Shown: positions 1 to 64,000 of the stretch, in pieces
How positions within the stretch are numbered: the first letter of the stretch is position 1
Layout of the letters: every line of letters begins with the position of its first letter
Assembly: GCA_043228905.1 (NCBI GenBank)
Contig: JBHGNT010000008.1
Location: 21,700,001 to 21,764,000 of the forward strand
Origin: Azolla caroliniana
Taxonomy: Eukaryota > Plantae > Polypodiophyta
DNA: 64,000 nt
Reading direction: 5' to 3'
Position numbers and translations under genes: made by a program
Notes under the pieces: generated by a model
What the model saw: the letters and a program-made list of their open reading frames with translations, nothing else
The model's database searches: none
What the model was told of the DNA's origin: nothing

Positions 1-647
1 TTTGGCTATTAAGTGTAAATACATTCTGCTTGTAACAAATCGAGTAATATAAAAGCATGTGTTTTGAATTCTTATGATTTCTAAAAAATCGTTTCTTATA
101 AAATAACATTGGTTGTAAAGTTTGTGATATAAATTGAGAATGTAACTTTTTGAAATTCCTCTTTTTTTAGTTACTTCTAAATCACGAAAATAGTGGATTT
201 TTAACCTTTTTCATAGTATGTTAAACATGTATGATACTGGTATCAATGTGTTTTGTAAAATCATTGAAAAAGCCCTAAAATCAATCAAAATAATCCTTAT
301 CCTTCCATTTATGCGCAATCCTTCCACTTGTGAACATGAACGTGTTTGTTGTAACTTACCTTGGTCCGGCTCGAAGCTGGGGTTGTATTCTTTCCCTTGT
401 AATATACATGATCATACATGTTTGTGCATAACGGTGTCTCTGTTGGTGTCGGGTGCATAGCCCCCTCCTTTGTTTTGTTGTACATAAGAGTCGGTGTCGC
501 GCGCATGCTCTCCCTTTCCTTTCTCTCTCTCTCGTGTTTGGCCGCATCCGGGTCATGCCCGATAGTTTTCTTGGCATTCCTTTTCTCCCTCATCCGAGAC
601 CCCCGAGGTCCCGCCCCTTTCACATGCATGCGCGTAACGACGTGACA
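1..647 (+). mobile_element. 3' part of an LTR (TGTCG..GACA gypsy family), truncated by the window start
   Basis: Ends ...CGTGACA at 647. Carries the U5 motif TCCGAGACCCCCGAGGTCCCGC, shared with the LTRs ending at 9500 and 11684 and with the LTRs of the 56985-64000 element. Followed by ACGG, where host integrase coding (TGSHPRW) resumes. Confidence 0.7.
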
Positions 648-1557
648 ACGGGTAGTCACCCCCGGTGGTGTGTATTTGAAACTCCAGAGTTACCCACAAA
701 TCCTTGCGCAAAGGATCGTTTGGAGCGGTTACGCAAAACACAAGCGGATTTATCTATTCATCTAAAACACACTCAACAAACACACAAGGTTAACGCAGAT
801 CGCCGTCGGCTTCCATCCAGTTTTAACATTGGCGATCAGGTATGGCTACTACGACGACACATCAAGACTACTCGTCGATGCGAGAAAATGGATTATCCGT
901 GATTAGGTCCTTTCTGTATTATCAAAAAAATTAATGATGTCGCTTTTCGTCTCGATCTACCTCTGCAACTTCGGATACATCCAATGTTTCATAGTTCTCT
1001 CCTCGAACCCTATCAAGACAACACCATCCCAGGTCATATTAAACAACCTCCACCCCCGATCGAACTTGAAGATGGACTTGAGTACGAGGTTGCCGCCATC
1101 CGATTCCAAGATTGTTCACAACAAGCTCTACTATTTAGTCGATTGGCTAGGATATAGTCCCAACGAGCGTACTTGGGAACCAATAGAGAATGTGACCAAT
1201 GCTCGTGCTCTTCTTGAAGACTTCCATCGTCAATATCCAGGCAAACCGGCTCCTCACACCAAAACGACTCATGACACTCGTCGTTTTAAAGGGGAGATAG
1301 TGTCATGATATGGCAAGACTCGAACCCATGACCTTATATTACATGGGTTGAGCTCTTACCATTAGGCTATGTATTGTTATGCGAAAGACATTATTTTCAT
1401 TTAAGTTTTACTATAGAAAATTGATGTATATTCCAGATTTCTTTGGAACATTCTAGAAACTTTAGGAGTACTGAGAACACTATAAAATGAGGCACAAGGC
1501 ATTATTTCGAACCAAATCAGTTCAACGCCAGACTTAAGCCTCCTAGCCTTCCTTACA
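648..1557 (+). mobile_element. 3' fragment of a Ty3/gypsy chromovirus (Tcn1-like): integrase C-terminus, chromodomain, PPT, 3' LTR
   Basis: Translations GDQVWLLRRHIKTTR..KMDY and YYLVDWLGYSPNERTWEP (chromodomain), with stops and frameshifts. PPT AAAGGGGAGATAG at 1288-1300. Homologous to the element at 21526-26205. Confidence 0.85.
1301..1557 (+). repeat. 3' LTR of the chromovirus fragment
   Basis: Starts TGTCATGA right after the PPT, the same start as the LTRs of the 21526-26205 element. TATAAAA at 1481. The end at CCTTACA (1557) is tentative. Confidence 0.65.
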
Positions 1558-1585
1558 TATTCAAGAGCGGTGGGGGAGGATAAAG

Positions 1586-3174
1586 ATGGATGAAGAATAT
1601 CTCATGAAGGCAATGTCAAAGATGATGATGGAATTTTCAAGAAAAGGGAAACGACGAGATGTGGCCCAACAAGTCGTCGAGAGTGTGATCAAGCAAGTCG
1701 ACTATTTCAACGATGTTGAAGTCCAAAATTTTCTAAAAGCCTACAATGCCAAGATGGATTCGAGATGTGTGAACGAAGCTATGACGTTGGAGTCATTTTG
1801 TCGCGTGGTGGCTGAACTGATCTACAAAGAGGTAAAAGAGCTTCGAGAAGCTCAGGATTCATGGGTGACTTTCGAGGAGGCTCTATTGGAGGCTTATGGC
1901 TACGAGAGACCAAAGGGACGAGGATAGCGTGAGTTCGACCAGTGGGTGGCATCGGTGAAGACCCACCAAAGCGCAAAACACGCATTCCTAGACTTCGAGC
2001 ATCATTTTTCTCAACTCTTGGGGCGGGAACAAAGATTGGTGGGGGTGGATAAGGTCCTATTGTTCGTGAAGAGAAGGTTCGATGGTAGTCGACATAGAGG
2101 CCATGAGGAGAGAGGCATTCAAGAACTTAAAGGTGCAAGTCGAGGCCAAAGAGAAGCTTAAAATGGAGATAAAACTCAGGCAAAAGGTGATCGAGGAAGA
2201 AGAGACCTGTCAACAAATGAGGATTAATGATGCGGCTAATACGAAGGCCCAGGTTCGGTACAACGGTACCACGGGAGAAGGTGTAGAACAAACCACCTTC
2301 TCATCCTATGGAGAAATGACGGCCAAGGATGAGGCCGATCACTCGAGGACGACGAATGCCACTTTGAGGGAGGATGAATGTTTCGGAACACATTTTGTAT
2401 CCGAAACATCGGGTGATGAAGGTGCAAGAACGAGAACGTCTTGTGCGATCGAGGGAGAAAGAGTGTGAGGTCGATGTGATTGAGAAGGTTGCCATGAAAA
2501 ATCACATCGAGTCAGAGGTGGCTATGGACGAGTCGACAGCGAATGGCCGTGTCGAGACTTTCCCAACACTTGATCTAGAGACTTGGGCAGTTGTGTCCGA
2601 GAGCCAACATGAGACCCAACAGAAGCAGAGTGGTGGGGAAGCAAAGATTGAAGCCAATGCGAATAACAATGTTACAATGAAGATGGATATGGACGAGTCG
2701 ATGGCAGATGGCCATGTCAAGACTTTCTCCACACTTGTTCCAGAGACTTGGGCAATTGCGTTCAAAAGCCAACGTGACACCCAAGAGACGAAAGGTGGCG
2801 GCAAGGAAGCGAAGGTCGAAGTTGATACATGCGACGAAGAGGGAAGCATAATCGAGGCTTGCTCGATCAATAAGGTCAATGGGTACAAGGCCCATGAGTC
2901 TGAAGAGACATCCATGGAGAATGGCGCCGAGTTGAAGAGGGTAGACGACGATCATGAGGACTTTCCCCACAAAGGTTCTAGAGAATCGGGCATTAACTGA
3001 TGTAAGATCCAAGAGACAGAAGGTGGCAGTGAGGAAGCAAAGGTCAAAGCCGATGCGAACAACCTTAAGGTGGAAGTGGTTGAGGGTAGCACGACAAAGG
3101 CGGACTACGAAAACATATGGATCCCTCCACACTCGTTCGAGAGACTATGGCATTAACCAATGTAAGACCCAAGA
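1586..3174 (+). pseudogene. Degenerate gag plus acidic-repeat ORF of the non-autonomous element (continues at 10097-10800)
   Basis: Broken ORFs 1586-1927, 1946-2161, 2082-2468 and 2374-3000. A unit like F(P/S/T)xxxxETxAxxxxxQxxTQ recurs here and at 10180-10620. Confidence 0.6.
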
Positions 3175-3618
3175 TGTTGAGATACAAGCTCAACATTGGC
3201 CGGATCGGCTGTGCAAGCCGAGAACCAAATCGGTTGGGATCGATCGGTTAGGCCGGACCAGTGCGTAAACCAGGTGCGTAAACCGATGCGTAGACCGGCG
3301 CGCAATGAGAAGTCGTAGCGGTGTGTAAACCGCGAGGCCGTTGGAAAGATATTCCGCATAGGAATATATTTTGGGAGTTAGTGTAGAGCTCACTTATGAG
3401 CATTGAAGTACGTGTCAGTACTTCTGTCAGTCCATATGGACTTGTATAAAAGTGCTCATTGAGCACATCCTATGTACAGATTGAGTATTATTTTTTAATA
3501 GAGTTTTTTGTGTGCATTCTCTCTGTCACTCCCGCGTATTGTGTATATTCAAGCTCTCCATTAAACCCACGCTTCTGTGTTCAGTTTTCTATTGCTTCCG
3601 CACGCTATTCTTTTAACA
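3175..3618 (+). repeat. 5' LTR of the copia at 3175-10091
   Basis: TGTTGAG..TTTTAACA. Direct repeat of 9673-10091 with extra GTGCGTAAACC-like units. Confidence 0.9.
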
Positions 3619-3707
3619 TGGTATCAGAGCGCAAGGGTTGAGAACCTTTGCAGCCGACCTTAGCTCAAGAAGAAAACCTAACCTTCGTAAAGAACAGGAA
3701 AAACAAA

Positions 3708-6700
3708 ATGGATAGAGGCATGGCTAGCTTGCTTCCAACAAAGAAGCTCAACAGAAACAACTATATGTCTTGGTCTTACAAGATGCACCAGTACCTGCTC
3801 GGGCACGGTTTATGGTGCTACGTCGACGGAGCAAATGACACAAAACCCGATTCGACACACAAAGACTTCCCGGCTTGGGAATAGTCGGCAAGCAAAGTTC
3901 TCTACTACTTCGCTTCTTGTGTGGGAGAACAGCTTCTGAGCTATATTTGGGATGCGAAAACGCCAAAGGATGCTTGGGGAAATCTGAAGAAGATTTTCGC
4001 CGCAGGAGCTGAGCAACTTACAACAACACGACTTGTCGGTGGCTGATTACACCTCGAAGATCAAAGAGATATGCGACTCCTTAGCCTCTATCGATGTGAA
4101 CGTCGAGGAAGGCGAGATGGTGCAGATCTGTCTCAGGGGACTGGTGTCGAAGTTCGGAGTGTTCCGAGCTGCTATATGTACACGGGAGAATACGTCGTCA
4201 TTTTTCGACCTACAATCGATGCTCCTTATAGAGGCGAACCACGTGGGTGCGTCGACGAGCGCACATGCTGACAACAAGATGTTGTACACGGAGGGAGATA
4301 GGCCTCGTGGTCATGGCGGACAAGGCGAGTCAGTGTGCAATGGAAGCGGCTAACAGGACCGAGGAAGGAGGCACCGAAGTGATGCCGACAACAATTCCGG
4401 ACCCTCCGGAAACAGGGAGAGTCGAGGCGACGAGAACCAACAAGGGAAATCCGTCGTGGAATGCTAGTACTATGGCAAGAAAGGCAACAAGGAGAGCGAG
4501 TGTTGGAAGAAGCGCGCTGATTCAGAGAGGACTGGATCCAGATCAGGTTCTGGACAAACCAACAGGGGTAATCAGCATCGATCGCACTACGCCGAAGAAT
4601 CCGAAAAAGCCGAAAAAGGGTCAGCCTTCGTGACGAGACACGAAACAAACTCAATGAAGAAGTCCACCCCGAAATCGGACGAGGTTTGGTACATCGACTC
4701 CGGCACATCAAACCACATGACGTGCCACAAGGAGTGGTTCTCATACCTTGAGAAACCGATGCAACCAAGAGTAGTCACAACCGGAGACGAAACTCCGCAT
4801 GCGATCATGAATATCGGTGAAGTTCACTTGAGCCATGTCGGGCAGAAAGGGAAACTCATGAATGTGTTACATGTTCCAACAATCACGAAGAACCTAGTGT
4901 CGGTCGGACAGATCGGCGACCAGGGGATGCAGGTTCGGTTCACGCATCTTGGGTGCTTCATCGAGGAAGAAGGACGAGTTATTGCGCAAGGGTGTAGAGA
5001 CGGGAGGATGTTTATCCTCGACTCTAGTGAAAGTGGCACCGCAATGTTCACGAACGTACAAAAAGTCGAGTCGGATATCGACTTATGGCACAAGTAAATA
5101 GGCCACTCACCTATCAACGGCTTCAGGACCTGCAATCGAAACAAGTTTTGTTCGGATTGCCCAAATTTAGTGGCCAAAAGGCACAAATTTGTGAAGCCTG
5201 CCAGCTAGGGAAGCAACACCAACTTCCTTTCCCTAACGAGCGTAACCACATCCGGAACAAGCTCGACTTGATACATTCTGATGTATGGGGGCCGGCCCAG
5301 AACGTTAGTCTTAGCGGGAGTCGATATTTCGTCTCCTTCATCGACGACTATACACGGCACACGTGGATCTACCTCATTGAGAAGAAGAGTGAACTCTTCG
5401 ACTGTTTCCGAGACCTCAAGAGTTTCGTCGAACGGGAAACAGGAAGAAAGATCAAGTCCCTGCAATTGGATGGCGGAAAAGAGTACTTTTCTGGTCAATT
5501 CAACGGGTATCTACAACAGATGGGAATTCGGCGCGAATTCAGTTGCAGATATACGCCGGAGCAAAACGGCGTGGCCAAAAGGAAAAATCGGTCGGTTGTG
5601 GAAGCTGTGCTGGCAATGCTGGAAGAAAAGAGCTTGCCCAAGTTCTATTGGGTTGAGGCGGTACGAACCGACGTATACATCCAGAATCGGATCGGAGAGA
5701 AAGTGTCGGTGCATGAGCTGTATTTCAGAAGGAAGCCGAATCTAAGACACTTGCGAGTTTTCGGTAGCATTGCGTATGTGCATGTGCCGAAGGAGAAACG
5801 GAGGAAGTTGGACACGAAAGCTGAGAAGTGTATCTTAGTCAGTTATTCGGAGGAATAGAAGGTTTATAAGTGTTATAATCCCCAAACAAAACAAGCTCGC
5901 GTGAGCCGCGATGTTGTGTTTGACGAGTCTACGTCTTGGTACTTGCCTCCGACTCCAAACCTCAACTCCAACTCCGGATCTCCAGACCCGAGTTCTAACG
6001 ATGAGGTCAGCGAGGCTGAAATGCCTCCGAATGACCACGAAATCAAGGCCCTCGATGAGAGTCCGATTTCATTTCGGTTAAGTGGACCGAACGAGTGATT
6101 GGTCGGTTTGACCAGTTTGAAGAAGAGTTGGCGAGTAGTGGAGACTCGGTCGTACATTCCCCGCGTAGGAAGCCGAGGAGACAGCTTACGCGCAAGGAAA
6201 AAGGGAAGAAGAAGGTATCGGATTACGGCACGGATAGGAACGAGTTAGATCGACGCGAGTCCAACTCCGCGGGAAGTGATGATGAGTCTTCGAGAGTGAA
6301 ATCCGCTTTGACTAAGAAAGCGTCAACATCGGCTAATGAGCAATTACGCCGATCTACCTGCCAGAAGAACCCTGTTGTGCGGTTCGAATACAATGAGTAC
6401 ATGGTGCGTCACTATGTGTACATGACCCGTGTAGCGGAAGTGCGTGAGCCGGAGAGCTACGCAGAAGCGGCGAAGGACGCGAATTGGCATACTGCAATGG
6501 AGGAAGAGATGTGCGCATTGGCTAAAAATGAAACCTGGGACCTAGTTGGCGCACCGAAAGGTGTGAAGCCGATCGGATGTAGGTGGGTGTACAAGGTCAA
6601 GTACAACACTGACGGCTTGGTCAACCGATACAAGGCCCAGTTAGTAGCAAAAGGCTACATGTTGCAACACGGCATCGACTACGATGAGACGTTTGCACCG

Positions 6701-9672
6701 GTCGTGAAGATGACGATCATCCGCGTTTTACAGGCAGTAGCTACAGCAAAGGGGTGGCACTTACATCAGATGGATGTAAAGAATGTGTTCTTGCGAGGTG
6801 AGCTTGACAAACAGGTGTATATGGTACAGCCCCCCGGATTTCACCCCGGATTTCACTCTGGCAGTGTGGCAGTTGAAGAAGTCCCTTTATAGACTAAAGC
6901 AAGCCCCGCGTACTTGGAACGCGAAGATGATGCAACGATTGCGTCGAATGGGCTTTGCGACGTCAAAATCAGACTCCTCACTGTTCGTCCGGAAAGGTCG
7001 ACTTGGGCCGGTTAGCATTTTACTTTATGTTGATGATTTGGTCATCACCGGCGCCGACCTAGGTGAAATTAACCGCGTAAAGCTCCAACTCGCGGCATCA
7101 TTCGACATGAAGGATCTAGGGGACCTTCATTACGTCCTTGGGATCGAAGTGATCCGCACCCCTGAAGGCATACTGATCAGCCAACGGCATTACGTGTTGA
7201 GTATGCTCTTCAAATTCGGGATGGTCGATTGTAAGTCCGTCTCGACTCCTCTGGATAGAACCGTCAAGCTTCGCCCCGATTCCGGAAAGGTATAAGACCC
7301 GACGAGGTTCCGACAGATAGTCAGAAGCCTTATATACTTGACCATCACCCGACCAGATCTCAGCTACCCGGTCGGGATGATTAGTCAGTTCATGGCACGA
7401 CCTACCAAGGAGCATCTTCAATGTGTGCAACGCATACTATGGTACATAAGCGGCACTAAGGACCGGGGGCTACTATATCTGACCAGTATAGCCCCACAGT
7501 TGGTCGAATACACCAATGCCGAATGGGCCGGCAACGTCGTCAATCGCTGATCCACGTCCGGTTTCGCGTTCTCTCTTGGGAGTGCCACGATTGGGTGGAG
7601 TAGCAAGAAACAACCCACAGTTGCGTTGTCGAGCACTGAAGCCGAGTATAGAGGAGCAGTTGTCGCGACATGCGGAGGCATATGGTTGAAGCGGCTACTT
7701 AAGGATTTGCAGGTGGAGGTATCCGATCCAACGACAATTTACTGCGACAACCTCAGCAGCATCTAGCTAGCAAAGAACCCTGTCTTCCACACTTGGACTA
7801 AGCACATTGAGGTGCACTACCATTTTGTCCACGAGCGTGTACTCTCCGGTGAAGTCGAATTTCAGTATGTTCCGATGGATCGGCAGACCGCCGACATTTT
7901 TACCAAGCCCCTTGGTCTCGATAAGTTACGGCAATTCTCGGGTGTGCTTGGGTTGCGCCACCTCGATGTGCCGAACTTGAGGGGGAGAGAAGTCCCGGAT
8001 GACCACAGAAGGGATCCGGAAAGGAGCGGAAGAGACCGTGACGCCGAGTCGGATGACGAATTCAATTTCGGATCGGCTAAAGAGGGCGAGGGCGGATCCG
8101 CAGAAGATTCCAAAAGCAGACATAAGGGGATCAGTCGAAAGAAAGAGCCGAAACCAACCAAGTGTGGGGGAGACGAAGTCATGAAGGGCGAGAAGACCGA
8201 AGACGAGTTGAAGACAGCCAACGCAGACGAAAGCGAAAACCGATCAGAGGAAGTCGAGTCGGTTCGGATGTTTGATTCGGATACGCTGAATCAACTGAGG
8301 TCCAAGCCGAAGAGAGGGCAGCAGAAGAAACGCCAACACCGTTGTCGTAAAGATTTTCGGCAATGGTGTGAAAATCGCATAAAACATACGAAATCGAGTA
8401 GGAATCATTTAAACAAATAATAGTGAAAATACTATTTTAATTAAGTTTAATATCTTAGTACAAAAAGATGGAGGTCTTCAAGAGCTTTCGAATGCACTTT
8501 ACTACATAAGAAACGGACATGTAAGTCTCAAGTTATATGGGTAGGAAGTTTGCAAAGGAAAAGAGAAAGATAAAACTGTGAGATATCCCACATAGACAGG
8601 ACAAATAAAGATCTCACAATATATATAAGGCAGAACAAAAGCTATTATCTTTGTGTTTATGTGTGGAGCATAGAGAGTTCAAGGTGACTTGAACTAAGCT
8701 AATTGGATGAGTGGGTGTGGCCTAGCTACTTGTAAAAGCTTTTGGCCAACCAAATCCGGCGGCGGAGCCGGTGACCGGCAAGCGACTCAAGATGCGGACT
8801 GAACCGGACCGGGATGCAGACTGGGTCGGACCAAACGGATGCAAATCGGACGAATCGGTCGGGTGGTGTCTTAAAGATATTTGGTCCAAAAGCCTAATAG
8901 TATTTTGTGCATAAAAGAAAAAGATATAAACAAGACTTGAACTTTGCACCTCCAAGATAGAAACCAACAAGTTTACCATTAAACCAAATCATTTCTTTAA
9001 AAATTATATTTTTATCATTACAGCTTTACATGAGAATTCTCATATTAGAGCTTGATTGAGTGACATGTGATGCATGAGCGCCAAATGGCAAACATGCATC
9101 ACATGCATTCCATGCAGTATATGCATATCTTGTACCCTCATATGCATCATATGCATGGGAGCATCTATAAAAGGGTGGATGAAAAAAATTAAAAAGGGAG
9201 CGATATATTAATCAAGAAAATTAAAAGTAAGAAATTCGTTATCCAATTGATAATATATCTTGTCTCTCAAATCTAAAGTTAAAAGTTCAATCTTATCTCT
9301 CTCACTCTCTATCTCTCTCTCGCCATATCAATCTCTCTCAACCTAAAGTCAAGCATTTAAATCTCATATTAATCTCAATCTCTCGCAATCTATCTTAAAA
9401 ACCTTTCTCGCTAAAGCTAGTGCAAACTTCCAATCCTTCCAGTCCAAGACCCCGGTGGTTCCGCCTCGCGATTCGCACATAGTGACGGATCTTCACGACA
9501 CCGCGACAGCAACGGAGCTGAGAAGGGCCGCACAAGCACACAAGCCGACCGGAAGGGTCGAGGCGCGCGGAATCGAACAGGTCGAGGAGCGCGAGCAAGG
9601 CGTGAAGCCAGAAGGAACCGGAGCGTAGATCCAGAAGAGCGGATGGGACCTCAAGTTGAGCTTGAGGGAGAG
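3708..9672 (+). pseudogene. copia gag-pol pseudogene with a long charged C-terminal extension, interrupted by the solo LTR at 8343-9500
   Basis: Multiple premature stops and frameshifts across ORFs 3648-8420. Domain motifs are recognisable. Confidence 0.85.
8343..9500 (+). mobile_element. Solo LTR of the TGTCG..GACA family
   Basis: Termini TGTCGT and ACGACA. Flanks CCGT (8339-8342) and CCGC (9501-9504). Host coding rejoins across it (KRQHR|DSNG). Shares GCGCCAAATGGC/ATGCAT-rich blocks with 12931-13851 and has the U5 motif CCAAGACCCCGGTGGTTCCGC. Confidence 0.85.
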
Positions 9673-10091
9673 TGTGGAGATACAAGCTCAACATTGGCCA
9701 AATCAACTGTGCAAGCCGAGAACCAGATCGGTTGGGATCGATCGGTTAGGCCGGACCGGTGCACAGACCGGCGCGCAACGAGAAACCGTAGCGGTGCGTA
9801 AACCGCGAGGCCGTTGGAAAGATATTCCGCGTAGGATTATATTTTGGGAGTTAGTGTAGAGCTCACTTATGAGCATTGAAGTACGTGTCAGTACTTCTGT
9901 CAGTCCATATGGACTTGTATAAAAGTGCTCACTGAGCACATCCTATGTACAGATTGAGTATTATTTTTTAATAGAGTTTTTTGTGTGCATTCTCTCTGTC
10001 ACCTCCGCGTACTGTGTATATTCAAGCTCTCCATTAAACTTGCACTTCTGTGTTCGGTTTTCTATTGCTTCCGCATGCTATTCTTTCCACA
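9673..10091 (+). repeat. 3' LTR of the copia at 3175-10091
   Basis: TGTGGAG..TTCCACA, preceded by the PPT and followed by the TSD CAAGA. Confidence 0.9.
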
Positions 10092-11022
10092 CAAGAGAAG
10101 GACGATGGCGGCGAGGAAGCAAGGGTTGAAGTTGGTGCATGCGACAAGGAGGTCAAGCAAAGCAGAATGACGGAAGCCGATGCGTGCTAGAGAGATAGCC
10201 AAGGAGATGGCCATGGAAAACACGACAAAGGAAAACGTTGATCAAGATGAGAATTCCTTCACACATGTTCCAGAGACTTCGGCAGTTGCATTTGAAAGAC
10301 AACGTGAGACCCAAGAGATGGAAGGCAGTGATGAGGGAGAGATGGAAGGTAGCGACGAGGGAAAGGTCAAAGCCGGTGTGCACTACAAAGAGGCCAAACA
10401 AAGTGTGACAACGGACGATGAGGGCCAAGCAGGCCAAGAGGATTTGAAAGGTGTTCCTCGGGAAGTGATCACGTCTTCTAATGTAAGGGAGGACACTAGC
10501 ATGAAGTTCAGAGGTATGATGGTCAACTCAAACGCGAGAGTTTACCACAACGAACGGCAGAAAGAGAGGCATGCAATATGGTCTCTTAGAGACCTCAATG
10601 TGAGCATGCACTTGAAGTGACTACGACGGGTAGTCAGCATCGACATTCGAACGAGGTCTTCTGAAGGCAAGCGTGGGACAAGAAAGAATGAAGGATCAAA
10701 GTTTCTTGACCAAGTAGAAAGACGGGATGAAGGTGGCACATACACAAATTGTGAAAGGTTATGCTCAGTAGGGACGAAGGAGGCCATCATGACAACCGGT
10801 CATGGCATTGCGAAGTGCGAGCGAACGATATGGTGGATAGGATGGCGACGATGGTTCGGTTGGAAGGAATGGACGAACTCAAAATGGAGGGACAAAGACA
10901 ATGCGGGCCAAGCACAAGAAAGGAGCAAATCAAATGTTGACAACCTTTGGCCCCACCACATCACTCTTTTCCTTCTTGGAAGTTGGCACATGCATGACGA
11001 TATGCAATTTGATGGGGGTGGA

Positions 11023-11684
11023 TGTTGTGATGTGGCGTGTTTAGTGCGAGAAAAAGTGAAAAATTGAGGATACACACATTTCACAATTAGTTATAAACAT
11101 GCAAATAAATCAATAATAAATAAACCTAAGGCCTATTGGCATCGAGTGCTTATAAAGGGGCAGAAGCTAAATAGGATTTGAGCCTTGCACCTCCAAGACC
11201 GGAGACAATTGACTTACCACTAAAGCTACTACTGAGTGCTTTAGATTTTGCATTATATTTCCTTCTCATATTCAGTATTCCATAGGAAACAAACGTATAA
11301 AACCGTGTACACAAAACCATGGTTTAAGCCTATGGTTTTGTGCATGTCATAAGTAAAACCGTGAGCACAAAACCATGGTTTTAGCCCATGGTTTTGTGCA
11401 TATCACAAGCATTGAGAGACCTATAAATGCCTCTAGTTGGGCTTGTGTAAGGGGGGGCTCAATATGTGATATCACCATCATCAATATAATACCATCATTT
11501 ATCTTCTTCTAATTATCTTCTCTTAAGTGTATCAATTTTCTTGATCTTTTCAAGTGTGACATTGTCTTCCTTGACTCAAACATCCACATCATCGTCTTTA
11601 AAATAACTTTGTGAACATCCTCCTCAGTCCAAAACCCCGGTGGTCCCGCTCAAGTAGCACACGCAGACGAGCATTTTCGTGACA
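11023..11684 (+). repeat. 3' LTR of the gag-only element (TGTCG..GACA family)
   Basis: TGTTGTGA (probable CpG-decayed TGTCGTGA)..TTCGTGACA. TATAAA near 11422. U5 motif CCAAAACCCCGGTGGTCCCGC. Followed by ACGG and host copia coding. Confidence 0.8.
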
Positions 11685-12930
11685 ACGGCAAGTGGAAGTT
11701 CTGTCGGGGAAACCTCATAGTGGCCTAAGCACAGAAAAAGGGCACATCGTATATGATGCATGCCCGACTATGCAAGTCGGAAGCAAATGTAGCAGCCAAC
11801 TCGAGTAGTGAGTTATGGCATAAGAGGCTTGGCCACATGAGTGAAAAGGGAATGCATATCCTGGCCGACCAAGAACTTCTCCCATAAGTGGAAGGAGTGC
11901 ACTTGGAGAAGTGTGTGGACTGCATAGTTGGAAAGCAGAACAAAGACGCATTCCACCCAAGACCACCGAGAAGAAGAGAAGTGCCACTGGAACTGGTACA
12001 CACGGATGTGTGCTATGTAGATGCTCCATCGCATCAAGGTGGACAGTACTTCATGACATTCATCGATGAATATAGTTGGAAGTTGTGGGCTTTCGTACTA
12101 AAGTCGAAGGACCAAGTATTGTTGTTCTTTAAGGAGTTCCAAGCAAGAGGCAGAAGAGAGTCAGGTCGGAAGTTGCAGGTTGTTCGAACCGACGACGATG
12201 ACGAATATAAAGGGTAGTTCAAAGAATAATGCAAGGCCCAAGGTATTTGAATCGAATATATAGTGTCAAAGACCCCTGAGTTGAACATGCTTGCAGAGAG
12301 GATGAATCGAACAATTATGGAAAGAGTAAGGAGCATGTTGTCGCATGCTAAGCTGCCAAAATCCTTCTAGGTTGAGCCGATGTATATGGTTGTTTACATG
12401 ATCAACATATCTCCATCAGTACCATTGAAAGGTGATGTCCCACATAGGATGTGGACAGGAAAGGAAGTCTCCTACCGGCACCTGAGGTGTTCGAATGTTT
12501 AGTGTATATGCATGTGGCTAAGGATCAGAGGTCGAAGCTCAACAGTAAGTCGAAACCATGCATATTTCTCGGGTACTCAGAAGATGAGTTCGGCTACAGG
12601 TTATGGGACTTAGTCGATAAAAAGGTGGCGAGGAGTCAGGATCTAGTCTTCTTGGAAGACAAGACAATAGAGGATTGGAAGTAACAGAAGACGGAACCAA
12701 CTTCCCAGTTGACTCTGAATACCATCGACTCAAGAAAAATCAAACAGCCAAATCTTAGTCGGTCGACTTGGAACAACCAACCAATATATACGAGTTGGAG
12801 TTGGCAAATCTTCTAAAGTCGATCGAGGAATACGAGTCGGACTCGGCTAACCCTGAGTGACCAATAGACATATATGAACCCGAGCCAAGAGAAGAGTCGG
12901 TAGAGACATCCGAACTGGAGCCAAGAACGG

Positions 12931-13851
12931 TGTCGGGGTAGTTGTGGTTTGTGCGGCGAAGTCGCGGGGACTAAGGTTAAGGGGAGTTGAAGAAACTTAA
13001 CTTTTAATAAGGCTTGTATGGTGATGTTAGAAAGGTTAAGAGTACCAAGAAGAAGAATTACAAGTAATGTGTGAGAGAGAGAGACGGGAATAGATAGAAG
13101 ATAGAGATAATATATGATTCAAGAAGCAAGATAGAGACAAAATATTATTTAAGAAGGAAGATTGAGACAAAGTATGAATCAAGAAGCAAGGGTATTTGAT
13201 ATAAACATGATGTATATTAAAAATATAATATTTTACCAACTTTACAATCCTTGATCGCAAGATGAATCTTTTCAATACCGACCCTTGATTTGAACCCACG
13301 ACCTCAACTTCGAAACAAGAGGTTCTCCACCCAATGAGCTAGTCTTCTCTACTTGATTGTCTTATTTTCTCACTCTCTCTTGATTGCTCACCTTGTTTTC
13401 CCTTTCCCCTCTTTATATAAGTGTTGCCATGCATATGGTAATGTATGGGAGCATGGCATGCATGTAATGCATGAGTTACATGTAATGCATGATCGCCATT
13501 TGGCGCACATGCATTGCATGTGATGAATGATGGCTATGTATGAAAATAGATATGGGATAAGTATAATGATGAAAATGCATTCTAAAATAATTAACCTAGC
13601 TTAGTGGTGTATGCTTGGTGCTTGGTATACAAGGTTGAGGGTTCAAGTCCCTCAATTTTACGTAGTACAATATATAGCTTCATTCTTATATCATGAAGCA
13701 CATTTATTACACACTTTTACAAATAAATAGCCTAGCCTAGTGGTATGTACATTGTACATCGTATATAAGGATGTGGGCTCAAGTCTCTCAAATATTATTA
13801 AATACAACATTTAAGCTCATTTTTATATCGTGAAGCACATTCTTCACGACA
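12931..13851 (-). mobile_element. Solo LTR of the TGTCG..GACA family, reverse orientation
   Basis: Termini TGTCGG and CACGACA. 4-bp TSD ACGG at 12927-12930 and 13852-13855. 13494-13520 is the reverse complement of the block at ~9063-9100. Confidence 0.85.
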
Positions 13852-14149
13852 ACGGGTGGAAAGAGATACCCACTCAGAGAAAGAAGAGCACCAACTACAT
13901 ATGTCAATCAATACATCCTGTTGACTCACGAAGGTGAACTAGAGTGCTATGAAGAAGCAGGAGCCAATGAGCACAAAGGAAAATGGTTGAGTGCATGCAA
14001 GACGAGATGGACTCCTTGCACGAAAATTATACCTATGGTGGAGCTACCAAAGGGTAAGAGAGCACTCAGGAATAAATGGGTCTACAAGGTGAAGACTGGA
14101 GAAGTCAACAGCACACCCAGATATAAAGCCCGTATTGTGGTGAAGGGGT

Positions 14150-14756
14150 TGTTGGGATTACGGTCCCTTCGGATGGGATGGTCGGATGTCGGAGACGAAT
14201 GCCGACAAGCCCGGTTTCGGTTTCGGAACCGGATGATGAAGACCCCGACTTCGGAGCCGGATGACGAATGTACCCGGAGAGAGATCCGGATGCAGGGACA
14301 TATCCGTGAATATGTCTGCTAAGGGCCCCTGAGGCTATAGTTGTAAATAGCCCCAAAGTCATATATGTATAAATATGACTTAGGGCAAATAGTTTTAGGG
14401 TTGCTATTCATTTTTCTGTTTTTCCACTCTAGAGGAGTGAAGAGAGAGTAGCCGTGAGAGAGAGAGAGAGAGATAGAGCGCGAGAGAGGAAGAGGACGAC
14501 GCCTCTGTGTATTTCCGCCGCCTGTGGCGAGGACAGCGAGCTCAAGGTCGTCGCCTTGCAGCTCGCCATTGTATACCTTTCTGTGCATAGTGTTGGTTTG
14601 GAGTCTTGTACTCCCGTGGTTTTTCCCGTACAGGGTTTTCCACGATAAATCGTGTGTCCTCTCTATTTTTGCATTTCCCATTTTCTGCTCCATTGATTCG
14701 CGCTTACTCGGTTGTGGCCGAGTGGTGAAGGTGAATCGAAGGGTCGATCCCCAACA
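14150..14756 (+). repeat. 5' LTR of the young copia
   Basis: TGTTGGG..CCCAACA, direct repeat of 18874-19480. Confidence 0.97.
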
Positions 14757-14786
14757 ATCTGGTATCAGAGCGAGTTGCTGCAGAAA

Positions 14787-17700
14787 ATGGAAGGCGGCGG
14801 CAGCGGGCAGCCGGGGATGATGGTGCTGAATGCGCAGAATTACGCCGACTGGAAGATCAAGATGGAGGATCTTCTGATTGTTCGGGACCTGTACGAACCG
14901 ATTGACAGGTCGGAAATACCGAAAGGGGTACTTGAGTCGGAGTGGAAGCTCCTGAACCGGAAAGCCGTAGCGACGATCCGACAATATGTCGATGTAAGCG
15001 TCCTACAACATGTGGCGAACGACACCAACGCATATGAGATGTGGAAGAAGCTGTCGGGCCTCTACGAGAGGAAGAATGCGTTGAACCGGACCTCCCTGAT
15101 GAGGAAGATAGTGAATCTCAAGTACCGGGATGGCGAGAGTATGGTGGAACACGTAAGCACGTTCATGGGATTCGTGAATCAGCTTGCGGCGATCAAGTTC
15201 CCGTTGGAGGATGCAATGCAAGCCATCATCCTGATGTGTACATTGCCGGAAAGCTGGGAGAACTTGGTGGTGACTCTCAGCACCTCCTGCACCGAAGATA
15301 ACTTGTCCTTGCAAACGGTAAAGACAAGTATTTTGAACGAAGAAGCGCGTCGGAGAGATAAAGAACCGGCCTCCGACCCGAAGGCGCTGCTTACCGAATC
15401 GGATCGGGGAAGACAATGGAACCGGAGTCCGCAAAGACGGGAGAAGTCGGGGACCCGGTCGCAGTCAAGAGGAAGGCCCACATGCTTCCACTGTGGGAAA
15501 CCGGGGCACTTCCGAAAGAATTGTCGGCATTACCGAAAAGACAACGGAGCCGACGACACCGATTCGAAGAAGTCACCGGAGAGAAACGGTGCATACCGGG
15601 GAGCCACGGACCGGAGAGGTTCGGATCGGCGAGGGCAGGACCGGAAAGGAACAACGGCACTCGCGGCAAGTGAAGAAGAAATCATGCTCATCACCGAAGA
15701 AGGTGAACTAAACGTTGCCGGCGATGAGACGACCTGGGTGGTCGATTCCGGAGCATCGTTCCACCTGACCCCGGAGAGAAGATACTTCTCATCCTACACA
15801 GCCGGTGAGCATGGCTGTGTTCGGATGGGAAATGAAGGTACGTGCCGGATTGCCGGCATCGGAGACGTGTGGTTAACAACCCCGACCGGATGCAAAATGC
15901 TGCTGAAGGATGTCCGACACGTTCCGGAGGTTCGATTGAACCTGATTTCGGCCGGGAGGCTAGACGATGAAGGCTACACAGGTAGCATCCGGAACGGCGT
16001 AACGAAGTTCAGCAAGGGGAGCCTGATAGTGGCTCGGGCCCGGAAAGACAACACACTGTACCTGATGAATGCCCGGTTATGTCCGGAAGAGCTGAATGTG
16101 GCAGCCGACACTGCCGGTGAGCTGTGGCACAAAAGACTGTGCCACATGAGTGAGAAGGGGATGAAGAGGCTTGCAGAAGACAACCTTATTCCAGTGAAGC
16201 ATGTGCACCTGGAGAAGTGCACCGACTACCTGGCCGGTAAGCAGAACCGAGCCTCCTTCCACTCAAGGCCACCGACGAGACGTAGCGCACCATTGGAGTT
16301 GGTGCACACGGATGTGTGTCAGGTAGAAACGAAGTCACATGGCGGAGCCCAGTACTTCGTAACATTCATCGATGATTACAGTCGGAAGCTGTGGACGGCA
16401 CCGTTGAAGACAAAGGACCAAGTGTTGTGCGTCTTCAAAGAACTTCACGCGAGAGTGGAAAGGGAATCCGGCAAGAAGCTGAAGGCGATACGAGCGGATA
16501 ACGGAGGGGAATACCGGGGGCGGTTCCAGGAGTACTGTCGCTCGAAGGGAATCCGGCTCGAGTTTACTGTGCCGAAGACGCCGGAACTGAACGGGCTGGC
16601 CGAGAGGATGAACCGGACCATAATGGAGAGGGTCCGGAGTATGCTGGCGCATGCGAAATTACCCAAGGGGTTTTGGGCTGAGGCAATGTCGACGGCGACA
16701 TATGTGATAAACAGATCACCCTCAATACCTTTGGACGGAGACACGCCGCAGAAAGTGTGGACCGGTAAGGAAGTGTCCTACCGGCATCTGAAGGTGTTCG
16801 GGTGTCTCGCATACGTGCATGTGGCAAAGGACCGGAGAGGAAAGTTAGATCCAAAGACCCAGCCATGCATATTCCTCGGTTACGGCGACGACGAGTTCGG
16901 CTACCGAGTATGGGACCCGGTCGACAAGAAGATATTCAGGAGTCGAGACATCATCTTCATGGAGGACAAGACACTCGCCGACTGGGAGTCGGAGAAGAAG
17001 ATGAAGAGCTCCAAGTCGACCGGTGAGGATCAACTCTACGAGGAGCAGTTCCGACCGGCAAGGGACCGGTTAGCACTCGAGGATCCGGCCGAAGACGGTG
17101 AAGAAACAGAACCGGCCGAAGAAGATGAAAATGATACCGGAACCGGCCCCGATCCCGAAATGGATTCGGATGAAGAAGAAGAATCGGAAGAACCGGTTAC
17201 CGAAGCTCCCGAACGGAGATATCCTCTAAGAGAGAGGAGGGCCCCCCGGAGATTTCCGGATCCAGAGCACGTGCTGCTAACCGACGAGGGGGAGCCGGAG
17301 AGCTTTGAAGAAGCAAAGCACGACACCCAGAGCCGCAGGTGGTTGAGTGCCATGCAGGACGAGATGGATTCCCTGCATGAGAACCATACATATGAACTTG
17401 TGGAGTTGCCGAAAGGAAAGCGGGCACTTCGAAACAAGTGGGTGTTCAAGCTGAAACCGGGAGATGCCGGAAACCCCCCGAGATACAAAGCCAGGATCGT
17501 GGTGAAGGGGTTTCAGCAGAAGAAGGGCGTCGACTTCGACGAGATATTTGCCCCGGTAGTGAAGATGACCTCCATCCGGATGGTGTTGAGCATAGCGGCA
17601 AGCATGGACCTCGAGGTAGAACAGATGGACGTGAAGACGGCATTCCTTCACGGTAACCTCGATGAAGAGATCTACATGCAGCAACCGGAAGGATTCGAGA

Positions 17701-18863
17701 AGAAAGGGAAGGAGCACCTGGTATGCCGGTTGAAGAAGAGCCTTTACGGACTGAAGCAGGCTCCCCGGCAATGGTACCGGAAATTCGACTCCTTCATGAC
17801 CGACGAAGGGTACCTCAAAACGCAGTCCGACCACTGCGTGTTTGTGAAGAAGTTCGAAGGAGGAGACTTCCTAATACTCCTCCTGTACGTGGACGACATG
17901 TTGATCGTCGGACGGGACCAGGTCAAGATACGGATGCTGAAGAAGGCTCTTCACCGAACCTTCTCAATGAAGGACTTGGGTCCGGCGAGACAAATACTAG
18001 GGATGCACATCATCCGGGACCGGAAGAAGAAGCAGTTGTGGCTGTCACAGGAGAAGTACGTGACGAAGGTGCTTCACCGGTTCAACATGTCGGAAGCAAG
18101 ACCGGTCGGATCGACCCTCCCGGCAAACTGCAAGCTGTCCAACAAGCAAAGTCCCAAGACAAAGGCTGAAAAGGAGGATATGATGAAAGTTCCATATGCC
18201 TCAGCCGTCGGGAGCTTGATGTACGCCATGGTGTGTACGAGACCGGACATCGGATATGCAGTCGGAGTGGTGAGCCGGTACATGAGCAATCCCGGCAAAG
18301 AGCATTGGAACGCGGCCAAGTGGATACTCCGATACCTGAAGGGCACGGCAAACGTGTGCCTCCGATTCGGCTCCGGTAAGCCCGAACTCGACGGCTTTAC
18401 CGATTCGGATATGTCGGCTGATGCAGATACCAGCCGGTCCACATCAGGGTATGTGATGACGTATGCAGGGGGAGCTGTTTCATGGCAGTCGAGGCTGCAG
18501 AAGACGGTTGCGTTGTCAACTACGGAGGCGGAGTACATGGCGGCTGTTGAAGCCGGCAAGGAAGTAATATGGATGAAGGACTTCATTAGAGAGCTCGGTA
18601 TCCGGCAGGAGGAGTACCGACTCTACTGTGATAGTCAGAGTGCAATCCACCTTGCGAAGAACGCGGCCTATCACTCCCGGACGAAGCACATCCAGCGAAG
18701 ATATCACTGGATCCGGGAAAGGATAGAAGACAAGGAGTTCGTGCTGACGAAGATCCACACGGACGAGAACGGGTCGGATATGCTGACCAAGGTGCTCACA
18801 CCCGACAAGCTGGAAGCATGCTGGAAGAGGATCGGATTGGAGAGACATCCCATGCCGAAGTGA
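14787..18863 (+). CDS. copia Gag-Pol polyprotein (~1358 aa from the first ATG after the PBS)
   Basis: Uninterrupted ORF with zinc knuckle CFHCGKPGHFRKNC, protease WVVDSGAS, integrase HTDVC..ADNGGEY..AERMNRT, RT QMDVKTAFL/YVDD and RNase H SDMLTK. Confidence 0.97.
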   Translation: MEGGGSGQPGMMVLNAQNYADWKIKMEDLLIVRDLYEPIDRSEIPKGVLESEWKLLNRKAVATIRQYVDVSVLQHVANDTNAYEMWKKLSGLYERKNALNRTSLMRKIVNLKYRDGESMVEHVSTFMGFVNQLAAIKFPLEDAMQAIILMCTLPESWENLVVTLSTSCTEDNLSLQTVKTSILNEEARRRDKEPASDPKALLTESDRGRQWNRSPQRREKSGTRSQSRGRPTCFHCGKPGHFRKNCRHYRKDNGADDTDSKKSPERNGAYRGATDRRGSDRRGQDRKGTTALAASEEEIMLITEEGELNVAGDETTWVVDSGASFHLTPERRYFSSYTAGEHGCVRMGNEGTCRIAGIGDVWLTTPTGCKMLLKDVRHVPEVRLNLISAGRLDDEGYTGSIRNGVTKFSKGSLIVARARKDNTLYLMNARLCPEELNVAADTAGELWHKRLCHMSEKGMKRLAEDNLIPVKHVHLEKCTDYLAGKQNRASFHSRPPTRRSAPLELVHTDVCQVETKSHGGAQYFVTFIDDYSRKLWTAPLKTKDQVLCVFKELHARVERESGKKLKAIRADNGGEYRGRFQEYCRSKGIRLEFTVPKTPELNGLAERMNRTIMERVRSMLAHAKLPKGFWAEAMSTATYVINRSPSIPLDGDTPQKVWTGKEVSYRHLKVFGCLAYVHVAKDRRGKLDPKTQPCIFLGYGDDEFGYRVWDPVDKKIFRSRDIIFMEDKTLADWESEKKMKSSKSTGEDQLYEEQFRPARDRLALEDPAEDGEETEPAEEDENDTGTGPDPEMDSDEEEESEEPVTEAPERRYPLRERRAPRRFPDPEHVLLTDEGEPESFEEAKHDTQSRRWLSAMQDEMDSLHENHTYELVELPKGKRALRNKWVFKLKPGDAGNPPRYKARIVVKGFQQKKGVDFDEIFAPVVKMTSIRMVLSIAASMDLEVEQMDVKTAFLHGNLDEEIYMQQPEGFEKKGKEHLVCRLKKSLYGLKQAPRQWYRKFDSFMTDEGYLKTQSDHCVFVKKFEGGDFLILLLYVDDMLIVGRDQVKIRMLKKALHRTFSMKDLGPARQILGMHIIRDRKKKQLWLSQEKYVTKVLHRFNMSEARPVGSTLPANCKLSNKQSPKTKAEKEDMMKVPYASAVGSLMYAMVCTRPDIGYAVGVVSRYMSNPGKEHWNAAKWILRYLKGTANVCLRFGSGKPELDGFTDSDMSADADTSRSTSGYVMTYAGGAVSWQSRLQKTVALSTTEAEYMAAVEAGKEVIWMKDFIRELGIRQEEYRLYCDSQSAIHLAKNAAYHSRTKHIQRRYHWIRERIEDKEFVLTKIHTDENGSDMLTKVLTPDKLEACWKRIGLERHPMPK

Positions 18864-18873
18864 AGGGGGAGTT

Positions 18874-19480
18874 TGTTGGGATTACGGTCCCTTCGGATGG
18901 GATGGTCGGATGTCGGAGACGAATGCCGACAAGCCCGGTTTCGGTTTCGGAACCGGATGATGAAGACCCCGACTTCGGAGCCGGATGACGAATGTACCCG
19001 GAGAGAGATCCGGATGCAGGGACATATCCGTGAATATGTCTGCTAAGGGCCCCTGAGGCTATAGTTGTAAATAGCCCCAAAGTCATATATGTATAAATAT
19101 GACTTAGGGCAAATAGTTTTAGGGTTGCTATTCATTTTTCTGTTTTTCCACTCTAGAGGAGTGAAGAGAGAGTAGCCGTGAGAGAGAGAGAGAGAGAGAG
19201 AGCGCGAGAGAGGAAGAGGACGACGCCTCTGTGTATTTCCGCCGCCTGTGGCGAGGACAGCGAGCTCAAGGTCGTCGCCTTGCAGCTCGCCATTGTATAC
19301 CTTTCTGTGCATAGTGTTGGTTTGGAGTCTTGTACTCCCGTGGTTTTTCCCGTACAGGGTTTTCCACGATAAATCGTGTGTCCTCTCTATTTTTGCATTT
19401 CCCATTTTCTGCTCCATTGATTCGCGCTTACTCGGTTGTGGCCGAGTGGTGAAGGTGAATCGAAGGGTCGATCCCCAACA
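18874..19480 (+). repeat. 3' LTR of the young copia
   Basis: Direct repeat of 14150-14756. Confidence 0.97.
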
Positions 19481-20540
19481 GGGGTTTCAACAAAAAAAGG
19501 TTGTCGACTTCGACAAGATATTCGCACCAGTCGGGAAGATGACATCAACAGAACTGTTCTAAGCATAGCTATCAGCATAGATCTAGAGATCGAACAGTTG
19601 GATGTCAAAACAACATTCTTGCACGGGGAGCTGGATGAAGAAATCTATATGTAGTAGCCCGAAGGCTTTGTGGAGAAAGGGAAAGAGAACCTGGTCTGTC
19701 AACTGAAGAAAAGCTTGTATGTTCTGAAAAAACTCCACGCCAATGGTACAAGAAGTTTGAGTCCATCATGCAAGAACATAGGTTCCAGAAAACATAGGTT
19801 GATCACTATGTGTTTTTCAAAAGGTACGATGAAGGTGCCCTCTTGATTCTCTTATTATATGTGGATGACATGTTGATAGTCGGACAAGACATGAAGAGGA
19901 TCATGAGCTTGAAGAAAGCTCTAGGCAAGTCATTTGCCATGAAAGATCTTGGACCGGCTAAACAGATTTTAGGTATGCACATATTCGGGATAGAACTAAG
20001 AAAGTGTTGTGGTTGTGACAAGAGAAGTATGTGACAAAGATCTTGGAGAGATTCAACATGTCAGAAGTGAAGCTAGTCGGCTCTATGTTGCCAAAAATTT
20101 GCAAGATGAATGTTAAGCAATGCCCTAGAGGGGAGAAAGAAAAGGCTAAGATGAGGAAAGTATTGTATGCCTTGGCCATCAGCAGTTTAATGTATGTTAT
20201 GCTCTGTACGAGACTAGACATAGCATTTGTTGTGGGAGTAGTAAGCCGATACATGAGTAATCCACGAAGAGAGCATTGGGCAGCAGTGAAGTAGATACTC
20301 AAGTACTTAAAAGGCACGTCGGGGGTGTGCCTCAGGTATGGTGTCAAAAAACCTGTACTCGAAGGTTTTACCGACTCAGACATGTCAGAAAACTTGTATT
20401 CGGACTCGAGTCGGTTCGCGGCAGGGTACGTGATGACATATGCAAGGGGAGCAATGGCATGGCAGTAAAGACTTCAGAAATTTGTGACTTTGTTGACCAC
20501 ATGACTAACCAACTCCACCCATAGGAGTGAAGGGGGAGTT

Positions 20541-21166
20541 TGTTAGGAATATGTTCCTCCTATGGGAGGAGCCTACTGGTCGGGCTGAGAGCCGACAATC
20601 GATGACAAACAGGAGTCAACATGGAGAGTCGACATTATAGTAAGCGATTCAAGTCAAAGACATGACCAACTAGTCGGGATGATTGGACAGTCAGCTAGTC
20701 GAATCGACTAGTCGACCAAGTGGTTGATTAACGGTTATAATTATTATTATAATAATAGAAGTGACAATAGTAAGTGACTACATTTGTAAATAGCCCATAG
20801 TGAGTGTGTATAAGTATAAATACACCTAGGACAAACTTTAAGTGAGTAATGTACATTAGAGTTTTTGTAGGTATGATTTGTAGAGCGAAGACTAGAGAGT
20901 GCGTGATAGAGAGCGACAACAGAAGGTTAGGGAACCTGCCAAGAACCCTAAGTGGTTATCAGCTACTTATCAAAGAAGAGTTGCAACCGTTCCTTGTAGT
21001 CTCTGTTGTATAGTGGAATATTTGTTCTCCCGTGGTTTTCCCCCCATTTAGGGTTTCCACGTAAAACTATGGGCACTGTGTATTTTGGTGTATTCTACTG
21101 TTTTTCCGTGTTCTGTATGTACATTTCAGCATATCTTCCTCACAGATCTACAATCCCATCCCTTCA
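20541..21166 (+). repeat. 3' LTR of the old Tork-like copia
   Basis: Starts TGTTAGG after the PPT. Contains CTCCCGTGGTTTTCCC..GGGTTTCCACG, like the young copia LTR. The end (CCCTTCA) is tentative. Confidence 0.7.
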
Positions 21167-21525
21167 GTATTGAGGGTGATGAACTAGTATAGGGGAAAAC
21201 AATTGCTTGTTGACCGAGGTTTCCAAGTCTAACTCATAAGACGAGCATAAGACAAGGATAAAATGGTGACCCATGTCCAACGATTGGACCTTTATTGAGG
21301 CCAAAGATTGCAAGACCCTAGATATAGATGTCATAATAATAGAAGTGTGGGGAGTCAAATGGCGTGACAAAGAGTTGCGTCAAAATGCAAATGGTTGCTT
21401 TGATATTAGGTAAGGAATGTCCAAATATTTATCAATGAAGGTCTTCATGACCTAGAGAATCCTAGCTTCAATCAATCAATCCTGATGAGGGTGAGGAAAA
21501 GAGGGCCAGTTAAAGAGGAATGTAG

Positions 21526-21964
21526 TGTTAGAACAAAGCAAGAGATTGAACGATTGAAGGAAGGTATAAGAGAATAGAAGAAGAGAGGAGAATGGATTGA
21601 TAAGAGAAGAGTGGATTTATTAGAATAGAATGAGTACAAGGATGAGTTGGATACAAGGTAGGCTTGGAGCTGAAGCCTAGTGTTGATTCGAACTGATTTG
21701 ATATGATCTATTTGTCTCTATTTAATAGAATAGCTTAGAGATTTCTAGAATGTTCTGGACCTAGAATATTCTAGGATGTTCTAGAAGATTTCTAGAATGT
21801 TCTAGAAAGTTCCAGAAGTTTCTTTGATACAATAATCACTATGAAAAGTAGCTTTTATCATTTCACATCCTGATAGGTTACCTTAATGGTTAAGCTTTGA
21901 ATTTCGTAATACGAAGTTTTGGGTTCAAGTCTAGGTGAAACAAAATGTTCACGGATTCATGACA
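21526..21964 (-). repeat. 3' LTR of the Tcn1-like element
   Basis: Direct repeat of 25748-26205 with small indels. Confidence 0.92.
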
Positions 21965-24900
21965 TTATCCCTCCTCTTAAAACGACGAGTGGAAGGAGTT
22001 GTTAACAATGCAAGACCGGGTTTGTTGGGATAGTGACGATGGAAGTCGTCGATAAGAGCTTGAGCATTACAAACATTATCGACAGGTTTCCATGTGCGAT
22101 CACTCGGGGTATACCCTAGCCAATCAACTAGATAATACAAGTTATTGTGCACAATCTTAGAATCGAGAATGGAGGCTACCTCGTACTCTGGGCACGATTG
22201 GGAATCGAGCTGGTGTGGCAAGGTTCCAAAAGAGAGCTATGAAAGACTAGATGAAGCCACAAATTTGCAGGAAGATCAAAACTGAATGTTGCATCATTAA
22301 TCCGCTCCATGGTGACAAAAGGACCCAAGCGTTTATAATCTAGCTTATCACATGGTCGAGTAGTCTTTATGTGACAACGTAACAACCATACCTGATCAAC
22401 AATCTTGAATGGAGACAGAAGACGATGTTGATTTGTGTGGGCCTTATGTTGGGCTTGAGCTTTCTGAAGATGTGAAGACAACTCGAACTGGAGGTGTTGC
22501 AGTCGGTGGAGGTGCTACTCCGCACTAGGGTTTGGTGAGATCACTAGAATGTCCAAGAGACACCATTGAGGATGGTTGCCAATGTAGGCATAGAAAGGTG
22601 TGACCTTGGTAGAAGAGTGTATGATGTTATTGTACGCAAACTCTGCAAAATGCAATATATGACTCCAATCATCTTGTTGATAACTGATGAAACATTGAAG
22701 ATACTGCTCAAGTGTTTGATTTGTGCGCTCTATTTGGCCATCAGTTTTAGGATGATATGCTGAAGAGAGTTTGCAAGAGATTGGAGCCTGTTACATAGGT
22801 GCTTCCAAAAGTGAGAGATAAATTGCGGACCAGGATCACTAATGATGTCGTTTGGAAGACCATGATGGCGAAATACTTCACACATAATGATATCTGTTGT
22901 TTCTTGACTACTAATGCTCTTTACACAGGGAAAAAATGTGCCATCTTGGTAAATCAATCCACTACGGTTAAAATAGCATCAAAACCCTGTGAAGGTGGCA
23001 GATCTGTAATGAAATCCATAGAAATTGACTGCCATGGCTTGCTCGAAGTCGACAATGGTTGTAACAACCCAATAAGGATGATGCTTAGGCATTTTGGCTC
23101 GACAACATGTGTCACATGTGCAAACGTAATCTTCAACAAATTGTTGTAAATGAGGCCACCAAAATTATCACTTCAATAGCTCCATGGTCTTGGCAATACC
23201 AAAGTGTTCGACCATACGGGCATCATGACAATGCTCCAACACTCGAAGGCGTAGTGATCCATCAAGGACATAAAGGAGATTCTTGTAGAAAAGTAAGTTA
23301 TCTTGCCTCTTGAACTCCTTATAGCACCGAGATGTCCCTGGCAATGCATGATGTGGACCAAGGTGGGCAAAGACATCCTTAGCAAAATCATCAAAGTGAA
23401 GTTGTTGTCTAATAGTATCAAGAAGACTTGAATCCAATGGCGTGGCACAAACCGTGGTTGCTTGTAGTTTTGTTGGACCAAGGAGAACTTGCTTTTGATT
23501 GTCGAAAGCTGGATCTCCAAGGCGAAGTGCCAAATATGAGCGTCGAGATAGAGCATCTACTTACCCTTGTTGTTTCCCTGGGCGGAAAATGATCTTGAAA
23601 TCAAAACGAGTTTAAATATTGCGCCCACCGAGCTTGTCACCTATTTAGCACTCGAGCCGTCTGAAAATATGTAAGATTTTTGTGGTCACTATAAATGATG
23701 ATTTGATGAGGCAAACCTTCCAAGAAATGTCGCCATTGCGCAAAAGAGTCGACCACAGCTAGTAACTCTTTATCATGCACCTCGTAGTTGATCTCCGCAA
23801 CATTAAATTTTCTTGAGTGAAACGCGACTAGATGCAACTGCCCATCTTCACCTAGCTGTGATAGGATGTTCCCCAATGCAAAGTCGGATGCATCTGCCTC
23901 AATGGTAAATGGCTTTTCTGGATCAACATGAGCTAAAAAAGGAGCTGATGTGAATGCCTCTTTCAATTGAGTATAGGTTTTGTCCGCTTCAAGAGTCCAA
24001 ACAAATGCTTGATTTTTCTTGGTGAGTTGAGTGAGCGTCAATACAATCTTCGAATAATTCCATATGAATTTGCAGTAGAAGTTGGCAAATCCAAGGAAAC
24101 ACTGGACATTGCGAACGGAACTTGGAGTATGTCATTCCAATATTGTTTGAATTTTCACTTGATCCATGAAGATACCTTTCGATGAAATGATGTAACCCAA
24201 GAACTCAACTTCTTTGCAATCAAAACTGCACTTCTCTAGTTTGGCATAAAGACCATACTCTCTTAAGCGTTGGAGTACCGTTCGCACATGTATATCATGC
24301 TCCACCTGTGTTCTAGAGTAAATCAATAGATCATCTAAATAGATGATGAGAAGATATCTAGAGAATCTCGGAAAATGTCATTTGCCATATGTTGAAACAA
24401 GCGGGAGCATTTGTGAGCCCAAAAGGCAATTACTATATACTCGAAACGGCCATACCGAGTGCAAAATGCAGTCTTCCACTCATCTCTCGGTCGAATATGG
24501 ACAAGATTATATACAACCCTTAGATCAATTTTGGTAAAATGCTTTGCCCCACCAATGCACTCTAAAAGACTGGAAATTAAAGGTAGCGCATACCTATTTC
24601 TTATTGTGACTTTATTTAATCCACGATAATCCACGACCAAACGAAGTGAGCCGTCCTTTTTCTTCACGAAAAAGATAGGAGCACCAGCTGGAGACTTTGA
24701 ATGTCGAATAAACCCACTTGCAAGATTCTCGTTGATGTATGATCGAAGAACCTCAAGCTCCGTTGGTGACAGATTCTAGATCAGACCCCATGGTGGCTCT
24801 TTTCCTGGCTGTCGATCAATGGGACAATCATATGGTCGATGCTTTGGAAGTACACTAGCTTTGACTTTGTCGAAGACATCAGCATATTCTTGGTACTTTT

Positions 24901-25747
24901 TAGGAATGTATACCTCTAACTTCCCTTGAGTGTCATTAGAAGGTGCAACTGATATGGCAAATAAGAATAAATCTTCTTTTGCTCCTTCTTGGCATAATTG
25001 TTGTAGGGTGATGGTTGAAATCTGATGAAGAGGAACAACGTGTTTGGTAGAGAGTGAATTGGTAACACTATGTTTTTCAAGAGGAGGATCTTGGGTTCGA
25101 CCCTTGACTACTATGTTTCCTTTTGAAGGGCACCTAATATATCGTCGTCTCCAATCAATTCTTGGGTTGTGTAGCTCGAACCATGGCAAACCAAGGACTA
25201 TTGGATGCTCATGGCTACGGATTATGTTAAAGGAAAGTACACATCCTAGATCACCTAAGAGTATGTGTATCGGCTCAGACTCCTCGAATATCTTTCCAAA
25301 AGCTATGGGACGTCCATCAATCACTACTACAGAAATTGGGCAAGGAAGTTTATGCAAGGGTAAAATCTCTATCCATGAAACAAGAATTGGCTCCGATATC
25401 TAAGAGAGCTGGGACATGAAGTTGACAACTTGGTGTCCTAACTTGTACTTGGGCAGAGAAAACTCTACTAACATGCTTGGAAGAGATGGAACCCACACTA
25501 GGTTGTACAGATCTAGGACTGTCCAACCAAATGGCTCCAATTTTGGCCGGACTTATTCGTTTGACTCCTCTGAAACCTTATGTAGATCTTCAAGCAGTCG
25601 TTGATTCTCTAGCTCTAGTGATGCAAACTTGTTTTTGAGATTCTCCATTTCTACAACAAGGGCGAGGTATTCTTGTGGGTTGGTAGTAGCCATGGGTACT
25701 AACTAGTGTTTGTGGAAGCGATAAAGGAGAAGAAGTTCAAATCAAAC

Positions 25748-26205
25748 TGTCAGAACAAAGCAAGAGATTGAACGATTGAAGGAAGGTATAAGAGAAGAGA
25801 AGAAGAGAGGAGAATGGATTGATAAGAGAAGAGTGGATTTATTAGAATAGAATGAGTACAAGGATGAGTTGGATACAAGGTAGGCTTGGAGCTGAAGACT
25901 AGTGTTGATTCGAACTGATTTGATATGATCTATTTGTCTCTATTTATAGGTTTCTATAGAATAGCTTAGAGATTTCTAGAATGCTCTAGAATGTTCTAGA
26001 CCTAGAATATTCTAGGATGTTCTAGAAGATTTCTAGAATGTTCTAGAAAGTTCCAGAAGTTTCTCTGATACAATAATCACTATGAAAAGTAGCCTTTATC
26101 ATTTCACGTCCTGATAGGTTACCTTAATGGTTAGGCTTCGAATTTCATAATACGAAGTCCTAGGTTTAAGTCCAGGTGAAGCATAATGTTCACGGATTCA
26201 TGACA
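25748..26205 (-). repeat. 5' LTR of the Tcn1-like element
   Basis: Minus strand TGTCATGA..TTCTGACA, with TATAAATA at 25941-25948. Confidence 0.92.
26031..26063. promoter_or_regulatory. Perfect 7-unit heat-shock element in the LTR U3 (copy at 21790-21822)
   Basis: TTCtaGAAtgTTCtaGAAagTTCcaGAAgtTTC, alternating nGAAn/nTTCn pentamers ~80-115 bp upstream of the LTR TATA box. Confidence 0.75.
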
Positions 26206-26597
26206 TGTAGGGCACATCCTATTGGCAACGAAGAACATAGGGTTCATGCAAATGTGAAGGGGTTGCCTCACAAACCACTAGCGAAACTAGTGGTCAGTGA
26301 ATCACATTTTCCCGAAGGGATTAACACGACACCTACCTTGGAGTATTGCATTTCCAAGGGTCAATACCGAGTCTTGAAGGATCACCTTCCTCTCGATGGG
26401 CTAACCGAGGGATTGGGGGATGATATCGTGATGTGGGGAGCACATATGAAGAAATGAGCTAAACTATATATTTTTTAGTTGTCAACATTTTTCATTAGCA
26501 CATGCCACTTTTCATAAACACTAAAATTTACAGAAAGACCCCTGAAAATTTCCAATATGTGGTCATATGTTGAATTTTAAGATCGGCATGCACTTTG

Positions 26598-26880
26598 TGT
26601 CAAGAACTACATGCTCCCGATGAACAACGCTCGGTCACAACCAAGCTTAGAATCAAACATAGAAAATGGGGATGAATGCACGACACAATGGAGAGAAGAG
26701 TACACAAGATATTTACATGGAAAACCCAAACACGGGAAAAACCACGGCAGTCCACTGACTGCTAACTATCACTATGTTACAATATACAATAGATGAACAC
26801 AAAGGCAACGACCTCTTGTTCACTGTCTTCGCCACAGGCGGCAGTTACAACAGAGATACTCATCAGTACTGTTCTTCTCA
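26598..26880 (-). mobile_element. Fragment of a Tork-like copia LTR, reverse orientation
   Basis: The reverse complement matches young-copia LTR blocks (CCGTGGTTTTTCCCGT; CCGCCTGTGGCGA..ACAG; GGTTGTGxCCGAG). Confidence 0.6.
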
Positions 26881-28107
26881 CTTCCCATCCAGAGGGACCT
26901 GTTTCCTAACACTTTGGGAATTCCATGAAAGAATATGCACACAATCAATCAATCAATCGACTCATGTCAAACAATACTATTGACTATGAGAAGCCACAAT
27001 TGCTCAACAAGAGATTTAGAAATGGGCATTATTCTCTCTTCTTGCCCCATACAAACCTACCCTAGCATAAACATGTGTACCTGTTATTGAGTGGGGGGTG
27101 AAGCCAAGAACGACTTCACCCCCTTCCCAAGGGGGTTACGTATGAGGGGGAGAGAGAGAGAGAGGGAAAGAGAAATAATGAAACACAAAATGAGAGGGGA
27201 AAATCTATATTTCATTACATGTCCCATAAGGGGTTTATATAGTATATAATGGAACGGTTAATAATATGACCGTTACAAAAAGAAGACCATTACATTCTTG
27301 TCACATGCACATAATTGTACATGTGTTCACACACATATTTATCCTCACTCACACTCTTATACATTACACAAATATAACAACCCCTTTAACGTGTTTTACC
27401 CTTATATCACCCCGTACACTTCTATGGGTAACAGTACCGAAAATGCTTAATTCTCGTACTTGGGATTTCCATAATTGATGTAAAACGTCCTCTTTAGCGA
27501 TAGGTATCAATGAGGGGCACAAAGATAACCTTCATCTATGTTATTGTTCATTACTTGAACACCTCCACAATACCTAGTAACCTTAATCACAAACGCATAC
27601 ATATACCGTGATACGTTGCCCCACATGCTTGTAACGTTCAAGGCATGCAAATTCAAGATGTGCACAAAAAGAGAAGACATATATGCACGACGCAAGAAAA
27701 GCCATGTGCATGCTTCTTCTTAATATAATCAGCATAACAACAAGATGAGCATCAATGAGGAAGAGGAAGCGCCAAAATGAAGTAATCATTCAACTTGAAA
27801 AAGCACTAAATTAAATTTGAGGGGAAACTAGCTCCCAAAATGGTAAGATGCTTTTACAACCATTTCCCCCCATTTCTTGTCTTTAATGTTTATTATACTA
27901 CCCCCTACCCCACTCCTTAAAAAGATTTTATTTTTTGTTGAAATTTTTTCTTATTTTTAGGTATAACTTATAAGTATACATGTTGTTTTACGTTAAAAAC
28001 AATATTATTTTGGTACACCGTAGCGTGTTTTAAACCCATAACAAAAGGAGATTGGTCTTCCCCTAGAGTTAGCTCGACATTGTCATGTTTGACGCAGTTT
28101 AGTAAGT

Positions 28108-28318
28108 TTCGGTTGATTCCTTTTGGCTAGGAAATGAGTTTAGCAAATTCGATTGCTTCCTTTTGGCTAGGAAATGCGTTTAGCACATTCGATTGCTTCC
28201 TTTTGGCTAGGAAATGCGTTTAGCACATTCGATTGCTTCCTTTTGGCTAGGAAATGCGTTTAGCACATTCGATTGCTTCCTTTTGGCTAGGAAATGTGTT
28301 TAGCACATTCGATTGCTT
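28108..28318. repeat. 40-bp minisatellite, ~5.3 copies
   Basis: Unit TTCGATTGCTTCCTTTTGGCTAGGAAATGCGTTTAGCACA repeated head to tail without spacers. Confidence 0.95.
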
Positions 28319-29139
28319 ATAGAGAGTATGTATTCAGCCATTACAAGTTGTGCCTAGGTCGGCCCAAACCCAAACCAGAGCCAGACCAGACCAAACTAGA
28401 CCCAAACTGTTACGGGCATGACCATATAATATCCCATGGTGAGAATTTACCGTAGTATTCTATACACGTGATAACACAAACCAAACCCTAACCAAACTAG
28501 CCCAACGAATGCTCAGACTCGCTCTCTATGAGAAGCGAACGGAAGACGCAAAAACTTTCATATGAGGATGGATGGATGGATGGCTAAATATGTGCATTAT
28601 TGTCATTATTTTTGCATTAAAGTTTTTTTTAAAAGAAATAAAAATAAAAAGTGTATGCTTTAAACATGTAGTTTGTAGACAAATAAATAAGGTATTTAGG
28701 GTAAATGTTAAAACAATAAATAAAATAATAATAATAATAATAATAAGTTATAACAATAAGGAAAATAGTAAAAATAAAAATAAATAAATAACAAAAGAAT
28801 AAAACAGAGCAATAGATGTCTCTCTGCAGAGCAGCAACAGAAGAAGAAGAAGAAGGAAGGAGCTCACACAGTCGAGAAAAGACAGGAAAACAGAGCCCTT
28901 CCTTTGCCATTCCTTGACAGGCCTCCCTTTTATTTTAGGTATGTCTCCTATAATCCCCCTCCATTTTTGTCATTGCAATAGAATTGGAAGGAGAAAAGGA
29001 AAAGATTAAATTGATTAACAAACACCCTAGTTGCAGCTTCTAGTCTGACCAGTCTGACTCTGCCCTTACACAGTAGGTAGAAGGAGGACAAATATCGGGC
29101 TTCAATACGAAATTGCAATTGAATTTAGGGCTTTGATTA

Positions 29140-29700
29140 ATCTTTTAGAGTTTCATGTGAATGTTGCAAAATTTCAAGTCACGTATGAAAGCTCAAGTAA
29201 AATTAGGGTTTCAAGTGAATGTCCAATGATCTCAGTGTTTCAAGGGAATGCGCATTAATTTAGGGTCTCAAGCGAGAGATAATTCATTTAGGGTTTCAAG
29301 TACATTTTCAAGGATTTTTAGGGTTTTAAGCGGATTGCAAAAAAAATCTCAGAGTTCCAAGTGAATTGCACATAATTCTAGGACTTCAAGTGAATCACCA
29401 GTAGTTTAGGGTTTCAAATGAATGTCGAATAATTCAGGGTTCTTATGTGAACTTTTAAGATCATAGAGTTTCAAGTGAATCTTCAGTAAATTTAGGGTTT
29501 CAAGTGAATGTCGTATATAATTCAGGATTTCAAGTGAATTTTCATATAATCTTAGGGTTTTTAAGTAATATGAAGGTTTCAAGTGTGAAATTTGAAGTAA
29601 ATTTAGGATTTCAAGTGAATTTTCATATAATCTTAGGGTTTTTAAGTAATATGAAGATTTCAAGTGTGAGATTTGAAGTAAACTTAGGGTTTCAAGTGAA
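29140..29700. repeat. Degenerate TTAGGGTTTCAAGTGAA-type repeat array (telo-box-like) with an 81-bp tandem duplication
   Basis: Many TAGGGTTTCAAGTG variants; 29524-29604 is repeated at 29605-29685. Confidence 0.75.
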
Positions 29701-29920
29701 GTTAAAGTTTATTTTGTAGATTCTTATGAATTGATGCTTCAGAAAAGGGGATTTCTTAACAGTTTCAAAGTGTGATAAATGTATATATATATACATACAT
29801 ACACATATGGTGAGGCTAAATATTTGTGATGTTTCTATTGTATTTTTTTTTCAAGCTGCTTTATTGCTCCAATTTTTTTTTAATAAATCACATTAATCGA
29901 GGGAAGTCATATCCTAATGA

Positions 29921-31645
29921 ATGAAGGAAAAGAGCTTGCTGGTTATTGAAGATTCTCAAGGAAAGATTTATGAAAATGGACTTATGAAATCTGGTTGTGA
30001 AGGTATAAATTCATACCTATTGATTTATAACTTCTCTTGATATTGCATAGATGAAGTGATTTCCTTACATGATTTGAATGCTCTATATCATATATAAATC
30101 TATGCGTAGTTACATTCTACAAGTGATTATATTTTGAGCCTAGAAGCATAAGATTATGATGTTGTTACTAGACTAGTAGTCCCCATCAAAGATAATACGT
30201 ATTTGTATATGAATACAAATATTTTGACATGTTGGCTAACAGACATGCAACAATCATCAAGTGTCTCTGCAAATGGACAATCCGATTTTGATCTGGAGAA
30301 GGATGGAAATGTATAGTAACTCAGCTTTTCCTTTTATAAAATGTTATCACTTTGTGTGTTTTTTTCTAAGTTTGATATGATAGATGTTTTTTTATTTTAC
30401 ATCTTGACACCAGAGTTAGATGCTAAGGTTATATTCTTTGTTTGAAGAAACTTGCATATCAAAGGTCAACATAATATTTAAGTTTGGTAATCATTGGGAG
30501 ATCACATTGAGCATTCTCTAGGATTATATGGATTTGGTGGAACTATATCATCATATATATGTGTATTCTATGGTGACCATTCAATAGGAAATGCAAGGGA
30601 TTTGGTGAAAGTATCTGAATGCAAACATGTTTTTCAAAAGCTAGTAAATATCTTGGAACTTGGACTAGCAATATCACCCATTCTACCACAAACCATCAGA
30701 ATGATGTGTTTGATTGTGTATATAATGAAATAAATGATCTTGTACTTCTTGAGATGTACTTATTATGCATGCATGTTTTCTTTATTCTAATCTGGTGTTA
30801 TATTTATTTATTCTCTCCATTTTTTACTCCTTTATTTATGCTCATAACTTCAAACTACTGAGTTTTGTTTGACTTATAAATCTATTTAAATGTGTTGAAT
30901 TATGATTTTAAGTTCAAGTTTTATTCCTATTATGTATTTCTTGATCTCTTCTACTTATTCACTGAAGGACCGAAAACAGAAACATTTTTCTTTCAATATG
31001 TAGGAGTTGGTGCATGAAGAAGACAGTCAAGGGCAATTAGAAGAAAGATTGGAACGGTTGAACACCGAAGCTGATAGAGACTATAAAAAGGTGTGTCTTT
31101 GAAAGATTGTTGCAGTAAGCATTTAGTATTTATGCACAAAGATTGATTGGTAGACATTAGAGGACATTGTTACAATTTATTTTGGGGCTAAGAAATACTG
31201 TAAAAATCTTTTTTAGTTTATTAATTAAGTGTGTTCTCTTTTTGTAGCCGATTATATGGCTTCCCGAGCATTTCATTATTCATAAAATGATGAGGAACAA
31301 ACTGAGACCCAAATTTTAACTCCTGGGTTTAAGACATGGAAAAGAAAAACAAAACATCTGGCATTGTCAGAGTGTTTAGCTACCATAAAAAGAAAGAGTT
31401 TCTGATAAGGCCATGGACAATATAATTTTCGTTCTTGCTTTCTATATGAATAACTTTGTTTGTTGAATGATACTTAAACAAAATTAGCCCATAAAAACAT
31501 TTCAATATCATATTGTCAAATTTGCGTCTAAGCTCTTATTTATTTTCATAATTTATAGCTAATTCAGATTGGAAATTCTATGTAGGAGCCTGAGTCGACA
31601 GAGCAATCCTATCGGACTGAGCTTGATAGAAAAGACGATATAACA

Positions 31646-31705
<60 letters not shown>

Positions 31706-31993
31706 GGCCTTATTTCATTTATTTGGTTTGGATTGTAAAATTCTTGTTTATCTACTACATTTAGGGTTTATGGTGTGCTTTGTTTGAAACATTTGTGTTA
31801 GGAATGGGGGATCGATAAAAACTTGCCTCCAATCAAGACGAGACGAGATAGTAGCGAGTCACCTGAGTGCTCCCCCTCAGATCTCTCACCGCCATCGCCA
31901 AAGAGGATGCGGCCAGGCTCCAAGGAAAGAACAGAAGATCAATTGCATGAACTTTGGGATGATGGAACAAAGTTAGGATGTGATCGTATGTGA
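29921..31993 (+). CDS. Putative 5-exon orphan gene, ~162-aa acidic, Ser/Pro-rich protein
   Basis: Phase-compatible GT-AG exons 29921-30002, 30243-30310, 31004-31090, 31586-31645 and 31802-31993 give a stop-free MKEKSLLVIEDSQG...SPPSPKRMRPG...CDRM*. Probable 5'UTR exon ending at an AG|GTATGT donor near 28938. Confidence 0.55.
31649..31704. repeat. (TG)n(TA)n microsatellite
   Basis: Seen directly; it starts inside the splice donor GTATGT. Confidence 0.95.
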
Positions 31994-32399
31994 TTGGGTC
32001 CTAGCTTGTATTATATGCGCAATGTATATACACATCGTAAACAAAAGCAAAATCAAGAGTGTATGTTAGTTTATATGCAAGGTTCAGGTTTATCTTAAAG
32101 ATGGAACTTGAGGTGGTCCTAGGATTTGCATTTGATTTGTTTGTTTTTTCTGGTCTTGTAAATTTGTTCATGAGATTAGTGTGTGGGGGGATTGTGTTGT
32201 AGCTTTGTACATGATATTCTATGAGATTAATGGGTATGGCTGTGTATCAAACTTTCATTTGTCTCCATGATTTTGAGTGCCATCTTTTTTCCATTCTTCT
32301 TGTTCTACAATGTAGTGTGGTGTACTTTACCATGACCTCCACATATCTAATATATCAAGTGATGGGGATCAATTATCATATTATAAAGTTTAAACAACA

Positions 32400-35300
32400 A
32401 TTGCTTCATTCACATTTAAAAGAGTTTCAGGATGTCTTCACTAAGGAATGGCCAAAAGGGTTAACCCCTTAAACACAATATTGAACATCATATCGATCTC
32501 ATATCAGGTACTACACCTATTCGTATTCCTATGAATTGACTTAGTCAAACAAAAGAAAATAAGATCTCCTGGCAATTTAAGGAGTACTTAAGGATGGTTC
32601 ATATATACTACAGTAAATCACTCTGGGATGGACGAATCCTTTTGGTCAAGAAAAAAGATGGAATTTGGCAACTATGTATCAATTATCTTCTATTGAATAA
32701 AGTCATTATCATGAATAGGCATCCCTTGCCCCAAGTAGATGATTTGGTAAATCGTCTACAATGAGCTAAATACTTTTCTAAGATTGATTTGAGAACTTGT
32801 TATTGCCAAATTCTCATAGTTGAAAACCATACTCCCAAAATGACATTTTGTATGCACTATGACCATTCCAAGTTCCTAGTCATGCCTTTTGATTTCACGA
32901 ATGCTCTGCCCACATTCCAACGAGAAATTAATGATCTATTTCAAGGGCCAACTCAAATCATTTATCATTGTATTCTTTGATCATATGCTTATTTATAGTT
33001 GTACCTTGGATGAACATAGTAAACACCTCTCTTTTGTCCTCTAAACATTACATGACAAACCATTTTTTGCCAAATTTTTACTTATCTTGGACATTTGATC
33101 GCTAAATGAGGTGTGCAATTTGATCCTTCTCTAATAGAGAAAGTCAAACTTTGGCCTACTCGTACCATCCAAGAGCTACGTTCATTTCTATTCACAATTA
33201 ATCCCCATTGACAACATTGTTTACAAACCATATAAAAGGCAAAACACGCAAATCTATCAAATTAATCCCTTGGGATGTGGGATGACTATCTAGACAAGTC
33301 AATTAAAATACTCAAAGAACATGTGTCCAAGTCCTTCATTTCTCGAACCGAACCCATCTAAACCTTTTGAGGTTGAAATTAATGTAAACGATTATGTGGT
33401 AGGGGTAGTCGTGTATCAAGATGCCAAACATGTCACATAGGATAGTAAGAAACTTATTCCTACTCAGTTTTGATACTCAATTCTAGAAATAAGAACTATT
33501 TGCAATCATACATGCACTTAAGTCATGGAGACATTACCTTTGGAAATCGTTTTGTGGTAACTATGAACCACCACTCTTGAAAATATTTCAAGACCTCTTG
33601 GGTCGTAAAGCACAATGGACAAATCTCATTCAAGACGTTGCTTTCTCTATGAACATTGTTGTTGATGCATTGATCATATTTAAATTTGATATATATGAAC
33701 ACCTTTCAGGAAAGTACCTTGATGAAAGTTATTTTAGGCATTTCTGGGTTAGAGTTGAATCTGAAGCAGATGCCATAAACAATTCAACGTCAAACAGAAC
33801 CTTTCACACTGTAAATTGTTTGCTTTACCATAGTGGAAAGCTTTGTCTTCCCAATTTGCTTGAGGTAAAAAAGAAAATAATTTTTTAATGTCATGCACTC
33901 TCAGTTAGGCCTTTTGGGATACATAGTAAGCTTGTTTTTATCTCTACTCAATTTTTTGGGCCTAAAATGTGTTCATGACATAGAAGATTATGTAATTAAA
34001 CATCACCAATTCATGTTAACAAGGCTGAATGACTTAAGATTGCAGATCTTTTATATATTTTTAGATATTCCTTATAAAAATGGGAAAGTATATCAATGGA
34101 TTTCATGGTTAGTTTACCACGCACTCAAAAAAGTTGTAGTCATTGATAGATTAACAAAAATGACCAGATTTACTATTCCAATAATCCATGGTGACAACTC
34201 AAGACTTGGTTTACTAATTCATTAATGAGTTATTCTAATTGTGTGGGTTACTGATGGATATAATGAGTCATAGAGATACTAATTTTACTACCAGTTTTTG
34301 GACACTAGAAATTAGAAACTACTTTGAACATGAGTTCCAAATACCACCCTCAATCGGACAAACACAATGAGTTGATCAAATCATTGAGGATATGCTTCGA
34401 ACGTATGTCGTTAAGAAGCCCACTAAATGGGTTTGTTTATAATAGCTCCAAGTATATATTAATTGGATATAATCCTTTTATGTTGATGTATTATTTTCAG
34501 CCACGTGCCCGATTAATGACAACATTCATCATGATGAGCTACAAAGTACACGACTTTTAAGGGATACGCAAGATATGTTGCATATAGCTCACGACAATAT
34601 AAAAATAGCTCAAGATAGAGCTATTGTCACCAGCATTGTCAAGCTCGTGTATTTCTCCCTAGACAGAAAGTGTTTTTACAAGTGCCTCATGAGTTTGTAA
34701 CATATGGATAAGTGTGTTAAATTAGCCCCTACTTTTGTGGACCTTTCAAAGTACTCAACCATATTGATTCATCTACCTATCGCTTGGACCTTCCAGCTGG
34801 CATCAAAGTCCATCTTGTCTTTCACTTGGGTTTTGATGATAATTCAATTTTCGTTAAAACTTTGATTACTTTTGAGGATTTGGCATCCAAACCCCATAGG
34901 CCAAAAAGAATTCTCAATTCTAAAACTAAATTATTACATTCAAATCATATTCAAGAGTTTAAAGTTATATGGATGGATGATTATATCGAAGATGCTACTT
35001 GAGAGTAAGAAGATGCTCTTGAAAAGCAACTTCCCTCCCTAAGTATTCATTACAAGACTGCAATCTTTTAGAGAGGGGGAGTATGTTACAAGCATAATTG
35101 TAATCGTAGTTCACTAACCTCAGGGTTAGATGTGGGCTAGTTCATAAGGAACAAAGGGTGAAGATTGAGTTTATCTCAATCCTACGATGGAAGCTAAATT
35201 TAGAGTGTTGCATCACTTTGCCACTTATAAGAAAGCAACCAAATGTGAAATAGACAAAGGGCTTGGTTTGAGCCTTTATAAGAAGGCTAGCTACCTTCGT

Positions 35301-35543
35301 GAAGGAGGTCATCTTTATTATTTTGGATATAGACTCTAATTGTGTAGCAAAGCTCTAGCTTCAAACATATGTGCCTCCTTCAAACCCAAGGTACGATCCA
35401 TGTTCGTACTTAATGGTATGAGACACAAATAGGGAACTAAGATTTGTCTCTCACCTTCACTAGGAGGTGATCGAGTGAACTAGCATCCTTTCTTCCTTAT
35501 TTTTTCTCCTCAATTCTGCTTAACATTAATTAAGATTCTTACA
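32400..35543 (+). mobile_element. Highly decayed Ty3/gypsy chromovirus (RT-RH-IN-chromodomain-PPT-LTR)
   Basis: Remnants LVKKKDG, LVMPFDFTNA..TFQR, VVIDRLTKM, YHPQSD and chromo-like FKVIWMD..EDAT. PPT GAGAGGGGGAG at 35071, LTR start TGTTAC at 35084. Both ends are approximate. Confidence 0.8.
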
Positions 35544-36074
35544 AAAAGACTTGGTTATAATATCTAATGCCCTTTTAAAGAGAGTGTGGATGTCACTTTT
35601 GATGTTATTGGAGATAAATACTCAAGCCTAGTCTTCCAATGGTGAACAATCATCTTCCTTATTCATTAGGAATATGTATTTTCATATTAGATGTACTTTC
35701 CCTCACATCTCACAAACAGGGCTCTCAAAAAATCAGTGAAAACCAATGATAATTTCATTATGAGAATCATTGAACATATCAACAACTTAACCCATAGCTT
35801 TGAGCCTCATTCTTTTTGGTACAAGAGAACCCCTTAAATATAGGGTTTGGAACCATGGGTTGATGGAACCCCTTTGTGTACAATCATCAACATGATGTTA
35901 TTCGAAGAAGAAGAGTTTCACTAGGTGTAGACACTTGGGGAGAGAGACCATATGGTCACTGATTTATGAGATTGATCGTTGTGATGCGAACCCCCACAAG
36001 ACACAAACATAGGAATAAAACCATCTCTCTCTAAGGCTCGGGTTTCCTCTCGTTTCACTTCGACTTTCAAACAA

Positions 36075-36078
<4 letters not shown>

Positions 36079-36107
<29 letters not shown>

Positions 36108-36149
36108 TGTATGTATGTATGTATGTATGTATGTATGTATGTATGTATG

Positions 36150-36181
<32 letters not shown>

Positions 36182-36556
36182 TGTATGTATGTATGTATGT
36201 ATGTATGTATGTATGTATGTATGTACGTATGTATGTATGTATGTATGTATGTATGTATGTTATGTATGTGTATGTGTATGTGCATATATATGTGCATATA
36301 TATGTGGATGTGGATGTGGATGTGGATGTGTATATGTACATGTGTATGTGTATGTATGTATTTGTATGTGTATGTGTATGTGCATATGTATGTTCATATG
36401 CATATGCATGTGTATGTGGATATGTATGTTCATATGCATATGCATATGTATGTGTATATGTATGTGGATATGTATGTGTATGTGTTTATGTGTATGTGTA
36501 TGTGTACGTGTATGTGTATGTGTATGTGTATATATGTATATGTATGTATTTGTATG
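36079..36556. repeat. (TATG)n microsatellite grading into degenerate 6-mer repeats
   Basis: Seen directly; it explains the MYVC/YIHT pseudo-ORFs. Confidence 0.97.
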
Positions 36557-36709
36557 TAGTAGATATACATATATTGAAAACTTAGCACAGAACAGAGTCT
36601 AGATCATGGAATTAGGGTTAGGGTTAGGGTTTTAGCAATGGACTAGGACTTGGTCTTACAGACACCCACATACACAACCACCCATTTTCTCCAGATGAGC
36701 TAAACTACT

Positions 36710-37824
36710 ATGGAAATCATAAATGAACTGCAGCAAGCAGAGGCTGTCTTCTCAGATTTAATGGACTCGCTGATCGTTGACATTGCATCCGAAGCCCACC
36801 GTGGAGCTCGGCTAGGGTTAGACCCAAGGCTTAAAATAGATGAAGAAGAAGAAGAAGAAGAAAATAGGTTGGGTGTTCAAGCTGGGCTTATCGTGGAAGG
36901 GATCTCAGGGAATAGTACTGAAAATGATTCTAACCACGGTGGAGTAGATATATTTAATCAGAAGCATCCTTCTGTTGCTAGAGAAGTCATTGAATGTATG
37001 AATTGCCATCGAAAGGTTATGGCAGGCCGGTTTGCACCACATCTCGAGAAATGCATGGGAAAGGTCTCTCCTCTCACACATGGAGTTAACATTTCTTTAT
37101 TTGCGCTATTTATGATCTGAATATCATTGATCGATTTCAGCATCTATGGATTTTGATGATGTATAGGCAAAATATGGAGCATATGGCAATGATTGTCTGT
37201 GCATATCATGGTGCATATGATAATGATAGTCTGTGTGCAACCTGGTACAATTGGTAACAATTTCTTGTGTCTTTAGACAACGTTGTGCTTAAGATGATAT
37301 TTTCAGCAAATAATACTATGTGCATACATACAGATTTAGATGGTCTATGTTTACCATTGTGCACAAGGTATCGATTACTTATGTTGACATAGAATTGATT
37401 ATGTATATGCATCGTGCATGATGTACTCATGGATTTGAGGATTTTATATACATGGTGAATCATTTCTCTTTATCCAGTGATGTTTTAGATGAGGAATGAA
37501 GCTAACAGCCAGTATTTTGTGGTATGCTGTCTGTGTGTGTAGAGTGTTGCATGCTCCATATATTGCATCATGTTTGATAGACCAACAAAACGAAATGAGT
37601 CCAATGATTCATTGTCTTCTTTTGGGAATGCCATTGATTGATTTCAGAAACTATATATACACATGGATATTGATGATCTATATGTCTTGTTGCACACTTA
37701 ATAATATACAAAATTTGTTTCAAGGATTCAGGGAAGAAGGGTTAGGCAGAAAACAACAAGGAAGACAAACCCTGTGGTGCAGAGGAAGACACGGGGCATG
37801 ACAGAAAATGCAAAGAAAACCTGA
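36710..37824 (+). CDS. SGF11: SAGA-associated factor 11 (DUB-module zinc-finger subunit); exons 36710-37063 and 37732-37824
   Basis: N-terminal DLMDSLIVDIASEAHR and zinc finger ECMNCHRKVMAGRFAPHLEKCMGK|GRRVR. GT-AG intron in phase 0. Confidence 0.9.
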
Positions 37825-40456
37825 AGCTAGAGCTCACACCATGGATATGCATGTTTCAGAAATCAAGGATGAGACTATTATTTGACTGCTCATTCTGTAA
37901 TGTACATAGCTGGCGAATCGAAATGAAACATGATTATCCAAATTCTTGCTTTGGTGATTAGTTTGATTTTCTATGTTTGTTGTGTCTTAATGCAACCATT
38001 GATAATAGAGTATGTATGTCATCATGGGGAATGTGGCGACAAAGTATTTGTTGTATTTTTTTGTTCGATAATGACTTGGATCATTCTTAAAGTTATGAAT
38101 GCTTAGAAATATCAGTTGCTTTTTTGCTTTTGAATATCTTTTACCTTGATGGCTGATATTAATGTGCCTGTGATCTTAATGATGAATAGCTTTTCAGCAT
38201 TATGATCTTTCCCTGGAAAATGTTGCTACATTCTATTCACTGAACAAGGCAGTGCTTTTAAAAAGGTAGTTTTGTTATTATATAATCATCCTTAGATATT
38301 AAGGATTAGCTTTTCCTGCACATTTTTCATGAATTGTGATTCAGAGTTCATTTCTTTTCTTTTCTTTTTCTTTTAGCACACTTGAGTCTCATTGCAATAA
38401 AAAGAGAGTGTCTCATGTAGGCTTATGTTTAATTGTCTGAAGTAACAAAAACAGTTTTTATTTATACATTTGTTTCTCCTCATGGACATAAAGGCATTAT
38501 GTGTTGTGTGCCTTACCTCTAATAGTCATTGCCTTTGGTCCTCCATCAGATGCAAAGCTTGTCTTTCACATTTGTGGGTTCAAGCCCTCTAGATGCATTA
38601 TGAATTTGGCCATCTATATTCACAAGGCTTGTTCAAATGGCCAAGAAACCATGGTCATGATGCACAGACTATATGTTGGCTTGAGTACACAAGGTTGAAT
38701 CACTTATCACCAATGGCACTAATACAAACACCATAGCTAAGATGGTTAATGTGGCACATACCATAACAAGAGTGTTCATCAAAACAATACAAAGTTACAG
38801 ATGAGTCGAATGAATCAACCATGAAATACCTCTTGTCAAGGGCTTGTAGGTTATCTGAAGTTCTAAGTAGTGGGAAAATGGGAAAGATGTGCCATGTAAT
38901 GTTGCATATCACATTCTTGGTGGTGAGATTTCTTCCATATTTGCACACATTGACCCTTAATAACACTACCTGAATGAGAAATCTTCTGCACCATGCTTTC
39001 AAAAGCTCCTTAGTCTACCTATGAGATTTGAGTGTATGTGCAAGTAATCCCTAGTGCAATGCACCATGGAAATGCATATCTCCAATAACATCAGAAAAAT
39101 AATCTTCAGAACCCATTTTTTAATAGGACCAAGGGCACCAAAAAAAGCTATTGGTGGGAAATGTTGGTGTGCACAGAATCCATCATTGTTAGTATGTGGG
39201 CAATCCATCAGAATCCATCCTTCGTAAGTTTGCATCAAACTTTGGACAAGGAGATGACATCTGGAAAGGGAACTAAAAAGATAAACACGGAAGAAAAAAA
39301 GAAAGTTATATTAACATCTTAAGCAAGTTTATCTTAACCCATGGGACAATTCTGATACATCCAGTATCCATCGCATTACATTCTGCTTTGGGGTAGCTGC
39401 AATTGCTCGCTAATCTGGACTATCTTAAAACACTCTTAAATTCATCATGGGAATCAATTAGGCTTTCTACATAGCCACTGTACATTCATCCATGCAACAC
39501 ACATTGTCATACACATGAATATGCACACTGCATGGATAGATACCTAGGAATATGTACATACCTGCATGTGTACATTCACATGAACACACACACTACCTAG
39601 GTAATCATGTGCATGGGTATGTATGAATGCATACATAAGCGTAAGCACACATACTCATACATGCATACATATATATACATTCACATACAAGCATTCATGC
39701 AAACACACAATGCCCAGAGTAAACACAGATTACATATATATACATGATGCAAAAAAGAGCTTCTGATTATATGTCTCATACCTTGTATACTCCACGACAT
39801 GTACGAGACCTGTTCTACAGAGCTCCAAAAGGCTGTGGTGGTGACACCTCCATCCCTATCTCTCTACATACGTCGAGACACAAAAAGTGAAAATGACATG
39901 ATTGAACCCAAGAATAGAGTATATAGTGTTTTGCTTACTAGGGTCCAAACCAAATCATTATACTTCGGGTTGGTGGAGCCTCAAATTTTGGAAGATGATT
40001 GGAACCTGATTAGTGGTTGGACTCTCATCATTGCTAAAATGTTCACAATGCTGATTCATGTGGCGTCTATACAACACTTTCACTGGGGCCAAAACTGTGG
40101 CAATCTTGAGCATGGCAAAATCACAGTCATGAATGAAAGCCATGGTCTATGCACGAGTGCCATCTCGTTTATATAAATATATAAACCCAACCACAGTAGT
40201 GAGATTTTTGTAAGTTTGCTGATGAAGGTTTTGATGTCCATCTTGTTTGGCAATCTCCAAAAGCGATCAGTCAAATCTTTCTCAATAGTCCCCCACGTCT
40301 TCAGTAGTTTCCCTCCTCTGCATCACTTGTTGAATGCCTCTTATAGACTATGACACACAATGCACATTGGCATCTTCAAGGAAAAGCATATTGTATCCAT
40401 TTGCCCATTAGATTGTTTCCTCCTCTATTAAGCATCTTGTATACTTTTATATTTCA

Positions 40457-43378
40457 TTAACTTGTTTTCCTCCTCTTTCTTTTTCCAGCAGCATATTTCA
40501 GCCTCATGACCTCAACCCTTTGTGCATCATGCTGCATATTTGCAGATGCAAAAGTACTAGCCATGAGTGCATATGCTGGAGCACAATTATGATCTAGTTG
40601 AATGGTTTGATCAAAGGCTAATTTGCCAAGCTCTACATTGCCCCATTTCTCACAAGCACCTAATAATGCAAGCCAAATTAGAAGGTAATCGTAAGATGAC
40701 ATTGATTGAATAACCAACATTGCCTTATCAAAATCGCCAGCATATCCAAGTGCCACCACCATGCAAGTGTGGTGCTCCATGTTCCGAATAAGGTTATGTT
40801 TTTGGGTCATATTTGCGTAGATAACTTGAGCATCATCCAAAAGCCCCGAGTGACTGCATGCACTTAGAAGAGAGAGGAGTGTGATCTCATCCGGACACAC
40901 CCTATCTCTTTGCATCTTTTCAAAACACTTCAAAGCTTCACGACCTTGGCCTTGCTGGGCATAGCCACCAATCAGGGCATTCCAACCAACTCTGTCTCGA
41001 ACTGGAAGCTTTTCCATCACTTCTATTGCTTTTGCAAGCATACCACATTTGGCATACATATCCACCAAAGCATTGCCAAGCACATTATCTTTCTCTAGCA
41101 AGCCTTTACTGATAATTTCATCGTGGATTTCTATGCCCTTGTCTATAGCTCCTATGTTTCCACATGCCCTCAAGGTGCAAATAAATGTCACGGAATCTGG
41201 ACATAGACCTAATTGGCTTTGCAATCGTTCAAAATAATTTACTGCTTTGCGACCTTGCTCAGGCTCTTGAGCAAATGCGGTAATAATTGCATTCCAAGAA
41301 GCTATATTTCTTCCACGAAGATCTTCAAAAACTTCTTGTGCTTTCATAAGCATGCCACATTTGGCATACATATCCAATAAAGCATTTCCAAGCACAATAT
41401 ATTTATCCAACCAGTCTCTATTTACAATCTCGGAATGAATGGATTTGCCCTTATCTATTGCTCCTAAGTTGCCACATGCCTGCAAGATGCAAATGAAAGT
41501 GACCACATTTGGTGATAGACCCTCATTTTGCATTTGCTCAAAACAATTCATTGCTTTGTGATCTTGCCCATGTTGAATGAATCCATTGATTAGTGTATTC
41601 CACGAGACATGATCTCGAGCCATAATCTCTTCAAGCACTTCGTGTGCTTTTCTGAGTTCATCACATTTGACATACATGTTCACTAAAGCATTACCAATGA
41701 CACTATCCTTACTAAGCCAACCCTTGCTTGCAATCTCCTTGTGGATTTGTTTGCCTTTGTCAATAGCTCCAATATTGCCACAAGCCTTTAGAATGCAAGT
41801 AAAAGCCACTACATCTGGAGAAATGCCCTCACTTTGCATTGATTCAAAACAATTTAGTGCATGTTGATCTTCCGCTTGGTCAACGTATCCTGATATAAGA
41901 GAAGACCAACCAACCACATTTCGAACAGGAAGGTCTTCTAGCACTTGTGCAGCTGTGACCAAATCGCCACATTTTACATACATATCTATCAATGCAGTGC
42001 CAATTATATCATTCTTCTTTAGAAGTCCCTTACTCACGATCTCATCATGAATACATTTTCCCTTGTTGATTGCTCCTACTATGCCACATGCCTTCAAGAT
42101 ACAAGTGAACGACACCTCATCTGGATGTAGTCCTTCACTTTGTAACCGATTGAAACTTATCAATGCTTCATGACCCTGCCCATGGTTGCAATAACCGTAA
42201 ATTAAAGTATTCCATGAAAATATGTCTCGGAAAGGAAGTGTGTCTACCACTTCCTGTGCTTTTGTAAGCACACCACATTTGGCATACATATCTACCAAAG
42301 CATTGCCAAGCACGATGTCTTTCTCTAGCAAGCCCCTACTTATGATTTCTTGATGTATTCGTTTTCCCTTTCCGATAGCTCCTAACCTACCACAAGCCTT
42401 TAATATGCCGATCATGGTGACTATATCTGACAAGATTCCTTCAATTCGCATACGTTTGTAACAATCCAATGCTTCCTGGACTTGTCTTTGCTGTGTATAA
42501 CCTCCAATAAGTGCATTCCATGAGACAACATTTCGTATTGGGATTTCGTCGAGAATTTCTCTTGCTTTTGCAGTAACTCCACATTTGATGTACATATCCA
42601 CCAAAGCATTGCACAGGACAATATCCTTCTCTAACAAACCTTTTCTACTCACAATCTCAACATGGATTCGTTTTCCCTTATCAATATCTCCAATGGTTCC
42701 ACAAGCCTTCAAGACGCAAACAAAAAAAGAACCTGATTCGGCATAGATGCCCTCATGTTGCATTTGTTCATACCATTTTAGGGCTTGATGACCTTGTCTA
42801 TCTTGGACATACCCTGAGATCAATAAGGACCACGAAGAGAAGTTTCGGGCACACAGCTCATCGTGAGCTCGTTGGGCATCCAAAAGAGAACCACATTTCA
42901 CATACATATCAACCAAAGCAATGCCCAATACAATATCTGTATCCGACAAGTCTTCTCTTCTATTCTGATCAACAATATGCCCATGGATGAGCTTTCCTTT
43001 CTTTATGTCTCCTATGGTAGCACAAGCTTTCAAAATGCAAGTGAATGTTACCAAATTCGGCGAAATAGACTCAGAATGCATTCTTTCGAGACACATTAGG
43101 GCTTGTTCACATGGACCCATTTGGGCGTATCCAGAAATAAGTGCATTCCAAGAGACTATGTTTGCAAATAAAAGCTCTTTCAGAATTTCGTGAGCTTCAA
43201 CAAGAAGGCCACATTTGGAGTACATGCTTATTAGGGCGCTTGCTAGATAATGACTCCTGTCAAATAACCCTCTTTTGAGAAGATCAGCATGCAACGTATA
43301 GCCTTTGTGGATGCTCTTTTCCTTCCCACAAGCCTTGAGTGAGGCCACAATAGTGAAATGCTCTGTTTCTTCATTCAT
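40457..43378 (-). CDS. PLS-class pentatricopeptide repeat protein with an E domain (probable organellar RNA-editing factor), single exon, ~973 aa from the first ATG
   Basis: Repeating P-L-S triplets (NALVDMYAKCG, SWNALI.GY, TF.CILKACG), LLSACSHSG and E-domain WLALLGAC..WGN. No DYW domain. The ORF-track start at 43444 is a TTG. Confidence 0.93.
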   Translation of the reverse strand: MNEETEHFTIVASLKACGKEKSIHKGYTLHADLLKRGLFDRSHYLASALISMYSKCGLLVEAHEILKELLFANIVSWNALISGYAQMGPCEQALMCLERMHSESISPNLVTFTCILKACATIGDIKKGKLIHGHIVDQNRREDLSDTDIVLGIALVDMYVKCGSLLDAQRAHDELCARNFSSWSLLISGYVQDRQGHQALKWYEQMQHEGIYAESGSFFVCVLKACGTIGDIDKGKRIHVEIVSRKGLLEKDIVLCNALVDMYIKCGVTAKAREILDEIPIRNVVSWNALIGGYTQQRQVQEALDCYKRMRIEGILSDIVTMIGILKACGRLGAIGKGKRIHQEIISRGLLEKDIVLGNALVDMYAKCGVLTKAQEVVDTLPFRDIFSWNTLIYGYCNHGQGHEALISFNRLQSEGLHPDEVSFTCILKACGIVGAINKGKCIHDEIVSKGLLKKNDIIGTALIDMYVKCGDLVTAAQVLEDLPVRNVVGWSSLISGYVDQAEDQHALNCFESMQSEGISPDVVAFTCILKACGNIGAIDKGKQIHKEIASKGWLSKDSVIGNALVNMYVKCDELRKAHEVLEEIMARDHVSWNTLINGFIQHGQDHKAMNCFEQMQNEGLSPNVVTFICILQACGNLGAIDKGKSIHSEIVNRDWLDKYIVLGNALLDMYAKCGMLMKAQEVFEDLRGRNIASWNAIITAFAQEPEQGRKAVNYFERLQSQLGLCPDSVTFICTLRACGNIGAIDKGIEIHDEIISKGLLEKDNVLGNALVDMYAKCGMLAKAIEVMEKLPVRDRVGWNALIGGYAQQGQGREALKCFEKMQRDRVCPDEITLLSLLSACSHSGLLDDAQVIYANMTQKHNLIRNMEHHTCMVVALGYAGDFDKAMLVIQSMSSYDYLLIWLALLGACEKWGNVELGKLAFDQTIQLDHNCAPAYALMASTFASANMQHDAQRVEVMRLKYAAGKRKRRKTS

Positions 43379-43804
43379 ATTTGCTTTTCTTTGATAGCAA
43401 ATGGATAATGGTTGCTTCTTGTTCTGTTGTTTTAAGATCTTCAAGAACCCAATGAGGATTTTGACCTAACCATCCAAAGATAGTAGAAAATCAGCAATAA
43501 TTTTACAGGGAGACAGAGACAGAGACAGAGACTCCCTGGGAAAACATTGAGATTTTCACATGTAACCAAATCTATGAAGGGTTCTCAAGTTTCCATGGCT
43601 TGGGATGTAGTCTATGCTATCAATTAACACCAAATTATATGAACAAATATCTCCCCATTTGATTGAAGCTTTCCATTCTAAAACATCACACAATCTCAGG
43701 CTTCAATTTTTAGTTACAATTTTCCAAAACTTAGAGGTGATTGTAAGGGACAAATTGCCATGTTGATAATTGCTTAAAACATGTTGTGGTAGGTAGTAGG
43801 TTAC

Positions 43805-44330
43805 TAGTGGGATGGCAACGGTTTGAACCAAACCAAACCGTGAAACCACGGCTTAACAGTTTAAACGGTTCCGTTCTGTTGGTTCAAATTTTTGTAAATG
43901 GTTCGGTTCGGTTCGAACCTTTAACGGTTTTCAATTAAAACGGTTTGAAATCGCAATTCAAACAACAGTTTTAATGGTTTGACAATTTAGAATTGACACT
44001 CGATAATTTTCTTAAATATTTTTTTGAACATTATAAGCCTAATTTTGATCATTTTGGAAGCAACACTAAATTTAGGCTCACCAAGAGACCAAGCTTCATA
44101 AGGAGAAGAATGCAAACATTTTTTTGAAACTCAAATTAGAAATGCCCTATGGCACTCCTTAGAAGAGTTGATCATGCAAGTTAGAATCAACTTCCAATTC
44201 AAACTTTATGTACCTTCTCAAATTCGTCTCCATTGAGATACTTCTCAAGAAATAAGTGTTTTACTTGCTGGCGAAAGGAGATATATGTCGTCAATTATGA
44301 GTGGTATATAGAGCAAAATATCCTAAGGTG
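43805..44330 (+). mobile_element. Possible hAT-type DNA transposon remnant
   Basis: TAGTGGGATGGCAACGG end followed by AACCG/CGGTT subterminal repeats, typical of plant hAT ends. The partner end was not found. Confidence 0.4.
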
Positions 44331-44687
44331 TTTCCAAAAAAACGAATCTAACCGAGAAAGAGGTCATTGCAAAGAGAAAACAAGAATGGTTCAACTTCAT
44401 GTGTAGTAAATACAAAGAGAAAACAAGATTTATTTTACACAAGCTAGAAGTATCTCATTTACAAATTACAAACACAAAAAAACGGCAATATCTTGGGTAT
44501 ATTTCAAGCAAAGGTGAGGTATTGGTAATATTTCTCCATTTACAGTAGGCTAGTAGATCAATATTGCCATAGTTTATCAATACTATCACAAATATGAGAT
44601 TGCAACAACTTTCACACTACGATTCATCAGCCATACTCCCTCCATTATATCAAACCCAAGAAATTTTTGTAGTTGCAATTCAAAGAA

Positions 44688-44971
44688 GGGAAAAGTACCA
44701 AGATACCCCTGGAAGTTCCAAATTTACCAAAACTACCCATATGTCCAAAAAATTAGACTTTATAAAGTAATTATACACTCAAATCTTTGGTAAATAGGGC
44801 TAGTTCATGTCCATTTCTTCCATCTTGGGTAAATAGGGCTTGTAGATTTGAGTGTATAATTACTTTATAAAGTGTAATTTTTTGGACATAGGAGTAGTTT
44901 GGTAAATTTGGAACTTCCAGGGGCATTCTAGTAAATAGACGAACTTCTAGGGGTATCCTAGTACTTTTCCC
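44688..44971. mobile_element. Mutator-like foldback MITE
   Basis: TIR GGGAAAAGTAC..GTACTTTTCCC extending ~100 bp. 9-bp TSD TTCAAAGAA / TTAAAAGAA (1 mismatch). Confidence 0.85.
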
Positions 44972-46241
44972 TTAAAAGAATGATCAAGGGGAAACCTCTT
45001 ACACTAATGTGGCAATATATGCCTATTGAGACCAATGTGTTATACATCTAGCTATATGAGCATTTACATGTACACATTTATTTTCTCGGAGATTGACAAC
45101 ATGCTTTTGTCTAAGAGTGATTAAAACTCATATATGCGGGATTGTATTTGCAATATTCCAAACCTATAATAGTTCACATGGATAAAATGACCAACGAAAA
45201 TGACAATCTTTCGAGATGTCATCACAAATTGTGGAGTAAGGAACTTAGAATGCTCTAGGATCTCAATCTACACACAAACGATGGCATCAATGGAGCGAAC
45301 ATCCATTTGAATTCTTGGGACATAACATCAAGTGTGAACCTTGTTATGAGGCTGAAAGCAATCATTGGGTGATTTTAGACTAAAATATCATACAAACCAT
45401 ATTATTCAATAGTTTCTAGATGAGAAGTTGTTTTCGACCAACCATGCATATTGACGAGGATCTGGCATATCCTCTCTAACGTTTTTTACATTGATATTAA
45501 ACTATTATAAATGCATGCTTTTTCACATGTAGAAAACACTAACATTTGAAATACATACCGACTTTGACGAAGGCAAACATAAAAGTAGGAGTAGTGCTAG
45601 GGGAGAGAGACAGAGACAAAGACAGAGACAGAGAGAACATTGTTTTATTATTGTCATATTGATAAACTTTAACACAATAAGTTATGATCTTATATCAAAC
45701 TTTAACTAACAAGGAGTTATGAGTTATATTAATTTATTGTTTGCTACCCCATAACTCCTAGGATCTTCTCAATTCTCATGCGACATATCAAGACCTCGTT
45801 ATCCAATACATTATGTAACACAAACACTTGTTTCTCCCCTCGTGAAGTTGTTAAAGGTAAGTACATGTAGGGCTACTATTGGCGGGATCCAATGGTGTGC
45901 ACCCTTCATAGATTTGGTCTTATTTTCAGGCATTGAATCTCGACCACTTATTGTCTCTTTCCTTGTCTAATAACAATGATGTTATATCCCTTGATGTTTG
46001 GATCAACACTAACAATCTAATATAGGTCATAATGACTTTTTGCTCGTGAACACAATATTGATTGGAAGGAGGTCAATCAAACTTATGAATAGGAGGATCC
46101 TTGGCTCTCATCATCATTATCGAGTGATCATCACACTCGGAGTCTAGTGTTTTACACTTGACACCTATGAGCCAATGGTATAAGACTATGTAATTAGGGC
46201 TGATGCCAATTCACTCATTATTAGCTCCCAAGCTCCGAAAT

Positions 46242-46520
46242 GAGCTCATGTTCGCTAAATGGAGCCACATGTCTGCTTCATCTGATTCTAGGCTAAAGAA
46301 CAATTCCAGATATGGGCGTCTTTAGCCTTCGAAGGTGCAATAAGGCTTTCGCCCTCAATATTGATATATTGATACTGATACTGATACACATGGAGCTCAT
46401 GTTCGCTAAATGGAGCCACATGTCAGCTTCATCAGATTCTAGGCTAAAGAACAACTCCAGATATGGGCGTCTTCAGCCCTCGAAGGTGCAATAAGGCTTT
46501 CACATTCAATATTGATATAC
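46242..46520. repeat. ~127-bp direct repeat, two copies with a 151-bp period, followed by a hexamer microsatellite chain (to ~46612)
   Basis: GAGCTCATGTTCGCTAAATGGAGCCACATG... at 46242 and 46393. Confidence 0.9.
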
Positions 46521-47365
46521 TGATATTGATATTGATATTGATATTGATACGCATACGCATACGCATACACGTACACGTACACGTACACATACACATACAC
46601 ATACACATACACATGAAATGTTTACTACGAACGAGTTGACACGAAATAATGCATGTTGGGAAACCTCATCCAATCCAACCACTTTCAAACATAACATACT
46701 CCTGAGAATGTGATAAGATTCATGGGGTTATATATGTAAATAATTGGAATTTAGGGTTTAGTTTTCTATTTTGGGAAGCCTGCATCAGAGTGGGCTATTT
46801 ATGTAAATGAATTGAATTTAGGGTTTAGTTTTGTAAAGTGAGTATTTTTCATTTTTACCTCCACATGGATATGGCCCATGGGATAGCTCCCTTCTAACCT
46901 AATTCCTGCACCAAATCTCTAATGTCCTTTCCCAAACCCTAATCTCTGCAGTAACCCAAACCCTAATTTAGTTTATGGGGAAGCTCTATCCCTTCCTCTG
47001 AGTAGCAACCCCAAGCTCCCACTCATTCCTTCTACTCAATCCTGCTTGGAGAAACCCTAGTTTCTGATGCATACACAGCTTCAATTTGAAGAAAACCCTA
47101 AGTTTCGAGCCATTCTGATTTAGGTCAGGAAACCCTGATTTCTGAAAAACTCATACTATTCTTATTATTATTTCTCGAGAACTCTGGAAGAATTTCGTCT
47201 GGAACCTCTCATTTCTGAAAAATTCTGATAATGAAAGCCTACATTTCTGAGGAAACCCTAATTCATGTACAACCCTAGAGAAATCTATTTTCTTCAGGAT
47301 CCGAGACATCCAAACAACTGCAGAATCCAAGAACCCTAACTGCTGCGGGATCCAAGAAACCCTAG

Positions 47366-50029
47366 ATGGAGGTGGAGGCCCATCCTCCCATCAATAAGCC
47401 CAAGATCCCACCATTCTTTCCCTGCAACTTTTCTCTCATGGAGAAACGCCACATCCTCTTCTTCCCAGCAATGCTCGCCGGCTCTTTCGTCCTCTACATT
47501 GCTTTTTTCTCTCCATCTTGGCCCTCTTTCTCATCATCGCAATCTTCTTATTCAGAACTAACAGTGAAATCGAAACTTAACGAAGTTTTGATTGCAGAAC
47601 AGAGATCGCTCGCTCTCCTCGATCAACAAGCTCGAGAGCTTCTTCATATCTCTGATAGTCTTGCTAGCAATAGTAGTGGCACTGGCCATGGACAAGCATT
47701 TCTTAAATCTCAGATAAATTCTCAAATCAGACTTAACAGAGAAATCCAAGAGGTAAGAACTCTGTTTTTTCGTATCTCATTAACTTTCTGGCTTGATCCA
47801 GGAATGCGACATTTCCATTTTAGAAATTTGGGATTTCTGATGTTTTTCTTCATGATTAGGTTAAAAACAATTCACTGTAAATATCAGAAAAGAAGATTTA
47901 AAATAGATTTTGAAGATGGGAGCTGGAATTTGTGAATGCTTTTCTTCCTTTTCTTTATTTAGGTTTGGAAATAGTTTGATAAACAAATGAAAACTGAGAG
48001 AAACCGTAAATAGTAGAAACAGGCTGCAGTTCATTTCAACGTTTTCCTTCTTAGGTTAGGTTTCTTGATCGAATGAAAATCTCAGGGAAACTTGGGGAAT
48101 TAAAGAAAACCATGGGTATATCAGGATTTTTTTGTCTTACAGCTACAGAGAAACTCAGAGAATTGGCTGTAGAATGTCCAGATTTATTTGGGAGGGAAAT
48201 CAGAAAACACTAACCTATGCTAATCATTAGAAACTAAGGAAACCGAGCTTCAAATGGCAGGTCTTATTGTCACCATATCAGACGAATGGAACCATTGGAT
48301 CTTATGGTGAAGGTCTCTCTACTTGCCAGACTGTGGATAGCATCAAATATAAAGTTAAAGAAGGGCTCACATGGATCCCAAAACATGACAAATTTCTCTT
48401 TGCCATATGCACATCAGGTCAATTCTCAAACCATCTTATATGCATCGAAAAACATATGTTCATTGCTGCCCTTCTCGGTAGAGCTTTGATCCTTCCTAGC
48501 CCTGAATTTGACTACAATTATGATAGAGTGCTCAACATATCTCATATGCAGAATTGTCTCGGTGGGAAACAAGTGATTCAGTTTGATGAATATCTACACT
48601 CCCACCATAACAACCTACATGTGAACAAATTTTTGTGTTATATGCATGGATGCTATTTGGATGCTGACCATGAAGAGAAGTTAAAGAAGATTGGAGTAAC
48701 TTGGGACAAGAAAGAAGATGTTTGGCCAAAGGATCCTAAGTTTCCATCTCATCCTCATGCATCAGAAATAGTCAGTAAATTTAGTTGTGATGATGATGTG
48801 ATTGGTATCGGAGATGTATTCTATGCCGATGTTGAAGCTGAGTGGGTTGGCCAAGCTGGAGGTCCCCTTTCACATACGTGCAAAAGCCTTTTGCAACCTC
48901 ATAACTACATTGTTGCTACTGCTGAGAGGTTCATTCAAACATACCTTGGGAAAAATTTTGTAGCTCTTCATTTCAGACGTTATGGGTTTCTATCTTTCTG
49001 GTAAGCATTGACTATCCTTCCGATATTTTGGTTGTTACTGAGTAGAGATGTGTAGTATACACGTAACGAGCTTGATTCCTCTAGATTTTCTGTTTGTGTT
49101 TTCTTTCTATTTAGTTGGGAAGTTTTCTAAAGTTGATATATTCAAAGCCCTTGGATTTCTTTGGGTGGCTAATTTGAAATTGTTTGCATCGTAATTGCTG
49201 CATTTATCTTCATCATCTTTAACCAAGTTTTTACTAAAGCAGTGTACAAGACTAATTCAGGTTTCCTTCAAAGAGCTCACAAGTCAACATGAAAAATGTC
49301 ATTTGATGCTAGGTGTTTCTTATTACAACTGCGAATGCATTGGGATATTGACATAGACCATGTGTAAGGCTTATGTGTACTCCCTGATGTCTGGCGGCCA
49401 CAGTTTGGAGGAAATGATGTAAAACTTGCGTGTACTCCACAATGACTGGCGACTACAGTTTGCATGAAATTGTTTTTAGTATTGACTTGATCTGCATAGG
49501 GTTGTGAAGTTGGCTTCAGTTCATATTTTTTGTTTTTGTATGTCTTTTATAGTAATATGCATATTTACTTCAAAAGTAAAAACCGGAAGATAGGTAGATT
49601 TTATTATTGTCTTTGGAGTTCAAATATGAACTATGAGATCAAAATTTTAACATTTTCACATAATACATGTGAAAGTAAGTAATGACTCTCGATGTTAACT
49701 TTACTAATGAATGTTGCAATAGAGAGTGCGCATTGTGATTGTTCGAGAAATACGTGCTAGGATTGGGTTTGGTCGAAGATGTCTGGAAAGCAGTCATATG
49801 TGGTCAAAGGCAGAGCATTGTATCAATGAGTGATACGGAAAGTCCCGACCTTGTTTAAGGCAATGTGTGCATAGTCGACTACTCTCATAACGTGTGTTCC
49901 AATGCCCCATCTCACATCATATTGAGTGTGACCAAACTTGCATGGAAGCAATGATCTGACGGCAGACAACAGGATGGACTCTAACATGTATTAATGTGCG
50001 GTTCCCCAGTTCGATGGGGAATATGATTG

Positions 50030-50101
<72 letters not shown>

Positions 50102-50959
50102 GGTTGTCATTGCTGGACCAGTAACGAGAACAGCAAAAAAGGCTACAAATGCTTTTTCTACCCGATTCCTCAAGCAGCACAATGCATCCTGAGGACAGTC
50201 AGCTCGACGTCGGCACGAGTCATCTACCTCTCGACTGATGCTCAAGAAAGCGAAACTCGCCTCTTGCAAAGCTTGCTATACCAGAGTGGCATGAAGATCT
50301 CACTCGTCCAAAGGCCTGACCATGATAAGGGAGAAAAGTGGGACTCACCACTGCAAAGGCATGGCTTGCTAAATGATAAAGAGGTATATCCCTTTTCTTC
50401 CTTGATTTTGGTTCTCAGATCTTTATGTAGTTTTCATGCTTAAATCTTTCTCCGATTGAGCTTTACTTGCTATATGGATGAAATATCATGTGACATGATT
50501 GTAATATTTTCTGGGTCTCATTGGCCAATTTGTTTGGGCCTTGTAGAGATATTAATATCTTTCTTTCATGTTGGTAGAGGAAAGTTTCAGTATATAGTTG
50601 AATTCCTTGATGATGTTTTCTATGTAGAAATTTGTGCATGGTTTATTTTGTTGGTAATTTCTATGCTGGAGAAAATAATTTATTTTCCATGCAGAAACTT
50701 ACATGCTTTATTGTGTAGGTCATTTCTATGCTAGACAAGACCTTGTTTACATGCAGAAACTTACACATGCTTTATTGTGCAGGTAATTTCTATGCTAGAC
50801 AAGACTATTTGTGCCATGTCAAGCTCTTTTGTGGGTACACCAGGCTCTACCTTCTCAGTAGATATTATGCGGATGCGAAATGAATGGAGCACTTCTAGCA
50901 CATGTGATCAATATTTATGTGAGGGTGAGGAACCAGATTTTATAGCGAGTTCTGATTGA
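47366..50959 (+). CDS. O-fucosyltransferase family protein (PF10250 type, type II membrane); exons 47366-47752, 48261-49000, 50122-50383, 50783-50959
   Basis: N-terminal TM helix, then FLFAICTSGQFSNHLICIEKHMF, ALHFRR, FYPIPQAAQC, IYLSTDA and MLDKTICAMSS.F.G..GSTF. All introns are GT-AG and phase-consistent. Confidence 0.92.
50034..50097. repeat. (GA)32 microsatellite in intron 2 of the O-fucosyltransferase gene
   Basis: Seen directly. Confidence 0.97.
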
Positions 50960-51839
50960 TCTCTGTTATTATTTTGTTACACAAATATATGATAATTAAC
51001 ATGTGGGTTTTCTTGTACATAAACTTGCCTCTGAACATCAGTTGTCACAGTTTTCATGTTGTATTTTACAAAAATTAAACTAGTTAAGGTCAGTTGCCAG
51101 TCCTACACATTTCCTGGACAGTAAAATATACATATCTACAACGAGGATTCAAAAAATTGTACTGCATAGTTTGAGGGTCTTTCTCCAAGCATGAATCAAA
51201 TTTGAAATGGTCTTTAATTCTTAGTTACATATTTATAAATGCATTTAGTAAATCTAGGGGAAGTTATTCATATGAAGCATCTATTAACTGAAAATCTAGG
51301 GGAAGTTACGCATATGACAATAGAAACAATGATTGTTATAACTGAAAATATGTGGTATGAAAACAGAAAGATAGTTGGACTTTTTTTTGGAAAAGAAAGA
51401 TAGTTGGACTTGAGTTATTGGAACCAAGGATTTTAAATCAAAGTTAGGGTGGACTGCCTGTCTTTGAACCAAATTTAAAGATATATTTGTTTGTCTTGTA
51501 ATTATGGTAAGGATTTGGAGAAAACTATAGAATCAAAGCCTTCAATGAAATGATAGAACATGATATATCAATGCATTATATAGGCCAAAAGAAACCATTA
51601 CCTACAACCCAAAGAAATTATGCCCAAGGCATGATCTTGTACAACATCATCTGATATTTACAATTGTATATACAATCACAACAAAGTATGTACAAAGTAG
51701 TTTCAACATCAAATGCCTATCTTGTTCTTTATGATAATCCTATAGCTACTTGTGTTTTATTTTATTTAATGAAATGATACTTGTTTTTTATTAAACAAAT
51801 AAATGATATATTGGGGTGATTAATACAAATCAATACATA

Positions 51840-54800
51840 ATCAAACTTTGCTTTGAGTTGTAGCTGCTCCATTTAACTCGATATTAGCAGTACAGCTATC
51901 AGCTCCTTCTAGCTCTCTATTAGCAATACAGAAACAGAAAAGCTAATGTAAACATGCATTTTGCAACTCTCAAAGCTTATGAGGAGTGTGAGAAATGGTA
52001 TTAAGTTATATTGGTAGGGATATTTTAAGACACCAAAATACCAAGGTGGATTGCTGTGTTATAGAAAAGAATGTAAGCATGCAATAAAAATGGTTCCGAG
52101 TGATCCTGGTAGGTATCTTTTCAGATTGGGGAAAACACAAGAGTATCCATTTGCAGTATGAATTCACTGCTACAGAGGTTTTTTGTGGTAATTTTGAGAG
52201 CTTAGGGTTATCCTGATTGCACATTATAGAAGAGAACAAAGCTCCAGATGCATGAATCATAAATAAATGACAGATAAAAAAAGGATTGGGGAGCACTAGA
52301 TGCATGGAACCAAATCCCCAAACGTGATATGAATACACTACATTTCTGAGCTTTCTACTGATGCAAATTTGAACATCTTGAGATATTTCTAATGCTGATT
52401 AGTAGTTCTTATATGCAATGCAAAAATGAATTTTTTGGCTTCTAGTAGTTCTTATCCCCTGGTGATATTGCATAACGAATGCCATAATTGCATAAGGAAG
52501 TTACATGTAGAGTTACAGAGTTATGTCATAGGGAATAAATGTTTATGATTACCTCTGTAAATTGCAACTGCTGACGAAATATGGTGAGTTCAAGGTCCTC
52601 GCTACATTCACAATACAAACGAGGTGAGATGAAATGAAAGATTCATGGTCTATTCTACGCATACAATAAATATTGCTATAAATACCTGTCAGTTCAAGTT
52701 CCGTCTAGTTCAATTCTTAAAAGGAGAATTACACCCATTAAAGAAGATACGTGAAAAATTTCCATTCACAAGCATGAAGAATAATATAAAGCTGAACTAG
52801 ACCCCAAGTCACCCAAGCAGCAAGTGCAGGAAATAAAGGTTTCCAATTACCTCTGTAAACTCCAATCGCTGAAGATGTCTAGCAAGTTCTTGGTCACTGG
52901 TACATGCATAAAAAAATGCAGAGAGGTGTCATGAAAGCTTCATTGCTTTATATTGTACGCATACAATAAATGCTTAACACTGAGTCAAATGTTGCCCCTG
53001 CATACCTGGTGGTCGATGTCTCTACTTGCCTTGATATATCCATTAAATGAGAGGATTATCCATTAAATGAGATATATAGAAAAATGTTCTGTATTGAAGC
53101 ATTGAGAAGTAGTAAAAAGCTGCACTAAATTCCAAGTATCTCAAACTGCAAGTAAAGGTAGTAAAGGTTTCCAATTACCTCTGTAAAGATTGCATTTTGA
53201 TCATCCCCTTGTACAAATGTACCTATCACAGATGTTGTATGTGAATCAACCTACACCATGAGATTGCCAATTCAAACCCATCAAAGATATTCACGACAAT
53301 GTAATTGTGAAGGTCAGGTGACAACTTTTCTGATTTCTGTGAAAATGAACTTCATCTTTATCTTGTTTCTCAGAAAGAACCATGTTAAATGAGGGGAATA
53401 GATTTTCCTCAAATGAATACACAACAAAAAACTTGTTTCTTGTGCATTTCACAGTTTTAATCTTCCCTTTTGAAGCCTTAATGAGTAGAAAATAACTTTG
53501 ATGCCAACATGTAATTCTCAATTGATCTCATACCACAGTGAACTTCTCCCAAACAAGGCAAGATCTGTTCAAGCAGCGTTGATCTGTAACAAGTAAATAA
53601 AATTGTCCACCATACTGAAACAACAAAATGAACATGAGTAGCATGAACTTGGAGGCCCCATACAAGGAGTGAGAAAAGCTCTCACATACCCCCAATGTCA
53701 TGTTGAAGTGATTATTTCGGTAAGAAACACAAAGCCCTTCTTGGAGACACCTGGGAAGCATATCACTCCTTGTAAACATTATTGCTATTTCAACTTGGAG
53801 TTGTTCTTGTATATCCCCTATATGAACGTGTTGTTGCACAAGACGAATATCTAACAGATCACAGACTCTAGCAGATCAAAGACAATATATATACTGCATG
53901 AGTTAAAAAAAGTATCCTCTACACTATCCAAATTTGACAATCTTTAAGGGAATGACAAATAAATACTCACTTCTTCAAGCGAACATCGGCATTTAAACCA
54001 GCTGCTAAACAAGGAAGCAATTCAATTGCTTCTGATATGTTTTGTTGTAGGCCTTCGACCTGTTTTGTGTATATAAATCAGTTCAGTTAAAAATTCATTC
54101 TCGAACAAATAAGGTGTACATTTGATCACCAGAACACATGCCAAACAGAAATATCATAATGATGTGTTTGACTCATTTACGACAGTTTCGCTATCCTTAG
54201 AAAAATCACACAAACAATGTGAAAGGGCAAGATAATAAACAAATTGAGGATGTAACATATGTAGAGCAAGTTGGGGAAAATGGGCCCAAAAAAAGTCTAC
54301 CATGAGGGGATAGCATAATAGAATTCTGAGCCTAGTTAAAACATCTTATAGAAGTATGAGTTATCTGGTGTCTCACCATCATTAGTATCTGCATCAAAAC
54401 TACAACTACAGTTTATTTTAAACCTCAGTTTTGATTCATGTTCACTCACATTTGCCAATCTATGTGTGCATCATCTGAAGTGGATTGTAATGATTTTGAG
54501 TATGAACTTTTAGTCCCATAGTCTTTCAAGGCATACCTTGGATGTAGTAGATGGGATCTCCTTTTTCCATCTTATTTTGCAGTTTTGTATTTTAGCTCAC
54601 TGAGTTTGGATTAGATTTCATGTGATATATTAAAATTTTATATGATGTTTTGTTTTTTCTTTCTTATACTTTGAAAAAGAGCAAAGGTTTACGTCTATGT
54701 TCTTTTTGGTTTTATAAATCAATTCTTCCACCAGATGAATGAGAATAGCCGAGGCTATTTCAGTAGTGCCAGGACGAAGTTTTAATTTATTCTGCAGCAG

Positions 54801-55330
54801 CAAAACATTGCCTGCAAGGGAACCACATAATTCATAAGCTTTCAAATGAAGCATTCATCTTAGACCACAAAAGCATGAAGGTCGTCGACTATGCTTACAT
54901 GACATTAGCTACCAAGAGTAGGAGAATGGAAAAACTTACCCAAAATAAAAGAGCAAATGCATGAATACATGTGTGCAAGAAAACAGCAGAAATCCGATGA
55001 CTTGTATATCCTACATAGCTAGTAGCTACTATTGCTATTGATGAAGGGCTTAGAAATGCGGATGATCGATTTCTCCTATATAGAACCATGCAATGTAAAA
55101 CCCTAAACCCTAAACCTTAAACCATTCCGAATGAAATGTTTCGCTTATTAAATGACACCGATGACGAGCTTACAAATTGCTAGAAGAGCACATGGACCGG
55201 CATAATTTTGTAAGATGAATAGAACATCTCGGCCGAGAAACTTCGCATGTTTCGTCTTGTAAATAACATTGGTCACCTGACTAGAGCTACCTTCTTTTGG
55301 ATTCATCAGCATGCACCACCTGGTTGCCAT
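51840..55330 (-). CDS. Divergent MINDY-1/2 (FAM63)-type deubiquitinase; exons 55330-55174, 54811-54693, 54059-53971, 53867-53690, 53614-53534, 53250-53179; 3' exons unresolved
   Basis: QNYAGPCALLAIC|NVLLL (catalytic Cys box), QQNISEAIELLPCLAAGL, CVSYRNNHF (catalytic His box), FYLLVTDQ..LVWEK. MIU-like DQELARHLQRLE downstream. It may be a pseudogene. Confidence 0.7.
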
Positions 55331-55501
55331 GTAAAGAAGATTTTAAGATCATTGTGAAGAGGACGATGTAATGTAATAACCCGATGTTACCCATATTTGT
55401 TAAGTATGATTTGTATCATAAGCCGAAGCTTCGGTCTATGTGCTTTTTGTTTCTTTTGTATGGATGACATATTTCATGACATGACATGAGGATTGTAATT
55501 T

Positions 55502-55565
55502 TAGTTTACAAGGATATGTGGTAACCTATTGGTCTATCAATACAAGGTCATGGGTTCAAATCCTT
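55502..55565 (+). other. tRNA/SINE-like Pol III remnant
   Basis: AAGGTCATGGGTTCAAATCC, a B-box with an AGGTC variable-loop context. The A-box is weak. Confidence 0.4.
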
Positions 55566-56984
55566 AAAAAGACACCATATATATATTGCTTCTCCTAATT
55601 GGCATGTCAAATTAACGACCTCATGATCTCCAAACAGTTTAGTTTACACAGAAATTTACAATTCTGTATATGTGTGTGCGGATAACTTCCTTTCTCAATT
55701 AGAGAGACGATCAGGGGCCACAAGAAGAAGAGCATACCTGAGACAATGAGCTTGATGGGAATCGCCTGTTATTATTTGGGTCGGATTTGACAGATGGGCA
55801 AAAAGAAATGGGCAATTTGTACAGAAGAAGAAGAAGAAGAAGAAGAAGGATTGTACAGAAGCAGAGATGGGGGTTTTTCTTTTTATACAGTGAGGAAGCA
55901 GGAAGAAGGTAGTAGTGAGAGCTCCATCCATGGTGGAATATTCCTTCCATCTTGACCAAAATATAGCCACAAAAGGTCAAGATGAAGACCAAAATATACC
56001 CACAAAAAGTCAATAAATCATATGTTATGTGGAAAAACTTGACTTTCATGTACATATCTATGTGTCTTAGATGTAATACTTGTTTATTATTATTATTAAT
56101 AAGAATTCCTCTTTATTTATTCATTTTCCTTAAATATTTCTTTAACACGCTAATTAATTTGTCAAACCTTTATTTCATTAAGATTCTAATCTTTTGAGTA
56201 CATCTTTTTTTTTTCCAGATCGTCTTGTTCTTCTGAACAATTAACATCTTTCTTTCTAATTATCGTCTTGTCTCTAATCTTTTGACCGCTATATCAGGAG
56301 ATGGGCATCAATTAACATATTCTGAACGACAAGTCCTTGGACTTGGCTCAAATTTTCTTATCTCTTCTAAGTTTTTTTCTCTTTGGGTTTCTTTCACGTT
56401 AATTAAGATTCTAACATGGGGGGGGGGTCTCTAGGTGAAAGCAAACGTTTGTTGCTTTTAGGGGTTTGATTCTCCTAAGGCTTATTCTTGCTTTTAATAA
56501 CTAGATCTATAAAGTAATTTGCAAATGATTGACGAACCACAAGTTAATTAATTTGGAGATTCACTATAGATTGTACATTACATGATCTTGCTTATGCCGC
56601 AAGAGAAGCAATATATCTCTTTCAAGCTAGTCTTTATTTCAATTTCAATTGCTAAATAATTTTAAAATTAATCTAGTTATTAATATTATAATTTCTAATT
56701 TTGGATTTATTTTATTTTCCTATTTGTGATTATGTTATCTAATTTGTATTTGATTTATTTTCTTAATAATAATATTATTGTCTTAATATTGTTAAGTTTA
56801 CTTTATATTTATTAATTTATTACTTTACTAATATTCTTATTTTATTTTTAATTATTATTGTAAATAAATATTTATTTTATTTCCTTTTTTAATGATATTT
56901 AGTATACTAATATTATTATCTATAAAATTTTAATTATAATGATTTAGTTGTTCAATGGTGACAACAGAAGATGGCTGGCAATGT

Positions 56985-57837
56985 TGTCGTGTCAAATCAC
57001 GTCGCGTATAAGAGCTTGGCGTGTCCGGGCGGAACCGCTGGAGTTCTGAACCAGGAGAGTGGAAATAAGAAGATGAAATAGAAGAGTGGGAAGTTGAGCC
57101 GGAAATATCTCAATAGTCACGAGTGGTTTGCAGCCCTACCCGTGAAGACAAAAAACCTTATATCGTTCCACCTACGTAACCAAATTCAGACTGTGTACAA
57201 ACACAGATTGGAAAGCCCTCTGGAAGAGCTTTCCAAAGAGCTATAGAACGTCAAAAACAGACGTAAGAATTGAGAGTTATGAAGAAAATACCGTACAACG
57301 CTACTCCTCAAACGCAGACGAAGAAGAAATGCCAAAATAGGAAAAATCACTATTTCTTCGAGAGAAAAACCCTTTACAAAATAGGACTCTCTGATTGTTG
57401 GCCCCCCCCCCCCCCCCCAATCCATGACAATAATCCTCCCCTCTTATACTAAATCGACGTCATTACATGTAGGCCATGTGGCACACACCTAGAGAAGCTT
57501 GTGCATGTGCACGATATAAAGCATGTGGGCCATGTGGCACACATGTAGAGAAACTTTGCATGTGCGTTATATGGTGCACATGAAATACATTGCATGGTTT
57601 TGACTACACAACATTTTTTCCAAAATAATGCAAATAAATCCCTAAGAACAATAATACTAAAGAACTTTGAGTCTAGAATGTAAATCAACTCCAATGAGTT
57701 GAATTAGGTGGATCTCCAAGGAGTGATGGGTCACTGAACCAAGTCGAGATGCGTGGTTGTAGTTGCGGCAAGTGTGGAATCGTGGTGGCACCAATCGGCC
57801 GTATCCCTTTATGACACGGTCGTATCCCTTTATGACA
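56985..57837 (-). repeat. 3' LTR of the tRNA-Trp gypsy
   Basis: Direct repeat of 63532-64000. Plus-strand termini TGTCGTG..TATGACA. Confidence 0.9.
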
Positions 57838-60800
57838 TGCACCCCCTCCTAACCTGCACATCCTCCGGTATGTGCCAAGTGGAGAAAATTCAACCAAAGT
57901 CTTCTTTCCTTTTATTTGAACATTTGATGCATGCTAATCATCTTCATTCAATTCCGGAATCGACATGAGAGACATCTTCTCCCCTTCAAACTTCTTGTTT
58001 ACATTCTCTTCTAGATGAGTATCATGTGATGAAACTATCGTTACCACTTCTAATTGGATACTTGTAGTTGCCACGTCATGGACCACCTCTTCTTCAACAT
58101 CTTCTTCCCAATTCGAATTAGCTTTCACGGATCATTCATCCTGCAAAATGTCGGGAACAAGAGAGACTCTTTGTTTAAAGAGTTTAATTCATTTACCAGC
58201 AATCGGAATTCGAAGAAGAGTTCCATCAAATTCTGACAAGATATATGTTCCATTTTATCGGACTTATACCACTCGATACGGCCCAAACCATCGATGAGAG
58301 AATTTTCGAATAGATTTGTGTTGATGCTCAAGGCTACTATCAAACACCAAAACCCAATCTCCTTTTTCAATGGGAATATTCCGAACTCGATGTCTCTTGT
58401 CAAATCGATCCTTATTCTTCAATCGAACTTCTTGTTGTTTCCTGGCAGCTTCAGCTATATCCTCCGGACTATTCTCTAATTGCCGAATTCGAATAGCCAA
58501 CAAATCTTCACGTTCCATCTGATCTTCCCAAGGTAAAACTCCCCAAGTGGGAATCATCCGCTCCGTAGGCATAATAGGCTTCTGATCAAAAAGTAGTTCC
58601 GATGGCATAAATCCTGTAACAGAGTTGTGAGTGCATTTATTAGCCCAGAGAGCATAAGGAAGCATGTTAGGCCACATAGAAATTCGGCCATCACATGCTT
58701 TGACCAAAGCTTTCACAATCGGACCATGGCCCCTTTCCACTTTACCATTTCCCTCCGGATTGTATGCAGTAGTCAAAGTCAATCGGATCCCGAATCTTTG
58801 GAAGAACATTCGAGCCTCATCTGAATCAAGCTCCCCTCGATCTGTTACAATCTGCCCAACATTACCATATCTACAAATTACATCCTCTAATAAAAACTTT
58901 AGAACGGCCGATGCAAACTTGTTTCGGAGAGGTCTTCCTTCCACTGGGTTGGACAAATCCTCTCGAGCAAGAACCAAGTATTTCATTTGATTTCGACCAG
59001 AGGGCATATGAACTATATCCACCATCCACTTATAATGTAACACATGTGAGTACGTCATATGTAGCTCATCTCTCACCCTATAATCAGAATACATTTGACA
59101 TTCAATGCATGATTCCACATACCTTTGGATATCCGCATACATTCCCTTCCACCAATACCGATCCTTAATCTTCGAAAATGTGTTGACCACTCCTTTATGT
59201 CCAGCCCAATGACTATCATGAAAATCAGAAATAATCTTATCTTTCTGAACCTGTAAACCGATAGCTCGAGTTGGAGGATCCTTAACTTTCTTTGCAAGTC
59301 TCCAAAGATATCCATCCTTCAAGAGAAACCTATAAGCCTTCTTCCTGAATAGCTGAAAATCCTTTGGTGTCCAATCAGGGCTTCCTTCTTGCACTTGTAG
59401 GAATTTCCCGATTTGCAATAGCTCGCCTTCATATTCCTCCTCTCTAAATTCAGGCACATGCAAACCAATCTCATTACAAAAGAATCCATAATTTATCAAA
59501 ATCATCCTCTTCCTCCAGAGAAGACGGCTCTAGAATAGTCCGTGCTTGGGACAACATATCATCCATAACATTGGTTTTCCCTGTAATGTGTCGGATCTCT
59601 AGGTTAAATGTTTTAATATAGGCAATCCATCTCAACATGGATATATTTGTAGAAGAGCATCCTGAAACCATTCCAAGGATCGACAGACAATCCATCTCAA
59701 TAACCACTTATGATCCAATCAAATAATCCTTGTCTGCTTTAATCGCAGAAACTATGCCCCACAACTCTCTCTTTATTTGAGCATACCTTCTTTGTTGATC
59801 ATGTAAAATCTTTATGCCAAACCGAATAACATATCAATCTCTAGTTTCATCCTCTTGATTAATAACCCATCCAATTCCAGTCGGACTTGCATCCACAGTC
59901 ACAAAGATAGGTCGACCTTGCTCATATATAGGTCGTTGCAAGGCTGGTGCAGATGACAAAAGTATCTTAATCTTCTTCATGGTCAATGTATGCTCCTCCT
60001 CCCATATAAACCTTTGTGTTTTCCGCAATAACTTATATAAGGGATCAGCAATATGTGCAAAATGTGGAATCCAAATATGATAAAAAACACATGCACCTAA
60101 AAACCGTCTTACTTCTTATGTTGACTTGCAGATATCCTCCATTGCATTGATGCCGTCCACCTTGCCTGGATTAGGTTTCCGACCATAGGGGCCACACAAA
60201 TGTCCCACAATCTGCACTTCAGATCTACCAAAACTTTATTTTTCTCCAGAAATTGTCAAATGTGCCTCCTCTAAATTCTTCAATATGTCTTCACAATCTG
60301 CTATATGATCTGAGACGAATTTCCGACATCCATCCGACCCAACTTCTTCATCCTTCTCCTCTTCTAGACATCCTTTAATCGGAATGTCATCCAAGAAAGG
60401 CATTGTTCGATGAGGAATGTGATCCCTGAGCACCTTATTCATTGCGTTCATCATATGAGCGACAGAATTAGTTGCGCCTTGTGATAAAGTACACATTCGA
60501 ACCAACCCAATAGGTGTACGCATTGTAGTAATATCCCTACTATCCAAAGAAAGCTGAAATTGATCATATCCGGAATACAAATCAGCCATGGAGTAGATAA
60601 CTCTACCTGCAAAAGATTCTGCGAAGGAATCCACGACGGGACCAACTCCTGAATTCCGAATCGTTACTTTGTTAACTGGTTGGAGATCTTGAATGAACCT
60701 GAGAGATCTGTTCTTTTTTGGTACTGTAAACCACCAGTTAGAATGCGGAGCATTCGAAGGCTCCAAGATACCCATCTGCACCTTCTCTTTTAGCAACTCA

Positions 60801-63800
60801 ATGAGTTTCGGAATATGAGCTCTTGGAACAAGAATTGGTTTCAAGTTCCAAGGCATATGAGGGATAGTAAAGATAATGATTAGCTCCACCAGTTGTGGGT
60901 CCACACAACCTATCTCTGAAGGTGAAAAAGCAAAAGCCTTACCATGTTGAGATAACATCTTTCGAAATTGGCTTTCTTCAGCTTGATTAAGGAAATCACC
61001 CCCTACTATCTGAAGCTTCCCTTGCGAAGACTCTGTAAACACATGACCAATCCTCCTCGGATCCCGTAACATTGGTTCTTCCTTCACCCTTTTTAGCCGA
61101 TCTACGCTATTAGCCGACAATGGTTCTGCTACCGGTCGAACTTTCCGATCCACTGTCTTATATTTAGTATGGACGCGAGCAACCATATCCATCTGATTTT
61201 GAAATGTTGCAATTTCAGCATACATAACCAATGAATTGGCCGGAATAAAAAATGATTGACCTTCATTTGAATACAAAGAATTTTCCAACTCTCCAATGGT
61301 ATCCACAAAGGAAAGTTCCGGTAGAAGAAAATGAAATTGCTCCGGTATAAGAAATATAAACTTTATTATTTCCGGAACAATTATTCTCATACAGGGACTT
61401 TTGTTGTCCCAGACTATTATAGCCCTGTTTTATAATAGTCCTATCTAAAAATCTCGATTAGAGGATACATGTAAACTATCCTTGTCTCTTTCATGATTAG
61501 GTCGAACTGTCTGAAATTGTACTGTCCTTCCACCATCCATATCTTTGATCCGAGCATAGGACGATCCATCATCCAATACCTTGGTCTCCATGCAGACAAC
61601 AACCATAAAGGGTTGCCCTAATATAACTAGATATGTATGTGGCTGAATCCTGAATAAAGAAATGTTGAAGCACAGTAACACCACCGATTGACACCTCCGC
61701 ATCTGGGCAAGCTCCAGATAACTCCTTTGATGATTGTGTTGCTGCTCGAATCCTCCAATGGTGATCAGAAGTCATTGGCCACCCTCTTTGCTTGTAAACC
61801 TCCAAGGACATGAGGTTTATCTCCGAGCCACTATCAATCAGAGCCATGCCTGCCTCCGATAAACCACCAAGTCGTACTTTCGTTTCTGTAGTTGCCCGAG
61901 CCCAGTGATTCCGAGTAAAGAGGCTCCTCGGAATATTATCTTCATGCTTCAACACTTGTGTAGATCCTTCTTTCCATCTAGCCTCCTTTGCAGTCATTGT
62001 TGTATCAACTGGAATTCACTTTCTTTGCATCTTCTCCAGTAAATCATCCTGAACTTCCTTTTTGGAGACTGCCAACAAGTCTCCTAATGGAACCGAGACA
62101 TGTTGCTTTAGAACATAATTTTCAATGAAAGAGAAAGCATCTACCTCTTGTTCCAATTCAGTTCGCATCTGGAATGTTGGAGATGACTTCTTGGATACTT
62201 GTACAGGGTTTGGTTCAGCCTTTTGCATGTCCAAATTTTGCTTTTTGGATGGAGAATGAAAATCAGCCCTCTTTAGAACTCGTTCACGATCCAACTCTTC
62301 ATCTCTTCTCCTCTTCTCCTCTACCATCATTCATTATTTGTGGGAAAAGTTGGATCACTCCAACCAGTCCTTTGACAACCATCTTCAATAAGAACAATAT
62401 GAATAGTTGGATCTTGCTTAGGCAATTCAATTAGTCGAATAACAACCAAAGTAGAATGGAAAATAGCTTGTGCATGTCGAAGCTCTTCTTCCTCCAAGAA
62501 CTTTTTCATTCCTCCTTGCCCAAAATTTGTCTTTAGTGGTTGACGAGTCACGGATGAGTGGATAAACCGATCCTTGTAGAATATGAGGTTCTTTTGCATC
62601 GCCTCCTGATGCTCCGCACACTCCGATATTCGATGCTCCAAACTGTCACACCATAGGCATCAAAAATCCCTAGTCGGAAGAGTTCGTTGCACTTGTGGCT
62701 GATGTTGCACCTTCGACATGGAAGAAATCTTCCACTCCATGAATTGCTTCACTAGGTCATCTACGTCACTTGGTTGTGGTTTCTCCATAGATGCCTCAAT
62801 CCCTGGTCCGGTCTTCAAAGAGGAGGTCGGAGTAGCATTTCCAAGTCCCTTTGAGCCCAACCATGTTCTTCTTTTCTCATATCGACGGCAAATGGACTGA
62901 ATTCGGCTCCAGTCCTCCTCTAAACCTGTTTTAGTTTCACTTGATTCCATAAGTTTTCCTAGCTCTACCCTATCCGCATAGGGAATTGAGTGAAGGAAGA
63001 GAACCACCTTCTCTGGTTCAAGCAAAGTTTGCTCCCGAACTGAGAGTTGTCGGAACTTTGCTTCAAAATCAGTAAGGGTCTCTAGAACTGACCCATGCTT
63101 CTTGTCCAACTCCATTCAAGCTTCAAATGCCCGCCGAATCATCTTGGTGGAATCAACATAATTAAAAACACCGAGCAAATCACGACGGAATGCCTCCCAT
63201 TCAACATCTTGCGTTTGAAGCTCTTCTATGATAGGAAGAACATCGGCAGCTACCACACGATGGAAGTTGGATTTCTTCAAATCAACGGGAATATTGCGAT
63301 GTAACATCTCCGCATCGAACACCTGCAAAAATCGGGTCACATCCTTTCCAGTGAATGGACCTAACTTCTCTAATACCCCATCCACAGCTCGATCTAGGTT
63401 CGGACTCCTCTCCCTCCCTGTGAGAACAACTTCTAGAATTGATTGAAGTTGTGCAGCATCCATGTTAGAAGAGGTAAAATCCCAAAGAACTGACTCTCCT
63501 TGCCGCCCATTTTCATGTCGGGTTCACCACATGTCGTGTTGAAGCACGTCGCGTATAAGAGCTTGGCGTGTCTGGGCGGAACCGCTGGAGTTTTGAACCA
63601 GGAGAGTGGAAATAAGAAGATGAAATAGAAGAGTGGGAAGTCGAGCCGGAAGTATCTCAATAGTCACGAGTGGTTTGCAACCCTACCCGTGAAGACAAAA
63701 AACCTTATATCGTTCCACCTACGTAACCAAATTCAGTGTACAAACACAGATTGGAAAGCCCTCTGGAAGAGATATCCAAAGAGCTATAGACCGTAAAAAA

Positions 63801-64000
63801 CAGACGTCAGAATTGAGAGTTATGAAGAAAATACCGTACAACACTACTCCTCAAACGCAGACGAAGAAGAAATGCCAAAATAGGAAAAATCACTATTTCT
63901 TCGAGAGAAAAACCCTTTACAAAATAGGAATGCCAAAATAGGAAAAATCACTATTTCTTCGAGAGAAAAAACCTTTACAAAATAGGACTCTCTGATTGTT
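56985..64000 (-). mobile_element. Non-chromovirus Ty3/gypsy retrotransposon with a tRNA-Trp PBS, degenerate; 5' LTR truncated by the window end
   Basis: 3' LTR 56985-57837; 5' LTR from 63532. PPT AGGAGGGGGTGCA on the minus strand (57838-57850). PBS TGGTGAACCCGACATGAA matches the 3' end of plant tRNA-Trp as I recall it (17/18). Gag from 63463, protease LIDSGSEINL, RT FIQDLQPVNK/PFLDD, RNase H VDASPTGIG, integrase WMVDIVHMP..TDRG..NGKVER. No chromodomain. Confidence 0.92.

What the first reader, a model, noticed from the sequence alone, without database searches (positions are those of the whole stretch)
641..13855. LTR family that appears to insert at CpG-centred 4-bp targets (ACGG/CCGT)
Seen: four independent insertions of related LTRs have these flanks: ACGG (648-651), CCGT/CCGC (8339-8342 and 9501-9504), ACGG (11685-11688) and ACGG/ACGG (12927-12930 and 13852-13855). 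CCGT is the reverse complement of ACGG. The flanks are host sequence, since they continue the interrupted reading frames (TGSHPRW; GKWKFCRG). The TSD is 4 bp, unlike the 5-bp TSDs of the copia and Tcn1 elements here. The pol-encoding relative at 56985 has the flank ATGT, compatible with CpG-decayed ACGT. Established: sequence-specific 4-bp targeting is known for some insect errantiviruses (ZAM/tirant, CGCG), while most plant LTR elements show little sequence preference. Inference: the integrase reads CpG, possibly methylated, which would steer insertions into other TEs without a chromodomain. The sample is small (4-5 sites).
Basis: partly seen in the sequence, partly recalled or inferred. Interest (0 to 1): 0.8.

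Follow-up and report, generated by a model that had tools for sequence, protein, structure and literature searches.

The report
Phygy-type retrotransposons inserting at CG sites
Four jumping-gene copies here, and 22 of 23 junctions of their relatives, sit at four-base sites with CG in the middle; this matches a habit already published for the Phygy retrotransposon lineage, to which they likely belong, and whether they sense DNA methylation is untested.

Summary
The four LTR ends and their flanks are at the stated coordinates, the flanks are host sequence, and the duplication is 4 bp. The CG preference is family-wide: of 23 junctions from relatives selected by primer site and not by flank, 22 have a central CG and 1 has TG, against 4.7% background. 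Contigs of two runs agree. The motif is not ACGG but V-CG-B (T first is avoided, A last is absent). This is largely known: REXdb lists the Phygy clade with 4-bp NCGN targets and a tRNA-Trp primer, and Phygy is reported in ferns. These elements share the TSD, size and lack of chromodomain; no Physcomitrium reference sequence was available for a tree. The likely mechanism is sequence readout by an integrase with a 4-bp stagger that bends DNA at a central pyrimidine-purine step. CpG abundance alone accounts for nesting in other TEs. Nothing here supports methyl-CpG reading. One new lead: the clade's integrase is one residue shorter at the known target-contact site.

The parts
1..647 (+). X1: 3' part of an LTR of the clade (its start lies outside the window), inserted in the integrase region of a Tcn1-type element
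   Evidence: 3' end matches 26 primer-site-bearing loci, best 80% over 70 nt
648..651 (+). downstream target copy ACGG of X1 (host Tcn1-type sequence)
648..1557 (+). host of X1: Tcn1-type remnant (integrase end and 3' LTR), itself inserted next to the primer-site region of X3
   Evidence: right boundary approximate
1566..3173 (+). X3 internal region, part 1: decayed gag-like sequence, no pol
   Evidence: tblastx to the sequence just after the primer site of L131, L118, L033, L066
3174..10090 (+). copia element A (TSD CAAGA) inserted in X3; host of X2
8339..8342 (+). left TSD CCGT of X2
8343..9500 (+). X2: solo LTR, 1158 bp, TGTCG...CGACA, 12-bp terminal inverted repeat with one mismatch
9501..9504 (+). 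right TSD CCGC of X2 (one mismatch to the left copy)
10096..11022 (+). X3 internal region, part 2, ending in the polypurine tract
11023..11684 (+). X3 3' LTR, 662 bp
11685..11688 (+). downstream target copy ACGG of X3 (host copia B)
12927..12930 (+). left TSD ACGG of X4
12931..13851 (-). X4: solo LTR, 921 bp, in copia B
13852..13855 (+). right TSD ACGG of X4
56981..56984 (+). flank ATGT of X5; fits a decayed ACGT, but the second copy lies outside the window
   Evidence: decay is inferred
56985..57837 (-). X5 3' LTR (about 853 bp), preceded by a polypurine tract
57838..63531 (-). X5 internal region: primer site (63514-63529), gag, protease, RT, RNase H, integrase; broken by stops and frameshifts; no chromodomain
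   Evidence: protease assigned by eye from the sequence
63532..64000 (-). X5 5' LTR (runs off the window); 95.5% identical to the 3' LTR over 402 nt

Best explanation
These are LTRs of several families of one chromodomain-less Ty3/gypsy clade, likely Phygy, that insert at 4-bp sites with a central CG, and the integrase likely selects that site by reading DNA sequence and bendability rather than methylation. Shown: 4-bp duplication, V-CG-B motif, one primer site shared by all five window families, a related pol, no chromodomain. Inferred from retroviral intasomes: a 4-bp stagger needs a sharp bend at a central pyrimidine-purine step and disfavours T at the cut. This clade narrows that step to CG, possibly through its shortened target-contact segment after the second catalytic Asp. 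In this window CpG is concentrated in TEs, so a CG reader would land in other elements as a by-product. Solo LTRs (X2, X4) would have arisen later by LTR-LTR recombination, and X3 would have moved using a pol supplied in trans.
For: Junctions: 17 of 20 automatically called LTR starts are preceded by NCGN, background 4.7%, P 2e-20; 22 of 23 after curation. T lies 5' of the CG in 1 of 44 half-sites against 35% of flank CpGs, P about 1e-7. Contigs at the 3' end of X2 break at the terminus (47 and 66 contigs, majority letters starting ACG) or after CCG or CCGC (33 and 30 contigs) in 2 of 2 runs laid. Relatives of X1-X5 all carry the same primer site. Pol-bearing loci are 62-65% identical to a protein that is 85-89% identical to X5 and group with X5 and Riccia elements, apart from Tcn1-type and Tat rows. 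Phygy is listed with a 4-bp NCGN TSD, tRNA-Trp primer, 7.7-10 kb and no extra domain. 4-bp-TSD retroviruses favour a central YR step and disfavour T/A at the TSD ends. PFV integrase is the best sequence and fold match. 1163 of 1571 counted CpGs lie in the TE block, which is 43% of the length.
Against: No Physcomitrium Phygy sequence could be placed in the tree, and the tree is the quick version with long-branch warnings. That the primer is tRNA-Trp is recalled; two scans for the tRNA gene found nothing. The metagenome junctions are single flanks, and the one two-LTR contig (L044) has unlike flanks, CCGC and ACGT. Flexibility alone would also admit TA, CA and TG, so a base-specific contact is needed and none was shown. 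X5's own flank is ATGT. Sequence data cannot separate methylated from unmethylated targets.
Confidence: 0.75

Rival explanations
1. The integrase, or a partner, prefers methylated CpG and so homes into silenced TEs without a chromodomain.
For: All four window insertions lie in other TEs. At least 7 of 23 outside junctions have flanks with coding similarity to retroelements. Phygy nests in Tcn1 in Physcomitrella and is enriched at centromeres of a liverwort.
Against: No methyl-binding or chromo domain was found in 3 of 3 pol proteins scanned. Flank CpG density fits plain CpG-anchored choice. TG/CA centres, which carry one methyl in the same place, are used in only 1 of 23. Drosophila ZAM-group elements also use CGCG in a genome with little CpG methylation (recalled).
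Confidence: 0.13
2. A separate CG-targeting clade, sister to or convergent with Phygy, not Phygy itself.
For: No reference Phygy sequence was tested; the nearest named proteins are from Riccia and then the fungus Tilletia. TatI also has a 4-bp TSD and a tRNA-Trp primer.
Against: TSD length, NCGN motif, size, absence of chromodomain and of an extra RNase H all match Phygy together. TatI carries the extra RNase H. Ferns are reported to hold Phygy and Tcn1.
Confidence: 0.1
3. The motif is an artefact: part of the LTR end, a 5-bp TSD with a shifted boundary, or chance in CpG-rich TEs.
For: In X2 and X4 the base left of the TSD is A, so a 5-bp reading fits these two alone.
Against: LTR ends before the primer site read GACA by the search pattern and mostly CGACA. 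The base at -5 is A in only 1 of 20 loci. 11 different 4-mers occur, in both orientations. P 2e-20 against local background.
Confidence: 0.02

Closest known systems
Phygy clade, non-chromovirus Ty3/gypsy (REXdb; Neumann et al. 2019, PMC6317226)
   Same: 4-bp TSD with NCGN preference; no chromodomain or extra RNase H; size about 7.5-7.9 kb against 7.7-10 kb; primer site recalled as tRNA-Trp; nesting in the integrase region of Tcn1 as in PMC6911290.
   Different: Described there as specific to Physcomitrella, here in a probable fern (already reported for ferns in PMC13477047). The motif is narrower here (V-CG-B). Many families with unlike LTRs, including gag-only derivatives.
Drosophila ZAM-subgroup errantiviruses (PMC5408687)
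   Same: Sequence-specific palindromic target with CG (CGCG).
   Different: Insect lineage, often with a third ORF; the target is CGCG, whereas here ACGT, CCGT, ACGC and ACGG dominate. Convergence is inferred; no ZAM protein was placed in the tree.
Prototype foamy virus and other 4-bp-TSD retroviral intasomes (PMC4422553)
   Same: Closest solved integrase; 4-bp stagger, central YR step, T and A disfavoured at the TSD ends.
   Different: Only a weak YR bias there, near-strict CG here. The segment that holds PFV Ala188 is one residue shorter in this clade.
TatI and Selgy clades (REXdb)
   Same: 4-bp TSD; TatI mostly uses tRNA-Trp.
   Different: TatI has an extra RNase H; Selgy is about 5 kb with a tRNA-Ala primer; no target motif is listed for either.

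Membership tests
Phygy | Ty3/gypsy domain order RT-RH-INT | tested here: met
Phygy | 4-bp TSD | tested here: met
   X2 and X4 pairs; 925-nt skip; -5 base test
Phygy | NCGN target preference | tested here: met
   22 of 23 curated junctions
Phygy | tRNA-Trp primer-binding site | tested here: inconclusive
   One TGG-starting primer site is shared by relatives of all five window families. Its identity as tRNA-Trp is recalled; searches gave no confirmation.
Phygy | No chromodomain, no additional RNase H | tested here: met
   Pfam on P0121, P0135, P0137; X5 integrase ORF
Phygy | Short element, 7.7-10 kb, coding region filling the interior | tested here: met
   L044 spans 582-8440, 7.9 kb; X5 is about 7.5 kb by estimate, just under the range, with its 5' end off the window
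Phygy | RT-RH-INT phylogeny with Physcomitrium reference elements | not testable with these tools
   REXdb FASTA too large to read; no Physcomitrium-named protein; one search shows only a clade with Riccia elements
Tcn1 chromovirus | Chromodomain, 5-bp TSD, self-priming | tested here: not met
TatI | Additional RNase H domain | tested here: not met
   far from the Erythranthe extra-RNase-H row
methyl-CpG-guided integration | Preference for methylated over unmethylated CpG | not testable with these tools
   no methylation or in vitro data; indirect test needs no such preference

The most novel reading that the evidence does not exclude
The clade's integrase reads methylated CpG directly at its target-binding surface, through the shortened loop after the second catalytic Asp. 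It would be a chromodomain-free, reader-free route into heterochromatin and a natural methylation-sensitive integrase.
Probability: 0.13. Interest if true: 0.75.

Novelty: new member of a known kind. Interest (0 to 1): 0.3.

Why it matters
The CG target is real but already published for Phygy, so the main claim adds a host and a refinement: V-CG-B, across many families. What could matter is the mechanism. Only one retrotransposon paper with the word NCGN turned up, and the passages read offer no explanation. A near-strict CG integrase with a clade-wide one-residue shortening at the known target-contact site gives a testable handle on how integrases gain sequence specificity. It also shows a simple way for an element to favour other TEs in a CpG-poor genome. 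If methylation turned out to matter, it would be a new targeting principle.

Tried and rejected
No whole genome is held for this window, so no genome-wide TSD logo was possible. Viral contigs held no relative of the integrase. The 12 primer-pattern hits there had no tRNA genes and were not used. Scans for the cognate tRNA gene found 0 hits, and the paper search for the primer sequence showed it in none of 15 listed papers. Three protein searches and a cluster look-up gave no Physcomitrium-named sequence. The Atlas search returned only generic pol clusters. The supplements of PMC7466625 did not tie RLG2/RLG3 to Phygy. The first read-laying was too long to show terminal loose ends. A CG-1 domain hit in P0121 (E 0.03, below cut-off, absent in 2 of 3 proteins) was rejected as chance. 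The predicted integrase model (mean pLDDT 78.8) confirms the fold but cannot place the missing residue. Kitamura 1992 on CpG methylation and integration is not held; only its title was seen. Earlier scan findings: none. Rejected readings: ACGG as LTR end, a 3-bp or 5-bp TSD, strict ACGG/CCGT specificity.
Full report
Anatomy. Bases 1-26206 are a block of LTR elements, nested up to about 21140, and the rest holds plant genes, including a 1002-aa PPR frame. A non-seed plant, probably a fern, is inferred from the PPR type (recalled) and from Phygy-like plus Tcn1-like elements occurring together (PMC13477047, one passage seen). The nest reads: copia B holds X3, X4 and copia C; X3, a gag-only element whose 5' LTR is outside the window, holds a Tcn1-type element and copia A; the Tcn1-type element holds X1; copia A holds X2. 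X2 (1158 bp, +) and X4 (921 bp, -) are solo LTRs with both TSD copies. X1 and X3 show one flank each. X5 (56985 to beyond 64000, -) is a decayed element of about 7.5 kb with RT, RNase H and integrase.

Observation. All flanks are as stated. The flanks of X1 and X3, and the sequence shortly after X4, align to the host proteins of the intact Tcn1-type and copia copies. Contigs of 4 of 4 runs laid (4 of 15 listed, three studies) skip 12923 to 13849, which is the 921-bp LTR plus 4. Neighbours have 5-bp TSDs. In their own orientation X1 and X3 are followed by ACGG, while X2 and X4 carry CCGT, so the motif is not part of the LTR.

Family-wide test. I dropped 8: 7 without the U5 motif, 1 duplicate. 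The 3' ends of X1-X5 all have relatives among the 114 kept. Of 63 loci with at least 350 nt upstream, 28 gave an LTR start supported by another LTR; 7 were preceded by a polypurine tract and 1 had only 3 nt of flank. Of the 20 left, 17 had a central CG, 1 TG and 2 neither; background 4.7%, P 2e-20. The two misses (L031, L041) were mis-called starts: one belongs to another element, one is an LTR-internal motif. Adding two further starts and three 3' flanks, and leaving out two 3' ends followed by a degenerate primer spacer and the two L049 rows that match those mis-calls, gives 23 junctions: 22 CG, 1 TG. Loci were chosen by primer site, not by flank. They are single flanks; the only contig with two complete LTRs and both outer flanks has unlike flanks and LTRs 75-77% alike. 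Independently, contigs laid on the 3' end of X2 in 2 runs break at the terminus (47 and 66, majority starting ACG) or only after matching CCG or CCGC (33 and 30). Random flanks would give about 1 such per 100 (my estimate); 43 rows were hidden and the aligner's clipping rule is not known.

Motif. The first base is A 11, C 6, G 4, T 1 and the last is T 10, C 6, G 6, A 0. Taken symmetrically, T precedes the CG in 1 of 44 half-sites against 35% of flank CpGs. The motif is V-CG-B. Avoidance of T and A at these positions is reported for 4-bp-TSD retroviruses and called nearly universal (PMC4422553; abstract and sections 6 and 14 read), so it is a general integrase rule added to a CG core.

Identity. 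PMC6317226 (passages, section 9, supplement 5 read) says that only Phygy among plant lineages has a target preference, NCGN, with 4-bp TSD in 186 of 186, tRNA-Trp primer in 81%, 7.7-10 kb and no extra domain. Its element list and FASTA could not be read and bear on membership and on whether V-CG-B is new. PMC6911290 (passages) finds Phygy-into-Tcn1 the commonest among similar nested pairs in moss, six of them between integrase and chromodomain, near where X1 lies. The pol of X5 groups with primer-site loci and Riccia elements, apart from Tcn1-type, Tat and insect rows (46 rows, quick tree). No chromodomain or extra RNase H was found in 3 of 3 proteins. The primer's identity as tRNA-Trp is recalled. 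Membership is therefore likely but not shown by phylogeny.

Mechanism. PFV integrase is the best match by sequence (E 2e-15) and by predicted fold. A 4-bp stagger favours a central YR step, which CG is; strict CG needs an added base contact that I could not show. In the alignment to PFV, the stretch after the second catalytic Asp is one residue shorter. Of 240 proteins examined, 231 aligned there: all 199 at 45% core identity or more have the short form, mostly DRGEL, while 30 of the 32 more distant have the long form, 1 is short and 1 is unclear. These proteins are related, not independent. The site corresponds to PFV Ala188 and HIV Ser119, which contact target bases 2-3 positions outside the cut, so a role in reading the central CG is a lead only.

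Methylation. CpG frequency is 2.4-7.2% in the host TEs and 1.2-1.4% in the genic part; 1163 of 1571 counted CpGs lie in the TE block. Mean flank density at 21 outside junctions is 4.3%, between random window positions (2.9%, p 0.07) and CpG-anchored positions (5.0%, p 0.32). The window stands in for a genome here, so this is a weak test, but it shows that sequence readout is sufficient. Nothing favours methyl reading; nothing excludes it.

Literature limits. Ten searches were run. NCGN with retrotransposon gave 2 papers, 1 relevant. No listed title or abstract start tests methylation dependence of Phygy; subscription papers are not covered. PMC5408687, PMC12885004, PMC7466625, PMC13469084 and PMC8282616 were seen as passages only.

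Verdict. A real and well-supported feature, but a new member of a known kind. Interest 0.3; the methyl-reader reading has probability 0.13 and would deserve 0.75.

Noticed in passing
window 58267-59529 (-), integrase ORF: Clade-wide short form DRGEL after the second catalytic Asp, one residue shorter than in PFV and most distant relatives.
   Followed up: partly
L063:56-59, L020, L053, L055:1885-1888: Clade members inserted into other clade members (gag, pol, and by eye the region just before the polypurine tract), each at a CG site.
   Followed up: partly
L026, L016, L043, L046, L055, L059, L061, L084: LTRs with a polypurine tract before and a primer site after: tandem elements or collapsed assemblies.
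   Followed up: no
window 1566-3173 and 10096-11022: Gag-only non-autonomous derivative (X3) with relatives L066, L050, L084, L029.
   Followed up: partly
window 14150-19480: Copia C has an open 1388-aa frame and LTRs identical over the 300 nt compared: a very recent insertion, CpG observed/expected 1.03.
   Followed up: no
window 13585-13841: X4 LTR has a 121-nt internal duplication (76%) with tRNA-like looking sequence (likeness judged by eye); ARAGORN finds no tRNA gene in the window.
   Followed up: no
window 40457-43465 (-): 1002-aa pentatricopeptide-repeat frame with about 306-nt repeats (family name recalled).
   Followed up: no
window 32400-35500: A further decayed gypsy-like element seen by eye; lineage and TSD not determined.
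   Followed up: no
window 28068-28358, 36001-36560, 44721-44909: A 40-bp tandem array, a long TATG/TG microsatellite, and a 66-nt inverted repeat with a 57-nt spacer.
   Followed up: no

Follow-up and report, generated by a model that had tools for sequence, protein, structure and literature searches.

Antisense tRNA-like A/B-box cassettes in the LTRs of Tcn1-like and Phygy-like retrotransposons as candidate TFIIIC docking sites

How retrotransposons that target silent chromatin nevertheless come to be expressed is an open question. Here we follow up an original prediction, made from the letters of a 64,000-nt stretch of Azolla caroliniana DNA (contig JBHGNT010000008.1, positions 21,700,001 to 21,764,000; hereafter the window), that eight tRNA-like units lie within the long terminal repeats (LTRs) of two gypsy lineages. 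Sequence comparisons support the view that these units represent an inherited tRNA-type A/B-box cassette under constraint.

All eight units were found at the predicted positions. A scan of the window with textbook A- and B-box motifs agreed, giving eight matches above 20 bits against a mean of 0.42 (maximum 2) in 60 local dinucleotide shuffles; seven of the units fell within the window's top eight, and the unit at 8931 scored 18.5 bits at rank 12. A second detector, a profile trained exclusively on Tcn1-like loci from outside the window, recovered all eight above 16 bits, with no such match in 30 shuffles. The unit is 54 nt long and covers tRNA positions 8-62. Because the units at 21878 and 26119 belong to the two LTRs of one element, and those at 13596 and 13732 form a tandem duplication (76% over 121 nt), the eight represent five insertions, distributed over the Tcn1-like and Phygy-like gypsy lineages.

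The Tcn1-like carriers have a chromodomain after the integrase and prime themselves instead of using a tRNA primer, as in the Tcn1 chromovirus clade. In element A, the chromodomain (PF00385, after the integrase, in the ORF at 907-1308, with homologous DNA in element B) and a purine tract are followed by a 3' LTR (1301..1550, +; TATA at 1481; right end truncated and approximate), in which the antisense unit (1316..1369, -) lies 15 nt from the LTR edge. Element B spans 4.7 kb with reverse transcriptase (RT), RNase H and integrase domains, and its relatives repeat at about 5.3 kb. Its 3' LTR (21526..21964, -) and 5' LTR (25748..26205, -) differ by 17 substitutions in 439 aligned columns, are bounded by the target duplication TGTAG (21521-21525 and 26206-26210), and carry antisense units at 21879..21932 (+) and 26120..26173 (+), respectively. 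The self-priming site of element B (25734..25747, -) is complementary at 11 of 12 positions to a stretch 32 nt after the LTR TATA box, and across four variants this site covaries with the stretch at TATA+32/33. Two scans of viral contigs found no relative.

Phygy-like units were observed in three LTRs. A solo LTR inserted in a copia element (8343..9500, +; flanks CCGT/CCGC; TATA at 9166) contains an antisense unit at 8933..8986 (-), and the 3' LTR (11023..11684, +; followed by ACGG; TATA at 11422) of a gag-only element, whose internal part comprises 1560-3174 and 10092-11022, contains another at 11174..11228 (-). The remaining solo LTR (12931..13851, -; target duplication ACGG/ACGG; TATA near 13419) belongs to a high-copy family found under three organism labels, and holds the antisense tandem pair (13597..13650 and 13733..13786, both +) together with a unit in sense orientation (13286..13341, -), about 70 nt downstream of the TATA box. 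Seven of the eight units are therefore antisense and upstream of the TATA box, with 13286 the one exception, as had been anticipated. Phygy-like insertions fit the NCGN target preference of the Phygy clade (PMC6317226) at ACGG/ACGG, at CCGT/CCGC, and at the ACGG following two further LTR ends. The Phygy-like elements here have a tRNA-type primer site; no RT is joined to any unit-bearing LTR of this family in the window, and the gag behind one such LTR shares 29% identity (E 1e-13) with the gag of the element at 56985.

The predicted absence of units elsewhere was also borne out in five copia LTR stretches and both LTRs of the 56985 element, and the LTR remnant at 1-647 likewise has none. The list of eight copies was nevertheless incomplete. 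In element B, a second, weaker antisense unit (25052..25104, +) lies inside pol, in the variable linker that follows the protease, and a unit of this type is also present inside pol in relatives L010-L015. A B-half (55511..55563, +), with variable loop and B box intact and the A box decayed, was found in low-copy sequence with no evident LTR around it, and the similarity of a few low-depth contigs to this copy is limited to the B-half (35-45 nt).

Position and orientation were compared across 77 related Tcn1-like loci from metagenomes, 73 of which come from 16 assemblies with neighbouring accession numbers. The unit occurs within 150 nt after the chromodomain, just inside the LTR, in 55 of the 77 loci, and is antisense in every one of these 55, a strong bias in both respects. 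It was present in 51 of 67 loci with at least 120 nt downstream, and in 26 of 29 high-coverage contigs. The A-to-B offset is 43 or 44 nt in 51 of the 55 loci, the distance to the LTR edge varies from 10 to 62 nt, and A/T content over the 60 nt preceding the A box is 73-83% in all 13 loci examined. The unit is dispensable, as one high-coverage family (L045), the 56985 element and four relatives rich in G+C do without it, and old low-copy elements lose or degrade it (7 loci).

Within the cassette, conservation is concentrated in a few letters. Across 344 locus pairs with saturated fourfold sites (identity 0.38; coding stretch readable in 32 of the 55 loci), identity was 0.94 at core box positions, 0.67 in the A box, 0.74 in the B box and 0.84 in the variable loop, versus 0.41 in the middle spacer and 0.36 in the 45 nt upstream; the pairs are not independent, and the core positions are those used for detection. 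Boxes are thus conserved while spacers diverge, as proposed, except that the variable-loop motif (positions 44-48, with G46/T47 invariant) is as well conserved as the boxes. Among 12 families, the B box matches GWTCRANNC, with G53, T54, T55, C56 and A58 each present in 12 of 12 and the final C61 in nine; positions 57, 59 and 60 vary, as the TFIIIC consensus allows. The A-box consensus comprises T8, G10, A14 and G18/G19, and T8, A14, G18 and G19 are each found in 11 of the 12 families, while G10 is not conserved.

These units are not tRNAs. ARAGORN reported none in the window or in the 56 loci (of 77) submitted, and Rfam likewise found no tRNA over the whole window, the best-scoring unit (13597..13650) reaching 17.4 bits over model positions 8-63 against a cut-off of 29. 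This copy does possess the perfect T-arm remarked upon earlier, but the arm is not a general feature: cloverleaf pairs are no better than in shuffled units (54.1% vs 56.5%), and RNAalifold returned no consensus pair and no covariation. A conserved RNA structure was rejected on these results; since the stems are not kept, the unit is neither a tRNA nor a tRNA-shaped RNA. In the Tcn1-like elements it is likewise neither the primer site nor the elements' own promoter, because they self-prime and have a TATA promoter. The resemblance of element B's start to a B box raised the idea that the RNA 5' end pairs with the anti-B-box in U3, which was rejected because the 5' end changes with the self-priming site and the U3 box does not follow.

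We infer that the unit originated from a tRNA or SINE. The prediction favored convergent acquisition by the two lineages; exchange of LTR modules fits as well, given a single host group, a Tcn1-trained profile that recognizes Phygy-type units, and a 31-nt upstream motif shared (90%) between one Phygy-type LTR and a Tcn1 family. At 54 nt the unit is too short for a tree separating convergent from shared origin.

What would such a cassette do? The prediction proposed an insulator against silencing or an antisense Pol III promoter. The explanation we favor, at about even confidence, is that the units are a selected docking site for TFIIIC/Pol III that guards or opens the LTR promoter. The cassettes, inherited and apparently fixed in antisense orientation within U3, the outer part of the LTR, in Tcn1-like and Phygy-like elements, would act as DNA: TFIIIC is predicted to bind them, its binding being set by the B-box letters GWTCRANNC (PMC4228148), and TFIIIB would be loaded on the A/T-rich tract between cassette and LTR enhancer. 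Once an element has landed in silent chromatin, the bound complex may shield that element's polymerase II promoter or open it. Each cycle copies the U3 of the 3' LTR into the 5' LTR, so that in every new insertion the site would lie at the outer 5' edge and face the flanking DNA. We infer both the binding at the unit and its benefit to the element. In yeast, assembled Pol III complexes phase nucleosomes and block the spread of silencing as well as stray Pol II initiation (PMC4228148). Type I chromodomains bind methylated H3K9 (PMC6317226). A broader proposal, tentative and rather doubtful, is that heterochromatin-seeking gypsy elements carry a portable chromatin boundary in the form of a captured stub of a tRNA promoter, which would recruit TFIIIC/TFIIIB at the outer edge of every insertion in at least 12 families, having spread to a second lineage and been captured again inside pol.

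Several observations weigh against the docking model. The model calls for neither a fixed spacing nor the invariance of G46/T47, type 2 boxes being described as variable in separation (PMC4228148). By analogy with yeast tDNAs, which are roadblocks (PMC4228148), a Pol III complex bound in the 3' LTR would obstruct the element's own transcript, and an edge barrier makes little sense for the copy that one clade carries inside pol. In Arabidopsis, tRNA genes that lie in clusters are methylated and silent despite intact boxes (PMC7544208), and a review of plant barriers cites TFIIIC barriers, where it treats them, only for yeast and animals (PMC9540200). The sense copy at 13286, downstream of its TATA box, was also counted against the model, as were the unconserved G10 of the A box and the existence of families that lack the unit.

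The main rival, which we regard as unlikely, is that the cassette functions as an antisense Pol III promoter whose RNA is itself the point, running from the 3' LTR across the purine tract into the end of the integrase, where it would feed self-regulation through double-stranded or small RNA, and from the 5' LTR into the flank. Both boxes persist, as does the A/T-rich tract upstream; in seven of 12 families no T4 run occurs until 255-1027 nt downstream, within integrase DNA; and Pol III cassettes in retroviral U3 exist in foamy viruses (PMC7693620). There is, however, no common poly-T terminator (T4 within 11-41 nt in only five of 12 families), no conserved RNA fold, and, in the aligned columns upstream of the units, no conserved CAA start motif of the kind described in PMC7544208. 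As TFIIIC binding is common to this reading and to the docking site, only RNA data can separate the two. Alternatively, the constraint could act on genomic RNA, with U3 complementary to three loops of a host tRNA (D, variable and T) in a pairing that bridges the RNA ends, dimerizes or packages. The units agree in location and direction with Ty3, in which U3 base-pairs with the primer tRNA at its T and D arms (PMC5371799). An intermolecular duplex would be compatible with a register and loops that are held constant while the stems are not, and the Phygy-like elements have a tRNA-type primer site. Yet Tcn1-like elements self-prime and so can do without a primer tRNA; positions with G or T vary no more than those with A or C, though G-U wobble should allow variation; and the spacer fits no single sequence across families (0.41). 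We consider this pairing quite improbable.

It seems very unlikely that the cassette serves elements inserting at Pol III start sites as a landing pad or decoy. Targeting of the Ty3 type is established, but a search for stacked insertions found none upstream of any A box in the window, among the 46 loci that extend 120 nt or more past the A box, homology ends within 30 nt upstream of this box in L026 alone, and Phygy-like insertions here obey the NCGN rule instead. Least probable of all, and largely refuted, is the view that the units are neutral relics, heads of old tRNAs or SINEs that ended up in LTRs and are passively carried. The loss or decay in old low-copy elements is consistent with it, as are the low-copy B-halves outside LTRs, which indicate that a dispersed donor may exist. 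Against it stand core letters at 0.94 identity while silent sites and spacer are at background, the single orientation in 55 of 55 loci, and the absence of any visible tail or target duplication of their own at the eight window units. In tails, target duplications and orientation, the units do not behave as the random tRNA-SINE copies that the prediction named as its refutation.

If true, the boundary reading would describe a transposon-borne anti-silencing device and supply direct evidence for tRNA-type barriers in plants. Because the cassette is only 54 nt long, has single invariant letters and resides in a very high-copy LTR family, both the expression of elements in silent chromatin and the existence of tRNA-type barriers in plants can be tested by changing one base. 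The antisense Pol III reading, if true, would mean that autonomous plant retrotransposons carry an antisense Pol III unit across a whole clade, unexpected from the Helenus paper (PMC10886601), which does not anticipate that autonomous partners share such LTR sequence. A further caution is that box-based annotation of SINEs or tRNA pseudogenes in such hosts will pick up LTRs.

The cassettes resemble several known systems. Cassandra, the precedent first suggested, is also a plant LTR with an internal Pol III promoter, but one that is 5S-derived (type 1), in sense, non-autonomous and of demonstrated transcription (PMC10886601). A closer precedent is Helenus, together with TRIMp3, in which a tRNA-like sequence with conserved A and B boxes lies inside the LTR of a TRIM (Kojima 2024, PMC10886601); according to the same paper, tRNA-like pieces occur in "not a few" of the LTRs in Repbase. 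Helenus elements are short (311-1263 bp) and non-coding, with a cassette thought to be their own promoter and in sense in the Selaginella LTR, whereas the cassettes here lie antisense in protein-coding elements of 4.7-5.3 kb with a TATA box and self-priming, and in 55 of 55 loci and seven of eight window units are not oriented to transcribe the element. The carriers themselves match the Tcn1 and Phygy clades in chromodomain, self-priming and NCGN preference (Neumann 2019, PMC6317226; Novikova 2010, PMC2864245); the Tcn1 LTR descriptions in these sources mention TATA and CAAT boxes and, in those passages, no tRNA-like cassette.

Ty3, with U3 sequence complementary to tRNA T and D arms as part of a bipartite primer-binding site, primes from tRNA-iMet, while the Tcn1-like elements here self-prime (PMC5371799). 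Foamy viruses likewise place a Pol III unit inside the U3 of an autonomous retroelement, but theirs encodes structured pri-miRNA hairpins and the units here have no conserved fold (PMC7693620). The divergent elements upstream of trypanosomatid U2 snRNA are non-coding tRNA-like stubs, retained for their A and B boxes in front of a different transcription unit; they drive a Pol III snRNA gene, whereas the neighbor here is a TATA-type LTR promoter (PMC4950102). Finally, the tDNA and ETC (extra-TFIIIC) boundary sites of budding yeast keep the B-box consensus and lie beside, and divergent from, a Pol II promoter (PMC4228148). Those sites are host loci whose role was shown by experiment, while the candidate sites described here are mobile and belong to a plant.

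Sequence comparison indicates that the tRNA-like A/B-box cassettes of these LTRs (units of ~54 nt) are real, selected and clade-wide, with a function that we infer. All eight units of the original prediction were found in the window. A textbook box-motif scan, untrained on units, gave eight matches above 20 bits (local shuffles, n = 60, averaged 0.42), comprising seven predicted units and a new one at 55502; the remaining predicted unit scored 18.5 bits. A profile built solely from 23 non-redundant units of 77 loci outside the window placed 8/8 window units above 16 bits, with no such match in 30 shuffles. As had been claimed, seven units are antisense to element transcription and upstream of the TATA box, the unit at 13286 being sense and downstream; they occur in LTRs of both Tcn1-like and Phygy-like gypsy elements, and neither the copia LTRs nor the two LTRs of the gypsy element at 56985 contain one.

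The eight units represent five insertions. Two are Tcn1-like: element A, with its 3' LTR at 1301, and element B (21526-26205; 5-bp duplication TGTAG), which has a unit in each LTR. The other three are LTRs of Phygy type with 4-bp NCGN targets, at 8343-9500, 11023-11684 and 12931-13851. Excerpts of PMC6317226 describe Phygy elements with NCGN targeting from Physcomitrella, and four insertions of this second family lie at ACGG/CCGT-type 4-mers (641-651, 8339-8342/9501-9504, 11678-11688 and 12927-12930/13852-13855). The gag behind the 11023 LTR is related to that of the 56985 element. Contigs of four runs give the 12931 LTR a depth, which is no copy number, far above that of its outer flanks, and contigs under three organism labels bridge its units to their LTR neighbours; these units are therefore a family property rather than a one-off insertion.

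These elements belong to nested copia and gypsy insertions in plant nuclear DNA (1-27 kb). At 1550-1560 the truncated element A LTR runs straight into gag DNA of a Phygy-like element that lacks a 5' LTR here, and a young copia element (14149-19480, +; open 1388-aa polyprotein frame, LTRs 99.8% identical) is nested in an older one. Host genes occupy 36-56 kb, namely an Sgf11 exon (36704-37120, +), a PPR gene with a period of 306 nt in its repeats and a product of 1002 aa (40457-43465, -) and a MINDY deubiquitinase exon (53528-53875, -), and a further gypsy element lies at the window end. Other repeats are a 40-nt tandem array (28068-28358), a degenerate array of ~29-nt units (29100-29715), a long TATG-type microsatellite (35950-36600) and a 240-nt inverted repeat (44696-44933).

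A search with the chromodomain frame gave 79 proteins, and alignment of 33 led to 77 Tcn1-like loci on metagenome contigs, which are non-independent samples, as the 16 assemblies that supplied 73 of them carry accession numbers close to one another. A unit lies within 150 nt past the coding match in 55/77, and in 51/67 when only loci with 120 nt or more of downstream sequence are counted; all 55 are antisense, in keeping with the predicted orientation bias. The 16 loci of the 67 without a unit comprise four G+C-rich relatives, perhaps from a fungal host, four without an LTR at the site, seven with the unit deleted or decayed, and L045, a high-coverage family with a different LTR. Eight additional profile matches fall in other Tcn1-like LTR copies (five), pol (one) and unclassified repeats (two). 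Among unclassified repeats, L036 (250-540) has three units in mixed orientation and L073 (611-665) has one.

The predicted contrast between boxes and spacer holds in 344 pairs with saturated fourfold-degenerate sites (0.38), drawn from the 32/55 loci with a readable coding stretch: core box positions are 0.94 identical and the middle spacer 0.41, with 0.84 for the variable loop, 0.74 for the B box, 0.67 for the A box and 0.36 for upstream DNA. These figures are descriptive, because the pairs have common ancestry and detection used the same core positions. A first run on 19 loci hand-picked mostly for coverage (12 families) gave the same picture. In tRNA numbering and by the A-box consensus, G46, T47, G53, T54, T55, C56 and A58 are invariant in the 12 families, T8, A14, G18 and G19 are each kept in 11/12 and C61 in 9/12, and G10 is not kept. 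The box-to-box offset is 43 or 44 in 51/55 loci, values that the scan mildly favours, and the distance from unit to LTR edge ranges from 10 to 62 nt.

No tRNA gene was detected in the window by ARAGORN or Rfam, and even the best unit aligns with the Rfam tRNA model over positions 8-63 alone (17.4 bits; cut-off 29), so the units are not tRNA genes. Across 21 diverse units, the share of cloverleaf positions that pair (54.1%) is no higher than after shuffling (56.5%), so stems are not kept, and no consensus structure was predicted. In Tcn1-like LTRs a TATA box is present, and 32-33 nt past it lies a stretch to which the site following the 5' LTR is complementary (11-12 of 12), with four covarying variants: these elements self-prime, as do moss and club-moss chromoviruses in excerpts of PMC6317226. 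The unit is therefore not required for capturing a primer tRNA and, being antisense, is not positioned to drive transcription of the element. Self-priming of this kind, together with the NCGN-targeting Phygy elements of Physcomitrella, makes a moss the probable host.

The convergent capture originally proposed is not established here. Both lineages share spacing and profile, and the 12931 LTR has 31 nt of upstream motif in common with Tcn1-like L031/L033 (90%) and 79 nt with an L015 LTR (70%), so exchange of LTR modules between the lineages is possible. The shared stretch is marked by a GCCAAATGGC motif, common to Phygy-like LTRs and some Tcn1-like families, which hints at such exchange. This motif lies amid CATGCA repeats with GCGCCAAA, which we take to be E2F-like, at 9070-9090 and 13490-13520 and in L021, L031 and L033. 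A second, weaker antisense unit lies in frame in the length-variable post-protease linker of the element-B clade only (window 25052-25104, +, 8-9 bits; L010 1010-1063, L014 2653-2706 and L015 2953-3005, all -, 13.5-19.1 bits), where the linker is longer than in L004/L005/L023, and possibly reflects at least one separate capture. The B-half of a unit at 55511-55563 lies in low-depth DNA beside the MINDY-like gene, covered by one contig from an additional organism label, while several further contigs of low depth, few in number, have only this piece in common with the window; there may thus be room for an old dispersed donor.

We give roughly an even chance to the unit being a putative DNA docking site that would shield or open the LTR promoter of elements landing in silent chromatin. 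Favouring it, B-box variation tracks the TFIIIC consensus GWTCRANNC (PMC4228148, in part), A/T makes up 73-83% of the 60 nt just upstream of the A box, and assembled yeast Pol III complexes, in the same excerpts, phase nucleosomes, act as barriers and stop stray Pol II initiation. The A/T-rich tract, on which TFIIIB would be predicted to sit, adjoins the enhancer array; in most families 110-180 nt separate it from the TATA box. TTCnnGAA arrays, presumably heat-shock-element-like, lie between unit and TATA box in many Tcn1-like LTRs (L010, L016, L022, L028, L030), and element B has five such motifs (21700-21830 and 25950-26050, -).

Against docking count the fixed box spacing and invariant G46/T47, which it leaves unexplained, the families that do without a unit, the obstacle to the element's own transcript that would arise from a complex bound in the 3' LTR, and the silencing of clustered Arabidopsis tRNA genes despite intact boxes (excerpts of PMC7544208). 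An antisense Pol III RNA as the unit's product seems unlikely, as there is no common terminator: T4 follows within 41 nt in 5/12 families but only at 255-1027 nt in the other seven. Ty3-like pairing of the unit with a host tRNA is more doubtful still, a landing pad very improbable, and a neutral relic the least probable of these readings.

A literature search returned no title or abstract describing such a cassette in moss gypsy LTRs, Repbase and subscription journals being outside its scope. An unremarked Repbase entry may exist, because Kojima notes, in the portion consulted of PMC10886601, that "not a few" Repbase LTRs contain tRNA-like pieces; portions of PMC2864245, PMC7466625, PMC5371799, PMC7693620, PMC9540200 and PMC4950102 were also consulted. 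tRNA-type boxes in LTRs are already known as a kind, of which the Tcn1/Phygy cassette is a variant: in Helenus, a TRIM with tRNA-like LTR boxes (PMC10886601, in part), the cassette is placed for the element's own transcription, whereas that of Tcn1-like elements is not.
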